A DNA stretch of 64,000 bases from contig JAFRJC010000087.1 of the NCBI GenBank assembly GCA_017432445.1, forward strand, positions 18,483 to 82,482. Reading direction: 5' to 3'. The position numbers were made by a program, and so were the translations under genes. The notes beneath the pieces are model-generated. The model was not told the DNA's origin, made no database searches, and saw nothing but the letters and a program-made list of their open reading frames with translations. The DNA is from Eggerthellaceae bacterium (GTDB lineage Bacteria > Actinomycetota > Coriobacteriia > Coriobacteriales > Eggerthellaceae). Position 1 is the first letter of the stretch. The number at the start of each line of letters is the position of its first letter. Shown here in pieces: positions 1 to 64,000 of this stretch.

Positions 1-416
1 TCGAAGCGAAACCCGAACGACTCGGCCGCATCGTGCGAGGTTGCAAATGCATGCACAACCATCCCGCCAATGGGCAGGTCGTCGCCCGCCTTGAAATGCC
101 GCAAGTCGACAGCGTCCTGAATGGCGCATATATCCGGGCTGGCATTATGCACAGCCGCGCTCGCGTAAAGCGACGGTTGCACGCCGAGCCGTGCGAGCCC
201 TCGCGTCAACACGCCCAAGCCCTTAACATGATCCGAATGCTCGTGCGTCACCAGCACGGCCTCAACGTGCACGGGGTCGAGCCCGCACGCGCTGCAACCT
301 TCCATGAACGCCCGCTTGCTGATACCGCAATCGATTACCACGAGAGCTCCGGTCGCGCAATTCTCGACCACCGAGCAGTTTCCCTTGCTCCCGCTCGCCA
401 GCACGTGCAAGCGCAT
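1..416 (-). CDS. MBL-fold metallo-hydrolase (3' end cut by window edge)
   Basis: My own minus-strand translation from the ATG at 416 gives MRLHVLASGSKGNCSVVENCATGALVVIDCG...VLVTHEHSDHVKGLG...HAFATSHDAAESFGFRF, with the HxHxDH metallo-beta-lactamase motif. It is absent from the ORF track because it runs off the window. Confidence 0.75.
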   Translation of the reverse strand, partial: MRLHVLASGSKGNCSVVENCATGALVVIDCGISKRAFMEGCSACGLDPVHVEAVLVTHEHSDHVKGLGVLTRGLARLGVQPSLYASAAVHNASPDICAIQDAVDLRHFKAGDDLPIGGMVVHAFATSHDAAESFGFRF

Positions 417-566
417 CCCGTCGTCCCCTTTCGAAACCGTCGCCGACAGCCTCCTTGATAAAAGTCCGTTTCGATTTGCCCGATGAGCACGGCGTCCCGC
501 ACGGACGGTTGTCTGTAGTCTATCATGGCACAAAACATGCAACGCGCCCATGAACAGGAGGACACG

Positions 567-1055
567 ATGGAGCAGGCGATATACAGGTTTGCAACCGAGA
601 CCGATGTGCCCGCAATCTTGGATTTGATCAGGCAGCTTGCAATATACGAAAAGGCTGCAGACCAGGTTGTCGCAACCGAGGAACTGCTTCGCGAATCGCT
701 CTTCGAGAACCATGCGGCCGAGGTCCTGCTCGTCGAGAAGGATGGACGGTCGGTCGGATTCGCCGTGTTCTTCACGAGTTTCTCGACCTGGCTTGGGAAA
801 GCGGGAATCTTCCTCGAAGACCTGTTCGTATTGCCGGACGAGCGTGGCAAGGGATACGGAAAGGGCCTGCTCCAACACCTTGCGCAAATTGCAGTTGAAC
901 GAGGTTGTGGCCGGTTGGAATGGAACTGCCTGGACTGGAACCAGCCCAGCATCGATTTCTACCTGTCGCTTGGCGCCGCGAGGATGGATTGCTGGACTAC
1001 CTATCGGCTGGAAGGTGACACGCTCGAAGCGCTCGCAGCCCAGCTATCTCGTTAA
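567..1055 (+). CDS. GNAT family N-acetyltransferase (diamine/spermidine acetyltransferase-like)
   Basis: ORF 525..1055. The ATG at 567 is preceded by AGGAGG (555-560). GNAT motif A is present (LFVLPDERGKGYGKGLL), with an SSAT-like C-terminus (NQPSIDFYLSLGA). Confidence 0.85.
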   Translation: MEQAIYRFATETDVPAILDLIRQLAIYEKAADQVVATEELLRESLFENHAAEVLLVEKDGRSVGFAVFFTSFSTWLGKAGIFLEDLFVLPDERGKGYGKGLLQHLAQIAVERGCGRLEWNCLDWNQPSIDFYLSLGAARMDCWTTYRLEGDTLEALAAQLSR

Positions 1056-1095
1056 TCAGTTTCCCGGGACAACTGATTACTAGCGAACGGTCGCG

Positions 1096-1776
1096 CTAAT
1101 CAACCTCCCAGCACCAATTGGCACCAAGCTCATCGGCGGCTTCCTTAAAGTTGCGCTTCACGATGCCGAGGTCGACGATGTTCCAGCGACCCTTGGGTGC
1201 GGTGATGGAAACGGTCTTGGCGTCCGCATGGAGCACGACGTGGAAGTTCTGGTTGTTCATGGCGGTCGGCGCGAGCTGTGCTGCTTCCATGGCCAGCGCG
1301 AACCATGCTGGTGCATCGGCGCATTCGACGGTGGCGAGCTCCTCGACCGTTTTGGTCTTGCGCTCCACGCCCTGCGTCTTGCCGTATCCCACCGCAATCA
1401 CGAGACGCACCTTCTCTCCGGTGGAGAGCACGGCTTTGTTCTTGCGACGCGAGCAAAGCGCAACCCAGCATGTGTTGAGGCCCGCTTCCTGCGCGGCAAG
1501 CACGATCTTCTGCCCCCAAAAGCCGATGGCCTCGTCGTCAGCGGCTCCGTTCGCCGTGACAAACGCGATGTTCGCGATAGCACCATGCACAAGCCCGAAA
1601 CGGGCAACCACTTCGAACGTCTCGGGGTTATCCGTGACGAGCTGGATGTTGAGCCCGCTTTCCCGCACGCATTCGCCGATAACCTCTTGCAGCGCAACAA
1701 GCGCCTCGCCTTCGGGAGCGCGCCCATCGTACTCGCGCACCGAGTGGCGCGCGCGTATCGTATCCATTCTCGACAT
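1096..1776 (-). CDS. nitroreductase family protein
   Basis: ORF 1096..1782. Sequence RHSVREY...QLAPTAMNNQ is typical of the nitroreductase fold. The ATG at 1776 sits 6 nt after a GGGGAGGGG RBS. Confidence 0.8.
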   Translation of the reverse strand: MSRMDTIRARHSVREYDGRAPEGEALVALQEVIGECVRESGLNIQLVTDNPETFEVVARFGLVHGAIANIAFVTANGAADDEAIGFWGQKIVLAAQEAGLNTCWVALCSRRKNKAVLSTGEKVRLVIAVGYGKTQGVERKTKTVEELATVECADAPAWFALAMEAAQLAPTAMNNQNFHVVLHADAKTVSITAPKGRWNIVDLGIVKRNFKEAADELGANWCWEVD

Positions 1777-1867
1777 GCTCAACCCCTCCCCTGACTTCGT
1801 TTCGTGCCATCATACCCTGATGCTCGGTGTTGGGAATCACGACTTTTGGAACGCGCCAAATGCCAAA

Positions 1868-2437
1868 TCATTGCATGGATCTTAAAAGGCCGATGATTGC
1901 CATGTTATAGGCGAAATGAGCGATGGCGCACAGCAGCAGCGATTGCGTGAAAACGTAGAGACCGCCGAGCAGCAAGCCCAAAACGAACACGCTAAGCAGC
2001 AGATACGGCTGCTTCCAGTACGAGAAGTGCGCAGCCGTGAACAGGATCGCAGCCACGATCGGACCGAGCAGGTCAACGCACACGACGCGGAACAAGAACT
2101 CTTCGGCAAACCCCGCAGCAGCAAATACCGGAACGAGGTCGAGCATCGAGAATTCGCTTTCCAACATTTCGATTTCGTCGGTGACTATCTTGTCCCTTCC
2201 GACCACGCGAAGGAGGAGAAAAGCCAGGCCTAAGCCAGCCACAACGACGAGCACAGCGAGAGCTGCGCCCAGAAACGGGCTGACGCCGTTCGCAACGAGG
2301 GGCGAAAAACCAGGAAGCGCACCGGCGTCGCATTTCGGCAAAACGAGAAAGACGTACGGCGGCAACGCCACGAGCGCGAAAACGAGCTCGCCAGCTGTCC
2401 AGAGAAGCACGTGCAACCAATGCGGCATGGTATCCAT
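1868..2437 (-). CDS. CPBP family intramembrane glutamic endopeptidase (CAAX protease-like)
   Basis: Multi-TM protein carrying FAEEFLFRVV, TAAHFSYW and AIAHFAYN, which are CPBP motifs 1-3. Confidence 0.8.
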   Translation of the reverse strand: MDTMPHWLHVLLWTAGELVFALVALPPYVFLVLPKCDAGALPGFSPLVANGVSPFLGAALAVLVVVAGLGLAFLLLRVVGRDKIVTDEIEMLESEFSMLDLVPVFAAAGFAEEFLFRVVCVDLLGPIVAAILFTAAHFSYWKQPYLLLSVFVLGLLLGGLYVFTQSLLLCAIAHFAYNMAIIGLLRSMQ

Positions 2438-2601
2438 GCGCGTAGTATACCTGATGTTCGAATGGATTTGGGAAGACGGCCCATTCGTCGAGTCTTGACA
2501 ACATAGACGAGAAGCGAGCTACAGGCTATGCCGCCGCAGACGATTGCGGTTCGTGTAGACTGGTTTTGCCAAGTTGTGCGCAACGGGGAGAGGAGCATTT
2601 C

Positions 2602-3396
2602 ATGAAGATCGTCGTTCTCAGCGAGAACACTACACGCGGCCCGAAGGTCTCGCCAGAGTTCGGACTGAGCCTGCACATCACGTGCGGGTCTGCATCGGTG
2701 CTCTTTGATTCGGGCTGCAGCAGAAACTTCGCGCAAAACGCCGAAACGCTTGGCATTGACCTTTCCCGGGTCGATTGCGCCGTGCTCTCGCATGGGCATT
2801 TCGACCACTCGAACGGATTCGGCGCGTTCATCAATATCAACGACCATGCTCCCATCTATGCCCACAGGAGCTTCGATGGCGAATACTACAAACAACCTGA
2901 CGAATACATCGGCGTCGAGCCATCCCTTAAGGCGAGCAATCGCTTCAAGGCAGTTGACGGTATCCTCGACATCGGCGAAGGGCTGACGCTTCTGAGCTAT
3001 GACGAAGCCTCCGTGATCCACCCGATTGAGTCGGAGGGCATGTTCGTAAAAGACGGCAACGCCACACGACCCGACGATTTCACCCACGAGCACTACCTTC
3101 TCGCATGCGAAGGCGACGTGCGCCTGCTCGTCACCGGATGCTCGCACAGGGGAATCGCCAACATCATGAACTGGGTGAAAGACCTACGCGTCACCCATGT
3201 TATCGGCGGCTTCCACCTCATGGGAATCCAACCAGGCGATTACTCTAAGCTCGACGCGCTAGCCGAAGAGCTCGCCGCATACGACGTCATGTACTTCACC
3301 GGCCACTGCACGGGCATCGAACAGTACGCCTACCTCAAGAGCCTGATGGGCGATCGCGTGAGCTATGCGGGAGCAGGCCAGATTATAACTCTGTAG
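2602..3396 (+). CDS. MBL-fold metallo-hydrolase
   Basis: ORF 2566..3396. The ATG at 2602 follows GGGGAGAGGAG. Motifs VLSHGHFDHSNG and GCSHRG are present. Confidence 0.8.
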   Translation: MKIVVLSENTTRGPKVSPEFGLSLHITCGSASVLFDSGCSRNFAQNAETLGIDLSRVDCAVLSHGHFDHSNGFGAFININDHAPIYAHRSFDGEYYKQPDEYIGVEPSLKASNRFKAVDGILDIGEGLTLLSYDEASVIHPIESEGMFVKDGNATRPDDFTHEHYLLACEGDVRLLVTGCSHRGIANIMNWVKDLRVTHVIGGFHLMGIQPGDYSKLDALAEELAAYDVMYFTGHCTGIEQYAYLKSLMGDRVSYAGAGQIITL

Positions 3397-3419
3397 ACAA
3401 CGAGGCTTCGCCCTCGGGC

Positions 3420-3614
3420 TCACATGCTGTTTGCAACGCAGGTGAGCAACCCGCCGCAGAGGGCAACGATTGCACCCAAGACGCAGATAACCGCACGGAA
3501 GCTGCACCCAGAACCGTTTGAGCCATCGTAGTCGCTTGAATCATTGGCCGATTCGAGCCAAATCGTGGCATTCGTGAGGTTCTTGCCGTGGTTGTCCTCG
3601 TCGAACAAAGCCAT
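3420..3614 (-). CDS. small (64 aa) tail-anchored Cys-rich hypothetical protein
   Basis: An AAGGAGAG RBS lies 6 nt upstream of the ATG at 3614, and the gene starts 21 nt downstream of the TfoX gene. The N-half is acidic/polar. The C-terminal hydrophobic segment contains 4 Cys (GCSFRAVICVLGAIVALCGGLLTCV). Confidence 0.45.
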   Translation of the reverse strand: MALFDEDNHGKNLTNATIWLESANDSSDYDGSNGSGCSFRAVICVLGAIVALCGGLLTCVANSM

Positions 3615-3635
3615 CAGAGCTCTCCTTGCCAGCTT

Positions 3636-3944
3636 CTATTTGCGCCGCTTCTTGGGCTCGGGCAGCTCGGGAAGCATCTCGTCCACGAGGGCGGCAATGG
3701 CTTCTGAGTCTTCGATATCGACCAACAGCATCTCGGAAGCCCCTTCATAAGGTATCTCGACAATCGAGAAAGCGGCACGTGACGCCGCCGTATCCTTCAC
3801 CAGGAAACGGTCATCGTAAATGCCTCCGATGATTTTGCCCGACGCATACAGGATGTATTCACCCATCATCTTGCGGTGCGAAACCTCTGGCACGTCGGCC
3901 AGCAAATCGAGAACGTATTCCAGGTATTCGGGGGTCGATGCCAT
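3636..3944 (-). CDS. TfoX/Sxy N-terminal domain family protein
   Basis: ORF 3636..3971. The ATG at 3944 follows AAGGAG. Sequence is YLEYVLDLL...HRKMMGEYILYASGKIIGGIYDDRFLVK, the TfoX_N pattern. Confidence 0.75.
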   Translation of the reverse strand: MASTPEYLEYVLDLLADVPEVSHRKMMGEYILYASGKIIGGIYDDRFLVKDTAASRAAFSIVEIPYEGASEMLLVDIEDSEAIAALVDEMLPELPEPKKRRK

Positions 3945-4221
3945 ATCGCCGCTCCTTCGGTTGCGTCGCATCCATTCATGCTGTGCTCATTGGGGAAGAG
4001 CCTGTTGTCGTATATCCCGTATCGCGCACAGCATACCGCATCGCTTGCGAGCTGAGTGCGACAAAGATGACGCTTCAAATGCCATGTTGCCCGAAAGCGC
4101 GACGCCCGATACGCCTACAATGTCATTGGCGGCATGGTTGCTATGCCAATAGTTGTAAACATGTTCGTTTTACTCATAAAATAAGAGTGTCGGAGACTTC
4201 ATCGAAAGGAAGCGTACCGCC

Positions 4222-5589
4222 ATGAACATCACGAGAGAATACTCGAAGTTCCTCATCGCGACGGAATACGAGGACATCCCGGAGAAGGAGATTGAGCGCT
4301 TCAAGATCCGTTTGATCGACTCAATTGGCGTGATGGCCGCAGGCACGCATGCAGCTGGCATCGAGGCGTGCGTAAGCTTATTCGGGGAAATCGGCGGAGC
4401 ACCGGAAGCGACCGTGCTCTTCCACGGCACGCGGCTTCCCGCCGATAAGGCGTCGCTCATCAACAGCATGATGGCCCGCTCGTTCGACTATGAGCCAGTC
4501 GGCGGCGAGTTCGTCGACCGCACCACGGGTGCCGCACACATCTCCGGCAGCTCCATTCCCTGCATGCTGGCAACAGGCGAACTTGTCGGCGCAAGCGGCA
4601 AGGATGCCCTCCTCGCCAATATTCTGGGCGACAACCTGACCGCCCGCCTGCAGCAGGGCACTGGCTTTGCATTCGGCAAGGGCTGGGACAACACCGGCAC
4701 CTTCAACGGCCTGGGCTGCACGGCGCTCGTCTGCAAGCTCCTCGGTCTTGACGAGGATCAGTGTGTGAATGCGTTCGGCATCGACATCAACACAATCGGG
4801 TCGACCATGGACGGCGTCATGGATGGCGTGCTGGCGTTCAAGCTGCCCCACGGCCTGTCGGGCATGAACGCCATCATGTCGGCGCGCATGGCGCAGCGCG
4901 GCTTCACCGGAACGCTCGACGCAATCGGCGGACGCCATGGTTACTTCGACCTGTTCGGCAACGACAACATGAATCCATCCACGGTGCTCGCGGACCTCGG
5001 CAAGGAATACTACACCGATGGCGACATTAAGCCGTGGCCTTCCTGTCGCATAACGCACGCCCCCATTCAAGCCGTGCTCGAACTGGTGCGCGAAAACGAC
5101 ATCAAGCCCGCCGATGTGGAGAGAATCGTGGTCACATTGCAGGAAGGCAACGGCAGCCTGGTCGACTACCCTTACAAGCCCGGATTGGAAGTACCGAACT
5201 TCAACCTGCGCTTCGACTTGGCCCTGGCCCTCGTGAAAGGCGCCGTCATCCCTCAGTATTTCGAGGACAGCTATCAAAACGATCCCGAAATCGTGCGCGT
5301 GGCAACCGAGCTCGTCGACGTGGCATACAGCTCCGACATGAAGGACCTGTTCTCCGCAGACGTCGAAATCGCATTGAAGGACGGCAGGAGCGTCTCCCGC
5401 TTCATCGACCACCCGAAGGGCACGCTTAACGCCGACCCGATGACCCGCGAAGAGTTCCTGGACAAGTACTTCACGAACATGGAGTATTCGGGGTTCGTCT
5501 CGCGCGCCCAGGCCGAGGAGATCCTCGACGCATGCGAGCGCTTCGAGACCATCGACGACGTGAACGATTTCGTCGCGCTCATGCGCTAA
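4222..5589 (+). CDS. MmgE/PrpD family protein (2-methylcitrate dehydratase superfamily)
   Basis: 455 aa. The N-terminus (FLIATEYEDIPEKEIERFKIRLIDSIGVMAAG) and overall length are typical of MmgE/PrpD. Confidence 0.85.
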   Translation: MNITREYSKFLIATEYEDIPEKEIERFKIRLIDSIGVMAAGTHAAGIEACVSLFGEIGGAPEATVLFHGTRLPADKASLINSMMARSFDYEPVGGEFVDRTTGAAHISGSSIPCMLATGELVGASGKDALLANILGDNLTARLQQGTGFAFGKGWDNTGTFNGLGCTALVCKLLGLDEDQCVNAFGIDINTIGSTMDGVMDGVLAFKLPHGLSGMNAIMSARMAQRGFTGTLDAIGGRHGYFDLFGNDNMNPSTVLADLGKEYYTDGDIKPWPSCRITHAPIQAVLELVRENDIKPADVERIVVTLQEGNGSLVDYPYKPGLEVPNFNLRFDLALALVKGAVIPQYFEDSYQNDPEIVRVATELVDVAYSSDMKDLFSADVEIALKDGRSVSRFIDHPKGTLNADPMTREEFLDKYFTNMEYSGFVSRAQAEEILDACERFETIDDVNDFVALMR

Positions 5590-5605
5590 GCGCCGCACAA
5601 CATCA

Positions 5606-5633
5606 CCTGGCAGGGGACAGGCTCCCTGCCAGG
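5606..5633 (+). terminator. stem-loop downstream of the PrpD-family gene
   Basis: Stem CCTGGCAGGG / CCCTGCCAGG (10 bp) with an 8-nt loop, 17 nt after the stop. The U-tract is weak. Confidence 0.45.
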
Positions 5634-5660
5634 ATCTAACGATATCGAAAGAGGGTTTTC

Positions 5661-6305
5661 ATGGGAAAGAACGTAGTTGCAATCAACGCGAGCCCGCGAG
5701 CTCGATGGAACACGGCGCAGCTTGTGCAGGAGGCGGCGCGCGGCGCGGAAGACGTCGGCGCTCAGGTTGAGGTCGTCAACTTGTACCAGCTCGAGCCATT
5801 CATGGGATGTCGGTCGTGCTTCGCCTGCATGACCGAGAAAAGCTTCGGGCGCTGCGCGATCAAGGACGGCCTCACCGAAACCCTCGACAAGATCGCCCGG
5901 GCAGACGGCCTCATCCTCGGATCGCCGAACTACTTCGGCCGGCCGACGGCGGGATTCCGCGCGCTCTACGAGCGGCTGTGCTTCCAGCACCTGACGTACG
6001 ACCTCGCTCAGTTCAGCAGCAACGAGCGCAGCATCCCGGTCTTGTTCGTCATGGCGAGCAACGCCCCGGATGACAAGTACGACGAGATCGGCTACACCGC
6101 CATGATCGAGGAGCATGTCCGGACGCTCGAGCGGTTCATCGGCCCCACCACGAGCTTCTATACCGGCGACACGCTGCAGACCGACTCCTACGACAAGTTC
6201 AACTGGACGATGTTCGACGTCGAGGCCAAGCAGCGCCGCCACGAGGAAGTGTTCCCCCAAGAACTCGCCCGCGTCCGCGCGTTGGCCGCAGAGCTGTTCG
6301 CATAG
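5661..6305 (+). CDS. flavodoxin-like NAD(P)H-dependent FMN reductase / iron-sulfur flavoprotein family
   Basis: Sequence VVAINASPRARWNTAQL...CRSCFAC...ADGLILGSPNYFGRPT is the Isf/FMN-reductase pattern. Confidence 0.75.
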   Translation: MGKNVVAINASPRARWNTAQLVQEAARGAEDVGAQVEVVNLYQLEPFMGCRSCFACMTEKSFGRCAIKDGLTETLDKIARADGLILGSPNYFGRPTAGFRALYERLCFQHLTYDLAQFSSNERSIPVLFVMASNAPDDKYDEIGYTAMIEEHVRTLERFIGPTTSFYTGDTLQTDSYDKFNWTMFDVEAKQRRHEEVFPQELARVRALAAELFA

Positions 6306-6308
6306 GGC

Positions 6309-6344
6309 AAACCCAGGCAAGAGGCTAACCTCTTGCCTGGGTTT
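6309..6344 (+). terminator. intrinsic terminator-like hairpin
   Basis: Perfect 16-bp stem AAACCCAGGCAAGAGG-CTAA-CCTCTTGCCTGGGTTT directly after the stop at 6305, followed by TTTAAAT. Confidence 0.6.
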
Positions 6345-6403
6345 AAATCGCACGCTCAAAACGAAATCGCGCCGCAGGCGAAGGCGGCGGAACGGAGCAA
6401 ACC

Positions 6404-7429
6404 ATGAACACGGTCACGCTTGGCTCCGCCGGAATCACCACTGTCCAGAACGCATTCGGCGCTCTGCCGATACAGCGCGTTCCAGAGCAGGGGGCGATGC
6501 GCTTGTTGCGCAAGGCTTATGACGGCGGTATGCGCTACTTTGATACGGCGCGCGCCTACAGCGACAGCGAGCTGAAGCTGGGCGCCGCGTTCGACGGCAT
6601 GCGCGACAAGGTGTTCATCGCCTCCAAGACGATGGCGACCACACCCGAGGCGTTCTGGGAGGACCTCCACACCTCGCTTACGAACCTTCGCACCGACTAC
6701 ATCGACGTCTACCAGCTTCACAACATCCAGCAATGCTACCGCCCCGATGATGGCACCGGCCTCTACGAGTGCTTGCTCGAGGCGAAAGAGCAGGGCAAGA
6801 TCCTTCACATCAGCGCGACCGCGCACAAGATCGACGTCGCCGAGGAGGCAGTGAAATCGGGTCTGTACGAGACCATGCAGTTCCCGTTCAGTTTCCTCTC
6901 CTCGCAGCGGGAATTCGACCTCGTGGAGCTGTGCGCCCGCCACAACATCGGCTTCATCGTTATGAAGGGGCTGGCCGGCGGCCTCATCACGAACGGCCGC
7001 GCCTGCATGGCCTTCATGAACGAGCATCCGACCGTACTTCCCATCTGGGGCATCCAGCGCGAACACGAGCTGGACGAATGGCTTTCCTATATGGACGACA
7101 CCCCCATCATGGACGACGAATTGCGCGCCTATATCCAGCAGGAGCGCAATGAGCTCAAAGGCGGGTTCTGCCGCAATTGCGGATACTGCATGCCCTGCCC
7201 CGTCGACATCTCCATCAAGGACTGCGCCCGCATGTCACTCATGCTTCGCCGCGCTCCAAGCGCCAACTGGCTCACCGAGCATTGGCAGGCTGAAATGCGC
7301 AAGATCGACGACTGCACCAACTGCCGCCAATGCGCCAAGCGCTGCCCTTACGAACTACCCACCCCAGAACTCCTAAAGGAAAACTGGGAGGACTATAAAG
7401 CGGTACTCGCCGGCAAAGTCAAAGTCTAG
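6404..7429 (+). CDS. aldo/keto reductase with C-terminal 4Fe-4S binding extension
   Basis: AKR N-terminus (YFDTARAYSDSE). The C-terminus carries CRNCGYCMPCP and CTNCRQCAKRCP ferredoxin-like Cys clusters. Confidence 0.85.
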   Translation: MNTVTLGSAGITTVQNAFGALPIQRVPEQGAMRLLRKAYDGGMRYFDTARAYSDSELKLGAAFDGMRDKVFIASKTMATTPEAFWEDLHTSLTNLRTDYIDVYQLHNIQQCYRPDDGTGLYECLLEAKEQGKILHISATAHKIDVAEEAVKSGLYETMQFPFSFLSSQREFDLVELCARHNIGFIVMKGLAGGLITNGRACMAFMNEHPTVLPIWGIQREHELDEWLSYMDDTPIMDDELRAYIQQERNELKGGFCRNCGYCMPCPVDISIKDCARMSLMLRRAPSANWLTEHWQAEMRKIDDCTNCRQCAKRCPYELPTPELLKENWEDYKAVLAGKVKV

Positions 7430-7461
7430 GCCCGACAAGGAACGAGCTTCGTTCCGGACCA

Positions 7462-8769
7462 TCAGATTGCAAGCACCGTGACGCCATCGGATAGCGAGAT
7501 TTCGCCTATGCAATCGCGGTAAAGACGCAGGTAGTCCCCGATGGTCGTCTTGAAGGGATGGCACGGCATGCCCGATAGCTCCCGTTCCCAAATGCAGCTG
7601 CCCAAACACAGCGGCAGCAACTCGCACGCGGAACACTGCTCGTCGCGCGAAGGATCGAACGACACCTCGTGCAGCTTCCATGTTGACGGATCGTCGAGCA
7701 GGTTGAACTTCACGTGCCTGCGGTCTCCCACCCAGCCGTCGCAAGCGTACACATCGCCGAGCAAGTCGATGACGAAGTAGTTGTCAGCTTGCCCTGTGCA
7801 GAAACGTCGCGGGGGCGTGAGCATCTCGTGCAACTCTGCAGCATCGTGCGGGCGCTTGGCGAATTCATCGAATTGCGCAGCGAAGAACTCCTCATGGTCG
7901 AACAGGTCGAACTCAGGCGCGCAAAACGGGGCGCAACCGTAAAAGTGTCCATAATCGTTGAGTTTGCCGAACGTGAGCTCTATGCCCTCTTCGGCCAACA
8001 GCTTTTCACGCAGGCCGGCAAACAACGGCAGCGTCACTTTGTCGGCATTCATGTTGGCTGTGATGCGCAGGCCGCGAGCCCGTAGCAAGCGCGCAGCTTG
8101 AATGGTACGTTGATACGAGTTGGATCCGTTGGCGGCTACGCGCCGTTTGTTATGGATTTCCTCGGGGCCGTCGATTGTCAAGAATACCCAGCTCACACGG
8201 CATTCGGCTATGAGATCGGCTTCCCGCTCGCCGATGATGTTCGCATTGGTGAGCATCATCGCGTCATAAGCCACGCCTTTCTCGTCACACCACGCAACGA
8301 GCTTGCCGGTAAGCTCTTTCACGACATCGAGCGCAAGCGACGGATCGCCGCCATACCACTGCACGGAAAGCGCCTCGAATCCATCGGCCTCATGACGATT
8401 GCGCACAAACGCAGCGATGACGTCCATCATGCGCTCGTCCATCTTACCTGGAATCTTGTTATGGCCCAGCTCGTAACAGTAGGGGCAGCGGAAATTGCAT
8501 GCGTAGGTGGGTATGAAGCTCAACGTCATCGACGACGTGTCGGCACGTTGCCGATCGAATGCGGCGCGCTGCGCCTCCAGTTCTTCGGCAGCACTGAGTT
8601 CCGTCAGGAACCCCAACTGCACGAGCGCCCCATCTGCGTCGGGTTCTGCATGCTCCCAGAGTTCACGGCCCGCCAGCCCGAGCTGCACGAGCGCGCCATT
8701 TGCCACATTGAACAGCAGCTCCTCCCCTTGCGACCCCTCAGCTTCGATCACGTATCTCGATTTGCGCAT
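7462..8769 (-). CDS. radical SAM/SPASM domain peptide-maturase-like protein
   Basis: CNFRCPYC (CxxxCxxC) at about aa 91. An N-terminal ~85-aa extension (SRYVIEAEG..ELLFNVANGALVQL) resembles RRE-type leaders of sactisynthase-like enzymes. A C-terminal SPASM Cys cluster is present (CSACELLPLCLGSC). A GGGGGTGAAG RBS precedes the ATG at 8769. Confidence 0.85.
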   Translation of the reverse strand: MRKSRYVIEAEGSQGEELLFNVANGALVQLGLAGRELWEHAEPDADGALVQLGFLTELSAAEELEAQRAAFDRQRADTSSMTLSFIPTYACNFRCPYCYELGHNKIPGKMDERMMDVIAAFVRNRHEADGFEALSVQWYGGDPSLALDVVKELTGKLVAWCDEKGVAYDAMMLTNANIIGEREADLIAECRVSWVFLTIDGPEEIHNKRRVAANGSNSYQRTIQAARLLRARGLRITANMNADKVTLPLFAGLREKLLAEEGIELTFGKLNDYGHFYGCAPFCAPEFDLFDHEEFFAAQFDEFAKRPHDAAELHEMLTPPRRFCTGQADNYFVIDLLGDVYACDGWVGDRRHVKFNLLDDPSTWKLHEVSFDPSRDEQCSACELLPLCLGSCIWERELSGMPCHPFKTTIGDYLRLYRDCIGEISLSDGVTVLAI

Positions 8770-9099
8770 ATGACTTCACCCCCAAAGCCCTCGCGTCAAT
8801 TCAGCTAACGGTATTGTTGAGTAAATAGTAGCGCGAATGCCAACGAACGATAGCGCATCATGGCAAGCGTGCCGTTATTTGCCTTTTCCTCCACGGCTCT
8901 TTCGTCTGCTTTTCGCTGATGGCATCAGCTTTATGAACCCAAAGGTTACGCTTTTCGGGCCGATTGTAGTCAAACGACCTGGCAGGAAAACCGCTCCCGA
9001 ATACAAAAAGTTCTTGCATTCGTCGGCAATATCGACTAAAGTTCCCAGCAATCGGTTGAGAGGCCGATTGGAAACCGTTGAAGCGGAGAAGTAGTCGCA

Positions 9100-9345
9100 A
9101 ACGCGCGCACAGCGAGCCCGGGGTGGTGTGAGCCGGGAGGAGATGCGAGGCGACGAGTGGACCGCCGAGGGCGCACCGAACGGGAAACCGTAGGCTGCGA
9201 CGTGAGGGCATACGTCAGTTGCCGGGAGGTTGCAGGACCTTCGCCAAGCGCACGGAGTCGAACCCGTGAATCAAGGTGGCACCGCGAGCATCGAATTTCG
9301 AAGCCCGTCCTTGAGTCCGAAGCAGGATCGAGGGCGGGCTTTTTC
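9100..9345 (+). promoter_or_regulatory. T-box riboswitch leader, Trp specifier (UGG)
   Basis: T-box sequence AAUCAAGGUGGCACCGCGAG at 9269-9288. A candidate specifier UGG at 9158-9160 is followed by A. Terminator AGCCCGUCCUUGA...UCGAGGGCGGGCUUUUU lies at 9301-9345 and overlaps the antiterminator partner. Confidence 0.7.
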
Positions 9346-9427
9346 TCTCCCCTCCCCCGATCCGGGCCGCACCTGCAAGCGGCTCGCAAACGGTTAGGGC
9401 CGCCGGCCCGGAAAGGAGAGCAGAGAG

Positions 9428-10861
9428 ATGACCGAGAACATGACCGCCACGACCGCCGAGAAGAACCCGTACCGCGTGTACCTGAACGAAGGGCAAATCC
9501 CAACGCAGTACTATAACCTGCGAGCCGACATGCCTACAAAGCCCGCTCCCGTGCTGCTGCCCAATGGCGTAATCGCCAAGTTCGAGCACATTGCACCCGT
9601 GTTCGCCGACGAGCTTGTACGCCAGGAACTCGATGACGAGACGCGTTACATCGATATTCCCGCGGGCATCCGCGAGATGTACAAGGTCTACCGTCCCTCG
9701 CCGCTGTGCCGCGCCTACAATCTTGAACGGGCGCTCGGCACTCCGGCGAAGATCTACTACAAGTTCGAGGGTAACAACACGTCTGGCTCGCACAAGCTGA
9801 ACTCGGCGTTGGCGCAAGCCTATTATGCGCACGAGCAGGGGCTCACGACCATCACGACCGAAACGGGCGCCGGCCAATGGGGCACCGCCCTTTCCGAGGC
9901 TGCTGCGCACTACGGCCTCGAGTGCGACGTGTTCATGGTCCGCGCAAGCTACGAGCAGAAGCCGTTCCGCCGCTCGATCATGCAGACGTTCGGCGCACAA
10001 GTCACTCCTTCGCCCTCGCAGGAAACCGAGATCGGCCGCAAGATGTATGCCGACGAGGCCAACCGTTCCGGTTCGCTGGGCACCGCCATTTCCGAAGCGG
10101 TGGAGCGGGCGTTGCACGTGCCTGAGAACAAGGGCCGCTACCAGCTGGGCAGCGTGCTGAACCAGGTGGTGCTGCACCAGTCGATCATCGGGCTGGAGAG
10201 CTATGAGGCATTGCGCGAGCTCGGCGATTATCCCGACGTCGTCATCGGCTGCGCGGGCGGCGGTTCGAATCTGGGCGGCCTTATCGCGCCGTTCATGCGT
10301 GACAAGCTGGTTGGCGAGCGTCCCGACACGCGATTCATCGCCGTCGAGCCCGTCAGCTGCCCGTCGCTCACGCGTGGACGCTTCGCCTACGACTTCGCCG
10401 ACACGGGCCAAACCTGCCCGCTCGTGAAGATGTACACCCTGGGCAACGGCTTCATCCCCAGCCCCGACCACGCCGGCGGCTTGCGCTACCACGGCATGAG
10501 CCCCATCATCTCGCAGCTCAAGCACGACGGTTTCCTAGAGGCCGTGGCCGTGAAGCAAACCGAGGTGTTTGACGCCGCCGAGGAATTCGCCAAGCTGGAG
10601 ACCATCCTGCCTGCCCCCGAAAGCGCTCACGCCATCTTCGTCGCAATGGAGGAAGCGAAGAAGTGCGCCGAGACCGGCGAAGAGAAGGTCATCCTTTTCG
10701 GGCTGACCGGCACCGGCTACTTCGACATGACAGCTTACGAGGCACACCGCAACGGCGAGATGGTGGATCACGTACCTACCGACGAGGAGCTCGAGCGCGG
10801 TTTCGCGACGATTCCCGCCGTCCCGGGTATCCAGAAAGCAGGCGGCCTGCCCATCGAGTAA
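9428..10861 (+). CDS. trpB: TrpB2-type tryptophan synthase beta subunit-like PLP enzyme
   Basis: 477 aa. Motifs NNTSGSHKLNSALAQAYYA (PLP lysine) and GCAGGGSNLGG. The long N-terminal extension is typical of TrpB2. A GGAAAGGAGAG RBS is present. Confidence 0.9.
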   Translation: MTENMTATTAEKNPYRVYLNEGQIPTQYYNLRADMPTKPAPVLLPNGVIAKFEHIAPVFADELVRQELDDETRYIDIPAGIREMYKVYRPSPLCRAYNLERALGTPAKIYYKFEGNNTSGSHKLNSALAQAYYAHEQGLTTITTETGAGQWGTALSEAAAHYGLECDVFMVRASYEQKPFRRSIMQTFGAQVTPSPSQETEIGRKMYADEANRSGSLGTAISEAVERALHVPENKGRYQLGSVLNQVVLHQSIIGLESYEALRELGDYPDVVIGCAGGGSNLGGLIAPFMRDKLVGERPDTRFIAVEPVSCPSLTRGRFAYDFADTGQTCPLVKMYTLGNGFIPSPDHAGGLRYHGMSPIISQLKHDGFLEAVAVKQTEVFDAAEEFAKLETILPAPESAHAIFVAMEEAKKCAETGEEKVILFGLTGTGYFDMTAYEAHRNGEMVDHVPTDEELERGFATIPAVPGIQKAGGLPIE

Positions 10862-10897
10862 ACTGCACAGCATATCGCAAAGGGATTGGGGAACCCT

Positions 10898-10929
10898 GCG
10901 GGCCTGCTCAGCCATACGAGCAGGCCCGC
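10898..10929. terminator. bidirectional hairpin between convergent trpB2 and CBS genes
   Basis: 12-bp stem GCGGGCCTGCTC / GAGCAGGCCCGC with an 8-nt loop. Confidence 0.55.
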
Positions 10930-10980
10930 CGTTGTGCTTGCGCTGCCGAAACAAAACCCAACAGGGCGAAAAACACCTTG

Positions 10981-11676
10981 TCAGGCTATGACATCCCAAG
11001 GAGTGACGATGCCCTGCATCGGCTCGGACCTGTCGCCAGTGTTGGTGATAATCGCCACCTGGAACCGCTTCGTGGCGTTTGCGGCGCTTTCGATGCGGTT
11101 GACCAGCTTGTCTACGAGGTAGTTGTGGGGAAGGAACAGGTTCAGGACGCCCTCGCGGCCGTCGGGGTCGATGTAGGCCTTCAAATCTTCGAAGCTCAAG
11201 GTGTCGCTCAGCTCGACGATTCCCTCGTCAGCCAGATAGTCGAAAATCGACCCTTCGCTGAAGATGCCAATCACCCTACGCTCGTCGTCGACCACGGGTA
11301 TGCAGGAGTAATGCTTTGCGCGCATCGTCGCCATGGCACCCTTGACGCTATCCTGCAGCTTTACCGAGAACACGTTGTTGGCCTTGACGCAGACGTCGAT
11401 ACAGGTTTTCCTATCGAGCACTCTCGCCGTGAGGAAATCGAGCATCTCGACAAGCTTGCCGGAAGGCTCGACCGGGTATTCGCCCTGGATCATCGGCTGA
11501 TGCTGGAGCAGGTTGCGCGTCTCTTGGCAACAAACGATTTCTGCCTGGTATCGCGAGAATTCGGGCTGTTGGCAGAGAAAATTGCGTATCGACTCCTCAT
11601 TGCTGAGCCGGTAGGTCGTGCGCACAGCGCTTTCGAATTCCTTGTACTTCTCGATGAACTCCTCTGCGTTGGGCAT
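10981..11676 (-). CDS. CBS domain pair-containing protein
   Basis: ORF 10981..11742. The ATG at 11676 follows AAGGAG. CBS-like segments are HYSCIPVVDDERRVIGIFSEGSIFDYL and MQGIVTPWDVI. Confidence 0.7.
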   Translation of the reverse strand: MPNAEEFIEKYKEFESAVRTTYRLSNEESIRNFLCQQPEFSRYQAEIVCCQETRNLLQHQPMIQGEYPVEPSGKLVEMLDFLTARVLDRKTCIDVCVKANNVFSVKLQDSVKGAMATMRAKHYSCIPVVDDERRVIGIFSEGSIFDYLADEGIVELSDTLSFEDLKAYIDPDGREGVLNLFLPHNYLVDKLVNRIESAANATKRFQVAIITNTGDRSEPMQGIVTPWDVIA

Positions 11677-11912
11677 TCGTGGCTCCTTGCACTGCGATCG
11701 GGCGAAGCGGTGCTGCATCAAGCACCCACCCCGAACAACCAATCACCCACGGACTCGGTGACTCTTTCAATTTGGAACATGTTTATTGTATCGCGTGCAA
11801 CGAACTGGCCGACGAGCGAATGGCCTTCGCGCGAAACCTGACGAAGGGACAAACCTCCTGTCAGGTTATTATGAAAGCGTAACGATTGGCGGCCAGGAAA
11901 GAGCGTGGGCTC

Positions 11913-12926
11913 ATGAGCAACGACGTCAACATCACGAGCAGCGGCAAGCGCATCAGCACCAAAAAGTCAGAAGAGCAGGATGCGCGCCTTAAAGCCATCG
12001 AGGAGAAGAAAACGGCCGACCACAAGGCAGCAAACGAGGCTGCAGCAGCGAAAGAGGAAGCTGCTAGGATCGCCGAGGGGGAGCGGCAAGCCGCAAGGCG
12101 TGCCGCAGAGGAAGAAGAAGCGCGGGCACAAGAAGCCGCTGCTGCAAAGCGTGAAGCCGTCGAGAAGATCGGCGCTGCCGCTCTGGCGGCAGGAGGCGCA
12201 ATTGCAGAGTCCGCAGCGAAAAGCGCCAAGAAAGGCGAGTTGAAAATCTCTCCGAAGACAGCGTTTTTTGCCATAGCGGCAGTCGTCATCATCGTATTGC
12301 TGCTGTTCATCGCCTGGCCGCGGTTGTCAGATGTGCTGTTCCCCCAGCCCGAAAGCCATGTAGCCGCAGAATTGAGCGAAGAGGCGGTCATGGGCAACAC
12401 GACCGCCGAAATCGGTGCCGCCATTTTGGGCGAGGCGCGCCAGAAGCAAGAGCTCGTCGTGTGGGAGCAGGATGTCGAGGTCGAGAGCAGGATATCGCAA
12501 GCGCTCGCCAACCTGGCCGTGTTCGCGAAAACGAAGACGGTGCGCAGCTTCGGCACAGGCGTCTTCACCGTAGATATGAGCGCAGTAGACGAAGCGGCGA
12601 TTGCCGTCGACGAGCAAGCCCGCACGGTCACGATCTCGATTCCACATGCACAACTGCAGTACATAACGAAGGATCTGGAGAAAACCGAATTCGAGGACAC
12701 GCAACACGCAATCTTGGGCTTCGGCGACGTCAAGTTGACGCAAGAACAGCAGAACCTGCTGGAGCAGTCGATCGAGGATGCCATGCGCGTCGAGCTGGAA
12801 TCGGATCAGTGCCTCGCCGATGCCGACAATGCGGCGCTGCTCGTAGTTTACGACGTTTTCCAGCCGCTCATCACAAAGGTCGACGACACCTACGCGCTCG
12901 AGGTGCGCTTTGCGGACGCTCGATAG
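11913..12926 (+). CDS. membrane-anchored DUF4230-like protein with Ala/Glu/Lys-rich N-terminal region
   Basis: ORF 11886..12926. It has a charged low-complexity N-terminus, one TM (FFAIAAVVIIVLLLFIAW) and a C-terminal domain resembling DUF4230 (recognised from memory only). Confidence 0.55.
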   Translation: MSNDVNITSSGKRISTKKSEEQDARLKAIEEKKTADHKAANEAAAAKEEAARIAEGERQAARRAAEEEEARAQEAAAAKREAVEKIGAAALAAGGAIAESAAKSAKKGELKISPKTAFFAIAAVVIIVLLLFIAWPRLSDVLFPQPESHVAAELSEEAVMGNTTAEIGAAILGEARQKQELVVWEQDVEVESRISQALANLAVFAKTKTVRSFGTGVFTVDMSAVDEAAIAVDEQARTVTISIPHAQLQYITKDLEKTEFEDTQHAILGFGDVKLTQEQQNLLEQSIEDAMRVELESDQCLADADNAALLVVYDVFQPLITKVDDTYALEVRFADAR

Positions 12927-13010
12927 CCCGCTCAGCACGCTTTTCTTCAAAACCTGATAAGGAACACGTCCCCGTATCAGGTTGGCGCGCGCTTTGATAC
13001 CATATGCTTC

Positions 13011-14636
13011 ATGGAACACGACGAGCTCGCACAGCATTTGGAGTCATTGCAGCGCGAAAGCTGCTATCGCGTCGATGCGGTCTTGAAGCAGTCCCCCGTC
13101 GAAATCACGCAACGCGTCTTCTTCGAAGGCGAAAACGGCGCGGAAGCTGGGCCTTACATTCGCAAGTTCATCAAACGGGGCGTCGGGATAGGCGCCGCCT
13201 ACGAGCGGTTGTTCGATGCGCAGCGGCGCGGACGTCGCTTCAAGTACATTCCTGACGTGCTCGAATGCTACACACGCGACGACGAGCTCGTAGTGGTGAT
13301 GGAGCTTGTCCGCGGGAAAACCCTGCAAGAAGTCATCTACGAGCGCGATCCGTCAACCCAATTGGCTCGGGAAATCTTCCCCATGCTGTGCGACGCGGTA
13401 AGCGAGCTTCACTGCGAATTCGATCCGCCTATCATCCATAGAGACCTCAAGCCGTCCAACATCATCCTCACGGGAGAGGGACTCGCGCTCATCGATTTCG
13501 GCATCTCGAGGGAATACGACGAGGATGCCGAAACCGACACAACGCATTTTGGAACGCGCGAGTTCGCGCCGCCCGAGCAATACGGGTTCGGGCAGACGGG
13601 CGCCTATTCCGATATCTATTCGCTGGGAATGGTGCTGTTCTTCTGCCTCACAGAAGAGATACCCACCGCACAAGCCCGTAAACAGGGATTTCGTAATCCT
13701 AAAATCCCCGAGAGACTGCGTGCGGTCATCGAGAAGGCCGTGGCGCTCGACCCCGCGATGCGTTTCGGCAGCGCCGACGAGCTGAAGCTCGCATTTTTGG
13801 CGGCTGCAGACGAAAACGTCGGCCAAAACCGAGCGAATGCTCAAGCTAGCCAGGTCAAAGCGGGCAAGAGCGCACGAAAAGGCGGGGTTGCCAAGGTTCT
13901 CGCTATTGCAGCCGCTATCGCCGTCATATGCTTCGTCCTCGCGATAGGCCTTTCCCTCTGCTCTCGGATAACATCGACCAGCCAACAACCCGCCGATTCG
14001 AGTCAATCGAGCACATCGGCCAACTCTTCGAACGACATCGATCAAGGCAATGGGGCCACAACGCAAACCGGGGAGTCAAACTTGCTTTCGATCACTTCCT
14101 CGAATGGCTCTGAAAATGCCACGGTGGAGTCGCTTGCCGCCGACATCGACAACCAAGCGACGCCGAAGAACGGCTTCGACCCCGCAACAAACGTGACCGT
14201 CCAAGTCGCAGGAGTCGAATTCCAGATTCCGCGTTACTTCATGGCAAACACAAGCGAATCTGGCCAATTCCGTTATTACTTCGCAGAAAGAGGCTCGTCG
14301 GTGGCCATGATGATGACGAACGAGACCTTTATCGACGAGGCTGCAGGAAGAGCCGAGTTCGACGCCCTGAAAGACGAATACCTCGCGGGCATGATGAAAA
14401 GCGATGGTTTAGAGGAGGTCACCGCTTCAACCGATTGCGAACTTGCAGGCCTCTCGGCGCGAATCGTGACCATCACCGGCACCATCAAGGGCGTAACCAT
14501 GTTTGCCAAGGCCGCCTATTTCTTCAACCCCGACTCGCACACGGTTGGACTCATCATGTTCGGGCAGACCACCAATGCGCAGTTCGACTATTCACGTGAT
14601 TTTGCGAAGGTGGTCACGTCGGCTAAGCACGTCTAG
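13011..14636 (+). CDS. Ser/Thr protein kinase with one TM and a non-PASTA extracellular domain
   Basis: Hanks kinase motifs HRDLKPSNIIL, DFGISR and GTREFAPPE. TM is VLAIAAAIAVICFVLAIGL. A Ser-rich linker precedes a ~200-aa ectodomain. Confidence 0.85.
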   Translation: MEHDELAQHLESLQRESCYRVDAVLKQSPVEITQRVFFEGENGAEAGPYIRKFIKRGVGIGAAYERLFDAQRRGRRFKYIPDVLECYTRDDELVVVMELVRGKTLQEVIYERDPSTQLAREIFPMLCDAVSELHCEFDPPIIHRDLKPSNIILTGEGLALIDFGISREYDEDAETDTTHFGTREFAPPEQYGFGQTGAYSDIYSLGMVLFFCLTEEIPTAQARKQGFRNPKIPERLRAVIEKAVALDPAMRFGSADELKLAFLAAADENVGQNRANAQASQVKAGKSARKGGVAKVLAIAAAIAVICFVLAIGLSLCSRITSTSQQPADSSQSSTSANSSNDIDQGNGATTQTGESNLLSITSSNGSENATVESLAADIDNQATPKNGFDPATNVTVQVAGVEFQIPRYFMANTSESGQFRYYFAERGSSVAMMMTNETFIDEAAGRAEFDALKDEYLAGMMKSDGLEEVTASTDCELAGLSARIVTITGTIKGVTMFAKAAYFFNPDSHTVGLIMFGQTTNAQFDYSRDFAKVVTSAKHV

Positions 14637-14872
14637 CCATTTGGGGCGAAGCACAGAATTGCTTTGGGCAAGGTGCAGAATTCGCGCAAGCCACTACCCC
14701 GCAGCTCCAAATCGCAAATAAAGAAGAGCGGCCCCCTGATAAGCCACCAAGCGAATGACCAGTTATCCCGGAATGATCGATTGCCCCCGACATGGCTAAT
14801 CTTTCATACAGAGCGCCTGACGATATTCGAGAGCGTTTGAACGTCTTTGAGACGACGGCCGTTGGCTCGAAC

Positions 14873-14904
14873 AAAAGCGCCCCCGGCGAAAGCCGAGGGC
14901 GCTT
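14873..14904 (-). terminator. intrinsic terminator of gap
   Basis: On the minus strand: AAGCGCCCUCGGCUUUCGCCGGGGGCGCUUUUGUU, 23 nt after the gap stop. Confidence 0.6.
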
Positions 14905-14926
14905 GAATGTCGACTGGTGCAGAAGC

Positions 14927-16030
<1,104 letters not shown>

Positions 16031-16149
16031 CTAAAATCGACCATTACCAATGTACTCCATTTTTTGCTGAGTAACATACACAGTCGCAACCTTTTTCGAT
16101 GAATGCACCTTTGAAACCGTGGATTTGGGATTACGGGACATGAGGCCAT

Positions 16150-16440
16150 GGGGCTATCTCGTCATTTGCTGTTAAATAATGCGAGATATGTTTGATTTTC
16201 ATCTAATCAAGGGTTCAAGTTGCGCGAAATTCGCAATAATGTTTGATTTTTCTAAGATGCTTACAAATTATCTGATTTGAATATAATTTTGTACTGGCTT
16301 TTTATTTTTACAAAATGGCAGTTTTTGGTCGCGTTCGCTGAAAACCATACATTATTGGGATTTTGTAACAAAAACATACGTAGAAATCGCTAATTCAAAC
16401 ATAAATCAGGTTTTATAACGCATTCACTTCAGCTTTCCAC
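16150..16440. promoter_or_regulatory. AT-rich divergent promoter island (gap / DASS transporter)
   Basis: A visibly AT-rich ~290-bp block in an otherwise GC-rich window. The 12-bp direct repeat ATGTTTGATTTT occurs at 16188-16199 and 16239-16250. Confidence 0.4.
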
Positions 16441-16616
16441 CCGCCCCCCGTATGTGCGGATGGCTGTTAAGGCGGGCTAGTGATGTCGGTCCCGATCTTG
16501 GAGCAGAATACCTTCTCGAAAGACATTAAGGCCCGGTATGGCCTTGCCGCGGCAATACTTCCGAAGGCAAACCTGCGTCTACCTATTGGATTACCGACAA
16601 AGATGCTTGTTATATA

Positions 16617-18059
16617 GTGAGCCTCATGGGTATTTCGAAGAAAAAGGCCATCGGAGCAATCGGCGGGCTCGTGCTGGGAGCGGCTTTCATCCTGCTGTTT
16701 CCAGACGTGGGCCTCGGAGAACAAGGCGTGCGCTGCTTGGGCATCCTCATCGGAGCCATCGTGTGGTGGGTATGCGGGGTGCTGCCCGAATACGCAACGG
16801 GCCTGATCATGGTGGTGCTGTTCGCAGTGGTTGCCGGTGTGGACGTGACAACCTCGATGTCGGGATTCGCGTCCGAGACGTGGTGGCTGCTCGTGGGTGC
16901 ATTCGGGCTTGGCGCGGGCATGAAGCTGTCGGGTTTGATGGAGCGCATGGCGCGCGCAATCGTGCGCACGTTTCCCAACACGTTTGCCGCCCAGGTGGCA
17001 GGCCTCGTCGCAGCGGGCTCGCTCATCGGCCCGCTCGTGCCGAGCCTCGCAGCCAAAGTCTCGATACTCGAGCCTATAGCGCTCGGCATGGGCGAAGCGC
17101 TCGGTTACGAGCGATTCGGCAAGCCCATGCAAGGCTTGTTCTTGGCAGTGTTCACGAGCGTGCGCAGCATCGCGCTTTTGGCAATCAGCGCCTCGATCGT
17201 GGGCTATGCGTTTCTTGCAACGTTTCCCGACGACGTGAAGGCGCACTTCGACATGGCGCATTGGGCGCTCGCAGCAGTGCCCTGGTTCATCGTGGCTTCC
17301 GTCCTCAACTACGCGGCTATCGTGGCAATCTACCGTCCTCGATCGACTGTCAGCTCTGATGTGCTCGACAATAACCGCAATTCCGAACCCGCCACAACGC
17401 CCGCAGAGAGCGTGAACGTCAAGCCATCTCCGATGTCGCGCCACGAAAAGCAGATGTGCGCGATTATCCTGACCGCAGTGGCTCTCTGGGCAACGCAACC
17501 ACTTCACGGCATCGGTCCGCACATCGTGGCCCTTACGGGATTCGTCTGCACGATCGCATGCGGCATCTTGGGCCCACGCGGCATGCGCGAGTCCATCTCG
17601 TGGGAAGCGCTCGTGTTCATCGGCACGGCATTCGGGCTTTCCGCCGTATTCGCCGAAGCAGGCATCCAAGACTGGCTCGTTGCCGTCGCCAGCCCGGCAT
17701 TCGAAGCGCTCGTAGGTAACCCGTATCTGTTCGTGCTTGGAATCGGCCTGCTCACGGTGGCAATACGTTTTGTCATCGTGTCAGAGGTCGCCTATCTCAA
17801 CATCACGATGCCCTTCCTGGTACCGCTCGCCCTAGCGGCGGGCATCAGCCCCTGGGTGGTCGCGTTTTCCATGTATGCCTGCATCAGCCCCTGGTTCATG
17901 ATCTACCAGAACTCCGTCTATCTTCCAGCGCTCTATTCCGTCGACGGCCAGATGGTCCGCCATGGCGACGTTGCAAAGTACTGCTTCGTTTACCTCGCAA
18001 TCTGCCTGATCGGCCTTGCGGCCTCCGTGCCGTACTGGCAGTTGATGGGCCTGATGTAA
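16617..18059 (+). CDS. SLC13/DASS family anion (di/tricarboxylate or sulfate) transporter
   Basis: 480-aa polytopic protein. Its N-terminal pattern (LGILIGAIVWWVCGVLPEYATGLIMVVLF) and internal repeat are typical of DASS permeases. Start is GTG at 16617 or ATG at 16626. Confidence 0.7.
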   Translation: MSLMGISKKKAIGAIGGLVLGAAFILLFPDVGLGEQGVRCLGILIGAIVWWVCGVLPEYATGLIMVVLFAVVAGVDVTTSMSGFASETWWLLVGAFGLGAGMKLSGLMERMARAIVRTFPNTFAAQVAGLVAAGSLIGPLVPSLAAKVSILEPIALGMGEALGYERFGKPMQGLFLAVFTSVRSIALLAISASIVGYAFLATFPDDVKAHFDMAHWALAAVPWFIVASVLNYAAIVAIYRPRSTVSSDVLDNNRNSEPATTPAESVNVKPSPMSRHEKQMCAIILTAVALWATQPLHGIGPHIVALTGFVCTIACGILGPRGMRESISWEALVFIGTAFGLSAVFAEAGIQDWLVAVASPAFEALVGNPYLFVLGIGLLTVAIRFVIVSEVAYLNITMPFLVPLALAAGISPWVVAFSMYACISPWFMIYQNSVYLPALYSVDGQMVRHGDVAKYCFVYLAICLIGLAASVPYWQLMGLM

Positions 18060-18077
18060 AAACGCGGAGGCATTCAC

Positions 18078-18905
18078 TTGATCAAGCAGATAAACGACGA
18101 TTTCGATCTGGAGAGGATTGCCCAAAGCGGGCAGTGCTTCCGCTGGCATCCCCAGGCTGACGGGTCGTATCGCATCATGCACGGTGAAGCGTGCGTATAC
18201 GTCGAGCAGCTCGATTCCATGCACTTTCGCTTCGACTGCGACGAGGTAGCGTTCAAAGAGGTGTGGCGAGATTACTTCGACCTAAATGAAAGCTACAGCG
18301 CAATCCGAGCGAGAGTCGATGAAGAATCCGATCCGTTCCTCTGGCGCGCATCTGAGTGCGAAAAGGGCATCCGCATCTTACGCCAAGATCCTTGGGAGAC
18401 CCTGATCAGCTTCATCATCTCGCAAAACAGGAACATCCCTGCGATTTGCCGTTCCATCGAGCTGCTTGCGGAAGCCGCCGGCGAGGAAGCGGAAGACCGC
18501 CGCGGCCGCATGTACCGTTGCTTCCCGTCCGCAGAAGCGGTAGCATCCCTTACCCAGGACGCGCTGCTGCGATGCAAGCTCGGGTACCGTTGGAAGTACG
18601 TGAAGTCCGCAGCCGAGGCGATCCTAGAAGGTCTCTTCGACCTCGAGGCGCTCAAGGACGTCACCGACGAAGAGGCTATGGCCTCCCTGGTGCAACTGCC
18701 TGGAGTCGGGCCCAAGGTGGCGAGTTGCGTGGCGCTTTTCGGGTTGCACCAGCTTGACGCGTTTCCCGTGGACACATGGATGAGGAAAGTGCTGTCAAAC
18801 GAGTATCCACAAGGCTATCCGTTCGAGAAATACAGCCCCTACAACGGCATCTTCCAGCAATATCTGTTCGCTTATTACAGGAACCGATTATCCGCGCTGA
18901 AGTAA
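18078..18905 (+). CDS. ogg: 8-oxoguanine DNA glycosylase / HhH-GPD family (Ogg-like)
   Basis: Motifs GQCFRW, DPWETLISFIISQN and LPGVGPKVASCVALFGL...FPVDTWM (HhH-GPD with catalytic Lys/Asp). TTG start at 18078. Confidence 0.8.
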   Translation: MIKQINDDFDLERIAQSGQCFRWHPQADGSYRIMHGEACVYVEQLDSMHFRFDCDEVAFKEVWRDYFDLNESYSAIRARVDEESDPFLWRASECEKGIRILRQDPWETLISFIISQNRNIPAICRSIELLAEAAGEEAEDRRGRMYRCFPSAEAVASLTQDALLRCKLGYRWKYVKSAAEAILEGLFDLEALKDVTDEEAMASLVQLPGVGPKVASCVALFGLHQLDAFPVDTWMRKVLSNEYPQGYPFEKYSPYNGIFQQYLFAYYRNRLSALK

Positions 18906-18945
18906 TTTCCCGAAAACCAAGCGGAGTTATCCCCGTTGAGGTCGT

Positions 18946-19860
18946 TTACGCCTCGGCGTCGGCGAGGAAAGCCGTCAGACGACCCCAATCGCGCACGATC
19001 TGCGCATAGCCGCTCTCGAAGTTGCGCCACATCGCATCGTAGTCGCGCTCGTAGCCCGAAAGCGTGAGGTTTTCGCTGTAGAACACGTAGGCGCGCCCTT
19101 CACGCTCCCATTCGTCGAGCAAGTCGCACGCAGCGTTATAGCGCGCGTTGCGGGTGAGCATGGCATCGCGCATCGCGGGCCTGCGCCAGAAGAACGCACG
19201 TGCCCACTCGTTACCGCCCTCAGGCTTGCGATAACCGCGTTTGCGCGTGCGCACCACGACGACCTTTTGGAAACCGTCGCGATCTATCTGCTCGAGCGGA
19301 AGTCCGCCACCGACCGCGAAACCGCCGTCATAGCAGTAACGCCCGTTCACCTTTGGCGGCGGCATCATGAGCGGCACGGTCGAGCTCGCACGTACGCGCT
19401 TCATGAGCTCCTCGATCGTCTGCATCTCATCCTTGCGGAAAAACAGGTCGCGCCCCGTATCGCGCTCGAACGCCGCAATCGCCACCTTGGCGGGGCTGGC
19501 GTTGAACGTGTCGATATCGAAAGGAAGGGGCCCAGTGGGAAGACCTGCCTGCTCGTAGATGTATTCCGCGTTGAACAGCCCTTTGTGCATGAGGAAGGTC
19601 TTCCAGTCCCCGATGTTGGGCAGGGCGATGAACTCCGTAAACGAACCCACGGCGCGGTTGATATCGCGCGAGACGTAGTTCACGGCATTCGAGCTGCCGG
19701 AGCTCACGCCGTAGATGTTGTCAAAATACACGCCCTGTTCAAGCAGGTATGCCGTAACGGCGCAGGTGTAGGCACCGCGCATGCTGCCGCCTTCGAACAG
19801 AAGGGCGGTTTTGAGCACATTGCTTTCGAGGTTTTTGGTCATGGTTACAGTATAGGGCAT
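18946..19860 (-). CDS. patatin-like phospholipase family protein
   Basis: Motifs GGSMRG (oxyanion hole) and GVSSGS (GxSxG). ORF 18946..20118 overlaps the next gene, so an internal ATG at 19860 (or 19842) is preferred. Confidence 0.8.
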   Translation of the reverse strand: MPYTVTMTKNLESNVLKTALLFEGGSMRGAYTCAVTAYLLEQGVYFDNIYGVSSGSSNAVNYVSRDINRAVGSFTEFIALPNIGDWKTFLMHKGLFNAEYIYEQAGLPTGPLPFDIDTFNASPAKVAIAAFERDTGRDLFFRKDEMQTIEELMKRVRASSTVPLMMPPPKVNGRYCYDGGFAVGGGLPLEQIDRDGFQKVVVVRTRKRGYRKPEGGNEWARAFFWRRPAMRDAMLTRNARYNAACDLLDEWEREGRAYVFYSENLTLSGYERDYDAMWRNFESGYAQIVRDWGRLTAFLADAEA

Positions 19861-19886
19861 GGAGCAGAGGCCGGGTTTTCGCAATG

Positions 19887-20513
19887 CTAAGAAGCGATTG
19901 GCTGGAAAGCCTCGTCTCCAACGAGGAGCTCGGCGTTGCCGTGGGCAAGCTCGGTGACGGAGACAACCAGTGCAGGCGCCTCGGCTGCCAAGACGCGCAC
20001 TTCCACGGTGACGTCGGCGGCAAAGGTGGCTTCGAGCACCTGGATCCCCTGTGACGTCAGCCAATGGTTCAACTGGTCGTAGAGCGGATAATCCACGCTG
20101 ATCATGACGTCGCAGCAAGGGGCAAACGTCACCTGCTGCGCAGCGGCAAAGGCGTCCTGCGCGGCCTTCGTGTAGGCGCGGACGAGCCCACCCGTCCCCA
20201 GTAGCGTGCCGCCAAAATAGCGTGTCGTCACGCAGATGACGTCTTTGAGCTCGGCGTGCTCGATGACGGAAAGCGTCGGAAGGCCGCTCGTGCGCGCCGG
20301 TTCGCCATCGTCGGAATAGCGCACGCGGTTTTCCGCCCGCAACACGTAGGCATACACGTTATGCCTCGCCATGGGATTGGCCGCTCGCACGCCATTGAGG
20401 AACGCCAGCGCCTCCTCCTCAGTCTCGACATGCGCGACCTGCCCGATGAACCGGGACTTTTTCTCCTCGTACTCGGCCTGGGCTGTACCCTGTATCGTCT
20501 TGTAGGAATCCAT
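19887..20513 (-). CDS. YigZ/IMPACT family protein
   Basis: Sequence EYEEKKSRFIGQVAHVETEEEALAFL...ARHNVYAYV is the UPF0029 signature. Confidence 0.85.
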   Translation of the reverse strand: MDSYKTIQGTAQAEYEEKKSRFIGQVAHVETEEEALAFLNGVRAANPMARHNVYAYVLRAENRVRYSDDGEPARTSGLPTLSVIEHAELKDVICVTTRYFGGTLLGTGGLVRAYTKAAQDAFAAAQQVTFAPCCDVMISVDYPLYDQLNHWLTSQGIQVLEATFAADVTVEVRVLAAEAPALVVSVTELAHGNAELLVGDEAFQPIAS

Positions 20514-20778
20514 GCGCCTATTGTAATGGAGAACCGCTCCGTTATCGCCTACGGCAAACGAACGAGCCCCGTGTACGAAAAATGCGACAGCTTATAACGT
20601 GACGCGAATCGACAAGGAAGCGCGACGGTGGGGTGTGAGCGATTCTGCAGGCACTAATTCCAAAAATTCATAGGTTTAGCCGAAGCCAAGCGAATACCCC
20701 ACCGTCGCGCTTCCTAAAGTGAACGCCATTAGTTCACGCTGGATATGCTACTGCATCCGTGGCTATGCCTTTGTTTTG

Positions 20779-23445
20779 CTATTTCGCGAACAGTTGCTTC
20801 GCGGCCTCGAGAGCAGCGTCCATGCCGTCGGCGTTCTTGCCACCAGCCTGGGCCATGGTGGGCTTGCCACCGCCACCGCCCTGGATGTGCTTGGAAATCT
20901 GCTTGATGACGGCGCCGGCGTCGAATCCCGCGGCCACGGCTTCGTCGGTCGCGGCGGCCATGATGACGGGCTTGCCGTCCTTCACGGTACCGATGACGAA
21001 GGCGCCGGGGCGCTTCATGCGGGCACGCACAACGTCCCACATGTTGCGCATGGCGCCGGTGTCCAAGTCGTCCTTGCGCAGCACCAGCAGCGGATACCCC
21101 ACGTCAACCAGGCCTTCGAGGATTCGGTCCATATCTGCTTCGGAAGCCGTCTTCTTGGTGGCCTTGGCCTTGGCGACGATCTCCTTATACGCCTTCGCGT
21201 TGGCAGCCGTGCGCTCCGACACATCGAAGAGCGGCGTGCGCAGGATGTCTGCCGTCTCACGCAGCTCGGCTTCGATCTTGTTCAGGTAGGCAAGGGCCTC
21301 GTAGCTGGTCACAGCCTCGATACGACGTGCATTAGCGCTCACCGAGCCTTCGCTCACGATCTTGATCAAGCCGATTTCGGCGGTGTTCTTCACGTGGCAG
21401 CCACCGCACAGTTCGCGCGAAAAATCGCTTGCCTCGACCACGCGCACCTTCTCGCCGTATTTCTCGCCGAACAGCGCCGTGACGCCCGAGGCACGTGCCT
21501 CGTCGAGGGTCGTCTCGTAGATGTTCAGAGGCACGGCCCTCATGATCTCGTCGTTAGCCAGTTGCTCGATCTGGCGGATCTCATCGCGGGAAACCGCCTG
21601 GAAGTGCGTGAAGTCGAAGCGCAGGTGATCGGGGCCGACATAAGAACCAGCCTGGTTCACATGCTCGCCCAACACGTCGCGCAGGGCGGCGTGCAGGATG
21701 TGCGTACCGGTGTGGTTGCGCGTGATGCGAGCGCGGCGCTCGGCGTCAACTGTTGCGGTCACGCCCTCGCCCTCGATGATGCGTCCCTTGACGATGTTGA
21801 CGTAATGGCAGGTGAGTCCTTTCTCGGGAGCTCGGGTGTCAGTGACCCGCGCCCACGAATCGGGCGTGGTGATGACGCCGGTATCGCCCACTTCGCCGCC
21901 CATCTCTGCGTAGAACGGCGTGGTGTCGAGAATGATCTCGCCCTCTTCGCCTTCGGCGAGAGATGCTACGCGCTGCCCGCCCTTGATGATCGCAACGACG
22001 CGCGCCTTGAACTCGGTATGATCGTAGCCGACGAACCGAGTAGCGCCCGTCTCCTTCAAGATCTCGGCCTGAACGCTGCCGTACGTAGACCAAGCGGCCT
22101 CGGCGTCGTCCTTCGTCGCGGCGCGGGCGCGCTCGCGCTGCTGAGCCATGCAGGTCTCGAAGCCATCCATGTCGACCGAGATGCCACGCTCCCAACACAT
22201 CTCCCGCGTAACCTCTACGGGGAACCCGTACGTGTCATGCAGCATGAACGCCACGTCACCGGGCAGCGTATCGCCAGAGGAAAGGCCGACCAGCGCCTCG
22301 TCCAGATAAGCCTGGCCGGTGCGCAGCGTGCGGCCGAAGCGCTCCTCCTCGGAGAGGATCACGCTCTCGACAAGCTCGCGATTGTCGATGATTTCGGAAT
22401 ACACATGACCCATGAGCTCGATTATCTGGGCGAAATATTCGCGCAGGAACGGCCCCTCGATGCCCAGCTGGTGTCCGTGCATGACGGCGCGACGCAGCAG
22501 GCGGCGCAAAACGTAGCCGCGCCCCTCGTTGGAAGGCAGGATGCCGTCGGCGATCATGAAGGAGACGCTGCGGCTATGGTCAGCCATGATGCGCAGGCTG
22601 AGGTCAACCCTGGCCTGCTCGTCGGAGAGCGCGCCGGGCATCATGTTGCCGTCGTACTTCTTGCCGGTCAGGCGCTCGCCCACGCCCACGAGGCTGCGCA
22701 GCACGTCGGTCTCGTAGTTGGACTGCACGCCCTGCATGATTGCCGCTGTGCGCTCGAGCCCCAGGCCCGTGTCGATGTTCTTGGTGGGAAGCGGCGCCAG
22801 CGTGCCATCCTCTTGGCCGTCGAACTGGGTGAACACGCAGTTCCAGTACTCGAGGAAGCGGTCGCAATCGCAACCGGGGGCGCAGTCGGGGCTGCCGCAG
22901 CCGAATTCGGGGCCCTGATCGTAGTACAGCTCCGAGCACGGGCCGCACGGACCGGTCGGGCCGGCGCGCCAGAAGTTGTCGTCTTCGCCCAAGCGGCTGA
23001 TGTGCGACTCGTCGATACCGAGCGATTTCCAGATCTCGATCGTCTCATCGTCGTCCTTGAAGACGGTGAAGTACAGCTTCTCGACCGGAAGCTCAAGCAC
23101 ATCGGTGGAGAACTCAAGCGCCCAGGCGCACATCTCCTTCTTGAAGTACTTGCCGAAGCTGAAGTTGCCCATCATCTCGAAGAACGACAGGTGACGGCCC
23201 GTCGTGCCGATGATGTCGATGTCGTTGGTGCGCACGCACTTCTGCACGGTGGTCGCCCCGATGTAGTCGGGATCGAACTCTTTGACATGCAGAAAATACG
23301 GCTTGAACTGCACCATTCCGGCACTGGTCAGCAAAAGCGACGGGTCATCGGGGATGAGCGAGGAGGACGGCAGGCGCTTGCAGCCCTTCTCCTCGAAAAA
23401 TTGCAGGTACTTCTCGCGGATTTCCGCGGTGGTCATGTAGTGCAT
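20779..23445 (-). CDS. alaS: alanine--tRNA ligase
   Basis: 888 aa. Sequence is TTAEIREKYLQFFEEKGCKRLPSSSLIP..., with an editing-domain HTGTHILHAAL and a C-terminal DHHA1 (GGGGGKPTMAQAGG). Confidence 0.97.
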   Translation of the reverse strand: MHYMTTAEIREKYLQFFEEKGCKRLPSSSLIPDDPSLLLTSAGMVQFKPYFLHVKEFDPDYIGATTVQKCVRTNDIDIIGTTGRHLSFFEMMGNFSFGKYFKKEMCAWALEFSTDVLELPVEKLYFTVFKDDDETIEIWKSLGIDESHISRLGEDDNFWRAGPTGPCGPCSELYYDQGPEFGCGSPDCAPGCDCDRFLEYWNCVFTQFDGQEDGTLAPLPTKNIDTGLGLERTAAIMQGVQSNYETDVLRSLVGVGERLTGKKYDGNMMPGALSDEQARVDLSLRIMADHSRSVSFMIADGILPSNEGRGYVLRRLLRRAVMHGHQLGIEGPFLREYFAQIIELMGHVYSEIIDNRELVESVILSEEERFGRTLRTGQAYLDEALVGLSSGDTLPGDVAFMLHDTYGFPVEVTREMCWERGISVDMDGFETCMAQQRERARAATKDDAEAAWSTYGSVQAEILKETGATRFVGYDHTEFKARVVAIIKGGQRVASLAEGEEGEIILDTTPFYAEMGGEVGDTGVITTPDSWARVTDTRAPEKGLTCHYVNIVKGRIIEGEGVTATVDAERRARITRNHTGTHILHAALRDVLGEHVNQAGSYVGPDHLRFDFTHFQAVSRDEIRQIEQLANDEIMRAVPLNIYETTLDEARASGVTALFGEKYGEKVRVVEASDFSRELCGGCHVKNTAEIGLIKIVSEGSVSANARRIEAVTSYEALAYLNKIEAELRETADILRTPLFDVSERTAANAKAYKEIVAKAKATKKTASEADMDRILEGLVDVGYPLLVLRKDDLDTGAMRNMWDVVRARMKRPGAFVIGTVKDGKPVIMAAATDEAVAAGFDAGAVIKQISKHIQGGGGGKPTMAQAGGKNADGMDAALEAAKQLFAK

Positions 23446-23579
23446 GGGACGCCTTCCCTCTCATGGTTTTTTCGCATTGGGATATTCTAGCGCTTTTGCC
23501 CGTGAAATGGGACTATGCACGCGATGCGCAAAAATGCTGCAATGCGATAAATTTCCTTGGGAAGCAAGCCGTCTTGGCC

Positions 23580-24338
23580 CTACTCGTAATAGTCGGGCGC
23601 TATGCGCAGCTCGCTTTCTTGCCCGCTATCATGTCCGAAAAGCAGCTTCCATCCGCAGCCCTGCAGCTGCCTCAGCTTTGCGATCGAGCGCTCTGCATCC
23701 ACGCTGCTCGTGCAGATGCCGGGAAGCACCCAGTCCTCGAGGTTGCACTCGAAATACGCGGCATCGCCCGCGATGACGAAACGTCTGCCCTCCCCGAGCG
23801 TCACGAGCACCGATTGGTGTCCTCGAGAATGGCCGCGCGTGTCTATGAGTTGCACGCTCCCGTCGCCGAACAGATCGACGACCTCGTCATCACGAGGTTC
23901 GATGAACGCGAAGTCGCGCGTCGCGGCATAATGGGCGAACAAGTAGCCTCTTTCGAAATGATCCGGCCACCAAGCCGTTTTCAGCTCTTCGCGGCGCACC
24001 ACGAACGTCGAAGAAGGAAACGCGTCCATGAAGGCTGCATGATCGAGATGCATGTGCGTAAGCACCACATAGTCGATATCGTCGGGAGCAAGCCCCATCT
24101 TGGCAAGCTGGCTAACTACGTCTTCACCCTCGCCTACGACCCCCAAGCCCTCGTTCTTCAGGCCCGTATCGACCAGAACGCGTCCCTTCTCGTGCTCGAG
24201 CAGATAGCAGTACACGGGCAGTGAAGCGGGGCCGTGCTCTCGCGTGCCGGGCATCATGCCGTTGACGTCGGGCATCTCGATCTTGCCCACGTGCATGATG
24301 TACATGCGTTTCACAAACCCGGCTGCTGAGCTCTCCAT
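23580..24338 (-). CDS. MBL-fold hydrolase, N-acyl-homoserine-lactonase-like
   Basis: Motifs LTHMHLDHAAF (HxHxDH) and GHSRGHQSV. The ATG at 24338 is preceded by GGGAGGAAC. Confidence 0.75.
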   Translation of the reverse strand: MESSAAGFVKRMYIMHVGKIEMPDVNGMMPGTREHGPASLPVYCYLLEHEKGRVLVDTGLKNEGLGVVGEGEDVVSQLAKMGLAPDDIDYVVLTHMHLDHAAFMDAFPSSTFVVRREELKTAWWPDHFERGYLFAHYAATRDFAFIEPRDDEVVDLFGDGSVQLIDTRGHSRGHQSVLVTLGEGRRFVIAGDAAYFECNLEDWVLPGICTSSVDAERSIAKLRQLQGCGWKLLFGHDSGQESELRIAPDYYE

Positions 24339-24622
24339 AGTTCCTCCCGTTCGCCCCGCGCTCCATTCGACGTCGCTTCCCAGGAGCGGTTGAACTCCAA
24401 TTGGGGACTGTCTCCTTAGCTGATTGTACGCCATGAGGGACGTGCTTTTTGGCCTTTTTGAATGCGGCTACTCCTGCGAAGAACCATCGCATGCACATGA
24501 CTGTACGTAGACGATATCTATCCAGCTTTTGACGTAGGCCACGAGCTTCTCATGGGTCATAATTTCGATATGCTTAGAAAACGCCGCCTATGCACAAGAT
24601 GCCGTGAGGAAAGGGACTAAAC

Positions 24623-25276
24623 ATGGGACTTGATATGTCGATGCAGGTAAATTACAGCAGCGTCGCCAAAGAGATCGCCACAGGTTACTCGCGAACGGGC
24701 GGCAAGAACTGGAGCAGCGTCGCTCTAAGCACTGGCCGCGCCTGGAATGCAGAGGAGCACGCTGGGCTCGTCACGTTCATCATCAACTCGTTTGGTTTGG
24801 GCGCCAGCGCGAAATCGGGAGGACTTACGCTCTTTAGCCACAGCGACGACACCGAAGCAAAGGTGATCCGCGACATGGATAACTACATAAACGAGATGAG
24901 CGACGAGTACCACATCATCGCCTACTGGTGCAAGGCGCCGCACATCCATGCTTGGTTCGACAAATTTGTCTATTCGTGTTCGGAAAGCCACATTACCAAC
25001 GGAGACGCCGTCGGTTTCAAGGCAGACGTGCTGCACAAGCTGCGCGATGAAATCCAGCAGGTGCTCGACGTGGCTGATGCCGGAGACGAGGAGGCCGCCT
25101 ATCGGGCCATGTCCGACCTCTTCCCGCTCACGGGGGCTCCATACGAGATGTTCTCCGCGCATTCATACACACCCTGGCACATCGACTGCTTGCAACAGAC
25201 GGCGCTTTTCTTCGATAACCTTTTCGCCATCGACCAAGCCGAAGAGGCAACCTATTACTACACCGCTACGTGGTAG
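24623..25276 (+). CDS. hypothetical protein
   Basis: 217-aa ORF with no recognisable catalytic motif. The YWCKAPHIHAWF segment resembles a motif I recall from phage-associated hypothetical proteins (unverified). Confidence 0.55.
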   Translation: MGLDMSMQVNYSSVAKEIATGYSRTGGKNWSSVALSTGRAWNAEEHAGLVTFIINSFGLGASAKSGGLTLFSHSDDTEAKVIRDMDNYINEMSDEYHIIAYWCKAPHIHAWFDKFVYSCSESHITNGDAVGFKADVLHKLRDEIQQVLDVADAGDEEAAYRAMSDLFPLTGAPYEMFSAHSYTPWHIDCLQQTALFFDNLFAIDQAEEATYYYTATW

Positions 25277-25309
25277 CGCCTCGCGGACAGGAGAAGAGCC
25301 AGCTCTGTC

Positions 25310-26638
25310 TCATTCTTCTTCGTCGTTGCTATCCGAATCGACGAAGGGCAGCTTGCCCGTGAGGTCCGAAAGCGTCGGAATGCGCCCTGTGTCGGATGGT
25401 TCCGGTGCGGGCACGGGGGCGGTTGCATCGGCCATGGGGTCCACTTCATCCCCTTCGCCGGGCACGCCCTTGAAGAACACGCCGTCCTCGGCGACGATGC
25501 GTCGGCCCGTGCGCTTCTCGAAATAGAACACGAACACCGATTTCAACATGGCAACGAGCGGTATGGACAGCAAGGCGCCGACGAGCGCACCCATGAGGCC
25601 GCCCGTCGCAGTACCGACCCCCGCACCCGCCATCAAGGCCAGGAAGGTAAGCGCCGGATGGATATCGACTGATTCGCCCATGATCTTGGGCGACACGAAC
25701 GTGTATACGAACTGCTGGATGACAACCGTTCCCACAAGCGCGATGACGCCCACGATCGGGTCTTTGACGACGCTGGCGATGAAGGCCAATCCGCCGCCGA
25801 ACCAGGGGCCGACGATGGGGATGACGTTGAGAAGGCCAGTGATGGTACCCAGGGCGGCAGGGCTTGGCACGCCGAGGCAGGCAAATAGGATGCCGCAGGC
25901 CACACCGATAATCGCACACTGAATAACCATGGCTTTGAGGTAGCCGCCCATCACGCGCGTGACGGTGAGGTGAAGCATCTGGGCGTCGGTTTTGCGGGCG
26001 TCACCCATCAGCCGGTAAGCCTCACGCCCCAATCTGGGAAGGTCGACGAGCATCCAGAATGCGATGACCAGGGCAAAGCCTACGCACATCACGATGTTGG
26101 CCAAAGATGCGCCCGCTGTTACCACGGTCGAGGCGCTTGCGGTCGCGACTGATTGCACGAACTCGGTAAACGACAGCAGGGCGCTGTCAACCCATTGCTG
26201 GACCTGATCGCTTTGCAGGATGTCGGCGTACTGCTCGTACAGCCCGCTCGCCCATTCCTGAAACGCGGTTGCATAGGCTGGCAGGTTGGATGCGAGCTGG
26301 TTGAACTGTGCGCTGATGCCCACGCTCGGCGAGAAGATGGCGAAAATCAGCACCGCCAAGACGGCAACCAGCGCCACATAGGCCAGCATCGTGCCGAGGG
26401 TGCGGTTCACCCCGTGCCTATCGAGCCAGTTCACGGGATCGCGCAAGATGAAGACGAACACCGTCGTCCAAACCAAAATGCTGATGACGTTCGACAGGAT
26501 CCCGGAAAGGTATACGACCACGGCCCCGAGAAGAAGAATACCCACCCAGGTCCATACGGTCACGAGCCTATCGCGCTTCTTCTGGGAAGCGTCAACGTCT
26601 TGACTGCTGTCCTGGGTGGGTAGAGTCCCTCTGGCCAT
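25310..26638 (-). CDS. AI-2E family transporter (PerM-like)
   Basis: 442-aa polytopic protein. GLLNVIPIVGPWFGG is the hallmark AI-2E motif. Confidence 0.85.
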   Translation of the reverse strand: MARGTLPTQDSSQDVDASQKKRDRLVTVWTWVGILLLGAVVVYLSGILSNVISILVWTTVFVFILRDPVNWLDRHGVNRTLGTMLAYVALVAVLAVLIFAIFSPSVGISAQFNQLASNLPAYATAFQEWASGLYEQYADILQSDQVQQWVDSALLSFTEFVQSVATASASTVVTAGASLANIVMCVGFALVIAFWMLVDLPRLGREAYRLMGDARKTDAQMLHLTVTRVMGGYLKAMVIQCAIIGVACGILFACLGVPSPAALGTITGLLNVIPIVGPWFGGGLAFIASVVKDPIVGVIALVGTVVIQQFVYTFVSPKIMGESVDIHPALTFLALMAGAGVGTATGGLMGALVGALLSIPLVAMLKSVFVFYFEKRTGRRIVAEDGVFFKGVPGEGDEVDPMADATAPVPAPEPSDTGRIPTLSDLTGKLPFVDSDSNDEEE

Positions 26639-26650
26639 GGGTTTTTCGGG

Positions 26651-27259
26651 TTAGGCCTTTGCTTCGGATTCCTCGGCGGCCTCGGCGGCCTGCTCGACTG
26701 CTTCGGCGAGATCTTCGATGGGCTGGGTGTCGGCTACGATCTTCTCCAGACCCTCGAGATTCGGCTCGGCTTCAGCTTCTTCCTGGGCTGCCTTGTACTC
26801 TTCGAGCGCCTTGGCCACCTCGCTGATCTTCTCGTCGAGTTCCAACGACTCCTCGCTCGCAGCTTTCGGGCCGATTTTTGCACGCACGCGAGTGGTCACG
26901 TTGTTCACAGCCTTGACGGGAGCGCTGGCGATCGTCTCCACGGCGGCAGTGGCACTCGATGCGGTGTCGGTGATCTGCGTGACGTCTTCGAGAATCTCGT
27001 CAACGCGCATCATTTCCAGGTTCACGGCGTCGAGGGTCAGCTGCACGCGGTCCACAATCGGCTCGACCTTCTTCGTGACCGGCTTCAGATCGCTGACCAT
27101 GACCGCGGCATCGTCGATCATGGGATTGACTTTCGTCGTGATGTCGTCAATGGTGGTCCGCGTCGACTTGATCATCTTGATAAGCTCAACCAAAAGCACC
27201 ACAAGGGCGATGCCCACGCAGATGAACACCGCGACGAGCGCCATCATCAGAATATCCAT
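26651..27259 (-). CDS. DUF948/YtxH-like membrane-anchored coiled-coil protein
   Basis: N-terminal TM followed by repeated helical segments (IDDITTKVNPMIDDAAVMVSDLKPVTKKVEPIVDRV) and an acidic tail. Confidence 0.65.
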   Translation of the reverse strand: MDILMMALVAVFICVGIALVVLLVELIKMIKSTRTTIDDITTKVNPMIDDAAVMVSDLKPVTKKVEPIVDRVQLTLDAVNLEMMRVDEILEDVTQITDTASSATAAVETIASAPVKAVNNVTTRVRAKIGPKAASEESLELDEKISEVAKALEEYKAAQEEAEAEPNLEGLEKIVADTQPIEDLAEAVEQAAEAAEESEAKA

Positions 27260-27722
27260 CGAAACCTCCTTAGTCGGTAGTATTTAATCATAACACCGCA
27301 CAAGCAGGCTAGATACGTGAAGATGGCAAAAGGGCGGCAATCACTCGATTGGCGCAAACCCAGCAAGCGAACGGACCCCGTATAAGGAATTATCGCCGCC
27401 CCTGCCCATTCGGGCAGACAAGTCAAGACTGGTTTTTTCCCAAAAGCTGAGCTAACCTCAGGCTAGCCCCGTTTTCGATACCGTACTTAAGCGGTGGACC
27501 GACATATATTATTCAGGGAGCTCTAGATTGCGCGTGAAATGGGGATTCGCATCCGTTGATGCGAAAGCCAGGCAGCAAGCTGCGAGCACCCACCTTTCGG
27601 GGTGGGTTCATCCTTCCGGGTCGGAGACGGGGTTTCTTGCTGCATGAGCGCATAACCCGTCTTTGATATTAATTCCCGACCAAAGGGCCCAATCGAACGT
27701 TTTCTGGATCGCCCTTTTTCGA

Positions 27723-28529
27723 TTAGCCTTCATCCCCGGCGTTGGGCAACACGACTTCGGGATTCAGGCGCGTGTAGGGCGCAATGGCCCGCAAGGCGGC
27801 GTCACGTGCCTCACGAGCATGTTCGGTGTCTTTCAGCACGAAGCGGAGCTTTCCCCACATGCCGTATTCGCCGATTTCGGTCATGAGAATCCATGGATCG
27901 CGCTCTAAATCGGCAACCGTCTCCACGGCGTGTTTGGCAAGCTGCTCCATTTCGCCGATCATCTCGTCGAGGTCACGGCCGTCGTTCACAAAGGAAATCC
28001 TCGTCACGACCAGCGTCTCAGGCGATATCTTCATCACGGGCGTCGAGTTGATGACTGCGTTGGGAATAAGATGTATGTTTCCCTCGAAGTCCTTCACTAC
28101 CGTCTGGCGCCACGATACGTCCTGCACACGGCCATCGATGTCTCCAACGATAACGTGGTCACCTGGATGCACGATTTTCATCAACGTCACCTGCAAACCG
28201 CCGATGAAGTTCTTGAGGGTATCCTGCAAGCCGAGCGAGAGAGCCACACCGCCGACGCCCAGAGCCGCAATCAGGGCGTTTACATCTACTCCAAAGCACG
28301 CCGAAAGCATGATGGAGATGCCGCAGATCCATATGGCTATGCGCGCGATGTTCACGATAATCGAGCTCTCTGGAATGAGAGAGCCGTCAACCCGCATGAG
28401 GCGCCGAAGCAGCTTTACGACGAGGAACGAGATGATTGCCGTGACAACTACGATAACCGCCGCCACGATTACCGCGTACAAGGTATCGTGTTTGGAAACC
28501 TCGGCGATACCGTCGAACAACCCGTCCAT
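27723..28529 (-). CDS. small-conductance mechanosensitive channel (MscS family)
   Basis: Three TMs followed by ALGVGGVALSLGLQDTLKNFIGGLQV and IVHPGDHVIVGDIDGRVQDVSWRQTVV (MscS beta domain). Confidence 0.85.
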   Translation of the reverse strand: MDGLFDGIAEVSKHDTLYAVIVAAVIVVVTAIISFLVVKLLRRLMRVDGSLIPESSIIVNIARIAIWICGISIMLSACFGVDVNALIAALGVGGVALSLGLQDTLKNFIGGLQVTLMKIVHPGDHVIVGDIDGRVQDVSWRQTVVKDFEGNIHLIPNAVINSTPVMKISPETLVVTRISFVNDGRDLDEMIGEMEQLAKHAVETVADLERDPWILMTEIGEYGMWGKLRFVLKDTEHAREARDAALRAIAPYTRLNPEVVLPNAGDEG

Positions 28530-28572
28530 TTGTGCCCCTCTGTCCTCCGCATACCGCGCGCGTGCGCGTATC

Positions 28573-28854
28573 CTAGTCTACCGTGCCGTACACCTGTCCC
28601 CAAGCGTGTCCGCCGATTATCGAGTTCAGCTGGTCGCAGAGGCGCGTGCGCGTATAGCTACCCGGCGGCAGCAGGTTGGCCACTTCCTGCAGGTCGTCAG
28701 GAAGATCGCCCGACTCGGCCGCCAACACGACGTCGAGCCTGCGCACGACGTGGTCGGCAGGCTTGTCTTCGAACAGCTCGTCCACGATATGCTGCAGCGC
28801 ACCGTAATCCGGGCTCGGCTCCACCGACATCGTTTCCTCCTTCGGCATCATCAT
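28573..28854 (-). CDS. hypothetical small protein (DUF2795-like?)
   Basis: 93-aa ORF in a coding-looking context. The family call is a weak recollection only. Confidence 0.45.
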   Translation of the reverse strand: MMMPKEETMSVEPSPDYGALQHIVDELFEDKPADHVVRRLDVVLAAESGDLPDDLQEVANLLPPGSYTRTRLCDQLNSIIGGHAWGQVYGTVD

Positions 28855-28890
28855 AGCAGGACGGGCATCCAGAAAGAAAACCCATCCGCT

Positions 28891-29952
28891 CTATGATCTT
28901 ACATCCAGCCCAAACACCGTCGCCGCCAGGGCGCCCGTGAAGGAAGGCGTGGCGTTTCCCGTGGCGCGCAGGAATTGCACGCCGGCGCCATAGAGCTTGA
29001 CAGCCGCAGGCGCCATGGTGTCGGGCGTGTAGTCGAGGATGTCTTCGAGTGGCTTGAGCGGTGCAGGCTGTCGAGCATTCGGGTCGAGGGTGATGCGCAG
29101 TTGCGCAAGGAGCGGCCGATCTGTGATCTCGGCTGCGTGTCTGGCGTATTCAACCGCCCTGAATGCAGGCTCCGGCGTCTCGAAGCCGATGACTGCAGCA
29201 CCTTGGTCTTCCATCAAGGCAACCGCCTCGGGCCAGCGCTCGGCCGCCAGAGGAGCCCGGCTCACAAGCGCCCCGCCGTACGGATCGGCGTCGACGAGCT
29301 CGTAGCCTTGGAAGAACGCGCCGGGCGAGATGCTCTCGAGCACCTGTTCATCGGGCGTGCCTGCAGCGGAGGAAGAAGCAGCGCGTGCCTTGGCCTCCGC
29401 CTCTCGCAGCGCCGCCGCGGAATCCGGTTCGCAGATGATAACGGACGCGAAGATGGGAGCGCTGCTTACTTGCGCGACCCCCATGAGCGCACAGCGCAAA
29501 TCGTCGAGGTTCGTGAAGCCGTTGAGGAAAAACGCATCGATGCGCTCGTCCTCGAACGCGCGAGCCGCATCCGCATACTGCTTGCGGTTCTCGTTGAGCG
29601 ATGCTTGCGACGAGGGGTCGAGCGGCAACCCGCACGGGCCGATTTCGGCCAAGATATGCTGCGGTTTCAGCTCGGAAACAATCTGCACCGCCGCATGAGC
29701 CAGTGTTTTGGCGTCACCCTCCATGCGCGCATGAGCCAACCGAGCGCTCGTTATGTCCTCCGTTTGCGTCACCAGACATTGCGCTCCAGCAATGCTTTCA
29801 AGCCTTAACGCATCGGTCATCACGTCGGGCTCCATCAAGTTGAGGTACTGCCTGTCGCGGGCCACGTTGATCCCCTGGCGCGACAGCGTCACATCCGTCG
29901 GTGCCGAAAGCACGAGCATGTCCTTGTGAAACCTCAGCTGGATATCGGGCAT
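28891..29952 (-). CDS. homocysteine S-methyltransferase-domain family protein (diverged)
   Basis: ORF 28891..30033. The ATG at 29952 follows GGGAGGG. LNLMEPDVMTDALRLESIAGAQCLVTQTEDITSARLA aligns by eye with the MetH Hcy-binding barrel. The C-terminus lacks the GGCCGTTP zinc motif. Confidence 0.6.
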   Translation of the reverse strand: MPDIQLRFHKDMLVLSAPTDVTLSRQGINVARDRQYLNLMEPDVMTDALRLESIAGAQCLVTQTEDITSARLAHARMEGDAKTLAHAAVQIVSELKPQHILAEIGPCGLPLDPSSQASLNENRKQYADAARAFEDERIDAFFLNGFTNLDDLRCALMGVAQVSSAPIFASVIICEPDSAAALREAEAKARAASSSAAGTPDEQVLESISPGAFFQGYELVDADPYGGALVSRAPLAAERWPEAVALMEDQGAAVIGFETPEPAFRAVEYARHAAEITDRPLLAQLRITLDPNARQPAPLKPLEDILDYTPDTMAPAAVKLYGAGVQFLRATGNATPSFTGALAATVFGLDVRS

Positions 29953-30098
29953 TTTCCCTCCCGTCCTCGACCGTATTGCCAAATGATACCGCACCCTGAC
30001 TAAGTATGCAGCATGCAGCGGTTGCGCGTCCACCGCCAGTCAAGGGAGCGCTGCCTGGCAGTAAAAGGAGCGAGAAGCGCTGCGGCGCCCGAGATTGG

Positions 30099-31391
30099 GG
30101 GCTATGTTTCAAAAAGTGTGTCTAGATTGAACTCGTAGCCCCAGTTCAAGACTAGATTTAATGGCTTGCAAGTTGGTTAGCCCGAACTTGCATATGTTTC
30201 AAAAAGTGTGTCCGATTTACCCTTGACACGCCTGTTCAGGCAAGCTTTTTCAGGGAAAAAGTTGTCGAGTGACAGGACGAGGGCTTGAATAATCCAAGAT
30301 GCGCCTCATGCGGCGCCGAGATGAAGAGGAACGGCACCACGTCGGCGGGGACGCCGAGGTGGCGGTGCAAGTCGTGCGGGGCGTCCTCGGTGCGCAGGAT
30401 CGACAACTCCGCCAAGACGCTGGAGGCTTTTCTGGCATGGCTGCTGTCCAAGGACGCGATAGCCGACCTCAAGATGAGCCGGGCCACCTTCTGGCGCAGG
30501 TTCGGCTGGGTCTGGCGGATCTGGCCGGTGGCCCCGTTCGCGGGCGAGGTGCACGACGTCGTCTTCCTGGACGGGCTGCACCTCGGGCGCGTCGCCGTCG
30601 TGCTCATCGCGGTCGCCGGCGGGCACGTCGTCGCATGGCACCTGGCGCGCATGCCCGCGCCGGCCATGGCGGTCTGCGACGGCTCGCCCGGCTTCGCGAA
30701 GGCCGCACGTGCCATTTGGCCCGGCACGCGCATACAGCGCTGCACGTTCCACGCCGCCAACCAGGTCAGGCGCTATACGACGCTGAACCCCAGGCTGGAG
30801 GCGGGAAGGGAGCTGCTCGGCATCGCGAACAGGCTCGGCGCCGCCAAGGACGCGGATTCGGCCACGGAATGGCTGCTCGAGTACAACGCATGGTGCGCCA
30901 AGTGGACCGATTTCCTGAAGGAGCACACCGTCAAGGACGGGAAGCGCGTCTACACCCACGAGCGGCTACGCAGGGCCAGGCGCTCTTTGAACAGGCTCGT
31001 CAAGGACGGCGCGCTGTTCACGTTCGTCGAGATGCAGCAGGAGCTGGGCGGCGAGTGGCCGTCTACCAACAATGCGGTCGAGAGCGTCAACTCACGCATC
31101 AGGGACATGCTCTACCTGCACCGCGGCCTGCCGCTCATGCACCGCATCAAGGCGATCTTCTGGTGGTGCTACATGCATACGGAGGACCCGCTGCCCGCCG
31201 CCGAGATCCTGCGCGTCATGCCGACGGACGACAAAGTCGACGGCCTGTTCGCCGCGGCTTCAAGCCGTTCTGGAAGAGATGACGGCGCTCCCGACGAGTA
31301 CGGCAACGGGATCGTCTGGGGCGAGTTCCACATGCCCACGGAATACAGGCAGTGAATAATCGAAGCGGACACACTTTTTGAAACATAGCCC
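30099..31391 (+). mobile_element. IS256-family (IS1249-group) insertion sequence, 1293 bp, with 8-bp target-site duplication
   Basis: Perfect 24-bp terminal inverted repeats GGGCTATGTTTCAAAAAGTGTGTC at 30099-30122, with the reverse complement at 31368-31391. Flanking direct repeat GAGATTGG at 30091-30098 and 31392-31399. Confidence 0.85.
30285..31355 (+). CDS. IS1249-group (IS256 family, MULE-type) transposase
   Basis: N-terminal zinc ribbon (CASCG...RWRCKSCG). DDE/MULE region contains STNNAVESVNSRIR, typical of the IS256 family. TTG start at 30285. Confidence 0.85.
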   Translation: MNNPRCASCGAEMKRNGTTSAGTPRWRCKSCGASSVRRIDNSAKTLEAFLAWLLSKDAIADLKMSRATFWRRFGWVWRIWPVAPFAGEVHDVVFLDGLHLGRVAVVLIAVAGGHVVAWHLARMPAPAMAVCDGSPGFAKAARAIWPGTRIQRCTFHAANQVRRYTTLNPRLEAGRELLGIANRLGAAKDADSATEWLLEYNAWCAKWTDFLKEHTVKDGKRVYTHERLRRARRSLNRLVKDGALFTFVEMQQELGGEWPSTNNAVESVNSRIRDMLYLHRGLPLMHRIKAIFWWCYMHTEDPLPAAEILRVMPTDDKVDGLFAAASSRSGRDDGAPDEYGNGIVWGEFHMPTEYRQ

Positions 31392-31524
31392 GAGATTGGC
31401 TCGAAAGGCAAGCGAAGCGTACTTCGGTACGTGAGCGCAGACTTGAAAGCCAAGATTGGGTGCTGCGGCGCTTTGCAGCGCGAAATGGTTGAGCCTGCCT
31501 TTGGATGGCTCAACTCTTAGAAGC

Positions 31525-31555
31525 GACGAGGCCCGCTTAATTAGCGGGCCTCGTC
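31525..31555. terminator. 13-bp stem hairpin
   Basis: GACGAGGCCCGCT-TAATT-AGCGGGCCTCGTC, about 250 nt downstream of the minus-strand gene ending at 31808. Confidence 0.45.
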
Positions 31556-31807
31556 TAAGGAGGGGATGAATGCGGTGTCTTGGCACCGCTACTGCTCGAA
31601 GCAGTTGCATTTGGAAGGAGGGGAGCCTTCCGCTTGCTGATGCAATTATAAAAAACCGTTTTGAATTGCGTGTGAGATGGATTTGTGTTAATTGCGGAAA
31701 CCGCCGTAACTTTCGCGTTACTTTCAGCGTTTCACCAGTTCACAGGCTCGTCACTTCAACCATGCCCAATTCGGCTCCCAACACCTCATCTGCTTCGGTC
31801 TTGAAAG

Positions 31808-32578
31808 CTACCCCAACGGCTCGTTCCCCAGCAGAAAGGCGGACTTGAGCTCGGGTCTGGCATTGGGAAAGAACGGGCAGTCCTGGCGGAGGCATTCGGC
31901 GTTGTTCGGGAAGAACGCGCAGACCACCTCGTCGGGAAGCTGCATGTCAGATCCGGTAACCGCATTCATGAAGGGTGCGGCCGTGAGCGCCGAAATGTAG
32001 CCTGTGCGCTTGCAGCACCGCGGACCACCGACGTCGGCTATGCGCGCAAGAACTTTCGAGGTCAAGCGCTGGCATTGTGCCCAGGGCTCCTGCGTCATAG
32101 GTGTTGAGCCGTTGAGCACGCTCATCGCCTGACCTGCGGAAACGGCTGCTCCGCACGTACCCCAAAACCCACAAGTTCCACCCGGCACCTGAAGGCTGCG
32201 TTTCTTGAGCTCCGCAAGCGCGGCATCCTTGTCCAGCGGGCTACCCTCCGGATCTCTACCGCCCGCGTTTGCGCAAGCCGCAACCAGCGCAGCTCCCACG
32301 AGCGTATGGTGTTCGGGGCCGTTTGGATAGATTGACTTGTCCTTCATGGCCTCGTTCATGATCTCGATAGGGTTGGCAGAGGCGCTCTCCGAACACAAGC
32401 CGATGATATAGGCCACGCCTTCGGCTCGATGGCATTCGTTGCATATGTAATGACCGTCAGAGCAAACGCAGTGCCCAAACTCCCTCTTCCCGCAAAGATG
32501 GCAACTTACCTCCCGGGCTTCCGTCCAGTACACGAGCGGTTCCCCGCACACCAAGCAATTGCCTTTAACCGTTGCCAT
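31808..32578 (-). CDS. cysteine-rich zinc-ribbon protein (DUF5714-like)
   Basis: N-terminal CLVCGEPL...CHLCG...CNECH, later GGTCGFWGTCGAAVSAG and GGPRCCKR. The family name is from memory. Confidence 0.6.
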   Translation of the reverse strand: MATVKGNCLVCGEPLVYWTEAREVSCHLCGKREFGHCVCSDGHYICNECHRAEGVAYIIGLCSESASANPIEIMNEAMKDKSIYPNGPEHHTLVGAALVAACANAGGRDPEGSPLDKDAALAELKKRSLQVPGGTCGFWGTCGAAVSAGQAMSVLNGSTPMTQEPWAQCQRLTSKVLARIADVGGPRCCKRTGYISALTAAPFMNAVTGSDMQLPDEVVCAFFPNNAECLRQDCPFFPNARPELKSAFLLGNEPLG

Positions 32579-32635
32579 GCCGGATCCCTTCTCGTATTCG
32601 CCGATTCGAAAGTGGGCGTTCTTCGCCCGACAACG

Positions 32636-33451
32636 TTATTTCCTGCGCTGGAGAAGGACGTTGTTAGTCTCGAGCCATGTTTCGACCGTGCCGGTATCGA
32701 AACCATCGGAAGGGTCGATAATCAGCGCGAACATTTCCTCTTCACGCAACACTGCATCCAGCGCATCGGTGAGCTGTATCTCGCCGCCCGCGCCTGGTTT
32801 CACGTCCTTTAAAAGCTGCATGACGCGCGGACTTAGCAAATAACGCCCGAATATCGCCAAATCAGAAGGAGCGTCGGCAGGATCGGGCTTTTCCACGAGC
32901 GAGTTAATCTTCCACACGTCCTTCGATACGGGCTCACCGGCTATGACGCCGAACCGCTTGACATCCTCGTGGGGCACGGGCATGACGGCGATGACGCTGG
33001 CCCCTCCGTGTGCATCGGATACTTCCTGCATACGCGGTAGCATGTTGTTGTCGGGAACGAGCACATCGCCTAAAAGCACGTAGAACGGCTCGTCGCCGAC
33101 CTTCTCGGCGGCGCAGAGAACGGCATGCCCTAGGCCCAGTGCCTCGTCCTGGTACACATAGCTCACATTCATGTTGCCCACGCGCTCCACCTCATCGGCG
33201 TACTTGTCTTTCCCACGCGCGCGCAACAGGGCGACGAGCTCTGGGTCGGGCGAGAAATGGTCTTCGATGGCGCTCTTCGCGCGGCTGTGGCTGTTGATGA
33301 TGACCACTTCGTCAGCCGAACTGGACAAGCCTTCCTCCACAACGTACTGGATAGCAGGCCTATCTACGACAAGCAGCATTTCCTTGGGCTGGGATTTCGT
33401 ACCAGGCAGAAAACGGGTTCCCAAACCGGCAGCGGGAATAAGGGCCTTCAT
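32636..33451 (-). CDS. galU: UTP--glucose-1-phosphate uridylyltransferase
   Basis: MKALIPAAGLGTRFLPGTKSQPKEMLLVVDRPAIQYVVEE is the canonical GalU N-terminus. The ATG at 33451 lies within ORF 32636..33502. Confidence 0.9.
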   Translation of the reverse strand: MKALIPAAGLGTRFLPGTKSQPKEMLLVVDRPAIQYVVEEGLSSSADEVVIINSHSRAKSAIEDHFSPDPELVALLRARGKDKYADEVERVGNMNVSYVYQDEALGLGHAVLCAAEKVGDEPFYVLLGDVLVPDNNMLPRMQEVSDAHGGASVIAVMPVPHEDVKRFGVIAGEPVSKDVWKINSLVEKPDPADAPSDLAIFGRYLLSPRVMQLLKDVKPGAGGEIQLTDALDAVLREEEMFALIIDPSDGFDTGTVETWLETNNVLLQRRK

Positions 33452-33590
33452 TGAATCACCTTTCGACGAGAATTGCCGCACGACCCTAGCACGCGACGCC
33501 AATCGTCCTCTTGGGTCTGACGCGCTTTTGCCTGGCGTGCTTTTCGTTATATTCGGGTTCGGCGGGGACTTGGCCCCGCCGAATCTGCAG

Positions 33591-35096
33591 CTATTTCACT
33601 GTGACTTTGACCTTTGCAAAAACGCCGTTCTGAGCATAAGCGTATACGTCGCACGTGCCCTTGGCGATGCCCTTGACAACGCCCTTTGCACTCACGGTGG
33701 CGATTTTCGGATTAGTGGATTCGTAGGCAACGTTGCGATGCCGACGGACCTTCAGGCTCTTCGAAACGGGAGTGGCTTTTCCCTTCAAGTTGAACTTCTT
33801 GCCGACTTTGACTGTAACCTTGTTCTTCTTGGCTGCGGTGGTCACTTTCTTGTCGTTGCCCACCTTGCCACCAGGTGTGGCTACATGCACCGTCTTCGAG
33901 CTCGAGACAACCGCTCCCTTCGAATCGAGAGCGACGACTATGAACTTGTAGTAGGTGCCCTTCTTGACCGCCTTGCCGTTAACCTTCTTGAACGTGATGC
34001 TCGTCTTGGATGTGGTCGTAAGCTTCACATACTTGTATTTCTTGCCGCACATGTTGCCAAAGACGACGTAGCGCTTCGCGCCTGCCACCTTCGTCCAGCC
34101 CAACTTGACCGACTTTGCAGTGGCTTTCTTGACTTTGGCTTTCAGCAGGTAAAACACCGATCCAGCTGGATCTTTCTCATCGGAATACGTCAGTATTCTC
34201 GCTTCAGCCGTGGCTTCGGAAGCACCTTTGCCGAGGGCGGTGCCGTCCTCGCCTAACTGCGCTATGCTTCCCGGGGCGAGCGGACCGCCGCCACCGCCAC
34301 CGCCACCGCCGGTGTTGCCAGAGCCACCGTCAGGAGTGATGCCGGCAAAGTCGGTGGACAGGGCCTTCGCATAGGGATCGGATGCAGAAGTGATGATCGT
34401 GATCTGGTTGCCATTCTTGCTCTTGCTGTTGATGTACTTGAGATGCTTTTCAACCTCGCTGCCGGCCTTGCAGTACACCGTTACCCCTTCGAGGATGTTT
34501 CCATTCGCGTCTTGGCCGATTCCGGGATTGACGCAGTTGGTGTCTGCATCGCTCGTCACGAGATGATTATATCCACCACTAGCCGGAGTAGCGCTGATGT
34601 AGTAGGTCTTCAGGTTCGGCGATCCCGAGAATGTGCCATCGCCGAACTGGGAGAGGGTGTTGCCGATCGCAACGACTTTCAGAGAAGAGAAGCCCGCAAA
34701 CGCGCCGCTTTCCAGAGCGTTGACTCCAGCGGGAATGGCAACGCCTTGAAGCGTGGACTTCACGCCGCCGAACGCGCTACCAGATATCCAGCACCAGGGC
34801 TCATCGGGATCACTTGCATTGTACAGGCTGTACGTTTTGTCGTTGTAGGTGAAGGACGAGGGCACGGCCACCTTGGTTGCACTGCCCGTGTACTTGTCGA
34901 TGGCGACGCTCCCCGCCATGCTTCCGTCATCGGAAAGCCAAGCCTTGTATTGATATGCGCCAGAAGTCGCATTCACCTGGATCTCGGCCCATGCCTGCTG
35001 CGCAAAGGCCAGCGACATCGCAAGCCCGATCGTCATAGCCATGAGAACCGCTAGCAGCGCTTTCAATTGTTTGCTTCTGGTTAATTGAATGTTCAT
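33591..35096 (-). CDS. secreted surface protein: BspA-type leucine-rich repeats + poly-Gly linker + Fn3-like + Big_2 domain
   Basis: Signal peptide (AMSLAFAQQAWA/EI), LRR_5-like segments (SGSAFGG..LQGVAIPAGVNALESGAFAGFSSLKVV), a G9 linker, and a C-terminal Big_2 pattern (VAYESTNPKIATVSAKGVVKGIAKGTCDVYA). Confidence 0.8.
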   Translation of the reverse strand: MNIQLTRSKQLKALLAVLMAMTIGLAMSLAFAQQAWAEIQVNATSGAYQYKAWLSDDGSMAGSVAIDKYTGSATKVAVPSSFTYNDKTYSLYNASDPDEPWCWISGSAFGGVKSTLQGVAIPAGVNALESGAFAGFSSLKVVAIGNTLSQFGDGTFSGSPNLKTYYISATPASGGYNHLVTSDADTNCVNPGIGQDANGNILEGVTVYCKAGSEVEKHLKYINSKSKNGNQITIITSASDPYAKALSTDFAGITPDGGSGNTGGGGGGGGGPLAPGSIAQLGEDGTALGKGASEATAEARILTYSDEKDPAGSVFYLLKAKVKKATAKSVKLGWTKVAGAKRYVVFGNMCGKKYKYVKLTTTSKTSITFKKVNGKAVKKGTYYKFIVVALDSKGAVVSSSKTVHVATPGGKVGNDKKVTTAAKKNKVTVKVGKKFNLKGKATPVSKSLKVRRHRNVAYESTNPKIATVSAKGVVKGIAKGTCDVYAYAQNGVFAKVKVTVK

Positions 35097-35181
35097 GCAA
35101 GACCTCCTTATATGAAAGCCATACGCTTAGCTGCGCCGCTCTGCACGCAGTTACGCATCCATGTCAAGCATTCTATCGTAA

Positions 35182-35212
35182 CTGCATAAATCAACCTGGT
35201 TGATTTATGCAG
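35182..35212. promoter_or_regulatory. perfect 31-bp palindrome (candidate operator)
   Basis: CTGCATAAATCAACC-T-GGTTGATTTATGCAG lies about 86 bp upstream of the LRR protein start, in a lower-GC spacer. No U-tract follows. Confidence 0.5.
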
Positions 35213-35572
35213 CGTGCTATTTTGCGCCCCAAGGGGCACATTATTAGTATCGTCAAAAGTCAGATGCTCTCCGAGCTTGGCGCTATTGGACAGCGGTGGT
35301 CATTTCCATTGACCGCGCTCGCAACGCACAGGTATAAGGGCTGATCGTGGATGATTGCTTGTTCAAGTACATCCACCCCCGTGTGCAATGCTGCGATTTC
35401 GATAGCTTGTATACGAACCACTTCTTCCTCCGAATTGGAGCGAGCATTATGATGCTTGTTTGACCACTCTCTCACCAACAATTGAATTTCCCTTGTAAGG
35501 GGTAGAAAACACCTTGACCAGCATGATAAGATGCATGCCGATTTGTGTCGCTTCAAAGATATAGGGGTCGTT

Positions 35573-35926
35573 ATGGATTTAGCTCAGCAGGCAAAATTGG
35601 TTGATTTTATCCACGATACACTTGAAGGTTATCTGGGACAGAAGGTGCGCGTGCGCGCTAACATGGGCCGTTCGAAGATCGTCGAGAACAACGGAACGCT
35701 CACACAGGTGCATCCGCGTCTGTTCATTATGGAAATGGACCGCAAACGAGGCCGCACGGCACGCCAGTCTTATCAATACGTCGACGTGCTCACGGGAACC
35801 GTCGAACTCTCCCAGGACGGCGAGCCGCTGTTCGAGCCGTTTGTCATCGAGCCCGACAATGATCTGCCTCCGATTCCTGAGGAGATAGTAGCGGCCGTGC
35901 GCGCAGACGACCACATGCTCGTCTAA
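35573..35926 (+). CDS. veg: Veg family protein (DUF1021)
   Basis: LEGYLGQKVRVRANMGRSKIVENNGTLTQVHPRLFIMEMD...QSYQYVDVLTGTVEL matches the B. subtilis Veg pattern. The ATG at 35573 lies within ORF 35531..35926. Confidence 0.8.
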   Translation: MDLAQQAKLVDFIHDTLEGYLGQKVRVRANMGRSKIVENNGTLTQVHPRLFIMEMDRKRGRTARQSYQYVDVLTGTVELSQDGEPLFEPFVIEPDNDLPPIPEEIVAAVRADDHMLV

Positions 35927-35947
35927 AGTAAGCGTTTAACCCTAACG

Positions 35948-35989
35948 AATGTAGGCGCCTGGTTGCTTTAACAACCAGGCGCCTACATT
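35948..35989. terminator. bidirectional terminator between veg and the giant adhesin gene
   Basis: 18-bp perfect stem AATGTAGGCGCCTGGTTG / CAACCAGGCGCCTACATT with a 6-nt loop. Confidence 0.7.
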
Positions 35990-36033
35990 TATAGGAGGAT
36001 ACGCTCTCAGGTGCCCCCTAAAGGGGGTTCCGC

Positions 36034-39000
36034 TTAAGCAGCCTGCACTTGAGCGGAACCAGCCCCCTCCTCGTCGCCTTCTCCGTCATCGTCCTTACGC
36101 TTCTTGCGTGCCAGGAACGCTACGACGATCTGCGCGATGCAGATGATGGCAAACAGGACCGACCAGCGGTCGAATAGCGCCATGGTCTGGGTAAAGTCCT
36201 GCGTGACGAACAGCAAGACGATTGCCACGACGCCAATCGCCAGCGCCAAGATGCGCAGGCCGCGGTGGCGGTCGAACGCCCTGGCATCGTCGTTGCGTTC
36301 GTTGTCAGCAGCCGTTTCATGCTCGGCGACACGCAGGGCTGCATCTTCGCCGTCTGGACCATTCCCGTCATCGCCGTCGCGACGCTTTCGCCCGAACAGG
36401 CCGACGGCCAGCACCAGGGCAACCAGAACTGCGAGCACGGTCGCCACCACATCGAACAGCGACCACGAGCCCTCTGAACCATCCGTCAGGGCCGTTCCCT
36501 CGTCATCTTCGATCGTCCGCACGGTGGGCACGCCGTCATCCACGACCACTTCACCCATCCGCGAGAACACAGGTGCGGTATCCCGCTCGCTCACTTCGGG
36601 CGTGCCGCCCGAGCTAGCCGGCTCGGTCGCCTTCGCGGGCTGCGCCGCCTGGACGGGACGCGCGGCAGTATAGATAACCACTATCTTCAAATCACCTGCC
36701 GGCATCGCTCCCACAAGGCTTCGGTAATCAGGTTGGTAACCGTTGATTTCGGGAGAGACAACCTCGAAGCGCACGCCCTCGGCGAGCTGCTCAACATGGG
36801 CGGAAGCCGCTTGGTCGCCGTTTTCGTAGCGGTACTCGATCGTTAGCGTATATGCTAGTTGACCTGCGTCGGGCTCAACTTGCTCGGCGCCAGACGGCGA
36901 CTCTGTGACAGTTAGGGTCCCGAACGACTCCGACACGTTGTAGTTGTTTTCCAGGGCGTCGGTGCGCACGTAGGAGAACGTGTTCTCGGACGTACCCACT
37001 TCGGTCTGCGAGCCGCTGAAGAAGTAGCCGACGTTTTCGCCCTCGACGAACCCCTCGTCACCTTCGACCTCGTGACGCACAAGCGGCGCGCCATCGTAGA
37101 CCTTCGAATCGCTTGCCGACACAAGCTGCACCGACCTCTTCGTCACCTGAATAGAACCATCGGCTATGGCGAAGGTCACGTTGTTGAAGTTCGGGTTGGT
37201 GTTGGCGAACTGGTCGGCGGACAGGCCCATGTTCGTGGTGCCCACGTCTGTGCGCGCGGCCGCCGCCTCGCCCGAGAACGCAAAGTCGTCCTCGGTGTAC
37301 AGGTTGCCGACGCTGCTGACGCTCTTCACCTTATAGCCTTTCGCAATGTGCTCTGTGCCGTCGTATTCCGCCGCCTCGACATTGCCGGCTATATGTACGG
37401 TGGCAGGAATGGCGTTGACCTTCAGGTTACCGTCCGCAATGGCGAACGTCACATCGTAATTGGTGTCGGAATTTGCAAAGTCTCCCGCTTCGAACACGAG
37501 CGGGGTCGAGCCCACGTCGGTGCGCGCGGCCTTCGCATTGCCGGTATAGCTCACAGAAGACAAGTCGTATCGCGAGGTCGCATCCGATGCAACTCTCATG
37601 CCAACGGGCTCGCCCAACGAGAGCTCGTAGCCGCTGATTTCGTGCTCCTCGCCGTCGTAATCAATCTCGGCGCTAGAACCTGCAACGTAGACCGTCACGC
37701 GAACGGGGTTCACCTTCAGCCCGCCATCTGCGACCTCGAACACGACGTTCTCGAAGTTCGGGTTGGTGTTGGCGAACTGGTCGGCGGACAGGCCCATGGG
37801 CGTGGTGCCGGCGTCGGTGCGCGCGGCCTTGGCCTCGCCCGTGAACGCGAAGTCGTCCGCCGTGTACAGCGGGTTGCTCGCCTCGAAGTCATAGCCGCTG
37901 ACCGAGTGCTCCTCGCCGTCGTAGACGGCCTCGTCGGAATGCCCGGCGACCTTCACTACGACCTCGCCGTTCGGCGTGATCCTCTGGTAGCCGTCCTCGA
38001 CCTCGAAGACGACGCCCTCGAAGTTCGGGTCGGCGTTGGCGAACTGGGAGGCGGCGAGGCCCATGTTCGTGGTGCCCACGTCGGTGCGCGCGGCCGCCGC
38101 CGAGCCGGTGAACTCGAAGCCCGCCGCGTCGCCCTCGACCGCGTACAGCGGCGTGGAGGACGTCGCCGTGTAGCCCGAGACCGAATGCTCGGCGCCGTCG
38201 TAGACGGCCGTGGCCGTGTTGCCCTTGACCGTGACGGTGGCCGACGCGCGGCCCACGGCCACGTAGCCGTCGACCACGTCGAACACCACGTCCTCGAAGT
38301 CGCCGCTCGCGTTGGAGAACTGCTCGGGGGACAGGCCCATGTACGAGGTGCCCGCGTCGGTGCGCGCGGCGCTGGCCCCGCCCGTGAACGCGAAGTCGTC
38401 CGCCGTGTACAGCGGGTCGCTCGCCTCGAAGTCGTAGCCCTCGGCCGCATGCTCATCGCCGTCGTAGACGGCCTCCGCGGTGTGCCCGGTTATGCGCACG
38501 ACCACGCCTCCGGCGGGGGCGATGGACAGGTAGCCGTCGGAGACGACGTACTCGACGTCGAAGTTGGGGTCGGTGTTGGCGAACTGCTCCGCGGCGAGGC
38601 CCATGTTCGTGGTGCCCGCCTGCGTGCGCACGGCCGCCACCTCCCCGCCGACGAGCACCGCACCGGAGGCCGGCGTGAACGAGGTGCTCGCCCGGGCGTC
38701 GTACAGGTCGCTCGACGCGGCGAGCGCGTAGCCGGAGACCGCGTGCTCCTTGCCGTCGTAGACGAGCGCGTCGTGCGCGCCCTCGACCGACACGGTGACC
38801 GCGGCGGGCGTTATCTGCAGGCTGCCGTCCTCGACCTCGAAGGCCACGTCGGCGAAGTTGGCGTTCTGGTTGGCGAAGCTGCCGGCCGAGAGGCCCATGG
38901 GGTAGGTCCCGACGTTGGTGCCGGCCGCGCGGTCCGCGCCCACGAGCGCGACGTCTGACGGCGCGTACAGCGGGTTGCTGACCTCGAGCACCTCGTAGCC

Positions 39001-42000
39001 GGAGACCGACCTCTCGGTGCCGCAGTACGTGCCGGACGCGGTCGCGCCGGCTATGCGCACGACCACCCGCTCGGCCACGGGCGTCACCCGCAGGTGCCCG
39101 TCGGCAACCTCGAACGAGACGTCGAAGTTCGGGTCGGTGTTGGCGAACTGGTCGGCGGACAGGCCCATGTTCGTGGTGCCCACGTCTGTGCGCGCGGCCG
39201 CCGCCTCGCCCGAGAAGGCGACGGAGCCGAGATCGTAGAGCGCGCTGCCGGAGGAGAGCTCGAAGCCCTCGACCCGCTGCTCGGTCCCGTCGTACTCCAC
39301 CTCGGCGACTCCGCCCGCGACCTCGACGGTCGCCGGCGCGGGCGTGACGCGGGCGCGGCCGTCGGCCACGACGAAGCGCACGTCCGAGAAGTCGGGGTTG
39401 GTGTTGGCGAACTGCTCCGCGGCGAGGCCCATCTCGGCGGTGCCCGCGTCCGTCAGCGCGGCGCGCGCCTCGCCGGTGAACTCGATGTTGGAGCTGGAGT
39501 AGAGCTCGTCGCTCGCCTGCACGTCGTAGCCCTCGACCACGAACTCCTCGCCGTCGTAGACGCGCGAGGCCTCGTGCCCGGTGATGTAGACCACCACGCC
39601 GCCGGCCGGGGCGATGGAGAGCTGCCCGTCGGCGACGTCGAACGAGACGTCGAAGTTCGGGTCGGTGTTGGCGAACTGGGAGGCGGCGAGGCCCATGGGG
39701 TAGTCGCCCGCGCGCACGCCCGAGGCCCGAGCCGCGCCGGAGAAGGCCACGCCGCGCGCGACGTCGTACAGCTCGGAATCGGCGGAGGCCTCGTAGCCCT
39801 CCACGGACTGCTCGGAGCCCGTGTAGGACACGGCCGCCCGCGTGCCCACGACCCTCACCTGAACGGCCAGCGGGTCGACGCGCAGCCCGCCGTCGGTCAC
39901 GCTGAACACGACGTTCTCGAAGTTCGGGTTGGTGTTGGCGAACTGGTCGGCGGACAGGCCCATCGGATAGGTGCCCGCACCCACGGCGACAACCTTGTCA
40001 GAGCCCAGGAAGGTGAAATCATCAGCCGTGTACAGGCTACCCGAGATATTCGCTTCGTAGCCTTCTGCAACATGTGCTTCGCCATCGTAGGTTGCCGTCG
40101 TTGAATGGCCGACGATGACGACCTGCGCGGTCGTCGGTATAACGGTCTGGTAGCCATCGACAACGCTGAACATGACTTCGGCGAAGTTCGGGTTGGCGTT
40201 GGCGAACTGGTCGGGCGCCAGGCCCATGTACGAGGTGCCGGCGTCGGTGCGCGCCACCTCGGACGTCCCTGTGAACACGAAGTCGCTCGCCGTGTACAGC
40301 GGCGTGGAAGACGTCGCCGTGAAGCCCGAGACCGAATGCTCGATGCCATCATAGGTTGCTTTGTCGATCGAGCCCGTCACCGAGACGCTGACGTTAATGG
40401 GAGCTACGGTCAGGTACCCATCGACCACCTTGAACGTGACGTTTTCGAAGTTCGGGTTGGTGTTGGAGAACTGGTTGGCGACAAGGCCCATGTACGAGGT
40501 GCCCGCGTCGGTGCGCGCGGCGCTGGCCCCGCCGGCGAAGGCGAAGTCGTCCGCCGTGTACAGCGGGTCGCTAATCTCGGCGTCGAAGCCCTCCGCAAGG
40601 TGTTCGGCGCCGTCGTAGCTAAACAAGCCGTTCCGACCCGTGATGGTGACCACCACGTCGCCCGCAGGAACTATGGTCAAATATCCGTCCGCCACCCTGA
40701 ACTCGACATGATCGAAGTTCGGGTTGACGTTGGCGAACTGCTCGGGCGCGAGGCCCATGTACGAGGTGCCGGCGTCGGTGCGCGCCACCTCGGACGTCCC
40801 CGCGAACTCGAAGTCGTCCGCAGTGTAGAGCGGAGTGGAGAAGTGCGCCTCGTAACCCTTCGCGCTATGCTCGGCGCCGTCGTAGGTCACGGCGTCATGG
40901 TTGCCCGTAATAGTCACAACCGCATCGATGGGCGAAATGGCAAGCCAGCCGTCCTGGACCTCGAACGCAACGTCGAAGTTCGGGTTGACGTTGGCGAACT
41001 GCTCGGCGGAAAGCCCCATTGCGTAACGTGCGCGCGCGTTTTCGCCCCGAGCCGTCGCCTCGCCTTCGAAGAGGACGTAATCGCTGTTGTACAGGCTGTT
41101 CGTGGTCGTAAGGCGATAGCCTTCCACCTGCTGTTCCTCGCCCGTGTAGGACCGCGTGGCCGTATTGCCCACAATGGTGACGGTCACGGCGGCAGGAGCT
41201 ATGGTCAGACCGCCGTCGACCACAATGAACTCGACGTCGTCGAAGTTGGGGTTCACGTTTTCGAACTGTGCCGAATCGAGGCACATCGGATAAGACCCGG
41301 CATCGACGCCCGAAGCGGCCAAAGGCCCGCTATAGGCGAAGTCCGCTCCAGCCGCGGGTGTACCTGCTGCCTCGTCTGCCTCGACAGGCTCAACTCGATA
41401 CAGCGCGTTGCTGGACTGTGCCGTGTATCCGACGGCCGCATGCTCGGCGCCGTCGTAGCTGCAGGCGAGCGTCTTGCCCGTCACGGTAACGGTCGCCCGC
41501 GCTTTGCCGATGGCAAGCCAGCCGTCGGACACGATGAACGTGACATCGTAGTTCGCGTCATCGTTGACGAACGGGCCCGACTCTCCCGGTCCGAAGGTGC
41601 CCTCTGCCAACCCCATCGGATACGTGCCGGCATTGGTGCCCGCAGCCGAAGCGCCCACGCCTTCGGCTAGATGGAAGTTGCTTTCGGCATACAGGCCGGT
41701 GGAGCTCGTTATGCTCGTGTCGTATCCCTCGACGCCGTGCTCCGACCCATCGTACGTCGTCGAGAGGCGGCTGCCTTCGACGGTCACGACGGCGGTTGCA
41801 GGCGCCACCTCGACGAAGCCGTCGGCGACGGCGAACACCACATCGGGGAAGTTCACGCGATCGTCGTTTGCGAACTGATCTGCGGCGAGGCCCATGGATT
41901 CGCGGCCTGCATCGGTACGGCTCACTTTCGCATCGCCTGTAAACGTTATATTAGAAGCGGTGTAACGCCAATCGCTGAACTGCAGCGTGTAGCCCTGGGC

Positions 42001-45000
42001 TTCGAGCGCTTGTCCGGTGTAGGTCCCTGTGGCGCTGTTGCCCACAACGTTGACCACGACCTGGCCCGCTGGCGCGATGGACAGCCAGCCGTCGGTCACC
42101 AGGAAGGAGACGTCGAAGTTCTCGTTGCCGTTTGTGAAGTCGGCAGGCGAAAGCCCCATGGGATACAGCCCGGCGTTCGTGCCCTGAACGGTCGCATCGC
42201 CCGCAAAGCCAACGTTGGCATCAACGTCGTAAAGCGACGTGTCGGCAGAGGCTATATAACCCTCCACCTTCTGCTCTGAACCGGAATAGGACTTGGTGGC
42301 GGTTGCGCCCGCGATGCTCACCTTGACGACGAGCGGGTTCACGCGCGCATATCCGTCAGCCACGACGAACGTCACGTCCGCGAAGTTCGGGTTGACATTG
42401 GCGAACTGCTCGGGGGCCAGGCCCATGTACGTGGTGCCGGCGTCGGCGCGCTCGGCTTGCGCCTTGCCATCGAAGCGCACATCGTTGACGACGTCGTAAA
42501 GGGGCCGCGCTGCCGAAGCGGCCTCGCCTGCGCTCCCGTTCACATCGGCTGTAGCCGTAAAGCCGCGCGCCATGTGCGTAGCCCCATCGTAGTCGACCGT
42601 TGTGGTAGCGCCCACGATGGTGACGGTGGCGTTGATGGGCACAACGGTCTGGAAGCCGTCGACGACCCTGAACGTCACGTTCGCAAAGTTCGGATTAGCG
42701 TTTGCGAACTGCTCGGGGGCAAGGCCCATGTGCGTGGTGCCGGCGTCGGTGCGCGCAGCCTTGGCCTCACCGGTGAAGGTGAAGTCGTCTTCGTTATAGA
42801 GCTCGTCGCTGATCTCGGCGTCGAAGCCCTCCACGCTATGCTCTGCGCCGTCGTAGTCGCATACTGCCGAGTGTCCTGTGATGACGACCTGCGCAGTTGC
42901 CGGCTCGACGGTCTGGTAGCCGTCGACGACCCTGAACGTGACGTTTTCGAAGTTCGGATTGTCGTTTGCGAACTGGTCTGCGGCGAGGCCCATGTACGTG
43001 GTGCCGGCGTCGGTGCGCGCGGCCTTGGCCTCGCCGGTGAAGGTGAAGTCGGCCGCATCTGCGCCGACTGCGTACAGCGGCGAGGAGGACGTGGCCGTGT
43101 AGCCCTCGACCTCATGCTCGGTACTATCGTAGGTCGTAGTCGAGTTTACACCCCTGATCGTGACAACGGCCGTTATGGGATTCACCGTGACGGAACCGTC
43201 TTCAACCTTGAACTCGACGTTTTCGAAGTTGGTGTTGATATTGGAGAACTGCTCGGCGGTAAGACCCATGCTGGCCGTGCCCGCATCGGTGAGCGCCGCT
43301 TGCGCTTCCCCTGTGAATATGAAGTCGGCCGCCTTGTACAGGGGGTTGCTTATGGCCACGTCGTAGCCGCGCGCAACGTGCTCGAGCCCGTCGTAGTCGG
43401 CTTTCACGACGTGTCCCGTGATCGTGACAACGACTTCGTCGGCCGGCGTCACCTGCTGATAACCGTCGGTCACGTTGATGGCGGTCACGCTGAAGTTGGG
43501 GTTGGAGTTGGCGAACTGGTCGGAAGTCAGGCCCATGTCGGTGGTGCCCGCATCGGTGCGCGCTGCATACGCGACGCCGTCGTGTGCGAGGAAGGAAGCC
43601 TTGTACAAGGGCGAGCTTGCCTCCACGTCGTAACCGCTCGTGGAGTGCTCGGTTCCATCATAGGCGTTGACTCCCGTATGCCCAATCACGCTCACGTTCA
43701 CTTCGAGCGGCGCTATGCTCAGGCAACCATCCTTGACCTCGAACGTCACGTTGAAGTTGGGGTTGGAGTTGGCGAACTGGTCGGAGGTCAGGCCCATGGC
43801 ATAGGTGCCGGCGTCAACGGCCGTTACTGTGGCGTTTCCGCTGAAAGCCACGTCGTCTTGCCGGTACAGCTCGCTATCGGACGAAAGCGTGTATCCTTCG
43901 GCTGCCTGGGTGCGGCCCGAGTAGACTGTCTCGAGCACGCCTCCCGCAACGGACACCTTCACCTGGGCAGGATTGATCCGCAGGCTACCGTCTGTCACCT
44001 TGAACGTGACGTTTTCGAAGTTGGGATTGGCGTTTTGGAAATCGTCGGCGGAAATACCCATGGCGAAGAAGCCTGCGTTCGTCGACTTCACGGCAGCATC
44101 GTCCGTGAAGGAGAAATCCGTGGCGCCTTCGGAGGCGTCCACGCGGTAAAGCGCGTTGTTTGCAGACACCTCAAATCCGCTGGCTGCATGCTCCAAGCCG
44201 TCGTAGGCAAACGTCTTGGCGTCGCCTACGATGTTGACGACTACTCGATTGGTCACGGGTGAGATCACGAGTCGGCCATCGGTCAGCCTCAGCTCGACAT
44301 CCACGTTTGCTTTGTTGGCGTTTTGGAAGTCGCCTTCCACAAGGCCCATCGCATAGGTGCCGGCGTTGACGCCCGCAGCCTTCGCATCGTCGGGCGCCAC
44401 ACGCGCGACCAAATCGGTTTCGACGTCAAACGCGGGGTTGCTCGACTGTACCGTATAGCCGCTAACTACATGCTCCTCGCGGTCGTATGCTACGTTGAGC
44501 ACAGCGCCCGCGATGGTGACGACAGCCTTCTGCTTGGTCACGGTCAGACGCCCATCGACCACCTGGAAGACGACGTCGTAGTTCTGGTTGGTGTTGGCGA
44601 ACTGCGAGGTTGCAGCACCCGGACCGAACGTGCCTTCTGTCAGGCCCATAGGATACTCGCCCGCATCCGTACCCGTCACCGACGGGTCGGCATCTGCTGC
44701 AAGCTCGAAGTCTGATTCGCCGTAGGCACCGGTGGAGCTTTCGATGGTGACATCGTAACCGCTGACAGTATGTGCCGCGCGGTCGTAGACGACCTGGTCC
44801 GTATGCCCCTTGACGTTCACATTCGCCGTCGCGCGCGCAACTTCCACGAATCCGTCTTCCACGACGAAGACGACATCCGGGAAGTTCACGGGATCGAGGT
44901 TGGTGAACTGGCTGGCGGCAAGACCCATCTGCGTGGTACCGGCGTCGGTACGCGTCGCCGTTGCCGTTCCGCTGAACGAGAAGTCCTCTGCCTTATAGCG

Positions 45001-48000
45001 CTCATCGCTTATCGACACGTCATAGCCCGTCGCCGTGAGCGGCCGGCCGGTATAGGTGCCCGAAGCGCGCTTGCCCGTCACCGTGACGATGACCTGATCT
45101 GCAGAAACGATGGTCAAACCACCGTCGACCACATCGAAGGCGACGTCGAAGTTGTTGCTTGTGTTTGCAAACTGGCCGACGGAAAGCTTCATCGGATACG
45201 ATCCCGCGTCGGTTCCGCGGGCAACAGCTTCACCTGCGAACTGCACGAATTCGTCGACATCGTACAGAGAGTCGGCCGTGCTTGCCTTGAAGCCCTCCAC
45301 CGACTGCTCCTTGCCGGAATACGGAGCCGACAGCTTCTCGCCCACAATCGAAACAGCCACAGAGCGCTTCGTCACCGTCTGATAGCCGTCGACCACGTCG
45401 AAGACGACATCGCTGAAGTTGGCGTTGGTGTTGGCGAACTGGTCGGCGGAAAGCCCCATGTACGTGGTGCCCGCGTCGGTGCGCGCGGCAACCGCCTCGC
45501 CCGAGAACACGAAATCGGCTTCGGTATACAGCGAAGGCGTTATGCTGGCCGTATAGCCTTCCACCGAATGCGCGTCACCGTCATAATCTGCCGTGGAGCG
45601 CGCGCCTACGATGCTCACCGTCGCCGCAATCGGCTCGACAGTCTGGTAGCCGTCGGTCACGGTGAAGGTCACGGCGCTGTAGTTGACCGTATCCGAACAG
45701 GTAAACTTGTCAGCGGAAAGCCCCATCTCCGTAGTGCCTGCGTCGGTGCGCGCGGCGTGTGGCGTGCCCTCGTAACGCACGAGGGACGGGTCGAACACAA
45801 GCCGATCGTCTGCACGCCCGCGATTCACGTCGGCGACGATGTCGTAGCCGTCCACCGCGTGTTCTTGCCCGTCAAAAGCCACGGTGCTCGTGGCGCCGGT
45901 GATGGCAACCTCCACCCGCACGGGCCTGATGATTTGGTAGCCGTCGGCCACATCGAAGGTGACGCTGGAGAAATCGGGGTTGTCGGCCACTTCGAACATT
46001 TCGGCGGAAAGCCCCATCTTGGTGGTGCCTGCCTTGAGGCGCGCCGCGCGCGCCTCGCCCGTGAACGTCACGTTGGCCGCGATGTCGAACAGCGGCTGGC
46101 TGCCCTCAGCCAGCCCTTCGTTCACGCTAGCCCGCGCCGTGTAGCCGGAAACCACATGCTCGAGGGCATCGTAGTCGTTCTCGGCGCACGCGCCTTCGAT
46201 CTGCACCGTCACTGCGATGGGCGATACGCTCACCCAGCCGTCGGTCACGGTGAAGACGGGTGCGAAATTGTCGTTTTTGTTGGTGAACTGATCTGCGGAA
46301 AGGCCCATGGCCTTCGTTCCCGCATGGACGAGCGCCACCGAGGCCTTTGCCCGGTCGGGCGCCGTGAAGTCGTCTGTCGTGTACAGGTCATCTTGGATGT
46401 CGACTTCGAAGCCCTCGGCCACGTGCTCGCACGCGTCGTAGTCGTGCACAGCCGTATTGCCCGTCACGGCCACGACCACAGGGCGCTTCGTGACGGTCTG
46501 GTAGCCGTCGGTCACCTCGAAGGTCACCTTGGAGAAGTTGGCGTTGGCATTGGCGAATTGGTCGGCGGAAAGACCCATGTACGCCGTGCCCGCGTCTGTC
46601 TGAGAAGCCGTCGCCGCCTGCTGCTCGGGCCCCGTGAAGTCGGCCTCGGTGTACACATCCGAGCTGATTAGCACGTCGTAACCCGAAACTGCATGCGCTT
46701 CGCCGTCGTAGGCGCCGGTCGCGTTGTGGCCGATGATGGTGACCACGACCTCGTCGGCCGGCGTCACCTGCGAATAGCCATCGGAAGCCACTGCAAACGC
46801 TACGTCGAAGTTTTCGTTATCGCAGCCAAACTGATCGGCGGCCAAGCTCATGTACGCCGTGCCGACGTCGGTTTGCGAGGCGGAGGCTTTGCCTGTGAAG
46901 GTGATATCCGCCACGTCGAACAGCTCCGAGTCGGCCTGGGCATCCCAACCCTCGACCACATGCGCTTTCCCGTCATAGGGCGCGACGCCCACATGTCCAT
47001 CCACGCTCACGCCCACCTTCAACGGCAGCACGGTCACGAAGCCATCGGTCACATCGTAGGTCACGTTGAAGTTGGGATTGGTGTTTTCGAAGCGCTCGGA
47101 GGTCAAGCCCATGTTCTCCGTGCCCGCATCGACGAGCGCCACGCTCGGCATCTGCTCCTCTTCACCACCAGCCGACGCAAAGGTCGTCCAGGACGCCGCA
47201 TCGTATAGCGAGCTTCCCGACTCGAACGTCGTAAAGCCGCTTGCCACGTGCTCTTGCCCGTCATAGACGGTCGTCACCTGCTGGCCGACCACCTTCACCG
47301 TCACGTCGGCGGGCACGATCTCCAGCCCGCCGTCTTGGACGAGGAACTCGACCCAAGCGAAGTTGTCCGACAAATTCTTGAACTGCTCTGCCGCCAGGCT
47401 CATAGGATAGCTGCCCACGTCTATGCCGGAGGCCACCTCGCTGCCGTCGAAGGCGAAGTAGCTTTCCTTGTAACGAGCATCCGATATGCCGGTTACCGTA
47501 TAGCCTTCAACCTTCTGGCTTGTGCCGTTATAAACAAGCGTCTGGGAATTGCCCTTGACGCTCACCACCACCATCTTCTGGACGGGTGTGATGGTCAGAG
47601 AGCCGTCGGTCACGCTGAACACGACGTCGAAGTTGTTGTTGAGGTTCACGAGCCGATCGTGCGACAGGCCCATGGCTGTCGTGCCCGCATCGGTGCGCGC
47701 TGCTTTGACCTCGCCGTTCACGGTGAAGTCGTCACGGGTGTACAGCTCGCTCGAGCATTTCACGTCAAACCCCTCGACGCTCTGCTCGGCCCCGGTATAT
47801 TCGCGGGTGGCGCTGTTTCCGGTGATGGCCACGTTCACCGAAAGCTTTCGGATGGTCAGCTCGCCGTCAGTCACCTCGAATTTGACGTCGGTGAAGTTCT
47901 GGTTCAGGTTTGCAAATCCACTGCGCGCCAAACCCATCGGATAGGTGCCGGCGTTCGTGCCCTTCACGGCGCTCGAGCCGCTGTAGGCGTAGTCGAGCAC

Positions 48001-51000
48001 GCCCGTCTCGTCTGCCTGCGTGCGATAGAGCGGATTGCTTGCCTGCACCGTGAAGCCGGAAGCCGAGTGCTCCACGCCGTCGTAGTCCACAGCTTCAATC
48101 GCGCCGACAACGGTTACCACCACGGTCTCGGTTATGCGGTTGATGACGAGCCCGCCATCTTGCACGACGAAGGCCACATCGACGTTGCCGCTGTTCGAGT
48201 TCGCGAAATCGGCCTCGGTCAGGCCCATGGCGTACGTGCCGGCATCAGTCTTGGCGACGCGCATCTGCGACGCGTCCTTCTTCGCCACGAGGTCGCGCTC
48301 CACGTCGAAGGCCGGGCTGGACGATATCGCGGTATAGCCCTCGGCCACGTGCTCCTGCCCGTCGTAGGTCACCGCTTCGGGGAAGTCGCCCTTGATCGTG
48401 ACGATGGCCTGCGCCTTCGCGATGTCCACATAGCCGTCTGTGACCACGAACGTGACTTTGGCAAAACTCTCGTTCTTGTTTTCGAACTGCTCGGGCGAAA
48501 GGCCCATGGGCGCATAGCCCGCATCGGTCGCCGCGACCTCGGCGCTGCCCGTGAATGCGAAGTCTGCCTCGGTATAAGCCGGATCGCTCGCGGTGAACGT
48601 GTATCCGCTCGCCGCGTGCTCGTTGCCATCGTAAGTTGCAATCTTGCCGTCACCGGTGATGGTGACGACCACCTCGTCGATCGGCGTGATGGTCAGGCTG
48701 CCGTCGGTGACGATGTTAAACGTCGGGTCGTAATTGTCGTTTTTGTTGGTGAACTGGGAGGCGTCCAAGCCCATCGTGTACACGCCGGCCTGGGTGCCCG
48801 CAGCCTTGGCATTGCCGGTAAACGTGAAGTCGGCCTCGGTGTAAGCCGTGTCGCTCGGAGTCGCCGTATAACCCTCAACGCTCTGCTCCGCTCCCGAGTA
48901 AGTCACGGTTCCGGTAGCGCCGACGATGTTGACCTGCACCTTCGCAGGCGTCACCTCCTGGCGCCCGTCGACGACCGTCACTTCTCCCAGCTCGAAGTTG
49001 CTCGTGTCCGCAAGGCTGAACTGGCTTGCCTCAAGCCCCATCTCGGTGGCGCCAGCATCCGTGCGCGCGGCTTCGGCCACGCCGCTGAACTGCAGGTCGG
49101 CCACCTCGAAGGCCACGTTGTCAGCCATGACGTCGTAGCCGGAAACGCTGTGCTCCTGCGCGTCGTAGGGCACGCTGGACACATGTCCGGTCACAGTCAG
49201 GTTCACCGTCGGCTTGGTCACGGTCAGACGCCCGTTGCTCGCGTGCGTCGTCACATAGTAGCGGTTCGTGTCGTATGAGCCCACGCTCACGGAAAGCTCG
49301 TCGTCGTAAGTGCCCGCATTCACGCCAGACGCCCTGCCGGAAATGCTGTAGGAGATACCTTCGGGCAGCTCGTCAACCTTTTCGCCTGCCACCGTGAAGC
49401 TCATGGCGGGTTCGTCGTTGACCTTGGCCTTGCCGTCGTAGGCTACCCGGGCGTTGGCGCCCGTTGCCGTTATGGTGACGTTCTTCGCCCACACGGCGTA
49501 CAGCACGTTGCTTTCCTCGTCGACCTTGTCGACCGTCACGGCACCGCCCAGCTTGAAAGAGACGCGGTTATCGTCGCCCGGCGAAAGCGACCAGCCAACG
49601 AGCGTATAGCCCTCGCGCGAAAGCTCGTCTCCCAAGCTCAAGGTGCTCGTCTTGTTCACGGGGATCGTCTGCGAGGGGATGGTGCCGTTGCCTCCATTGG
49701 GGCTGTAGCTTATCTGGGCTGTCACGTCGTAAGTCACGTATTCGGCTATAAGATGCACGGAGCTTCCCTGTTCGCCGCGTACGATGCAGTCCTGATTGAC
49801 GGTGAAAGTCTGGCCGGGGTAGCACAGCGCCCCCTGCTTGCCGTCAACGCGCACGACGCGCCAGCCCACGAACACCTTGCCCTGAGGAGGTGTGGGGGCG
49901 TCCTTGGCGGTGACCTTCGCCCCGTCGGTGTAGAGCGCATAATCGCTCGGGGCTCCCTCGCCCTCGTTTGCGTCGTAGACAACGGAAACGTCTTCGCCGG
50001 TCGTCCAACGTGCAACCAGGTGAAGGTCGCCCTGCACGCCTGCATCGAAATTCCACGGCACGCCGTCGGCCGCATCCACGTTCCAGCCGGTCAGCGTATA
50101 ACCCTCGCGAACCGCCTGCATCAGCGACGAGCCTGCGATCGCGTCACCGTACTGGACCCAGAAGTCATCGACCTGCCCCTGGGGCAGCGTGCCGCCCGCC
50201 TCGTCGAGCGTCACATGGAACCATTTCTTCATCCAGCCGGCATACACGACCAGGTTGTTGGCCGGCATGGCCTCGTAGGTGGTGAAGCTGTGCACGTTCC
50301 AGTCCGATTCCAACTCGGCACGCAAATCGTCCGAAATCGGATTGCCGAACGAGACGTAGGTCGTGCACTCGGGGTCGGCGAACCAACCCACGAACTCATG
50401 CATGCTCGCCTCGTTGGCGTTGCCCGGGAAGGCGGGCGCAGCTGGAGCCTGCACGCCCGAAAGCGATTGCTCGAACAGGCGGCTGACCGTGCCGATGCTG
50501 CCCGACGAGCCGTTGCGGAAGTCGATGTCGTAGCTTTGCCGCTGGTAGCGTATTCCGAGAGGTGAGGAGTAGTTGGCATTGTTGCCGGATTTAGCCGTAG
50601 ACCAACTGCCAGAGGTACCCGAGGAGTTATTGCTCTGGTATTCGGCCACCTTGAAGCCGTTGTACTTCTCGGTGAAGGTGAACTTTCCGCTCGAGGAACT
50701 CGCATAGCCCCGGTCGCTGGGCTCTTCGGGGTAGCTGCCGTCGGCGTTCTGCAGGTAGAAGTTAAAGGTGCCGCCTACGGCGCCGTTGGTCTCAAACGTG
50801 ATCGAGGTCATATAGCCATCGCTGTCGGGCAAGATGAACTCGCCTAGGAAGGTCATGCCCGAACTGGAGTACTTCCACGTGCCTTCCGGCCAGCTGTAGC
50901 CGTACCTGCTCAGCGTTTGACCGTACAGGCCGCTGATGATCAAGCGCGCCTCCTGCGAACCGCGCGTGTAGCGCACGCCGTCGTAGGGCGCGCCATTGTA

Positions 51001-53508
51001 CGTGTACGTATACGTGGTGGCAGTCTTGCCCTTCAGCTGCACGTACGAGCCATCGACCAGGCCGTAATACGTGGTCGATGTATTGGTTGAATCCGTGGGA
51101 GTGTAGGTGTTGCCCTTTTTCGTGTAGCGTGTACCGGTGTAGGTGACCTCGGTCTTCCAGAGCCAGCTGCCCGTCTCGTAGTAGTAGCTGTACGCCGTCT
51201 GTGACGTGCGCGAAAGCTCCACGTACTCGCCATTAACGTAGCCGTACTGCGTACCAGAGGTCGAAGTTGTGGAGGTGTAGGTATAGCCGGTCTCGCCGAT
51301 GCCCTTGAAGGTCATCGTGATCAGGTCGCGGTCGTAGTATACGTTGAGCACGGTGGAGCCGTCGGCAGCCACCGTCGCCTGGGAGTCGGTCTTGGCGCTG
51401 TTCAGGTGGAAGCCCTGGTATTTTTTCGCAAGATCCGCATCGGTGGGCACCACGACCTCGTCGGTGTAGGAGCTGCGCTGCGCCGATTCCTTGTAGTCGT
51501 AGGTCTTGTCAGCGTCGGCGGCGTCCTTGTCGTCGCTGACGCGCTGCTGCCAGAAGATCACGGTATAAGCTGCGCTCGCCTTCTTCCAGCCAGCGTAGGC
51601 CGTTGTCTTGGTGTTGTAGGCGCGCGTGAAGTCGAAGGTCTGCGTGCACGCCGCATCCGCGTACCAGCCAGTGAAATTGTAGCCGGCGCGTTGCGGGTCG
51701 GCTGGACGCGTGGGAGATTCGTCAAAGCCCACGTACTCGGGAGCCGTGTAGCTGGCGCCGCCGCCCGCGCCTCCGTCGTTCTCGTCGAAGTACAGCCAAT
51801 AAGCCTTGCCGAACACGGGATACAGCGTCGTGTCGTCAGATAGCGTCAGGTTCTCGCCAGCCGGGAACTGCACTTCGGTTGCCGCGGGGTCTTCCGTCCA
51901 GCCCAGGAAGCGCTCGTCATCGTTGACCGAGGTGGCAGAATGGACGCCCACGGCGGCTACGGCCTCTGCAGCTCCCTTTTCCGCCGTTGCCTTCACGTTG
52001 GTAAGTACGGGCCATTCGGCGTCTGCGCCGGCACGCCCGTTCATGAGCGTCGCGTAGAACACGGTGTTGATCTCGCCCACCACGTCGATGGTCGCGTTGC
52101 GCTCGATGGTTTCGACCTTGCCGAACTGCACTGCATCGCTCGTGCCGCGCACGTACCAACCCGAGAACTCCTCATGCTCGGCCAGCTCGGGAACGGGCGG
52201 CCTTACCAAGGTGTCGCCTTCCTTCACGATCTGGGTTGCAGGCTCTCCGTTCACCAGATACTCGCTGGTGCTGCCGGCGGCATCCGTCAGGAAGAAGCGA
52301 TAGGTTGAGCGATACGAGGCGATAAGCTCCACCTCATCGATGAGCACGGCCTCCTCGTCTTCAGCGGGTTGCTCCACTTCGGGCGCCTCGCCCTCGATTA
52401 TCACGATGGCATACACCGAGAACTCGTCGCTGGTAAACGAAATCGAGTTCTGCGCGGTGCCCGACGCCCCCGAGCCCACTACATCAGCAGCGCCGCCATC
52501 GGCCACATGCACCACGGCCACGTCCTGCTCGTCGCTGCCGTTCGCCGCCGCGATATCGGAAGCAGCCATGGTCACCTGGATGTCTGTCGCTGGCTCCACC
52601 TCGTGGGAGACGCCGTTTTCGTCTGTATAGGTGAAGGTGATGTCAACCGCCTTCACGGCCACGGCGCTCGCGTTCACCGCGTCTTCGACGGCGTCGATGA
52701 CCTGGGCGGCGGAAACCGGACTCACGTGCATCTGCGTACCGGCGGGAAACGCCCCCTCGGGCGCGCGGACGCTCACCGTCACGCCGTTCGCGCTGCCCTT
52801 GAAGGTCTGCGCGGGCATGTCCTTGGCCTTCTCGGCTTCGTCTTCCTGCTCGTCCCCCGTCACCAGGAACGTGCTTTCGGCAGCCTCGTCGCCGTTCTCG
52901 ACTGTTTCGTTGGTCTCATCACCCGTGAATAAGACGTCTTGCCCCTCATCGGCTGTTTCTTCGGGCTGTTCGGCTTCGGTCGACTCGCCCGCCTCGGGCT
53001 CGCCTTCTTGCTCGTCGACCACATTAGAGTCTTGCCCGCTTTCCTGGCTCGTCTCCGCTTCAGGCCCCTCGACCTGCGCAGCCTCGTCTTCGACGACGCT
53101 CTGTTCGGAGACCTGCTGTTCGACAGGTGCCTCTTCCTCGTCTCCAGAAAGCTGGATGGCTAGCGCATCCTGCTCCTGCGGCACCGGCTGCTTCGCGACC
53201 TCGACCTTTGGCTTGTTCGCCTCGGCCTCCTCTTCGGCGGCCTTCTTCGCCGCCTCCTCTTGTGCGGCAGCTTCGGCCGCCGCATCGCCCGCGACCGCCC
53301 AGCTGATCGCAGCTACGTTCCACGTCATCAGCGACAGGCATATGACCAGCAAGATGGCGATGACCTTCCCCTCGGGAGTCTTCACGCCATCCATGATTCG
53401 ATTGACGAGGCCCTTCTGCATGATTCCTACCGTTCTCCTAGGTTTTGGCGGCTTGTCCGCCAGCCTTTGCAGCACCCTGCCCTCACTGCCTTTCGGGTGT
53501 TTGGGCAT
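36034..53508 (-). CDS. giant (5,824 aa) cell-surface adhesin: N-terminal TM/signal, acidic spacer, Listeria-Bacteroides repeats, ~45 MBG-type repeats, MucBP-like domain, 3-TM C-terminal tail
   Basis: Single uninterrupted 17,475-nt ORF. A likelier start is the ATG at 53421 (MQKGLVNRI...), which is preceded by AGGAGAA. See the repeat features. The MucBP-like segment is YTLTIEYRYENGDQAA...INGYQPD. No LPXTG is present. Confidence 0.9.
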   Translation of the reverse strand: MPKHPKGSEGRVLQRLADKPPKPRRTVGIMQKGLVNRIMDGVKTPEGKVIAILLVICLSLMTWNVAAISWAVAGDAAAEAAAQEEAAKKAAEEEAEANKPKVEVAKQPVPQEQDALAIQLSGDEEEAPVEQQVSEQSVVEDEAAQVEGPEAETSQESGQDSNVVDEQEGEPEAGESTEAEQPEETADEGQDVLFTGDETNETVENGDEAAESTFLVTGDEQEDEAEKAKDMPAQTFKGSANGVTVSVRAPEGAFPAGTQMHVSPVSAAQVIDAVEDAVNASAVAVKAVDITFTYTDENGVSHEVEPATDIQVTMAASDIAAANGSDEQDVAVVHVADGGAADVVGSGASGTAQNSISFTSDEFSVYAIVIIEGEAPEVEQPAEDEEAVLIDEVELIASYRSTYRFFLTDAAGSTSEYLVNGEPATQIVKEGDTLVRPPVPELAEHEEFSGWYVRGTSDAVQFGKVETIERNATIDVVGEINTVFYATLMNGRAGADAEWPVLTNVKATAEKGAAEAVAAVGVHSATSVNDDERFLGWTEDPAATEVQFPAGENLTLSDDTTLYPVFGKAYWLYFDENDGGAGGGASYTAPEYVGFDESPTRPADPQRAGYNFTGWYADAACTQTFDFTRAYNTKTTAYAGWKKASAAYTVIFWQQRVSDDKDAADADKTYDYKESAQRSSYTDEVVVPTDADLAKKYQGFHLNSAKTDSQATVAADGSTVLNVYYDRDLITMTFKGIGETGYTYTSTTSTSGTQYGYVNGEYVELSRTSQTAYSYYYETGSWLWKTEVTYTGTRYTKKGNTYTPTDSTNTSTTYYGLVDGSYVQLKGKTATTYTYTYNGAPYDGVRYTRGSQEARLIISGLYGQTLSRYGYSWPEGTWKYSSSGMTFLGEFILPDSDGYMTSITFETNGAVGGTFNFYLQNADGSYPEEPSDRGYASSSSGKFTFTEKYNGFKVAEYQSNNSSGTSGSWSTAKSGNNANYSSPLGIRYQRQSYDIDFRNGSSGSIGTVSRLFEQSLSGVQAPAAPAFPGNANEASMHEFVGWFADPECTTYVSFGNPISDDLRAELESDWNVHSFTTYEAMPANNLVVYAGWMKKWFHVTLDEAGGTLPQGQVDDFWVQYGDAIAGSSLMQAVREGYTLTGWNVDAADGVPWNFDAGVQGDLHLVARWTTGEDVSVVYDANEGEGAPSDYALYTDGAKVTAKDAPTPPQGKVFVGWRVVRVDGKQGALCYPGQTFTVNQDCIVRGEQGSSVHLIAEYVTYDVTAQISYSPNGGNGTIPSQTIPVNKTSTLSLGDELSREGYTLVGWSLSPGDDNRVSFKLGGAVTVDKVDEESNVLYAVWAKNVTITATGANARVAYDGKAKVNDEPAMSFTVAGEKVDELPEGISYSISGRASGVNAGTYDDELSVSVGSYDTNRYYVTTHASNGRLTVTKPTVNLTVTGHVSSVPYDAQEHSVSGYDVMADNVAFEVADLQFSGVAEAARTDAGATEMGLEASQFSLADTSNFELGEVTVVDGRQEVTPAKVQVNIVGATGTVTYSGAEQSVEGYTATPSDTAYTEADFTFTGNAKAAGTQAGVYTMGLDASQFTNKNDNYDPTFNIVTDGSLTITPIDEVVVTITGDGKIATYDGNEHAASGYTFTASDPAYTEADFAFTGSAEVAATDAGYAPMGLSPEQFENKNESFAKVTFVVTDGYVDIAKAQAIVTIKGDFPEAVTYDGQEHVAEGYTAISSSPAFDVERDLVAKKDASQMRVAKTDAGTYAMGLTEADFANSNSGNVDVAFVVQDGGLVINRITETVVVTVVGAIEAVDYDGVEHSASGFTVQASNPLYRTQADETGVLDYAYSGSSAVKGTNAGTYPMGLARSGFANLNQNFTDVKFEVTDGELTIRKLSVNVAITGNSATREYTGAEQSVEGFDVKCSSELYTRDDFTVNGEVKAARTDAGTTAMGLSHDRLVNLNNNFDVVFSVTDGSLTITPVQKMVVVSVKGNSQTLVYNGTSQKVEGYTVTGISDARYKESYFAFDGSEVASGIDVGSYPMSLAAEQFKNLSDNFAWVEFLVQDGGLEIVPADVTVKVVGQQVTTVYDGQEHVASGFTTFESGSSLYDAASWTTFASAGGEEEQMPSVALVDAGTENMGLTSERFENTNPNFNVTYDVTDGFVTVLPLKVGVSVDGHVGVAPYDGKAHVVEGWDAQADSELFDVADITFTGKASASQTDVGTAYMSLAADQFGCDNENFDVAFAVASDGYSQVTPADEVVVTIIGHNATGAYDGEAHAVSGYDVLISSDVYTEADFTGPEQQAATASQTDAGTAYMGLSADQFANANANFSKVTFEVTDGYQTVTKRPVVVAVTGNTAVHDYDACEHVAEGFEVDIQDDLYTTDDFTAPDRAKASVALVHAGTKAMGLSADQFTNKNDNFAPVFTVTDGWVSVSPIAVTVQIEGACAENDYDALEHVVSGYTARASVNEGLAEGSQPLFDIAANVTFTGEARAARLKAGTTKMGLSAEMFEVADNPDFSSVTFDVADGYQIIRPVRVEVAITGATSTVAFDGQEHAVDGYDIVADVNRGRADDRLVFDPSLVRYEGTPHAARTDAGTTEMGLSADKFTCSDTVNYSAVTFTVTDGYQTVEPIAATVSIVGARSTADYDGDAHSVEGYTASITPSLYTEADFVFSGEAVAARTDAGTTYMGLSADQFANTNANFSDVVFDVVDGYQTVTKRSVAVSIVGEKLSAPYSGKEQSVEGFKASTADSLYDVDEFVQFAGEAVARGTDAGSYPMKLSVGQFANTSNNFDVAFDVVDGGLTIVSADQVIVTVTGKRASGTYTGRPLTATGYDVSISDERYKAEDFSFSGTATATRTDAGTTQMGLAASQFTNLDPVNFPDVVFVVEDGFVEVARATANVNVKGHTDQVVYDRAAHTVSGYDVTIESSTGAYGESDFELAADADPSVTGTDAGEYPMGLTEGTFGPGAATSQFANTNQNYDVVFQVVDGRLTVTKQKAVVTIAGAVLNVAYDREEHVVSGYTVQSSNPAFDVETDLVARVAPDDAKAAGVNAGTYAMGLVEGDFQNANKANVDVELRLTDGRLVISPVTNRVVVNIVGDAKTFAYDGLEHAASGFEVSANNALYRVDASEGATDFSFTDDAAVKSTNAGFFAMGISADDFQNANPNFENVTFKVTDGSLRINPAQVKVSVAGGVLETVYSGRTQAAEGYTLSSDSELYRQDDVAFSGNATVTAVDAGTYAMGLTSDQFANSNPNFNVTFEVKDGCLSIAPLEVNVSVIGHTGVNAYDGTEHSTSGYDVEASSPLYKASFLAHDGVAYAARTDAGTTDMGLTSDQFANSNPNFSVTAINVTDGYQQVTPADEVVVTITGHVVKADYDGLEHVARGYDVAISNPLYKAADFIFTGEAQAALTDAGTASMGLTAEQFSNINTNFENVEFKVEDGSVTVNPITAVVTIRGVNSTTTYDSTEHEVEGYTATSSSPLYAVGADAADFTFTGEAKAARTDAGTTYMGLAADQFANDNPNFENVTFRVVDGYQTVEPATAQVVITGHSAVCDYDGAEHSVEGFDAEISDELYNEDDFTFTGEAKAARTDAGTTHMGLAPEQFANANPNFANVTFRVVDGFQTVVPINATVTIVGATTTVDYDGATHMARGFTATADVNGSAGEAASAARPLYDVVNDVRFDGKAQAERADAGTTYMGLAPEQFANVNPNFADVTFVVADGYARVNPLVVKVSIAGATATKSYSGSEQKVEGYIASADTSLYDVDANVGFAGDATVQGTNAGLYPMGLSPADFTNGNENFDVSFLVTDGWLSIAPAGQVVVNVVGNSATGTYTGQALEAQGYTLQFSDWRYTASNITFTGDAKVSRTDAGRESMGLAADQFANDDRVNFPDVVFAVADGFVEVAPATAVVTVEGSRLSTTYDGSEHGVEGYDTSITSSTGLYAESNFHLAEGVGASAAGTNAGTYPMGLAEGTFGPGESGPFVNDDANYDVTFIVSDGWLAIGKARATVTVTGKTLACSYDGAEHAAVGYTAQSSNALYRVEPVEADEAAGTPAAGADFAYSGPLAASGVDAGSYPMCLDSAQFENVNPNFDDVEFIVVDGGLTIAPAAVTVTIVGNTATRSYTGEEQQVEGYRLTTTNSLYNSDYVLFEGEATARGENARARYAMGLSAEQFANVNPNFDVAFEVQDGWLAISPIDAVVTITGNHDAVTYDGAEHSAKGYEAHFSTPLYTADDFEFAGTSEVARTDAGTSYMGLAPEQFANVNPNFDHVEFRVADGYLTIVPAGDVVVTITGRNGLFSYDGAEHLAEGFDAEISDPLYTADDFAFAGGASAARTDAGTSYMGLVANQFSNTNPNFENVTFKVVDGYLTVAPINVSVSVTGSIDKATYDGIEHSVSGFTATSSTPLYTASDFVFTGTSEVARTDAGTSYMGLAPDQFANANPNFAEVMFSVVDGYQTVIPTTAQVVIVGHSTTATYDGEAHVAEGYEANISGSLYTADDFTFLGSDKVVAVGAGTYPMGLSADQFANTNPNFENVVFSVTDGGLRVDPLAVQVRVVGTRAAVSYTGSEQSVEGYEASADSELYDVARGVAFSGAARASGVRAGDYPMGLAASQFANTDPNFDVSFDVADGQLSIAPAGGVVVYITGHEASRVYDGEEFVVEGYDVQASDELYSSSNIEFTGEARAALTDAGTAEMGLAAEQFANTNPDFSDVRFVVADGRARVTPAPATVEVAGGVAEVEYDGTEQRVEGFELSSGSALYDLGSVAFSGEAAAARTDVGTTNMGLSADQFANTDPNFDVSFEVADGHLRVTPVAERVVVRIAGATASGTYCGTERSVSGYEVLEVSNPLYAPSDVALVGADRAAGTNVGTYPMGLSAGSFANQNANFADVAFEVEDGSLQITPAAVTVSVEGAHDALVYDGKEHAVSGYALAASSDLYDARASTSFTPASGAVLVGGEVAAVRTQAGTTNMGLAAEQFANTDPNFDVEYVVSDGYLSIAPAGGVVVRITGHTAEAVYDGDEHAAEGYDFEASDPLYTADDFAFTGGASAARTDAGTSYMGLSPEQFSNASGDFEDVVFDVVDGYVAVGRASATVTVKGNTATAVYDGAEHSVSGYTATSSTPLYAVEGDAAGFEFTGSAAAARTDVGTTNMGLAASQFANADPNFEGVVFEVEDGYQRITPNGEVVVKVAGHSDEAVYDGEEHSVSGYDFEASNPLYTADDFAFTGEAKAARTDAGTTPMGLSADQFANTNPNFENVVFEVADGGLKVNPVRVTVYVAGSSAEIDYDGEEHEISGYELSLGEPVGMRVASDATSRYDLSSVSYTGNAKAARTDVGSTPLVFEAGDFANSDTNYDVTFAIADGNLKVNAIPATVHIAGNVEAAEYDGTEHIAKGYKVKSVSSVGNLYTEDDFAFSGEAAAARTDVGTTNMGLSADQFANTNPNFNNVTFAIADGSIQVTKRSVQLVSASDSKVYDGAPLVRHEVEGDEGFVEGENVGYFFSGSQTEVGTSENTFSYVRTDALENNYNVSESFGTLTVTESPSGAEQVEPDAGQLAYTLTIEYRYENGDQAASAHVEQLAEGVRFEVVSPEINGYQPDYRSLVGAMPAGDLKIVVIYTAARPVQAAQPAKATEPASSGGTPEVSERDTAPVFSRMGEVVVDDGVPTVRTIEDDEGTALTDGSEGSWSLFDVVATVLAVLVALVLAVGLFGRKRRDGDDGNGPDGEDAALRVAEHETAADNERNDDARAFDRHRGLRILALAIGVVAIVLLFVTQDFTQTMALFDRWSVLFAIICIAQIVVAFLARKKRKDDDGEGDEEGAGSAQVQAA
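36903..49482 (-). repeat. coding tandem array of ~45-46 MBG (YGX-type) domain repeats, ~91 aa each
   Basis: Counted by eye from the recurring unit V(T/S)(I/V)xGxxxxxxYDGxEHxVxGYxxxxSxxLYxxxDFxFxGxAxAxxTDAGTxxMGLxxxQFxNxNxNFxxVxFxVxDGxLxIxP. Confidence 0.8.
49483..52185 (-). repeat. ~7 Listeria-Bacteroides (Flg_new / InlB B-repeat-like) repeats
   Basis: Recurring (G)Y.F.GW motifs: EFSGWYV, FLGWTED, GYNFTGWYADAACTQTFDF, FVGWFADPECT, GYTLTGWNVD, VFVGWRV, GYTLVGWSLS, with ...LYAVW ends. Boundaries are approximate. Confidence 0.65.
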
Positions 53509-53624
53509 AGTTGTCCACAGTTTGAAGAAAAAGGTATCACTGCGCTCCGATAACGCAGCTCATCTTGGCAAAATTGTGCGTGTTTTTTCCCCGATTGCGC
53601 AACTGCCGATAACTTTCTTTTCAA

Positions 53625-53787
53625 CCTGGATTGACATCGGCTCGAACGGGTCCGGGAACATCTCTCTGACTCGTTTTCGAGACAGTTGATCGGGATGCAG
53701 AATCCATCTTGAGAAAACGGGTCGAAGATATGTGCTCGACTCATCCGATACGGCCTCTGACCTGCGCTATATCAGTTCTTGTTAAAC
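53625..53787 (-). promoter_or_regulatory. conserved leader element, copy A (upstream of the adhesin gene)
   Basis: The 17-nt block CCTGGATTGACATCGGC (53625-53641, plus-strand reading) is identical to 61791-61807. The block at 53738-53787 is about three-quarters identical, by eye, to 61833-61884. About 96 nt of hairpin-rich insert lies between the blocks. Confidence 0.45.
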
Positions 53788-53904
53788 GTACGGGCCGATG
53801 ATTCGGGCCGCTCCGGAGCACTAAGGAAACGACATGGGACGACAAGGGGCGAGGCGCAACATGCGTCTCGCCCCTGTCGCCTTGGCGCGATTCCCCTCGA
53901 GCGC

Positions 53905-54984
53905 TTAGAAGGCGATGCCCTCGAGGGCAAGCCGACGCTCGAGCGCTTCTTCGTGGATGCTGAAGCGCAAGGCCGTCTCGCCGGTGATGCGGCCTTCCTT
54001 CGCAAGCTGGAAAAGGCTCTGGTCCATAGTGCGCATGCCGGCGGCACCGCCCGCCGCGATGACCGAGTCGATCTGGTAGGTCTTCTCCTCGCGGATGAGA
54101 TTGCGGATAGCCGCATTGGAGATCATGATCTCGAACGCAGGGACAAGCCCGCCGTCAATCGTCGGCACGAGCTGCTGGCAGACGATGGCCTGCAGTACAA
54201 GCGAGAGCTGTATGCGGATCTGGCGCTGCTGCTCTGCGGGGAACGTGTCGATGATGCGGTCCACCGTACCCGAAGCGCTGGTGGTGTGCAGCGTGCTGAA
54301 CAGCAGCTGGGCCATTTCGGCAGCGGTCATCGCCGTGGCTACGGTCTCGGCGTCGCGCATTTCGCCCAGGAAGATGATGTCAGGGGACTCGCGCAAAGCC
54401 GAGCGCAGGGCCTCGTCGTATGTGGCCACGTCGGTAGGGATCTCGCGCTGCGTCACGATGCAGCTTCCGTGTCTGTGCACGTACTCGATCGGGTCTTCCA
54501 TGGTGATGATATGTCCCGAGCGCTCGTGGTTGAGCCGGTCGATGATGCAGTTCAGCGTCGTGGTCTTGCCGGACCCCGCCGGACCGGTGACCAGCACCAG
54601 GCCCTTCTGGAGCTTGCTCAGGCACAGCACGTCTTCGCCGATCTCGAAATCGGCCGGATCGGGCAGGCCAAACGGGATCACGCGGATGACGGCCGAGAGC
54701 GACCCGCGCTGGCGAAACACGTTCGCGCGGAAGCGGCCGATTCCGCCGATGGCGAACGAGAAGTCCTCGTCATGGTTCACGTTTCTCAGCATCAGCTCGA
54801 TGTCGCGGTTGGCCAGGCCGTAGATGGCCTCGATGACCTCGCGTGTCTGCGCGGGCTTCAGCGCTTCGCCTTCGGTACGCACGAGCTGGCCCAACGCCGA
54901 GTACGCAATGGGCATGCCGGCCTCGATGTAGATGTCGGAGGCCTTGTTGTCGATCATCTGCTTGAGCAACGGCTCCAGTTCCAT
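53905..54984 (-). CDS. pilT: PilT-family type IV pilus retraction-type ATPase
   Basis: 359 aa. Motifs: ASDIYIEAG, Walker A GPAGSGKTT, Asp box ITMEDPIEY, Walker B DIIFLGEMRD, His box STLHT and the PilT signature AIRNLIRE. Confidence 0.9.
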   Translation of the reverse strand: MELEPLLKQMIDNKASDIYIEAGMPIAYSALGQLVRTEGEALKPAQTREVIEAIYGLANRDIELMLRNVNHDEDFSFAIGGIGRFRANVFRQRGSLSAVIRVIPFGLPDPADFEIGEDVLCLSKLQKGLVLVTGPAGSGKTTTLNCIIDRLNHERSGHIITMEDPIEYVHRHGSCIVTQREIPTDVATYDEALRSALRESPDIIFLGEMRDAETVATAMTAAEMAQLLFSTLHTTSASGTVDRIIDTFPAEQQRQIRIQLSLVLQAIVCQQLVPTIDGGLVPAFEIMISNAAIRNLIREEKTYQIDSVIAAGGAAGMRTMDQSLFQLAKEGRITGETALRFSIHEEALERRLALEGIAF

Positions 54985-55051
54985 GGCTTCGATCCTTTCG
55001 TCATCGGGATCGCTTTCCCGCAGGCGATCGGTCGCTTGCGGGAAAGAGATC

Positions 55052-55600
55052 CTAGTCCACTATCAGCAGCTGTCCTTCCGGCGGCTCCTCGTTTTGAACC
55101 GCAGTCATCTTCCATTTGTCGACGCGGTACGTGCCGTTGTCACGCACTACGAGCACGATGTTGAGCAAGCGGCCGTTGTCGCAGGCGAACTCGGCGGTTA
55201 TCTGCTGCCCGTCCACCGAGGCCGAAGCCCTCACCTTTCCACCCGCCGCCGCGCGCGCATCGGCGCACAGCTTGTCGATCGCGCCTTGCACCGCGCGTAT
55301 GCCCTCCTGGCCCGCATCATCTGCAGACCCCGCCGAGCGCGCCTCGGCCAGCAGGGCGTCGGTCCCCGCGACGAACTCCTGGGCTGCACGCTCGTCGAGG
55401 TACAGCTCGGTCATGGCCTGCGCCTGGCGCTGGGACATGACAAGGGATGCGTTTGCCGTGGAAAGAGACAGCACGGCGAGCACGGCAAGGGAGATGATCA
55501 CCACCAACGCGAACACCGAGATGGAGCCGATGCGCACGCGCTGCGGCCGACCGCCGGAAACCTGGGGCAAGGTACCCGAGTTGAGCTGGAACTTCGCCAT
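55052..55600 (-). CDS. single-pass membrane protein, ComGG/PilX-like minor pseudopilin candidate
   Basis: N-terminal hydrophobic helix (IGSISVFALVVIISLAVLAVLSL) followed by TELYLDERAAQEFV, which resembles the post-helix segment of ComGG/PilX. Starts 3 nt after the upstream stop. Confidence 0.5.
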   Translation of the reverse strand: MAKFQLNSGTLPQVSGGRPQRVRIGSISVFALVVIISLAVLAVLSLSTANASLVMSQRQAQAMTELYLDERAAQEFVAGTDALLAEARSAGSADDAGQEGIRAVQGAIDKLCADARAAAGGKVRASASVDGQQITAEFACDNGRLLNIVLVVRDNGTYRVDKWKMTAVQNEEPPEGQLLIVD

Positions 55601-55603
55601 CGT

Positions 55604-56062
55604 CTACGCCCCGCTCTCGTACTTGGCCGTCTGGACGGTGTAAAGCGGCTCGACAGCCACGCCCGCTTGCGCGGTCTCGGCTTCGCTTGCGCTCCCGTCG
55701 GCATCCGAATCGACGCTTTCGGTTCCGTACACGCTTATGGTGGCGTAGTAGATGACGCCTCCCGTACGCCTCTCGGGCGTGACCTGGCACACCACGCGTA
55801 AATCGCCTTCCATGAACTCGCTTTTCACGCCAGTCGGGTCGGCGCAGAACAGCTCGGCCGTGGCCGTGGCGGCGGCCACGGCGTCAGTGAGGCTGCGGCT
55901 GGCGTTGGCGCGTTCGGCAGACTCGGCGAACAGCTGGGTGAACACGGCCAGCGAAGCCATGATGATCACGAGCAACAGCATCGCCTCCACGAGGAAGGCG
56001 GTTCCCGACCAGCGGCTATGCAGCGCGGCGGACGTGCGCTTCGTGGGCAGCTCGAAACTCAT
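55604..56062 (-). CDS. prepilin-like (pseudopilin) protein candidate
   Basis: RWSG-TAFLVEAMLLLVIIMASLAVF is a class-III-signal-like G/xxFLVE + helix motif, offset by one residue from canonical GFTLIE. An ATGA overlap links it to the upstream gene. Confidence 0.5.
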   Translation of the reverse strand: MSFELPTKRTSAALHSRWSGTAFLVEAMLLLVIIMASLAVFTQLFAESAERANASRSLTDAVAAATATAELFCADPTGVKSEFMEGDLRVVCQVTPERRTGGVIYYATISVYGTESVDSDADGSASEAETAQAGVAVEPLYTVQTAKYESGA

Positions 56063-56574
56063 ACGGCTCCCCCCTGCGTGCTGCGCAGGGCGACTTCGAG
56101 AGTGCCCTTGTCGGTGGTCATGGTCAGAAGCTCGCCGTCGAAGGCGAACTCGAAGGCATCCGAGCGGAACAGCGGCGTTGCGGAAGTGGGATTGTAATCG
56201 CGCCCGGAGATAGCGTATTCGGTGAAGATGGTTCCCTTGTACTGGTACACACGCGTCTCGAAGGTGCCGTACTCGAGCGATTCCACCAGCACGAGCGCCG
56301 GCCCTTCCGGACCCTCGCCCCGCTCTACCGCATACACCGAGTCGTTCACGTGCACGGTGTTGGCCAGAAGACCCGATTGCAGATGCACGTCATCGGTGTA
56401 TGAGTGGGTCTGCACGACAGCGCTGTAGATGCCCGCGCCAGCCGCCAACCCTCCCATGAGCGCGATGAAGAACACTGCCATGAGCACCAGCATGAACAGC
56501 TGGGAGGGCGCACGATGCACCTCGGGCTTTTTCGACCTCTCGAAGGCAGAGACCATGGCGTAGTTGATGTTCAT
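56059..56574 (-). CDS. single-pass membrane protein (minor pseudopilin / assembly protein candidate)
   Basis: 171 aa with one N-terminal TM (LFMLVLMAVFFIALMGGLAAGAGIY). ATGA overlaps at both ends (56059-62 and 56571-74). Confidence 0.5.
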   Translation of the reverse strand: MNINYAMVSAFERSKKPEVHRAPSQLFMLVLMAVFFIALMGGLAAGAGIYSAVVQTHSYTDDVHLQSGLLANTVHVNDSVYAVERGEGPEGPALVLVESLEYGTFETRVYQYKGTIFTEYAISGRDYNPTSATPLFRSDAFEFAFDGELLTMTTDKGTLEVALRSTQGGAV

Positions 56575-56897
56575 CGCGGCCTCACCACCACCGACGGAGG
56601 CACGTTATCGCCAAGCCACTCGTAGTTCACGACGTAGTCGTTATGGTTGATGACGAGCCCGTATTCCTCTTCCAAGTGCGAGAGCATCGAAGGATAGGAG
56701 CCCTCAATCGCGCAGCACTGCACGGCCGCGGCCACCACGGCTTGCCGTACCGAGGCCGTGGCCTGGTCACGCGCTATCGAGCGCGACACCGTCACCGCAA
56801 AGACCACGTTGATCACGATCAGCACCGCCAAGATGGCGTAGATGATCCGCATGCGCCTTCGCCGCGCCAGCTCCTCGTATGTCAGCTCGTGGTACAA
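56571..56897 (-). CDS. small single-pass membrane protein
   Basis: 108 aa. RRRRMRIIYAILAVLIVINVVFAV is followed by a soluble domain. Start is TTG at 56897 or ATG at 56852. Confidence 0.45.
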   Translation of the reverse strand: MYHELTYEELARRRRMRIIYAILAVLIVINVVFAVTVSRSIARDQATASVRQAVVAAAVQCCAIEGSYPSMLSHLEEEYGLVINHNDYVVNYEWLGDNVPPSVVVRPR

Positions 56898-56957
56898 CCT
56901 ACCTCTTCCCCTCAGAAACGTGGCAGCTTACTCCGTGTAAAGTGCCACATTTTGCGT

Positions 56958-58010
56958 TTAGCCAATTGAGCCCATGATTCCCACCAGCGGCAACATGACG
57001 GCGATGAGCGTCACGCCGATGGAAATCGTCAGGAAAACAGCTAGCACAGGCTCGACGTGGTCGAGCGATTCGTCGATCTGAAGCACGGCATCGTCGAAGA
57101 ACGTCTGGGAGAGCTGCGCGAGCGTTTCGTCGGCGCTTCCCGCGCGCATTCCCACGTTCAGCATACGGGCGTACAGCGGTTCGAACACGCCGTTCTCGCT
57201 TATGGCCTGGGCGAGGCTGCGTGGGTTGTCCAGATCGACCATGCTGTCGCGGGCAGTCTCCAGGCGCCCGCGCAATTTGGCGTGGTCGACCGTCTTGATG
57301 GCTTTCGTCATGGCCTCCTCGTTGGTCACGCCCGACGACACGAGGGTCGCGAGCGCCGCCGTGAAGCGCGACAACGCCAGCTGGTACATGGCGCGGCTGG
57401 TCATTGGAAGCTTCTCGAACAAGCGCATGACCCGGTTGCGCCCGGTTTCGCTGCGCGACGAGAATGACAGGTACAGCGCTACGGCCGCCACGACTACTGT
57501 GATGACGAGGGCCACCCAGCCTATGGCCGTGGACAGGCCGATGGAGGCGAAGGACTGGGAGGCGAGCGAGCCCGCCATGTTCTCGTAGACGCCGGCGAAA
57601 ACCGGCAGGATGAACAGTACCGTGAACAGCAAGATCAGAGCCATGATCACCAGGAGCGCAGCCGGGTATCCCACCGACGAGCGCAGTTTGGTGAACATGC
57701 GGTCCTCTTCGTCGTAGTAGAGCTCCAGGTTGCGCAATACCTGCTCCAGATGGCCCGACTCTTCGCCGGTCTTGGCCATCTCCACCGCATAGGCGGGGAA
57801 CCCACCCGTGACATCCATCGACTGCCAGAAGGGCTCGCCGGCGACGAGGTGGAGGTACATGTCGTTGCACACTTCCTGGAACCGCGACCGCTCGCGGTTT
57901 TCGGACAACATCAGCACTGCTTCCTCGTTCTGGATGCCTGCCGACAACATCGTCGCCACGCTTCCGCAGAAGGCGGAAATGGCGCTACTCTCAAGCAGTT
58001 TCTGTGCCAT
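56958..58010 (-). CDS. type II secretion system F / PilC-family platform protein
   Basis: 350 aa with two T2SSF halves (FPAYAVEMAKTGEESGHLEQVL and FEPLYARMLNVGMRAGSADETL) and 3 TMs. Confidence 0.85.
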   Translation of the reverse strand: MAQKLLESSAISAFCGSVATMLSAGIQNEEAVLMLSENRERSRFQEVCNDMYLHLVAGEPFWQSMDVTGGFPAYAVEMAKTGEESGHLEQVLRNLELYYDEEDRMFTKLRSSVGYPAALLVIMALILLFTVLFILPVFAGVYENMAGSLASQSFASIGLSTAIGWVALVITVVVAAVALYLSFSSRSETGRNRVMRLFEKLPMTSRAMYQLALSRFTAALATLVSSGVTNEEAMTKAIKTVDHAKLRGRLETARDSMVDLDNPRSLAQAISENGVFEPLYARMLNVGMRAGSADETLAQLSQTFFDDAVLQIDESLDHVEPVLAVFLTISIGVTLIAVMLPLVGIMGSIG

Positions 58011-58055
58011 AGGTACTATCGTTTCCTCTCGGGTCCAAGCTGCTCGACTTATATT

Positions 58056-59036
58056 CTAATACGTATAGCGGTCCGTATAGGCGCTCGCGTCGCCAACATA
58101 TTTCGTCGCCCCAGTCGAGGCGAAAGTCACGTCGCAACGCGACCACGTGTTGGGGTCGACGGTGAACGCCGCGCAATGCCAGGTTCCGTCGATGTAAACC
58201 ATGGTCCACGCGTGGTAGACCTCATCCTTTCCCACGTAGCCTGTCATGATCTTGGCGGGGATGCCCATGGATCGCAGCATCGCCACCGAAAGCGACGCAT
58301 AGTCAAAGCAGATGCCGCGGCCGGTGGTAAGCGTTTCGTCCGGATCGGGCACGTAGCCGCTCTTCTCGGCCAGCTCACGGGCTTTGTCATTGTCATAGGT
58401 GACGTTAGCGGCAACGAATTCGCAGATTGCCTTCACCGCCTCGGCTACGTTACCAGCCTTGCCGGTAAGCTCTCGCGCCTTGTCGACGCAAGCGCTCGAC
58501 GAGTTGTAGTTGCAATACATGTTCGAGATCAGGAAGGGCGCGAACTCGGATTCCAGGACCACGTCGGCCTCCGTTGCATACAGCTCCACGTAGTTGCTGC
58601 CCGATGTGTTCTGCATGATGCGGAACGTGTAATAGCCGTCGCCCATGTTGAGCGGGTAGACGGTTTGGGTGCCGTCGTTCGGCAAGTCGTAGTTGTAAGT
58701 CTGGTCGCCCTGATTCGCCTGGAACTTCAGCCGCGCGCTGCTAGTCGCCCGCGCCACGACGTAGCCGCCACTTACGTGTTCCACGTTGATATCGGGTTCC
58801 TCACTGGAAGCAGGCGAGAGCATGGGCACGATCACGCCGTCGGGCTGAGTGAAGTCGGCTCCGCTCACTTCGTCGCCTCCGCCGCCGAAGGGCAAGCTAA
58901 GCGCTTCGGCTTTCCCCGAGCTACTGGACCCTTCGCTCGAGCCGCTACAAGCTGGTATGAACGCAATGACCAGCGCAACGGAAAAGACTAAAAGCCCCTT
59001 GAGCGCTATAGAAGCTATGCGTCCCCCGCGTTTCAC
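58056..59036 (-). CDS. transglutaminase-like cysteine protease domain lipoprotein
   Basis: Lipobox AFIPAC/SGSS. Transglutaminase core GRGICFDYASLSVAMLRSMGIPAK...YHAWTMVYIDGTW...D (Cys-His-Asp). Confidence 0.8.
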   Translation of the reverse strand: MKRGGRIASIALKGLLVFSVALVIAFIPACSGSSEGSSSSGKAEALSLPFGGGGDEVSGADFTQPDGVIVPMLSPASSEEPDINVEHVSGGYVVARATSSARLKFQANQGDQTYNYDLPNDGTQTVYPLNMGDGYYTFRIMQNTSGSNYVELYATEADVVLESEFAPFLISNMYCNYNSSSACVDKARELTGKAGNVAEAVKAICEFVAANVTYDNDKARELAEKSGYVPDPDETLTTGRGICFDYASLSVAMLRSMGIPAKIMTGYVGKDEVYHAWTMVYIDGTWHCAAFTVDPNTWSRCDVTFASTGATKYVGDASAYTDRYTY

Positions 59037-59222
59037 CGATATCCGTTCTTCACGCGTCCTTCTGGCCGGGCATCATCATTTTGCCCGCAATGCCCTTCAT
59101 TATACAACCTTGCGAATTGGAATTATATGCAAGGTGATGTGGTAGTATTTGGTACGCTGTAAAGATAAACGATACGAAAGCCTCTGGGTTTCTATCGTTT
59201 GCGAATCGAAGGGTTGCTGGGA

Positions 59223-59942
59223 ATGATCGTCGCTTTACACGATGCTATCGCGCTCGTTGACGGCGATGTGCGGTCGGTTGTGCGCGAACGGGCGCAGGCT
59301 GCCGGGTTCGACCAGGTGGAGTTTACTCGCTTCGAAAGCGCCCTCGACCTCGTCGACCAGGTTGCGGACAAGGCCTCCGCACCCCTCGACCTAGTTCTAG
59401 TCCCCTACGAGCTACCAGGGCTTTCGGGAGTCCAGGCCATAGCAGAAGCTCGCAGCGTCCAGCCCGAGTTTTACGCAGTAGCCGTCGACGACGAGCCCGT
59501 TCATGCGGCTGAAGCCGCTCACGAAGGTTTTGAAGAATATCTGGTGCGACCGCTCGTCACTGCTGTTTTCGAGCTTGCCATGACAAGGGCCTTCGCGGCG
59601 CTGCGCGAGCTATACGACTCGTCGGCGCTGATCGAAACACGCAGCGGGGCTCGGCGCATCGCGCTCGACGACGTTACGTACTGCGAGACTTCGGGACATG
59701 ACCAGCTCGTGCATTTGCGCAACGGGCATGCCGTGGCGGGGCGCTACTCTTCTCAGGCGCTGTTCAATCTCTTGGCGGTCGACGACCGGTTCTTCAAGGT
59801 CGGAAGCTCCTATATCGTCAACCTACATGAGGTAAGCCGCTTGCATACGCCTTCGGGCGAGCTCGTACTTGCTGATGGAACACCGATTTCCGTTCCGCAG
59901 CGCCTTAGGAAGAATTTGGAGGAAACCCTGCTCAGCCAATGA
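59223..59942 (+). CDS. LytTR-family DNA-binding regulator with degenerate (pseudo-)receiver domain
   Basis: C-terminal LytTR domain (IALDDVTYCETSGHDQLVHL...FFKVGSSYIVNLHEV). The N-terminal REC-like fold has LDLVLVPYELPG, where a canonical receiver has DLVLLDIxMPG. ORF 59199..59942; the ATG at 59223 is preferred. Confidence 0.8.
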   Translation: MIVALHDAIALVDGDVRSVVRERAQAAGFDQVEFTRFESALDLVDQVADKASAPLDLVLVPYELPGLSGVQAIAEARSVQPEFYAVAVDDEPVHAAEAAHEGFEEYLVRPLVTAVFELAMTRAFAALRELYDSSALIETRSGARRIALDDVTYCETSGHDQLVHLRNGHAVAGRYSSQALFNLLAVDDRFFKVGSSYIVNLHEVSRLHTPSGELVLADGTPISVPQRLRKNLEETLLSQ

Positions 59943-60053
59943 TTTGAGGGATACTAACGAAACGCGAAAATGTGCCGTTTTTCAGCAATTACGACAAGTC
60001 GCGAAGCAACCGTCGCTTTTGGCTTAGGATGCGCATGAAAGCCCGTTCCACGA

Positions 60054-60494
60054 TTGGAACGCTACAGGAGGAACGTGATCGGCATCAATCAAACATACGA
60101 AGCGCAGAAGACGCGTAAACCAGGCCTGAGGACGTTTCTTGCAGCAATTGCCGCCGTCCTGTTGGCGATAACCCTCACATTTGGATTCGGCGCCCTCCAA
60201 AACGACGTTCCGCAGGCATATGCGACGATTTACCCTGCGGGGGAAAGCGCTCAAGTTGACGGTCAGGCAAGCGACGAATCCGCCGCAACCGAGGAGGAAG
60301 CTGCGGAGACCGAGATTCTCGATGACGAAGGAACGCCGCTTTCTTCGGGCCTCGGCGGAGGGGAACCCATTTCGGGTGGCGTAGGCTTCGTTCCTGTCGC
60401 CATCGTCGGCATCGCCGTCGTGGCGTTGTTCTTCCTCGTTCTCATGCGCAGGCTCAATAGCAACATCAAGGATATGAGCCGAATGTTCAAGTAG
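60054..60494 (+). CDS. small secreted acidic protein with adhesin-like C-terminal anchor motif
   Basis: N-terminal TM/signal (AYA/TI), an acidic spacer, then ILDDEGTPLSSG...VPVAIVGIAVVALFFLVLMRR. Start is TTG at 60054 or GTG at 60075 (after AGGAGG). Confidence 0.55.
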   Translation: MERYRRNVIGINQTYEAQKTRKPGLRTFLAAIAAVLLAITLTFGFGALQNDVPQAYATIYPAGESAQVDGQASDESAATEEEAAETEILDDEGTPLSSGLGGGEPISGGVGFVPVAIVGIAVVALFFLVLMRRLNSNIKDMSRMFK

Positions 60495-60596
60495 ACGAAG
60501 GGCTTTTGCGAAAGGCAGCGCGCTTCGTCCGTGCCATTGGCAGCTTTGCAAGGCAAGCGCTTAGGCCATGATCATATGGCAGGGCATGGCGAGTGC

Positions 60597-61730
60597 TTAG
60601 ATCATGCTCATCTGGCCGAGCGTGACAACATACCACTTTTCCCAGCTCGAGCAGTATTTCTGGGCATTTGCGAGCGTGATGGTGTAGCCGTAACCGTCGG
60701 AAAGCCCGCGTACGTGCGTGTCAATCGCCGATTCCCACGAGCTCCACTCCCACGCCAGGCCCACAGGATCTACGTCCGCAGCGCCCCAGCCCCAGGCATT
60801 GTATGACCTCACGCAAAAGCGGCCTTTCGAACTCTCGATGTGTGCAATAGCCGGCGACCATCGCGGATCGACGCAATAGCGCCACGATGCCTGGGCGAAG
60901 GCTCTTCCAAGTCCGGCCATGGGAGACCCCGCAAGGTAGGCATCGATGCGCGGAGCCCATTCCGCCACGAACTCGCCCTCGGTCGCATACCAGTCGGCGC
61001 CATCGGCCACCCCAATTGCAGAGGGATCCTGCGCCAAGCATGCTGAGATTCCCTCATACTGCCGAGCGCTACGCGAATCCTGCGCCTCTCTCAGCGCGCT
61101 TTCAGCTTCGAAAAGACGTTCCTGAAGCTGTTCCTGGCTTTCTTCCAGCCTTTCCTTTTTGGCCTCGAGCTCGGCGCGTTCCTCTATCGTTTTGTTCAGC
61201 TCGCTTAGGCTCCGCTCGGTCACGGCATCGAGATACTCGCTCATCTTGATGAATTCCTCGAGGGAATCTGCCCTTAGCAACATCTCTATCGCCTGGTAGC
61301 CGTTGTTTTGGAGCTCAAATAGATAGCGGGCTGCCTTGTCTGCCTTCTGCTCCTTTTCGGCGATCTGCTCGTTGAGGCGCTTCTCCTTGACGCGGGCAAT
61401 CGTTTCCTCCCAGCCTCTGTCATCAGCAATCTCGAGCGCTTCCTCGTAACGCAGGGTTAGCTCCTCGATCTGAGAGGTGGGCGCCGCAAGGTGTGGCAAG
61501 ATAAGCACACTGTCTGCATACGCCAAACCCGTTTGCGCAGATGCGCAGGCGAAGGAGACAGCAAGGGCTGCAGCTAGCCTTGGAAGCGCGCGCGCACAGC
61601 CGGCACGTCTGCTAGTTGCAAATCGGGTATGAAGGATTGCCCTTTTCAAACGCCCTCCACCGCCTGCATATGCTCTCACGTATCGGCTGGTCTTTCCTGA
61701 ATTATGGCCGTTCAATCCTACTACATCCAT
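60597..61730 (-). CDS. PcsB-like secreted coiled-coil protein with C-terminal putative peptidoglycan hydrolase domain
   Basis: Signal peptide (AVSFACASAQTGLAYA/DS), a ~200-aa heptad-rich region, and a C-terminal ~130 aa with DPRWSPAIAHIESSKG...YNAWGWG. A GGAGG RBS lies before the ATG at 61730. Confidence 0.7.
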   Translation of the reverse strand: MDVVGLNGHNSGKTSRYVRAYAGGGGRLKRAILHTRFATSRRAGCARALPRLAAALAVSFACASAQTGLAYADSVLILPHLAAPTSQIEELTLRYEEALEIADDRGWEETIARVKEKRLNEQIAEKEQKADKAARYLFELQNNGYQAIEMLLRADSLEEFIKMSEYLDAVTERSLSELNKTIEERAELEAKKERLEESQEQLQERLFEAESALREAQDSRSARQYEGISACLAQDPSAIGVADGADWYATEGEFVAEWAPRIDAYLAGSPMAGLGRAFAQASWRYCVDPRWSPAIAHIESSKGRFCVRSYNAWGWGAADVDPVGLAWEWSSWESAIDTHVRGLSDGYGYTITLANAQKYCSSWEKWYVVTLGQMSMI

Positions 61731-61790
61731 GAAATCGAAGCCTCCGTTGGCAAATCGGCTATCGTTTTGCGGTCAAATGCCTCTGATAAG

Positions 61791-61884
61791 CCTGGATTGA
61801 CATCGGCCCGGATGAGCCGAAGAGAGAATATCCGGCTCATTCCAATACGGCTTCTAATCTGCGTTATGACAATCCTGGTTTAAC
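61791..61884 (-). promoter_or_regulatory. conserved leader element, copy B (upstream of the PcsB-like gene)
   Basis: Same two conserved blocks as 53625..53787. Here they are separated by only a 25-nt spacer; a single 10-bp hairpin (GGAAUGAGCCG...CGGCUCAUCC) spans that spacer and the adjacent end of the block at 61833-61884. Confidence 0.45.
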
Positions 61885-61948
61885 ATAGAGACTGAAGAAT
61901 TGGGGCAGCTCTCTGCCTCGGTTTCCAATCACGAGGAATAGCAAGACC

Positions 61949-62803
61949 ATGACGGGAAAGCTGATCATATGCCCAACGCCGATCGGGAACTTGGGCGACA
62001 TGCCGCCACGGGCGCTTGATGCGCTCCGCACCGCCGACACGGTGTGCGCAGAAGACACGCGCGTGACGGGAAAGCTGTTGGCGGCGCTCGGCGTCGGGGG
62101 AAAACGGCTCGAGCGCTTGGACGAGAACGTCATCGGACAGCGCGCGGCGCGCATAGTTGAACGCGTGCGGGAAGGCGAGGTAATAGCCTACTGCACCGAC
62201 GCAGGCATGCCTGGCGTTTCGGATCCTGGTTTGCGCCTGGTCAACGCCGCAAGGGAAGCGAATGTGCCAGTGGAGGTGCTACCAGGGCCCTCTGCCGCGA
62301 CTACCGCCTATGTGGCCAGTGGCTGCGTGGCTCCCGCATACTACTTCGGCGGCTTCTTCCCGCGTAAGAGCGCGCCACGAAACGCGCTTCTGGAGTCGCT
62401 GCGCGCTCTGGACGCCGCGTTGGTTTTCTACGAGAGCCCCAATCGCCTAATTGACGCCCTCAAGAGCATCGAAGCCGCCTATCCGCTTCGCCAGATAGCT
62501 GTTTGCCGCGAGCTGACGAAACTGCACGAAGAGGTGCTTCGCGGCGCTGCGCACGACGTTCGTGAGATCCTGGAAGCACGAGATTCCGTGAAGGGCGAGA
62601 TTGTCGTTGTAATTGACGCACCCAACAACGCAGAGCGCGCCGCTGATGCCGATGTGCGCGCCGCCGATGCCGTGACAAGAGCTGCCGAGCTGCTCGCACA
62701 AGGCGCCCGACCCAAGCAGATAGCCCGCCAGCTCACAGAAGAACTGGGGATTTCGCGCAACGAAGCCTATGCGATAGCAACGGCGGCAGCGAAAGGGGAC
62801 TAG
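61949..62803 (+). CDS. rsmI: 16S rRNA (cytidine1402-2'-O)-methyltransferase
   Basis: GKLIICPTPIGNLGDMPPRALDALRTADTVCAEDTR is the canonical RsmI N-terminus. Confidence 0.9.
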   Translation: MTGKLIICPTPIGNLGDMPPRALDALRTADTVCAEDTRVTGKLLAALGVGGKRLERLDENVIGQRAARIVERVREGEVIAYCTDAGMPGVSDPGLRLVNAAREANVPVEVLPGPSAATTAYVASGCVAPAYYFGGFFPRKSAPRNALLESLRALDAALVFYESPNRLIDALKSIEAAYPLRQIAVCRELTKLHEEVLRGAAHDVREILEARDSVKGEIVVVIDAPNNAERAADADVRAADAVTRAAELLAQGARPKQIARQLTEELGISRNEAYAIATAAAKGD

Positions 62804-62849
62804 GTCGAACGATGCGAGAACCTTTGGGGTCCTTGCTTTGCCCGCAGGC

Positions 62850-64000
62850 CTAAATCGCGTTCATCTGCTCGAGGGTCCGGTTGTACCAAGCCTCCCAATT
62901 CGGGGGGCAGTACTTCTGGGCGGCTTCGATTGTAATCGTGTAACCGTAACCGCGCGCTAGGCCTGCAACGTGCGCGGGAATGGCCTCTTCCCACGAACCC
63001 CAGCTAGCGCTTCCCCAACCCCAGGCGTTGTAGGGATTGAAGCAGTTAGCGCCAAGCGAGCTTTCGGTGAACGCGATGGCGGGCGACCAGCGCGGATCCA
63101 CGCCGTAGTCCCAGGCTGCCTTCGCGAAGGTGGCACCCTGGCCAGACAAGGGCGAGCCCGCTAGATAACCGTCGATGCGGGCCGACCACTCGTTGATGAA
63201 CGCCGCTTGATCGGAGGTCCAGTCGGCGCCGTCTTCGGTAGGCTGCTCTAGCGCGGAGCCAGCTTGCTCTTCTTCGGCTGGCGCAGGCTCCTCTTGGGGG
63301 GCATTCTGGCTCGGCTCGTCTGCAGCCTCAGAAGCCGACCCTTCTTCGGGCTTGTCGGGCTCTTTCTGCTTCTCTGTTTCCTCTGCTTGGGCAGCCTCTT
63401 TTTCGGCGGCATCATCCTGAGCTGCCTTTGCTGCCTCTGCCGCTTCCGCTTCGGCTGCCGCTTGGGCGGCTGCTTCAGCTGCAGCAGCCTCCTCTGCCTG
63501 CCGGCGCGCTTCTTCCTGGGCCCGTTGCTGGGCTTCCAGTCGGGCTTCCTGGGCGGCCACGAGCGCTTCCTTGGCTTTTTTCTCCTGCTTTGCCGCACTG
63601 GAATGGGCTTTTTCCAGGGCAACTTGCCGCGTTTCCAGCTCATCTTGCATGTCGGCAAGCTTCTGTAGCTCTTGACCGTGCGAATCGCTTATACGGGTAA
63701 GGTATTCCAGATTCGCCAGGAAACCGTAGAAATCGTCGCTTTCCAGAAGCATTTGAAGCAAGCCTGCCCCCTGCTGCTGAATCTTGTAGAGCTCGCGCGC
63801 AGCCACGGCTCCCCGCTGCTGCTGCTGTGGGATCTCAGCCGAGAGCTCGTCGATGCGCACGGTGTTCTCCTGAATGTCGGCCTCGGCTTGTGCGAGCTTC
63901 TCGCGTGCCGAGTCGTATTCGGCAGCCGTGCGCTCCACTTCCTGCTGGAACTCGTCGGCGACAGGATACATGTCCAGATCTTCCGCCCAGGCAAACTTGG
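62850..64000 (-). CDS. second PcsB-like coiled-coil / C-terminal hydrolase-domain paralog (5' end outside the window)
   Basis: ORF 62850..63971 stays open in-frame to the window edge (...KFAWAEDLDMYPV). The C-terminus DPRWSPAIAFTESSLG...YNAWGWG...GYGYTITIEAAQKYC parallels that of 60597..61730. Confidence 0.7.
   Translation of the reverse strand, partial: KFAWAEDLDMYPVADEFQQEVERTAAEYDSAREKLAQAEADIQENTVRIDELSAEIPQQQQRGAVAARELYKIQQQGAGLLQMLLESDDFYGFLANLEYLTRISDSHGQELQKLADMQDELETRQVALEKAHSSAAKQEKKAKEALVAAQEARLEAQQRAQEEARRQAEEAAAAEAAAQAAAEAEAAEAAKAAQDDAAEKEAAQAEETEKQKEPDKPEEGSASEAADEPSQNAPQEEPAPAEEEQAGSALEQPTEDGADWTSDQAAFINEWSARIDGYLAGSPLSGQGATFAKAAWDYGVDPRWSPAIAFTESSLGANCFNPYNAWGWGSASWGSWEEAIPAHVAGLARGYGYTITIEAAQKYCPPNWEAWYNRTLEQMNAI

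Follow-up and report, generated by a model that had tools for sequence, protein, structure and literature searches.

A probable giant fibrillar adhesin with an MBG-like repeat stalk and a C-terminal FILTED module in an uncultured Eggerthellaceae bacterium

Results

The window, the whole stretch of 64,000 nucleotides that was analysed, contains one unbroken open reading frame of 5824 codons and a stop at 36034..53508 on the minus strand, the strand of all features of this gene given below. The frame has no internal stop, is 17.5 kb long and takes up 27.3% of the window, in line with the single giant frame (27%) of the preliminary description, and it is a real gene of an uncultured rumen/gut Eggerthellaceae bacterium. 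GenBank already holds the product as MBR0404705.1, an "InlB B-repeat-containing protein" of 5795 aa encoded by 36034..53421; an exact look-up of the 5824-aa product gave no match, the deposited version running from Met30. Translation most likely starts at this ATG (53419..53421, Met30 of the long frame), to judge from the AGGAGAA...TAGGAA upstream, the start chosen by PGAP, and the N-terminus of P0002, a partial relative of 78% identity that aligns there. The ATG at 53508 has no Shine-Dalgarno upstream in the sequence, and translation from it is disfavoured because of a GC-rich hairpin followed by a T-run at 53539..53559, 30 nt upstream. The earlier preference for the ATG at 53421 is thereby borne out, although 53508 had been taken for the annotated start and the GenBank start is 53421. 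A comparison with Rfam gave no match, riboswitches included, for either the window or the 5' region of the gene.

The long basic N-region with a transmembrane (TM) segment that had been described could not be upheld; aa 1-29 are probably untranslated, and the hydrophobic part resembles a signal peptide. Residues 30-74 (53287..53421) read as a signal peptide, or possibly a signal-anchor, in which a basic n-region leads into a hydrophobic core of 25 aa (aa 49-73), followed by an AVA|GD site at which cleavage would take place. Homologous heads begin with classical signal peptides at the position of this stretch, and a signal peptide appears to be more likely here than a membrane anchor. P0002 retains the same long core; 25 residues are long for a signal peptide. 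An acidic low-complexity spacer follows (52822..53286, aa 75-229; 25% Glu, 17% Ala, and 10% Gln), which is the Glu/Ala/Gln-rich spacer of ~150 aa reported previously.

The head begins with a distal tip domain (52369..52821, aa ~230-380), a beta-rich fold that is conserved in stand-alone homologues and has no Pfam match. In P0002, the tip stretch is replaced by a 24%–60% identical allele; aa 30-450 are 24%–60% identical to the giant protein and aa 451-770 are 98%–100% identical, a pattern of divergence that would be expected of an exposed, interacting end. Three Listeria-Bacteroides/InlB B-repeat (Flg_new) domains (51589..52308, aa 401-640; PF09479, E 5.7e-19) precede the central domain and four more (49489..50478, aa 1011-1340; PF09479, E 2.6e-25) come after it. 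The seven PF09479 stretches reported by Pfam (three between aa 401 and 640, four between aa 1011 and 1341) confirm the ~7 repeats of this type that had been counted, with scores above cut-off for both PF09479 (122.1 bits vs 27) and TIGR02543 (31.7 vs 20.95), and with a Foldseek match of the B-repeat fold to 2Y5P (TM 0.79, probability 1.0). The central all-beta domain (50479..51588, aa 641-1010) is rich in Tyr/Thr hairpins, is conserved in P0003-P0015 and has no Pfam match at E<=1. Its model has a pLDDT mostly of 68-93 per 10-residue block, with one block at 60, and we regard the domain as a candidate ligand-binding module.

A fold search with the whole head gave no specific PDB match for the tip domain and no recognisable structural relative of the central domain, aa 201-1401 gave no match when searched by sequence against the PDB, and no close relative was found with the head as query against contigs of GTDB representative genomes. 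By BLASTP, aa 230-1341 align full-length with stand-alone proteins of ~1340-1420 aa at 30%–37% identity, P0015 ending in LPNTG and a TM segment and P0003 in a TM segment. Since these full-length homologues stand alone with ordinary signal peptides, the head is a portable extracellular module.

The stalk (37129..49488, aa 1341-5460) consists of 45 tandem MBG-like units and is followed by a terminal, shorter variant unit (36874..37128, aa 5461-5545; YDG...G..TLTV; alignment A1), which alone has no Pfam match. With an HMM derived from the units of this gene itself, 44 copies score strongly (73-129 bits each) and one leading copy weakly over aa 1341-5459; with the terminal variant, the total is therefore 45-46, the same as the ~45-46 copies of a ~91-aa unit counted before. 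The units are 88-110 aa long, typically ~92 aa, with the consensus YDG.EH.V.GY...(S..LY)...F.F.G.A.AA.TDAGT..MGL.A.QFAN.N.NF..V.F.V.DG.L.V. Their pairwise protein identity has a mean of 43% and a maximum of 68%, and at the DNA level they are ~60%–89% identical, with a longest exact repeat of 81 nt.

The assignment of these units to the YGX-type family PF18676 (MBG_2) has to be withdrawn. This model gave no match at E<=0.01 on any 1400-1600-aa segment and matched a single unit out of 46 (E 0.025), the kind of outcome that the preliminary description itself had named as contrary to its claim. The nearest Pfam model is PF17883 (MBG), which is weak, with 17 of the 46 single units matching at E<=1 (best E 1.5e-7), 61.3 bits on aa 1401-3000 and nothing on aa 2901-4500; eight sampled internal units gave 13.5, 16.6 or 21.2 bits, or nothing, all below the 23.3-bit gathering cut-off. 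Current Pfam models overlook most of the 45-unit stalk. The best PDB sequence-profile match to the unit is 4NG0, the Lar_0958/CmbA repeat (E 0.051), which is also the top Foldseek match with a probability of 0.99, but with E 0.011, TM 0.45 and an rmsd of 6.2 A for the two-domain query. Modelled by AF2 as a pair (pLDDT 97.1, pTM 0.82), two units are all-beta, with strands that continue across the boundary between them. Judged by sequence and model, the repeats appear to be a divergent MBG-like subfamily to which the L. reuteri CmbA/Lar_0958 repeat is closest in both sequence and fold.

Residues 5553-5614 (36667..36852) look MucBP-like in pattern only. The scores of Muc_B2 (PF17966; E 3.2e-4, 21.6 bits vs a cut-off of 23.5) and MucBP (PF06458; E 0.042, 15.0 vs 23 bits) are sub-threshold, and the MucBP-like module of the preliminary description stands as a pattern and not as a family match. 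What had been called an atypical membrane tail is indeed hydrophobic, but it already belongs to a named family, the FILTED C-terminal anchor module NF052597 of NCBIfam (36085..36513). The match has E 6.7e-22 and 77.9 bits against a curated cut-off of 40, with model positions 1-109 of 110 corresponding to aa 5682-5808 of 5824. According to the family alignment and motifs, the module comprises, in order, the motif IEDDEGTALTDG (aa 5666-5677); WSLFDV and TM1 (aa 5682-5706), then RKRR and an acidic linker; RHRG and TM2, ending in LFVTQD (aa 5751-5771), with the loop FTQTMALFDRW next; and TM3 (aa 5783-5800), then RKKRK and an acidic end. The second hydrophobic segment closes with the name-giving F-I-L-T-E-D motif (consensus AII.FILTEDMT.PM vs IVLLFVTQDFTQTM). 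In 32 diverse FILTED tails, T90 and D101 are invariant while D92, M97, and W103 are nearly so. An LPXTG-type motif ([LIVN][PA].[TSA][GANS]) is absent from the last 400 aa, and PF00746 has no match; the hydrophobic and basic elements exist in the tail, but two more TM segments come after them. Based on these features and its position, the module most likely serves as a three-helix membrane anchor.

The C-terminal 289 aa, used as query in a word-indexed search, gave one fragment only, and the family was found by an exhaustive HMMER search, in which 1690 cluster representatives carry the tail at E<=1e-3; for pattern design, tail alignment A2 was too diverse and the narrower A3 was used instead. 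Of the 150 matches listed, nearly all fall no more than ~15 residues from the C-terminal end, in proteins of up to 5433 aa, and the module is C-terminal in ~1,700 protein clusters of gut Coriobacteriia and Firmicutes. In 16 genomes, the proteins that bear the module also contain Flg_new, Flg_new_2, MBG_2 or DUF11 domains. No conserved partner gene was found beside FILTED genes in eight genomes, and our literature search found no paper on the module.

The gene sequence stems from a metagenome assembly, and contigs of other assemblies were located through the flanking PilT and Veg genes. Two sister assemblies from ENA have two copies of the 117-nt segment at 45380..45496 (113/117 identical), and between these copies lies an additional unit of 303 nt that is absent from the window, while the three assemblies are otherwise at least 99.7% identical. 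The unit count must therefore be read as 45/46 ±1. Orthologous fragments at 81% and 68% identity keep 14-20 complete C-terminal units colinear and without indels. Apart from the one-unit difference, the repeat array appears to be old and stable, and the strain-variable repeat number that had been proposed is weakly borne out, by that one unit. Units 36-43 form a compositionally distinct block (37699..39963, aa ~4516-5270) whose GC3 is 0.94-1.00, compared with 0.69-0.90 for units outside it. The block is bounded by an exact direct repeat of 60 nt, and the contig of one assembly stops exactly there. Contig k141_693785 (k=141) spans both junctions, which are longer-range than the 60-81-nt repeats, and no indel breaks the colinearity of the orthologues P0150 and P0151 over the block. 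A chimeric origin of the block is unlikely because both this contig and the colinear orthologues cross it.

Discussion

Uncultured ruminant-gut Eggerthellaceae are known almost solely from MAGs, and a surface protein of 0.6 MDa is likely to be a main determinant of attachment for such cells. The gene probably codes for a monomeric fibrillar adhesin that is exported by the Sec route and whose distal head is carried by an MBG-like stalk on a FILTED membrane anchor. A giant surface protein with head, stalk and anchor, encoded by a single frame, had been proposed from the outset, and adhesin is still the best reading of it. The general kind of protein is already known; the membrane tail, which takes the place of the usual LPXTG wall anchor, is little known. 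Monzon et al. 2021 (PMC8286594) define a fibrillar adhesin operationally by a stalk of tandem domains, a recognised adhesive domain distal to the anchor, and an export signal with a surface anchor. The giant protein has the stalk of tandemly repeated domains, predicted by the model to be a rigid all-beta tandem, and a conserved head of ~1100 aa at the N-terminal end, distal to the anchor. The tip and central domains of this head belong to no Pfam family, and no domain of demonstrated adhesive function scores above threshold in the protein. A signal-peptide-like N-terminus and the FILTED module, as read from the sequence only, would provide for export and anchoring.

How the protein is exported, cleaved at its signal peptide, arranged in the membrane and used in adhesion, and how long its stalk is, we infer as follows. 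Translation would start from ATG 53421 and the N-terminal signal peptide would carry the chain over the membrane, while the C-terminal FILTED module would remain in it with three TM helices, basic residues at the cytoplasmic side of each, and a conserved short outside loop after the F-I-L-T-E/Q-D motif. The predicted orientation of the helices is out-TM1-in, in-TM2-out and out-TM3-in. The MucBP-like module and ~45 rigidly connected MBG-like beta domains would form a stalk that crosses the wall and, at ~3.5-4.5 nm per domain, may reach a length of ~0.15-0.2 micrometres. The stalk would extend the head of ~1100 aa, with its tip domain, seven InlB-type B-repeats, and central beta domain, which may bind a putative ligand on host mucus or glycans, feed particles or other microbes.

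Several known systems share parts of this architecture. CmbA/Lar_0958 of Limosilactobacillus reuteri (4NG0), a cell- and mucus-binding surface adhesin, resembles the giant protein in its tandem MBG-type beta units (~95 aa) and in an N-terminal signal, which is predicted for the giant protein. However, the 8-11 repeats of CmbA are identical in DNA and its wall anchor is of the LPXTG type, whereas in the giant protein ~45 old units have diverged to a mean identity of 43% and stand between an InlB-B-repeat head and a FILTED tail; the similarity between the two types of unit is weak (20% identity, TM 0.45). The CmbA repeat number varies by strain (8 vs 11) and has misled assemblies (PMC13339910). 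The Firmicutes InlB B-repeat proteins of ~1350-1420 aa (P0003, P0005-P0010, and P0015) have the same tip, B-repeats, and central domain as the giant head and either end after it or add SpaA-like domains and LPXTG. A long MBG-like stalk occurs in none of the full-length Firmicutes homologues of the head, and a few partial ones carry 1-4 units. With the NF052597 family, the giant tail shares the three hydrophobic segments and the motifs W(A/S)L.NL, FILT(E/Q)D, PM...D.W, and RKK, and the giant protein is the largest FILTED carrier among the matches listed (5.8 kaa; the next has 5433 aa). Its T-Q-D variant (LFVTQD) was used as a search pattern for Coriobacteriia and some Firmicutes.

Giant fibrillar or 'periscope' adhesins include Ebh, SiiE, LapA, SasG, and Rib-family proteins. 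In adhesins of this general kind, a single chain runs from a distal binding region through a long stalk of tandem beta domains to an anchor at its proximal end (PMC8286594, PMC9704523), a layout shared with the giant protein, although the stalk domain family and the type of anchor differ. In periscope proteins, near-identical DNA repeats enable rapid and frequent changes in length (PMC9704523). Contrarily, the repeats of the giant gene have diverged too far to be of this kind, with a mean protein identity of 43% and no exact DNA repeat longer than 81 nt, and its orthologues retain 14-20 complete units without indels, with a single one-unit difference seen.

One objection is that the gene is partly an assembly artefact, with repeats collapsed or expanded or with a chimeric join that imported the high-GC3 block from a related organism. 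The 303-nt unit that the window lacks and the 117-nt near-identical repeat that flanks it would fit this objection, as would the shift in GC3 at units 36-43, the 60-nt exact repeat at the bounds of the block and the contig that ends there. However, we consider an artefact quite improbable, as the units are diverged, the frame is intact through 17.5 kb, and both k141_693785 and the two orthologues cross the block. The giant gene shows where metagenome assemblies of repeat genes are trustworthy and where they are not. If the N-terminal core were uncleaved, both ends of the protein would be tethered to the membrane, and the product could be a scaffold or spacer of the envelope or surface layer rather than a projecting adhesin. 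The core of 25 residues is long enough to span the membrane and is kept long in P0002 too, but the AXA-type site after it, the ordinary cleavable signal peptides of homologous heads, and a fast-evolving tip and acidic spacer that suit a free distal end make a double tether very unlikely. We also rejected, as having next to no likelihood, the idea that the protein works in concert with type IV pilus-like genes, for example as an adhesin bound to the pilus or exported through it. A PilT/PilU ATPase gene (53905-54984), four small pseudopilin-like frames, a PilC/T2SSF gene, and a transglutaminase-like gene lie just upstream on the same strand, and this evidence is positional only. Against it, pilT and the giant gene are ~400 nt apart, with two hairpins in between, the protein brings a predicted signal peptide and membrane anchor of its own, and FILTED genes of other genomes are not beside pilus genes.

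Beyond this gene, many Gram-positive fibrillar adhesins without LPXTG bear this recurrent three-helix C-terminal module, which so far exists as an NCBI model. Rather than a lasting anchor, the module could be a sorting signal, in which an enzyme recognises IEDD..(P/A)L(A/S/T).G and/or T(E/Q)D..PM...D.W, cleaves, and then links the protein to the wall or releases it; such a signal would parallel LPXTG/sortase or PEP-CTERM/exosortase. The arrangement of short motif, hydrophobic helix, and basic cluster before TM1 mimics a sortase signal, and conservation of the motifs extends over the family, including the two residues invariant in the 32 tails. However, the two extra conserved TM helices and the cytoplasmic linker exceed the needs of a cleavable signal, no neighbouring gene is conserved beside FILTED genes in the eight genomes, and we hold a sorting signal to be unlikely. 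A broader version, to which we also give a rather low probability, would make the tail the recognition module of a widespread, uncharacterised sorting or anchoring pathway for surface proteins in gut anaerobes that replaces sortase/LPXTG for giant adhesins. In this pathway, the invariant T..D and PM...D.W at the membrane surface and IEDD..PL..G would be putative processing or partner-binding sites, and the anaerobes concerned would be Coriobacteriia, Oscillospiraceae, Lachnospiraceae, and Erysipelotrichales. If such a pathway were real, the giant gene would encode its largest known substrate. The practical value of the gene is modest; it offers a well-defined test substrate for FILTED function.

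Results and discussion

The giant gene encodes a very large InlB-B-repeat/MBG-like putative fibrillar adhesin that ends in a FILTED module (NCBIfam NF052597, three hydrophobic helices), all of kinds already known. What the preliminary description had observed was confirmed. Its interpretation stood for the repeat count, the Flg_new repeats and the start at 53421, but not for the PF18676 family, the basic N-region and the MucBP assignment.

The single ORF (36034–53508, reverse strand) holds 5824 sense codons with 0 internal stops and fills 27.3% of the window, as had been described. Its protein is already deposited in GenBank under a generic name (MBR0404705.1, 'InlB B-repeat-containing protein', 5795 aa), and exact matches of flanking proteins place MBR0404696-716 in the same MAG, labelled 'Eggerthellaceae bacterium'. 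The deposited start is ATG 53421, which the earlier reading had likewise preferred to ATG 53508. This start is supported by the N-terminus of P0002, a partial homologue (78% identical) that aligns with Met30, by the purine-rich AGGAGAA...TAGGAA upstream, and by a hairpin with a T-run (53559–53539) lying 30 nt before ATG 53508. With the start at Met30, the 'long basic N-region' is probably untranslated. The spacer of about 400 nt between pilT and the giant gene contains this hairpin (53539–53559) and another just past the pilT stop (53829–53888), and no Rfam family was matched in it.

Spacer, head and tip

The Glu/Ala/Gln-rich spacer was recovered at aa 75–229 (25% Glu, 17% Ala, 10% Gln), and the roughly seven Listeria-Bacteroides repeats correspond to Pfam Flg_new (InlB B-repeat) matches, three stretches in aa 401–640 and four in aa 1011–1341. 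The head (aa 230–1341) is homologous over its full length to stand-alone metagenome proteins of 1340–1420 aa (BLASTP, 30–37% identity), whose signal peptides are ordinary; at the C-terminal end, one of these proteins has LPNTG plus a TM segment and another a TM segment. The head was modelled with a pLDDT of 83.5, and its B-repeats match InlB (2Y5P, TM 0.79). Neither the tip (aa ~230–380) nor the central Tyr/Thr-rich beta domain (aa 641–1010) matched a Pfam family or a specific PDB entry.

The window protein and P0002 are 24–60% identical over aa 30–450 and 98–100% identical over aa 451–770, a sharp cassette swap (window ~52160–53421, reverse strand). It is in effect an allelic exchange that takes in the signal peptide, the spacer, the tip domain and the first of the B-repeats, and the identity pattern supports a putatively exposed, interacting tip. 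P0002 comes from a 2.8-kb contig of a MAG labelled Kiritimatiellae, which is probably mis-binned.

The stalk

An HMM built from the gene's own MGL-anchored segments detected 44 strong units, each scoring 73–129 bits, behind a single weak one, all in head-to-tail order over aa 1341–5459; a shorter variant unit follows at aa 5461–5545. The earlier figure of about 45–46 copies is therefore correct, and alignment of the units reproduced their reported consensus. Assignment to PF18676 (MBG_2, YGX) failed in Pfam, with 1 of 46 units matching at E 0.025. The nearest model is PF17883 (MBG), and it is weak: 17 of 46 units matched at E<=1, eight internal units scored singly all fell below the 23.3-bit cut-off, and one 1600-aa segment reached 61 bits while another full of units scored nothing. 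Against the PDB, the 46-unit profile best matched 4NG0, the L. reuteri adhesin repeat Lar_0958 (E 0.051). Two consecutive units were modelled with AlphaFold at very high confidence (pLDDT 97.1, pTM 0.82) as an all-beta structure, for which Foldseek again placed 4NG0 first (probability 0.99, E 0.011, TM 0.45). We accordingly class the unit as a divergent MBG-like subfamily, of some interest as one largely missed by Pfam. Lar_0958 is CmbA, an adhesin binding mucus and cells whose repeat number differs among strains (PMC13339910).

The units are old and diverged. Their pairwise protein identity averages 43% (maximum 68%), Tandem Repeats Finder reported only one stretch (2.6 copies, 73%), repeat families are 60–89% identical over at most 300 nt, and the longest exact repeat within the gene is 81 nt. 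The orthologous fragments P0150 (81% identity over aa 3594–5824) and P0151 (68% over aa 4164–5805) from related organisms are colinear with the window protein unit for unit, with 0 indels, which makes the array an ancient, largely stable one rather than a fast-changing satellite. An assembly artefact is a limited concern, extending to ±1 unit. Two ENA assemblies (ERZ28019060 k141_693785, 145,928 nt; ERZ28655079 scaffold_600), found by way of the adjacent PilT and Veg genes, match the window at 99.8–99.99% apart from one extra 303-nt (101-aa) unit, giving a 5925-aa product (P0149). In both, at L001 gene nt 8013–8432, a 117-nt segment (window 45380–45496, reverse strand) occurs twice (113/117 identical, 75 nt exact) with the extra unit between the copies, where the window has one copy without the unit. 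The window thus carries a real deletion variant, one unit short, or else a locally collapsed sequence, and the count is 45/46 ±1. A shorter 4634-aa version in scaffold_600 merely reflects the contig end.

Units 36–43 (aa ~4516–5270; window 37699–39963, reverse strand) have a GC3 of 0.94–1.00 versus 0.69–0.90 in all other units. A 60-nt exact direct repeat (gene nt 13546 and 15712) flanks the block; scaffold_600 ends exactly where the block starts, and the k141 contig spans both junctions. Compared with flanking units, the block is closer to P0151 and less close to P0150. This shift favours a recombinational mosaic over recent amplification and suggests that a relative of higher GC took part in the recombination. 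That the tip and this part of the stalk evolved as mosaics is of some interest.

The FILTED tail and proposed architecture

Behind the stalk, the MucBP-like module (aa 5553–5614) reported earlier fell below the Pfam threshold, and NF052597 ('FILTED domain-containing surface protein') matched aa 5682–5808 with 77.9 bits (cut-off 40). Across 1.84 billion cluster representatives, an exhaustive HMMER search returned 1690 proteins at E<=1e-3, of which 204 reached E<=1e-10. With few exceptions (P0190 and P0286), the 150 matches listed, in carriers of up to 5433 aa, sit no further than about 15 residues from the C-terminus. Its consensus runs (I/L)xDDxx(P/A)L(A/S/T)xG ... W(A/S)LxNL-TM1-GRKK, an acidic linker, KRxR-TM2 ending FILT(E/Q)D, xTxPMxxxDxW, TM3, RKK and an acidic end; at the motif the window protein reads LFVTQDFTQTMALFDRW. 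A genome scan with TQDFTQxM[AV] found 16 loci, in genomes of Coriobacteriaceae/Eggerthellaceae, Oscillospiraceae, Faecalibacterium, Christensenellaceae, Lachnospiraceae, Erysipelotrichales/Erysipelotrichaceae, Eubacteriales and Clostridia. Flg_new, Flg_new_2, MBG_2 or DUF11/DUF7507 occurred in 4 of 7 carriers scanned, and the other 3 had no Pfam match. The tail of the giant protein lacks an LPXTG-like motif. No paper found in our literature search mentions the domain, which is of some interest as an experimentally untouched putative anchor.

The proposed order is signal peptide, acidic spacer, conserved head, stalk of about 45 domains, MucBP-like module, Pro/Ala linker and three-helix tail. 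Basic clusters (RKRR after TM1, RHRGLR before TM2, RKKRK after TM3), read with the positive-inside rule, would place the bulk of the protein outside and the acidic linker and C-terminus in the cytoplasm, with the FTQTMALFDRW loop outside. A beta domain of about 92 aa is ~3.5–4.5 nm long, and the stalk may thus reach roughly 150–200 nm.

FILTED, with its conserved motifs, could instead be a cleaved sorting signal, although we consider this improbable: eight genomes showed no conserved partner next to their FILTED genes, and a signal would not require so large a module. Tethering at both ends would need an uncleaved N-terminal helix and is very unlikely; a tie to the type IV pilus-like genes upstream (53905–59036), being positional only, is more unlikely still.

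A semi-conserved I-E-D-D-x-x-(P/A)-L-(A/S/T)-x-G precedes the W(A/S)LxNL of TM1 by 5–10 residues in the FILTED tail set (P0150–P0299), and lies at window 36478–36513 (reverse strand) in the giant gene. P[LM] occurs in this stretch in 81 of 130 tails. Followed as it is by a hydrophobic segment and a basic cluster, the motif is reminiscent of a sortase-type signal.

Neighbouring genes

The pilus-like set, immediately upstream of the giant gene and on its strand, comprises a transglutaminase-like lipoprotein (58056–59036), PilC/T2SSF (56958–58010), four small ORFs with pseudopilin-like hydrophobic N-terminal segments, one of them DUF4860 (55052–56897), and a PilT/PilU ATPase (53905–54984); the stretch examined showed no PilB-type assembly ATPase. 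Immediately downstream of the giant gene are a putative 501-aa surface protein with BspA-type LRR_5 and Big_2 (33591–35096, reverse strand) and a homologue of Veg, a biofilm formation stimulator (35531–35926, forward strand). Two paralogous reverse-strand ORFs (60597–61730 and 62850–63971; 127 identities in 280 aligned residues), neither with a Pfam match, share a coiled-coil-like Glu/Ala/Gln-rich region and a conserved C-terminal domain (DPRWSPAIA..ESS...YNAWGWG). An ORF at 30285–31355 (forward strand) matches the Mutator-family transposase model (PF00872, E 1.7e-5) over the model's C-terminal part only and is therefore probably a remnant.

Follow-up and report, generated by a model that had tools for sequence, protein, structure and literature searches.

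A conserved seven-gene block of Coriobacteriia with PilT as its only ATPase, probably a type IV filament variant serving surface attachment

A tight block of seven genes from an Eggerthellaceae genome, with a PilT-type protein as its only ATPase, probably encodes a variant type IV filament machine that serves surface attachment. Its genes, inherited as one unit, specify an ATPase of the PilT clade, a platform of the GspF/PilC type, a GspI-like pilin whose Glu is invariant, three more membrane proteins with a single helix each, and an extracytoplasmic lipoprotein resembling transglutaminases and cysteine proteases. This PilT-only arrangement is previously undescribed: the conserved layout, with the transglutaminase gene first and the ATPase last, differs from all those described for comG, pil, tad and T2SS, in keeping with the first-pass annotation, which had set its gene order apart from comG, pil and tad. 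We give about an even chance to the reading in which the block belongs to the type IV filament superfamily as a self-contained system, specific to Coriobacteriia (a class of gut and rumen bacteria), with PilT as motor and a role in attachment.

Layout and conservation of the block

The window is the whole 64-kb stretch of DNA analysed. Its open reading frame (ORF) list places seven tightly packed minus-strand genes at 53905-59036, listed here with their flanking features.

58056-59036, minus: Transglut_core lipoprotein, 326 aa; first gene of the block
56958-58010, minus: GspF/PilC-like polytopic platform, 350 aa; two T2SSF domains
56571-56897, minus: 108-aa bitopic protein without a Pfam family
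56059-56574, minus: 171-aa DUF4860 protein (Pfam PF16152)
55604-56062, minus: 152-aa pilin-like protein of GspI/EpsI type, by motif and predicted fold
55052-55600, minus: 182-aa Glu-less protein with VRIG before its hydrophobic helix, by ortholog alignment
53905-54984, minus: PilT-family hexameric ATPase, 359 aa; last gene and sole ATPase of the block
53839-53881, minus: GC-rich hairpin directly past the pilT stop; likely transcription terminator
36034-53508, minus: 5,824-aa surface protein; frequent, facultative neighbour outside the conserved block
59199-59942, plus: LytTR-family regulator with a degenerate receiver domain, divergent from the block
60054-60494, plus: p146, a 146-aa small membrane protein; conserved partner of the LytTR gene

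Block genes overlap by 4 nt at 56059-56062 and 56571-56574 and are 3 nt apart at 55601-55603, and 396 nt separate the pilT stop from the start of the 5,824-aa ORF. The packing, overlaps, gap and distance first described all match the ORF coordinates, and the third-position GC excess typical of real genes in this genome is present in all seven genes. The earlier domain calls (Transglut_core, 83.5 bits; T2SSF, 130 bits; TIGR01420, 387.6 bits) hold, and the three sequence strings quoted with them were found in the translations.

Eggerthellaceae and Atopobiaceae carry the block, its order kept, at 13 genome loci and in another 10 places, loci beyond the 13 being recovered by exact-protein look-up; the cultured Muricaecibacterium torontonense is among the carriers. 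Because the order recurs across loci, the seven-gene arrangement is not due to chance. PilT is the only block ATPase throughout about 20 loci in the two families.

A Pfam scan of 43 selected window ORFs, leaving out a few shorter than about 115 aa, yielded no second T2SSE (PilB/GspE-type) ATPase, no Peptidase_A24 and no N_methyl pilin. The annotation's statement that PilT is the only motor, with no PilB/GspE, prepilin peptidase or recognisable major pilin, thus stands for the ORFs scanned in the 64 kb, and the Pfam-annotated 10-kb flanks of ten relatives' loci (L014-L023) also lack a PilB-type ATPase and an A24 peptidase. All described type IV filaments have an assembly ATPase of the PilB/GspE/ComGA/CpaF type and a prepilin peptidase (PMC6668835, PMC10191384); from this block the PilB-type ATPase has been lost, or it was never there.

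Components of the putative machine

Judged by curated cutoff and PDB comparison, the ATPase belongs to the true PilT family. It exceeds the NCBIfam PilT/PilU cutoff (319.1 bits for TIGR01420) and falls far under those of other NCBIfam models (ComGA 124 bits, against a cutoff of 300; GspE 122; PilB 107). Aquifex PilT matches over its full length at 314 bits, compared with about 80 bits for PilB and GspE structures, and the motifs GPAGSGKTT (Walker A), GEMRD and AIRNLIRE are present; orthologs are 64-88% identical. The platform, whose orthologs are 66-83% identical, matches T2SSF in two stretches and misses every NCBIfam equivalog cutoff (GspF 162.8 bits against 424, PilC 137 against 700, ComGB 108.6 against 240); its closest solved structure is Myxococcus PilC (full length, 102 bits). 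At L014-L016 the block is doubled, with one PilT and one transglutaminase gene between two platform-plus-small-protein sets, and L008, cut at its upstream end, is doubled similarly. Since both sets at L014-L016 share one PilT, we argue that PilT is the cognate motor.

Four small single-helix proteins had been called pseudopilin-like, a description borne out for the 152-aa protein but, at the level of sequence, not for the 108-aa, DUF4860 and 182-aa proteins, the last having only a conserved Gly before its helix. For the 152-aa protein, motif and model give good evidence of a pilin-like nature. Its leader is basic and about 20 residues long, and W-x-G-x-A-F-[LI]-[VI]-E then leads into a hydrophobic helix (SG-TAFLVEAMLLL in the block translation). 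In its family (265 representatives at 50% clustering), which reaches Caniella, Leptogranulimonas, Olsenella and Denitrobacterium, the Glu is invariant (148 of 148 sequences), preceded by Gly at -6 (68%; Ser 14%, Asn 8%), Ala at -4 (86%) and Phe at -3 (82%); the Glu is thus at +6 from the conserved Gly, the canonical spacing being +5. A six-frame motif scan found one class-III-like signal only, inside this protein. The AlphaFold2 model (pLDDT 87.6) has a 57-residue helix (18-74) and a four-stranded sheet, and its nearest structures are GspI/EpsI minor pseudopilins: the top three Foldseek matches are all EpsI (2ret; probability 0.95-0.97, target-normalised TM 0.59-0.61), with E-values of 0.1-0.2 that are not significant. 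Family members matched the Tt1218-like pilin (11 of 67) and T2SSI (9 of 67) Pfam models, all below cutoff. A PilT-family motor, a platform resembling GspF/PilC and one or more pilin-like proteins uphold the proposal of a machine derived from type IV filaments.

No pilin signature was detected by Pfam, PDB and family searches in the other three sequences. Proteins of the 108-aa family (322 clusters, nearly all of 108 aa) have an invariant MYHExTY at the N terminus, then a basic stretch, a single membrane helix and a small head outside the membrane; they have no Pfam family, and none of 35 members matched a pilin family. The AlphaFold2 model of the 108-aa protein (pLDDT 90.8) is a helix-plus-hairpin 'lollipop' (helices 3-65 and 72-78; strands 88-93 and 102-107) for which Foldseek returned nothing significant, the highest probability being Thermus pilin PilA4 (0.80, E 0.7); it may be an accessory protein or an atypical pilin-like subunit. 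The 171-aa protein (DUF4860, 39 bits against a cutoff of 25) has a single membrane helix, with a conserved AFERSK motif on the cytoplasmic side and a beta-rich domain outside. All 19 aligned homologs matched DUF4860 and none a pilin family, and we found no mention of DUF4860 in the literature. The invariant cytoplasmic N-terminal motifs of these two proteins are unlike prepilin leaders. Across 11 orthologs of the 182-aa protein, V22, I24, G25 and S28 are invariant around the VRIG preceding the hydrophobic helix, as are Y67 and E70 of an ELYLxE helix (TELYLDERAAQ here) and W163-K164-M165 near the C terminus. It has no sequence match in Pfam or PDB; position and pattern make a Glu-less minor pilin of the GspK/PilX/ComGG kind possible.

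The lipoprotein carries its lipobox Cys at the N terminus, where it also has a conserved domain, and its C-terminal part is a papain-like core with a Cys-His-Asp triad (DUF553, 53 bits, in addition to Transglut_core); its closest solved relative is the putative cysteine protease 3isr. All 22 orthologs retain the catalytic residues: Cys (G[IV]C[FL]DY), His (YHAW) and Asp (R.D.TF). The lipobox Cys is kept in 20 of the 21 whose N terminus is present and lost in L001.

Neighbours of the block in relatives

Of about 16 distinct contexts, 7 have giant surface proteins encoded within 10 kb of the block; the other nine, among them an Atopobiaceae isolate locus (L023), have none. The giant proteins come from families unrelated to each other (Flg_new type, sortase-dependent SpaA/Cna_B, BspA-LRR) and occur on either flank and either strand. 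The 5,824-aa protein, which comprises an N-terminal membrane helix, three Flg_new repeats, 88-aa tandem units and a C-terminal membrane anchor without LPXTG, has homologs adjoining the block at L003, L006 and L021 only. The 86 nt past the pilT stop fold at -43.4 kcal/mol (z -3.8; equalled by none of 200 shuffles). The predicted hairpin, whose U tract is weak and which a simple terminator scan did not list, is likely to terminate transcription between the block and the adhesin gene.

Steadier neighbours than the giant proteins are LytTR regulators and p146. One or two LytTR genes adjoin the transglutaminase gene at L001-L003, L005, L006, L017, L019, L021 and L022, and p146 homologs hold the equivalent position at L001, L002, L003, L006, L017, L019, L021 and L022. 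The LytTR gene here (LytTR, 36.7 bits; Response_reg, 21 bits, below cutoff) is the probable regulator of the block. In p146 an acidic linker and an I-x-D-D-E-x-P-L motif lie between the N-terminal and C-terminal helices, and a conserved basic tail follows; the protein shares with the C terminus of the giant protein a DDEGT[AP]L pattern just before the C-terminal membrane helix. Genes for c-di-GMP enzymes (GGDEF/EAL/HD-GYP) lie near the block at L017, L019 and L023.

Alternative readings and a proposed mechanism

The first-pass annotation had proposed a machine devoted to the extrusion, display or processing of the neighbouring giant adhesin and p146. On this reading the transglutaminase-like protease would act on them much as LapG acts on LapA. 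In the LapG/LapD/LapA adhesin-release system, a transglutaminase-like cysteine protease acts on a giant adhesin under c-di-GMP control; the block resembles it in having a secreted papain-like enzyme with an intact triad near a giant adhesin and c-di-GMP enzymes nearby in relatives. The motif common to the adhesin and p146, a weak resemblance of the lipoprotein to LapG, and the frequency of giant neighbours, which we judge (without a computed background) to be well above that of a random locus, also favour dedication. However, the nine giant-free contexts, in which the lipoprotein is kept, the unrelated neighbour families with export and anchoring signals of their own (such as sortase plus SpaA/Cna_B), their varying side and strand, the strong hairpin and the adhesin's own N-terminal membrane-spanning segment tell against dedication as stated. 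The lipoprotein scores 23 bits against the LapG model (cutoff 320), the host is monoderm, and neither LapD nor type I secretion genes turned up. We consider dedication improbable. Blocks are linked to giant adhesins in some contexts and not in the rest, and a looser functional link with adhesion is plausible.

Somewhat less improbable, although still unlikely, is an ordinary type IVa pilus with scattered genes, in which the block would supply no more than platform, minor pilins and retraction motor, the genes for PilB, PilD and the major pilin being located at other chromosomal sites. In many cases pilT and pilD lie apart from the remaining pil genes, and several systems can share a prepilin peptidase (PMC6668835); Pfam and family searches and the six-frame scan named no major pilin in the block, and our view covered 64 kb here and 10-kb flanks elsewhere. 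Like monoderm type IVa pili (Streptococcus sanguinis, Clostridia), the block has a PilT with the AIRNLIRE motif, a PilC-like platform and a predicted minor pilin fold of the GspI/PilV class. Against this, in about 20 loci across the two families the platform accompanies PilT and never PilB, two platform sets at L014-L016 are served by a single PilT, PilM, PilN and PilO were not found in the block or its flanks, the platform falls under all equivalog cutoffs, and the small proteins are family-specific and non-canonical, the pilin Glu being displaced.

A Com-like competence pseudopilus for DNA uptake, with its peptidase elsewhere and LytTR control as in streptococcal competence, is the least probable of these readings. 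The block and comG both specify a minimal monoderm single-operon machine with one short ATPase and one platform; after the platform gene come those for a protein of about 108 aa and for three more small proteins with a single helix, of which the final one is Glu-less, and the peptidase is unlinked, like comC; the LytTR regulators ComE and HdrR/BrsR control competence. The block differs in an ATPase that is of the PilT clade and last rather than first, in having four small proteins against five in Com, two with conserved cytoplasmic N termini, in its added lipoprotein, which has no Com counterpart, and in its Coriobacteriia host. None of the ComG family models reaches its cutoff (ComGC-GG give no match), comEA, comEC and dprA are absent from the window and flanks, and the neighbours indicate adhesion and c-di-GMP rather than DNA uptake. 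The T2SS pseudopilus offers a GspF-like platform (the best NCBIfam match), GspI/EpsI as the best, sub-significant, structural and Pfam matches of the 152-aa protein, and in GspK a parallel for the Glu-less last protein, but the host is monoderm, GspE, C, D, L, M and G are missing, and the platform is well below the GspF cutoff.

For the preferred reading, a PilT-driven filament machine for attachment, we propose that the PilT-type hexamer docks below the platform as resident motor and would drive the 152-aa and 182-aa pilin-like subunits out of the membrane, possibly also back in, giving a short filament or pseudopilus that crosses the thick wall. The bifunctional CpaF of the Tad pilus is a precedent for one ATPase powering extension and retraction (PMC11300603, PMC6668835), although Tad has another ATPase clade, a split TadB/TadC platform and Flp-type pilins, none of which is in the block. 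The 108-aa and DUF4860 proteins might serve as assembly or alignment partners, and the lipoprotein, outside the membrane, might either remodel the wall or act on an exposed substrate by cleavage or cross-linking. Processing of the G-x-AF..E leader would fall to a prepilin peptidase whose gene lies at another site, such as a Tad locus. The neighbouring LytTR regulator, together with its small membrane partner, would control expression, which in relatives would be tied to c-di-GMP enzymes. The output would be surface attachment or biofilm behaviour, which would explain the frequent yet optional adjacency to giant adhesins.

Gene content and distribution of the block

The best explanation of the seven-gene block is a compact, Coriobacteriia-specific type IV filament machine with a PilT-clade motor, tied to surface attachment through its regulation and neighbourhood. 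Four features of the window set the scene:

36034-53508 (-), ORF of 5,824 aa for the giant surface protein, the putative adhesin
53905-59036 (-), the block: transglutaminase lipoprotein, GspF/PilC-like platform, 108-aa protein, DUF4860 protein (171 aa), 152-aa protein, 182-aa protein and PilT
59199-59942 (+), LytTR regulator gene
60054-60494 (+), small membrane protein of 146 aa

The ORF list confirmed the first-pass annotation on the arrangement of the block, with seven co-directional minus-strand genes of the reported lengths, 4-nt overlaps at 56059-56062 and 56571-56574, a 3-nt gap at 55601-55603 and 396 nt from the pilT stop to the start of the giant ORF. All seven block genes have high third-position GC, as for real genes of this ~60% GC genome. 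Domain searches bore out the identities proposed for the transglutaminase, platform and ATPase genes. The lipoprotein contains Transglut_core (Pfam, 83.5 bits), and the platform protein falls in the GspF/PilC family, matching T2SSF in two stretches (Pfam, 130 bits) and Myxococcus PilC over its full length. The 171-aa protein belongs to DUF4860 (PF16152; 39 bits against a gathering cutoff of 25), as do 19 of 19 homologs. A sigma-70 promoter scan of the block region gave no match.

Searching Pfam with 43 likely genes chosen by codon-position GC, a set that leaves out three ORFs of 93-113 aa, we found no second T2SSE ATPase, A24 peptidase or N_methyl pilin, and a six-frame scan for class III signal-peptide-like motifs matched only the 152-aa protein of the block. 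The absence of an assembly ATPase, a prepilin peptidase and a major pilin thus holds for the 64 kb, as had been claimed. The remaining genes serve housekeeping and metabolism (AlaRS, GAPDH, transporters, radical SAM and similar). ComEC was considered for the truncated ORF 3-887 and dropped, the beta-lactamase-fold domain being in the wrong position.

The block is conserved as a unit. The DUF4860 protein of the window is 100% identical to one from an Eggerthellaceae MAG, and a genome scan with an 8-sequence DUF4860 alignment, at one genome per species, returned 13 loci, all in Eggerthellaceae or Coriobacteriia MAGs from rumen and gut. Each has the order transglutaminase, platform, 108-aa, DUF4860, 152-aa type, 182-aa type and PilT, with identities of 77-88% for PilT and 39-75% for the small proteins. 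An exact-protein look-up added ten further places with precomputed Pfam annotation; loci of relatives are designated L001-L023 below. The 152-aa family comprises 265 representatives at 50% clustering, with named members in Denitrobacterium, Caniella muris, Leptogranulimonas caecicola, Olsenella and Muricaecibacterium torontonense. The last of these (L023) retains the platform-to-PilT run and has the most divergent DUF4860 protein, from which a search outward toward Firmicutes members yielded 5 close matches only. In L002, L014-L016 and L020, gyrA/gyrB, a PhoU-like gene and an aspartate kinase gene lie a few kb from the block, which therefore sits in the conserved chromosomal core, with no obvious mobile element. 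L019 is the exception, with integrase and conjugation genes after the block.

The PilT ATPase and its platform

The block ATPase is a PilT by curated cutoff and by comparison with solved structures. It passes the PilT/PilU model TIGR01420 over residues 3-344 (387.6 bits against a cutoff of 319.1) and, among solved structures, matches Aquifex PilT over its full length at 314 bits, as against only ~80 bits for PilB or GspE. Its translation has the PilT/PilU signature AIRNLIRE, together with Walker A GPAGSGKTT, GEMRD and the His box LFSTLHT. No extension ATPase of the PilB, GspE, ComGA or CpaF type accompanies it: the PilT-family protein is the only such ATPase in the block, the window and the annotated flanks, and the Pfam-annotated 10-kb flanks of the relatives' loci contain no PilB-type ATPase. 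An A24 prepilin peptidase is likewise absent from the window and the annotated 10-kb flanks; in known systems this gene is often unlinked (PMC6668835).

Assignment to an established system fits poorly. Com pilus equivalogs scored far below their cutoffs (ComGA 124.1 bits against 300; ComGB 108.6 against 240), as did those of type II secretion (GspF 162.8 bits against 424; GspE 121.9 against 630, through the ATPase core only). Published classifications count an extension ATPase and a prepilin peptidase among the core components of type IV filaments, with PilT as an optional or accessory retraction motor (PMC6668835, PMC10191384). The best evidence here on the role of PilT comes from L014-L016 (4335-11737), where the block is doubled in tandem into two platform-plus-small-protein sets, the first without the 108-aa gene, with a single PilT and a single transglutaminase gene; L008 (8-4789), on a contig cut at its upstream end, has a similar doubling. 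Two platform sets with one PilT in common argue that PilT is the cognate partner of the platform, as opposed to an unrelated retraction gene.

If the PilT-clade ATPase is the sole motor, with no PilB-type partner in the genome, it would have to drive assembly or both directions, and the Tad motor CpaF offers a precedent for a single ATPase that does the latter (PMC11300603). We tentatively propose, while judging it somewhat doubtful, that Coriobacteriia possess a distinct and so far unclassified kind of type IV filament machine. Its only motor genome-wide would be a PilT-clade ATPase, which would assemble a pilin filament or move it in both directions, acting jointly with an obligatory transglutaminase-like enzyme at the surface. 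Such a PilT-only machine would overturn the rule that PilT-clade motors only retract. The block, conserved throughout a class of Actinobacteria from gut and rumen, has only a PilT-clade motor for its platform and challenges the division into core and add-on parts. It may represent a new filament class, with a bearing on what determines the direction of such motors; alternatively, PilT and platform may form a heritable unit separate from the remaining machine. Our literature search found nothing relevant on DUF4860, on PilT in Eggerthellaceae or Coriobacteriia, or on carrier isolates by name; the block supplies context for DUF4860 and three unannotated protein families.

Small proteins and the transglutaminase lipoprotein

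Ortholog alignments split the four small proteins into two kinds, the 152- and 182-aa proteins as against the 108-aa and DUF4860 proteins. The first-pass annotation had taken all four as pseudopilin-like, which overstated the case: the 152-aa protein is well supported and the 182-aa protein plausible, and the other two may instead be assembly partners.

The 152-aa protein begins with a basic leader, after which come the motif W-x-G-x-A-F-[LI]-[VI]-E and ~20 hydrophobic residues. All 148 diverse representatives compared have the Glu; counting back from it, position -6 is Gly in 68% (Ser in 14%, Asn in 8%), -4 is Ala in 86% and -3 is Phe in 82%. Glu stands at +6 from Gly, as against the +5 (with Gly at -1) of a canonical class III signal peptide; apart from this shift in register, the leader has the sequence of a class III signal peptide. 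An AlphaFold2 model (67 sequences, pLDDT 87.6) predicts a 57-residue helix (18-74) and a four-stranded antiparallel sheet, and the three best Foldseek matches are all EpsI/GspI minor pseudopilins (probability 0.95-0.97, target-normalised TM 0.59-0.61), with E values of 0.1-0.2 that are not significant. When 67 family members were scanned singly, the most frequent families were Tt1218-like pilin (11/67, best E 2e-4) and T2SSI (9/67, best E 5e-4), all below cutoff. Alone of the four, this protein is thus modelled with the type 4 pilin fold of a long N-terminal helix on an antiparallel sheet, and we accept it as pilin-like. The 182-aa protein has an invariant V-R-I-G ahead of a hydrophobic helix and no Glu, a pattern like that of GspK, PilX and ComGG; it returned no family match and no PDB sequence match, and is a plausible pseudopilin.

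In the 108-aa and DUF4860 proteins the extreme N-termini are invariant (MYHExTY and AFERSK, respectively) and are followed by charged residues and a membrane helix, which looks more like a cytoplasmic binding peptide than a cleaved leader. Neither family gave pilin-family matches. The AlphaFold2 model of the 108-aa protein (pLDDT 90.8) has a 63-residue helix, a short helix and a beta hairpin; Foldseek returned nothing significant for it, the highest-probability match being a Thermus pilin, and its candidacy as the major pilin is accordingly unsupported. Profile searches of PDB sequences with the 108-, 152- and 182-aa alignments returned noise only, and profile-profile comparison detected no paralogy among the small proteins (probabilities 4-7%).

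The lipoprotein is very probably an active enzyme and sits outside the membrane. Its papain-like core Cys, His and Asp are invariant in 22/22 orthologs, and the lipobox Cys is kept in 20 of the 21 that have their N-terminus present (the exception is L001). The nearest solved protein is a putative cysteine protease. With LapG-type adhesin-release proteases it has only the generic Cys-His-Asp core in common, scoring 23 bits against a cutoff of 320 for the LapG equivalog model NF045674. A role as stand-in for the prepilin peptidase is ruled out by topology, because the leader is cytoplasmic and the lipoprotein is predicted to lie outside the membrane. In Muricaecibacterium torontonense (L023, 12214-19261) the transglutaminase gene is split from the block, 4.5 kb downstream, amid genes for a PAS-GGDEF protein, a 986-aa hybrid histidine kinase, an HD/HD_5 (HD-GYP-type) response regulator and an Hpt protein, a setting that suggests phosphorelay and c-di-GMP control. 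The block links a transglutaminase-like lipoprotein to a pilus-type machine.

Giant adhesin and other neighbours

Association with giant surface proteins is frequent and variable. The block had been proposed to be a machine dedicated to the giant adhesin, which in the window combines an N-terminal membrane helix, three Flg_new repeats, tandem 88-aa units and a C-terminal membrane anchor, without LPXTG. A stable hairpin lies directly 3' of the pilT stop (-43 kcal/mol, z -3.8; not listed by a simple terminator scan), which makes it probable that the adhesin gene is transcribed separately. Giant surface proteins occur within 10 kb of the block in 7 of about 16 distinct contexts with usable flanks, some of which are not independent. 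They are of the Flg_new type in the window, L003, L006 and L021, of the SpaA/Cna_B/FctA type with a sortase in L014-L016 and L020, and of the BspA-LRR type in L010; none lies within 10 kb in L002, L004, L005, L007, L013, L017, L019, L022 or L023. This adjacency looks well above that of a random locus, yet it is neither constant nor bound to one adhesin family, side or strand. Dedication to the adhesin is thus reduced to a possible, facultative association.

More constant neighbours are one or two LytTR regulators and a small membrane protein like the 146-aa protein of the window, and c-di-GMP enzymes lie near the block in three loci. The block points to surface-attachment biology in Eggerthellaceae and Atopobiaceae that can be tested in the cultured carriers of these families.

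The small membrane proteins (136-160 aa) adjoin the LytTR gene in the window (60054-60494, +), L002, L003, L006, L017, L019, L021 and L022. In these proteins the conserved motif I-x-D-D-E-x-P-[LM] precedes the C-terminal membrane helix by 10-20 residues, and the sequence ends in a basic tail that is also conserved (..N.NI..M...F[KR]). The C-terminus of the giant protein (36430-36510, -) has the same kind of signal, TIEDDEGTALTDG, then a helix and RKRR. The motif could be a common anchoring or sorting signal, or mark the membrane component of a regulatory pair with LytTR. A second conserved small protein of 175-193 aa, absent from the window, lies between two LytTR genes in L017 (5917-6498), L019 (5904-6482) and L022 (5692-6219); it has two membrane helices and a cytoplasmic domain with RRFYLS.EGIYNHEIGYA.

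Part of the giant ORF is unusually GC-rich, with a value of 0.72 across a 2-kb stretch (38001-40000) compared with ~0.60 elsewhere. The protein encoded there is built of repeats of roughly 88 aa (G.YPMGLSA.QFAN.NPNF..V.F.V.DG.L), which are MBG-like in look and have no Pfam match. At 40142-40839 a 264-nt unit is repeated in tandem, in 2.6 copies. Further genes flank the region on either side:

33591-35096 (-), secreted BspA-type LRR and Big_2 protein, 501 aa, directly beyond the adhesin gene
35531-35926 (+), VEG homolog (biofilm formation stimulator), likewise directly past the adhesin gene
60597-61730 (-), secreted protein with a long coiled coil
61949-62803 (+), TP_methylase-family methyltransferase, between the two secreted paralogs
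62850-63971 (-), paralog of the secreted coiled-coil protein

The two secreted paralogs have in common a C-terminal domain (DGADW...W..RID.YLAGSP..G....F..A.W.Y.VDPRWSPAIA..ES) and give weak matches to a PcsB coiled coil and a peptidoglycan hydrolase model. The BspA-type LRR protein and the VEG homolog fit the surface and biofilm theme of the neighbourhood.

Follow-up and report, generated by a model that had tools for sequence, protein, structure and literature searches.

In Pseudomonas, the giant adhesin LapA is released by LapG, a transglutaminase-fold protease that targets an N-terminal di-alanine site. The LPXTG/sortase, PEP-CTERM/exosortase and GlyGly-CTERM/rhombosortase systems each act on many unrelated surface proteins that carry a short motif outside a membrane helix. 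Moreover, in archaea, peptidases of the transglutaminase family are associated with type IV pilus loci (PMC4858521), and the SGO_1180 two-component system of S. gordonii senses a sortase C-peptide (cited in PMC11326707). A LytTR regulator followed by a downstream membrane inhibitor is an established two-gene design; canonical regulators of these LRS, such as those of S. mutans, lack a receiver-like domain, and LRS operons have direct repeats (~9 bp, spaced by 11-13 bp) immediately before the -35 element (PMC6193735). Lastly, FILTED-anchored proteins (NF052597) are a very large adhesin class of gut Coriobacteriia and Clostridia, some exceeding 5000 residues, and a literature search found no paper describing the FILTED domain or the motif that precedes it, which we term the preface.

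Here we describe a locus that we compare with each of these systems (Table 1). In the window (the whole stretch of 64,000 nucleotides analysed), a LytTR gene and the gene of a small membrane protein are divergent from an operon encoding a transglutaminase-like lipoprotein, a GspF-type platform and a PilT-family ATPase, and from a giant adhesin. An earlier note had read the small protein as a 'mini-substrate' which shares a C-terminal cassette with the adhesin and is plausibly processed, in a sortase-like manner, by the transglutaminase-like protein. That idea is only partly supported.

Table 1. Features of the locus, with positions in the window.
Feature	Position	Strand	Evidence or remark
Surface adhesin, 5824 aa	36034..53508	-	ORF; weak YDG and Muc_B2 matches
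FILTED domain of adhesin	36085..36465	-	NF052597
Preface TIEDDEGTALTDG of adhesin, Ala variant	36478..36516 (aa 5665-5677)	-	12.3 bits
Type IV filament-like module	53905..58010	-	GspF/PilC-like platform, four small proteins, PilT-family ATPase
PilT-family ATPase	53905..54984	-	TIGR01420 PilT/PilU, 387.6 bits (cut-off 319.1)
Small N-terminally anchored protein	55052..55600	-	
Small N-terminally anchored protein	55604..56062	-	
Small N-terminally anchored protein, DUF4860	56059..56574	-	DUF4860, 39 bits
Small N-terminally anchored protein	56571..56897	-	
GspF/PilC-like platform	56958..58010	-	GspF, 162.8 bits, under its cut-off
Transglutaminase-core lipoprotein, first gene of divergent operon	58056..59036	-	PF01841, 83.5 bits; PF04473, 53.1 bits
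Divergent promoter region, transglutaminase operon / LytTR gene	59037..59222	.	Two conserved blocks; consensus resemblance only
LytTR-family regulator with pseudo-receiver N-terminal domain, directly upstream of small gene	59223..59942	+	PF04397, 36.7 bits
Small preface-bearing membrane protein	60075..60494	+	139 aa from GTG 60075
Preface EILDDEGTPLSSG of small protein	60312..60350	+	25.2 bits; inside the only hhalign-aligned region
Single TM helix VGFVPVAIVGIAVVALFFLVLM of small protein	60381..60446	+	Hydropathy scan; conserved in family
Conserved cytoplasmic tail RRLNSNIKDMSRMFK of small protein	60447..60491	+	Family alignment

The adhesin is a member of the FILTED class, whereas the small protein shares with that class only the juxtamembrane preface preceding TM1. 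As in the HdrRM/BrsRM-type LRS, the gene of a small, non-enzymatic membrane protein comes directly after that of a non-phosphorylatable LytTR regulator. However, the regulator here keeps a degenerate receiver-like domain and a search of three intergenic regions gave no direct-repeat operator, while the small protein is without DUF3021/DUF2154, has one helix after signal-peptide removal and bears an adhesin-like ectodomain. Inhibition in this case is putative. The preface recalls the LPXTG, PEP-CTERM and GlyGly-CTERM signals in its placement and its spread over unrelated proteins, but it is not at the extreme C-terminus, is not part of a tripartite signal, often occurs in tandem and comes without a known sorting enzyme. 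As with LapG and LapA, a giant repeat adhesin is encoded near a transglutaminase-fold cysteine enzyme located outside the cytoplasmic membrane, although the enzyme here is a PF01841/PF04473-type Gram-positive lipoprotein in an operon with PilT/GspF genes, and the motif is acidic and C-terminal. The archaeal loci likewise encode a surface peptidase with a secretion ATPase and a platform protein, and PF04473 is matched here; the present module differs in being bacterial, in its PilT-family ATPase and in having a FILTED adhesin as conserved neighbour (PMC4858521). With SGO_1180, our proposal has in common the idea that adhesin genes are regulated by monitoring the end of the adhesin anchor that is embedded in the membrane; there a histidine kinase detects the genuine remnant of cleavage, whereas here a separate look-alike and a LytTR pseudo-receiver are proposed (PMC11326707).

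The motif shared by the small protein and the adhesin is real and far above chance. We defined the FILTED preface as E-x-I-x-D-[DE]-x-[TV]-P-L-[AS]-x-G within ~20 residues upstream of a membrane helix. It is found in nearly all FILTED proteins examined, 5-12 residues ahead of the first helix, and is often duplicated in tandem; the strict regular expression is matched by 68 of 126 FILTED proteins and an xPL[AS]-like core is present in nearly all. DDEGTxL has just two occurrences in the window translated in all six frames, one in the small ORF and one in the adhesin. By our own estimate, an 8/13 match between a 146-aa protein and a 5824-aa acidic protein is roughly at chance level, and plain BLASTP of the small protein against the adhesin C-terminus did not report the motif match, the best alignment (E 0.84) lying elsewhere. 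The significance of the motif emerges only once relatives are included. On a preface matrix of 13 columns, built from 106 other FILTED-anchored proteins with the small family left out, the small protein scores 25.2 bits, or 16.8 bits minus the two columns fixed by construction, and none of 89,300 control windows from the bodies of FILTED-anchored proteins reached either value. All 14 small-protein homologues score 18-26.5 bits. Moreover, hhalign of the small-protein family against the FILTED alignment gave a probability of 81% and an E-value of 1.2e-5 over 23 columns, which are exactly the motif; the alignment ends ahead of the helix, and the small-protein helix is not aligned to FILTED TM1. 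The invariant P-L-x-x-G columns of the small family coincide with conserved columns of the FILTED preface. Across ~0.6 Mb of related loci, matrix matches of at least 14 bits with a TM helix after them were confined to FILTED-type proteins and the small family, and the sole other match at this level (16.4 bits, without a TM helix) lies in a FILTED-type protein, at locus L029. A 14.3-bit match without a helix in a neighbouring LRR protein of the window is within chance expectation, which is ~2 per window. Of the cassette put forward in the earlier note, only the motif holds, by matrix and by hhalign; the helices and basic parts cannot be aligned. Its description of both proteins was accurate in that an acidic stretch precedes the motif and a hydrophobic helix with Arg/Lys residues follows it, and the expected recurrence was borne out, with the motif present on many otherwise unrelated surface proteins and conserved in orthologues of the small protein.

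The adhesin matches NCBIfam NF052597 at 80.7 bits (cut-off 40), over residues 357-483 of its last 499. Besides the preface and the FILTED anchor, it has an N-terminal leader, repeats of Flg_new-like (by eye) and YDG/MBG type, and a MucBP-like region. The anchor runs from TM1 through an acidic/basic cytoplasmic linker to TM2, and from there through the outer loop FVTQDFTQTMALFDRWS to TM3. AlphaFold2 modelled the C-terminus as three helices with moderate confidence (mean pLDDT 65) and the preface as a coil that does not pack onto the FILTED domain. The adhesin preface is at the canonical position of the family, 5 residues before W-S-L-F-D, and is a weak variant with Ala in place of the usual Pro; a sequence closely related to the adhesin C-terminus (89% identity, 188-aa query) has DEKGT. 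The motif had been taken to be C-terminal in the adhesin, yet ~160 residues follow it and form the three-helix FILTED domain. Overall, the FILTED anchor was found in at least 1718 representatives (clusters at 50% identity; phmmer, E<=1e-3), always at the C-terminus. This number came from exhaustive phmmer, a word-indexed homologue search with the adhesin C-terminus having given a single match only. Two FILTED proteins are encoded in tandem on contig L011, which derives from the same sample as L002 and has similar coverage, and the window itself contains two motif carriers. FILTED proteins are also encoded apart from the transglutaminase/GspF/PilT module.

The small protein is not itself FILTED-anchored. 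NF052597 gave no match to it at E<=0.1, and it lacks the WSLFD/WALLN start, the second and third helix and the F-I-L-T-E-D loop. GTG 60075 is the favoured start, with a conserved AGGAGG-aac-GTG, and the TTG at 60054 assumed earlier (giving 146 aa) is less likely. The protein comprises a signal peptide with a conserved type I cleavage site (A-Y-A↓T in the family alignment), an acidic ectodomain of ~50 aa, the preface, a conserved Gly-rich spacer of 10 residues, one TM helix and a cytoplasmic tail, from which we infer a single-pass (type I) topology. The ectodomain is acidic and of low complexity except in the motif and at the mature N-terminus, where (A)TIYPA is conserved. The family consists of 14 homologue clusters in which the PLSSGLGGGEP block is invariant and the TM helix and MFK tail are conserved; further copies occur at L007-L009, L012/13 and L021. 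The 15-residue tail, RRLNxNIKDMxRMFK, is highly conserved, with R132, R133, M141, M144, F145 and K146 (146-aa numbering) invariant or nearly so, and distant copies retain KLNRNIxxMKxRF. No Pfam or NCBIfam family matched the small protein. We rejected the possibility that the small ORF arose by decay of a FILTED adhesin gene, the helix and tail being unrelated to FILTED and yet conserved across at least 17 sequence clusters. A type IV pilin or pseudopilin was likewise rejected, as the class III signal (G↓F/L-x-x-x-E) is absent and the family alignment contains no conserved Gly or Glu+5.

The LytTR regulator matches Response_reg at 21.4 bits, under the cut-off of that model. The position of CheY Asp57 is occupied by Pro, Gly or Ala in 9/9 orthologues and Lys109 is not kept; being a pseudo-receiver, this domain would not allow the regulator to be phosphorylated. 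Since no orthologue has a phospho-acceptor Asp, control by a partner protein is to be expected, and a scan of neighbouring genes detected no kinase domain. Wherever a locus is long enough to show it (12/12: the window, L001-L009, L012/13 and L021), the small gene comes next after the LytTR gene, on the same strand and with a gap of ~130 bp. Within this gap the small gene appears to have a conserved -10 box of its own and an upstream CAATTnCGnCAA element. Therefore, a single LytTR/small-gene operon is only putative, and the regulator may act on the small gene instead of partnering with its product. On the other side of the LytTR gene, intergenic alignment revealed conserved back-to-back -10-like boxes: ATTATACA, the reverse complement of TGTATAAT, is an extended -10 for the minus-strand operon and TGGTAGTAT a -10-like block for lytTR, both assigned by consensus resemblance only. 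In the three intergenic regions, no LRS-type direct repeats (9-10-mers with <=1 mismatch, at LRS spacing) were found, searches for AgrA-type repeats and shared 10-mers returned chance-level matches only, and a generic promoter/terminator scan yielded nothing informative.

The transglutaminase-like lipoprotein matches only PF01841, PF04473 and PF13471 in Pfam. Cys243 (in GICFDYA), His275 and Asp283 are invariant, the Cys and His motifs being typical of the fold, and there is a lipobox-like sequence (..PAC in the window, LSAC or LAAC in distant homologues). Judged by these residues it is probably an active enzyme, and its lipoprotein signal would place it on the outside of the membrane, on the same side as the motif. 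It does not belong to the LapG/BTLCP family (NF045674, only 23 bits against a cut-off of 320). The order of genes in the module is kept down to 37% transglutaminase identity, and the adhesin N-terminus lies after the PilT gene in L001, L002, L008 and L009. Moreover, synteny between the transglutaminase gene and FILTED adhesins extends over two phyla, in Coriobacteriia and in Oscillospiraceae. In Oscillospiraceae, the transglutaminase/GspF/PilT block and a FILTED adhesin are present without the LytTR/small pair, and a BTAD/Trans_reg_C regulator is found in the cluster instead; the block is also present without the pair in L016. A search of 185,579 species genomes recovered the small family in just 3, and the lineages that have it are far fewer than those with the adhesin/transglutaminase module. 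As it is always LytTR-paired and so restricted in distribution, the small protein fits a regulatory accessory better than a 'mini-substrate'. Co-occurrence does not separate a LytTR partner from a component of the adhesin machinery, because the genes all travel together in the small-gene clade.

We tentatively propose that the small protein mimics a substrate, serves the LytTR regulator encoded next to it as a membrane partner and would thereby control the neighbouring cluster. Its ectodomain would mimic the juxtamembrane motif of the adhesin and, through this mimicry, might be bound or cut by the extracytoplasmic factor that handles the adhesin motif, for which the transglutaminase-like lipoprotein and the PilT/GspF machine are candidates. 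Such engagement could alter how the tail holds or modulates the LytTR regulator, and transcription of the divergent transglutaminase/pilus-like/adhesin cluster would be tuned as a result. The arrangement resembles the membrane inhibitors of LytTR systems and anti-sigma factors, and the conservation of the cytoplasmic tail suggests that it makes a specific contact in the cytoplasm. SGO_1180 of S. gordonii offers a precedent for the sensing of remnants of adhesin anchors. Against a partner role, 15 residues are short for sequestering a 240-aa regulator, and neither the lack of LRS-like direct repeats nor the retention of a receiver-like domain matches canonical LRS. A compositional coincidence of two acidic juxtamembrane stretches, with the small ORF encoding an unrelated membrane protein, would account for the insignificant BLASTP result, for the near-chance 8/13 match and for an adhesin copy that scores just 12.3 bits when an LRR protein reaches 14.3 without a helix. 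However, this is scarcely credible and largely refuted given the scores of the small family on a matrix built without it, which no control window equalled, the hhalign E-value, the same P-L-x-x-G columns conserved in both families and the conserved neighbourhood with the FILTED adhesin.

It is somewhat doubtful, too, that the preface is passive or ligand-binding (an acidic stalk binding cations or cell wall, or a docking site for the pilus-like machine), neither cut nor sensed, and that the small protein is a co-regulated structural accessory such as an anchor or spacer subunit. The unpacked coil of the AlphaFold2 model, the acidic and frequently tandem motif, the low-complexity acidic ectodomain and the small gene's own conserved promoter-like elements are all consistent with this, but it leaves unexplained both the strictly conserved cytoplasmic tail and the invariable pairing with a pseudo-receiver LytTR regulator, and the module and adhesin occur without the small protein in other lineages. 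We consider it unlikely that preface, helix and basic residues form a sortase-like sorting signal at which the transglutaminase-like lipoprotein cleaves or cross-links both proteins. In its favour are the presence of the motif beside a membrane helix on hundreds of unrelated surface proteins, the synteny of transglutaminase and FILTED adhesin in Coriobacteriia and Oscillospiraceae, the invariant Cys and His and the lipoprotein signal, which put an enzyme that is probably active on the outside of the membrane, and the precedent of LapA release by LapG. The tandem FILTED paralogues on one contig are also what one would expect if they were substrates of a shared pathway, and to this extent the sortase-like pattern proposed earlier finds some support. 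A Pfam scan of 37 window proteins turned up no sortase, exosortase or rhomboid domain, and none of the NCBIfam models of sorting signals, including GlyGly-CTERM, was matched. A MYXO-CTERM-family match of 12.9 bits (cut-off 200) was dismissed as noise. The anatomy is not that of a classical tripartite signal, since ~160 residues including a conserved 3-TM domain follow the motif in the adhesin, and the small protein continues beyond its helix with a conserved tail of 15 residues. Moreover, the frequent tandem arrangement is more in keeping with binding than with one scissile site, the usual Pro is missing from the adhesin's own copy, FILTED proteins are encoded away from the module too, and the enzyme is outside the LapG family. 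The linkage of archaeal transglutaminase peptidases to type IV pilus loci further suggests a pilin-directed role. Synteny, invariant Cys/His and the lipoprotein signal speak for the transglutaminase-like lipoprotein as a candidate cognate enzyme, but it belongs to no known sorting-enzyme family, and nothing was found that ties it specifically to the motif as opposed to the pilus-like machine.

On a broader and more speculative view, to which we give little weight, the preface would be the recognition element of an undescribed surface-protein handling system of Gram-positive gut anaerobes. A PilT/GspF-type machine and a transglutaminase-fold lipoprotein would install, trim or release FILTED-anchored giant adhesins, and some Eggerthellaceae would have added the small protein as a decoy substrate reporting the activity of the system to a LytTR pseudo-receiver regulator. 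New in this work are the definition of a conserved juxtamembrane motif of FILTED proteins, the PilT/GspF/transglutaminase operon as a conserved FILTED neighbour in two phyla, and a small protein that bears the motif alone, beside a transcription factor. At ~90 mature residues, the latter offers a compact handle on binding or cutting of the motif and on regulation of adhesin display, both of which are hard to study with proteins of 5000 residues. The sequencing runs that contain the locus were gut metagenome DNA runs only.

DDEGTxL occurs exactly twice in the six-frame translation of the window (60% G+C, a sequence also present in gut metagenome runs, many of them bovine): once in the small single-helix membrane protein and once in the 5824-aa adhesin (see table). 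Both copies precede a hydrophobic helix and Arg/Lys residues and therefore an earlier note's description of them was literally correct. The match is absent from BLASTP output, and about one 8/13 match is expected by chance, on our own estimate, for proteins of such size and composition; on its own it is weak evidence. The same note had placed the adhesin motif at the C-terminus, which is wrong, as ~160 residues come after it: the last ~130 match NCBIfam NF052597, 'FILTED domain-containing surface protein' (80.7 bits, cut-off 40), and form three membrane helices in an AlphaFold2 model (mean pLDDT 65), with an F-V-T-Q-D-F loop between helices 2 and 3.

An exhaustive phmmer search with the last 188 adhesin residues against 1.84 billion representatives found 1718 FILTED relatives at E<=1e-3 and 226 at E<=1e-10, always matching at the extreme C-terminus of proteins of 100 to >5400 residues. 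We read 30 FILTED proteins and parsed 150 among the phmmer matches listed. Almost all those surveyed carry [ILV]-x-[DE]-[DE]-x-[TVN]-[PA]-[LM]-[AS]-x-G, here the preface, 5-12 residues ahead of the first helix (W-S-L-F-D-L or W-A-L-L-N-L). Tandem double prefaces are frequent (e.g. IPDDANPLAETIEDDGNPLANLGAWSLFDL), NIDDEGTPLADLG was found in one surveyed protein, and the strict regular expression is satisfied by 68/126 proteins having enough upstream sequence. On a 13-column matrix from 106 FILTED sites, with the adhesin's near-orthologue left out, the small protein scores 25.2 bits (16.8 once the two columns fixed by site picking are dropped), its 14 homologues 18-26.5 bits and the adhesin's own Ala variant 12.3 bits. 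Among 89,300 control windows from the bodies of these FILTED proteins, none reaches 25.2, or 16.8 on the reduced matrix. Independently, hhalign aligned the small-protein family with a profile of 36 FILTED sequences at a probability of 81% (E 1.2e-5), over 23 columns covering the preface alone, and the family's invariant columns P95, S97, S98 and G99 include the conserved P and G positions of the preface. Judged by sequence, the two proteins truly share this one element, their helices and basic parts being unrelated. Thus the shared cassette proposed earlier holds for the motif, which recurs near-universally in the FILTED proteins surveyed and is kept in the small protein's homologues, but not for the helix and basic part, which lie outside the hhalign alignment.

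Separately, the gene just downstream of the adhesin encodes a secreted LRR_5 + Big_2 protein with a preface-like AQLGEDGTALGKG that comes after a Gly run and has no subsequent helix. Its GTAL..G core is identical to that of the adhesin's Ala variant; with around two such matches expected across the window by chance, this one may be meaningless. The AlphaFold2 model also contains, at moderate confidence, a short beta-bridge from W-S at the start of TM1 to the P-M-x-x-F-D loop between TM2 and TM3, suggesting contact between conserved outer-face elements of the FILTED domain. An N-terminal leader, L-x-R-I-M-x-G-x-x-T-P-E-G-K-[IV]-I-A-x-L-L...L-M-T-W-N...A-[FY]-A, is common to the adhesin and the FILTED proteins P0028, P0029, P0035, P0043 and P0057 (4-5/76 full-length matches) and may be a specialised signal peptide accompanying the anchor.

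The small protein matches no Pfam or NCBIfam family and its own family is rare, with 14 clusters among 5.8 billion sequences. Its gene is found at 3 loci in 185,579 species genomes, the three carriers being MAGs labelled Eggerthellaceae or Coriobacteriaceae, and in a few more metagenome contigs. Conservation of AGGAGG-aac-GTG places its start at 60075. The N-terminal hydrophobic segment ends in a conserved Q-A-Y-A|T-I-Y-P-A, which we infer to be a classical A-x-A signal-peptidase site; a class III (prepilin) signal is absent from the family features examined. Next come a variable acidic region and the preface, then a spacer with invariant S-S-G-L-G-G-G-E-P, a single helix and the near-invariant tail R-R-L-N-x-N-I-K-D-M-x-R-M-F-K.

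Gene order is the same in the window and all nine first-round loci. One strand carries the transglutaminase-core lipoprotein, a GspF-like platform, four small anchored proteins (one DUF4860) and a PilT-family ATPase (in the window 387.6 bits on the PilT/PilU model, cut-off 319.1), which the adhesin N-terminus adjoins in the window, L001, L002, L008 and L009. The divergent strand carries a LytTR regulator and then the small gene. The transglutaminase has a lipoprotein-type signal and invariant Cys243 (in GICFDYA), His275 and Asp283, in motifs typical of transglutaminase-fold enzymes. The 37 window proteins scanned against Pfam, which come from 1-28.5 kb and 55-62 kb and include the LRR protein and the adhesin C-terminus, have no sortase, exosortase, rhomboid or prepilin-peptidase domain.

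In the regulator, a LytTR domain scores 36.7 bits and the receiver match falls below threshold. When nine orthologues are aligned with CheY, none retains the Asp57 equivalent, which is replaced by Pro, Gly or Ala, and Lys109 is not kept; this is a pseudo-receiver and is not phosphorylatable. In LytTR regulatory systems, a LytTR regulator without phospho-acceptor is encoded just upstream of a small membrane inhibitor (PMC6193735). The present pair resembles them in the missing phospho-acceptor and in gene order; however, its regulator retains a receiver-like domain, the direct-repeat operator was not found at this locus, and the small gene is preceded by a conserved -10-like box and an upstream element of its own. 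That element, CAATTnCGnCAA, is followed after ~30 nt by a TAGGAT/TAGTAT box. Two back-to-back -10-like boxes in the transglutaminase-lytTR spacer are conserved across orthologous loci: ATTATACA, whose reverse complement TGTATAAT is an extended -10 directed towards the transglutaminase operon, and, ~30 bp away, TGGTAGTAT facing lytTR. The conserved blocks in both intergenic regions may be regulator binding sites. In L002, L007 and L008 another pair, absent from the window, comes after the small gene: a membrane protein of ~190-210 aa with two helices (RRFYLS..W.YNHEIGYAPL..VIDQWKGTL) and a further LytTR regulator, whose receiver also appears to lack the Asp (L002, by eye). Such pairing is therefore a theme of these loci.

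A metagenome scan with the transglutaminase alignment found 47 loci, and the transglutaminase-GspF-small proteins-PilT order is kept down to 37% transglutaminase identity, including in human-gut contigs of 56% G+C. There the ATPase is followed by a large Flg_new/MBG adhesin, whose source-named homologues are labelled Faecousia, Subdoligranulum or Clostridiales. Among its best 120 homologues, 108 end in a strong preface (20-31 bits, e.g. EEIVDEETPLAMG), W-A-L-V-N and F-I-L-T-E-N/D; the other 12 appear truncated. With the complete block of L059, these contigs extend the synteny of module and FILTED adhesin to two phyla. Other FILTED genes lie away from the module (L010, L011, L060), in L011 as two in tandem beside an ordinary LPSTG protein. 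The LytTR-small protein pair is limited to the closest group of loci and is absent from L016. In the Oscillospiraceae cluster version the regulator is a BTAD/Trans_reg_C protein. In L059 and L060 the gene directly upstream of the FILTED adhesin encodes a conserved soluble protein of 112-117 aa (ILFRQN.SWQG.LR...FRSVLELL), which accompanies the adhesin even where that does not adjoin the module. In L029, a 62% G+C contig, the genes directly upstream of the module encode, in this order, two surface proteins with C-terminal helices (the first ending ..LPSPTG.., sortase-like by eye), a protein that may be signal-peptidase-I-like (by eye) and one of 1331 aa whose 23-bit preface precedes W-A-L-V-N-L.

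Features of the window and of related loci
Feature	Position	Strand	Detail
ORF, 356 aa	30285..31355	+	putative insertion-sequence transposase
LRR_5 + Big_2 protein	33591..35096	-	
Its preface-like AQLGEDGTALGKG	34224..34262	-	14.3 bits
Adhesin	36034..53508	-	5824 aa
Adhesin segment modelled	36085..36465	-	AlphaFold2
Adhesin motif copy TIEDDEGTALTDG	36478..36516 (aa 5665-5677)	-	six-frame scan
Adhesin leader	53359..53508	-	
Transglutaminase-core lipoprotein	58056..59036	-	
Transglutaminase-lytTR spacer	59037..59222		
LytTR regulator	59223..59942		
Region upstream of small gene	59943..60074		
Small gene	60075..60494	+	
Small-ORF motif copy EILDDEGTPLSSG	60312..60350		six-frame scan
Secreted paralogue	60597..61730	-	probably cell-wall hydrolase-like
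Secreted paralogue	62850..63971	-	probably cell-wall hydrolase-like
Second pair, L002	10697..12061		
Second pair, L007	10639..12084		
Second pair, L008	10521..11862		
L012/13 small protein preface EIIEDEDTPLASA			28 bits
L021 small protein preface EAIDDEEVPMSSG			25 bits
L029 upstream genes	2..9582		
Region of BTAD/Trans_reg_C regulator and/or 112-117-aa protein, L030	14595..15824		
Region of BTAD/Trans_reg_C regulator and/or 112-117-aa protein, L059	8087..9933		
Region of BTAD/Trans_reg_C regulator and/or 112-117-aa protein, L060	9528..9881		
L059 complete block			transglutaminase, T2SSF, 106 aa, DUF4860, two small genes, T2SSE, BTAD/Trans_reg_C regulator, 112-aa protein, FILTED adhesin

The best-supported reading, which we put forward tentatively, casts the small protein as a membrane partner of the LytTR regulator that mimics a substrate. 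Sensing of an adhesin's anchor end has a precedent in S. gordonii, going by a citation in PMC11326707. The ectodomain would present the adhesin's juxtamembrane preface to a motif-handling factor at the outer membrane face, the conserved tail would communicate with the regulator, and the regulator would control the divergent cluster. A passive structural role for the preface and the small protein is possible; a chance likeness, which the 8/13 match alone might have suggested, is essentially excluded.

The earlier note instead proposed a sortase-like signal plausibly processed by the transglutaminase, and this has some support: the motif is real and recurrent, its synteny with a predicted, probably active surface cysteine enzyme is conserved, and LapG/LapA is a precedent for adhesin release by a transglutaminase-fold protease. 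However, the anatomy is not that of a tripartite signal, no observation ties the enzyme to the motif, and transglutaminase peptidases have an independent link to type IV pilus loci (PMC4858521).

A curated model of the FILTED domain already exists (NF052597), but our literature searches turned up no paper about it. Three findings appear to be new: that the preface is a definable motif, that FILTED adhesins are syntenic with the PilT/GspF/transglutaminase operon in two phyla, and that a small preface-only protein is paired with a pseudo-receiver LytTR regulator. The small protein itself is classed among regulator and membrane partner systems, which are already known; should the module prove a dedicated adhesin-handling system, that would be a categorically new one.

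Lastly, two paralogous secreted proteins flank a TP_methylase-domain gene and are conserved beside the small gene in L001 and L005. Each combines a PcsB-like coiled coil with a conserved, Trp-rich stretch of ~130 residues at the C-terminus (DPRWSPAIA..ESS.G...NAWGWG). The 356-aa ORF that looks like a transposase has a Cys-rich zinc-finger-like start and a third-position G+C of 0.90, against ~0.65-0.87 in most other genes.
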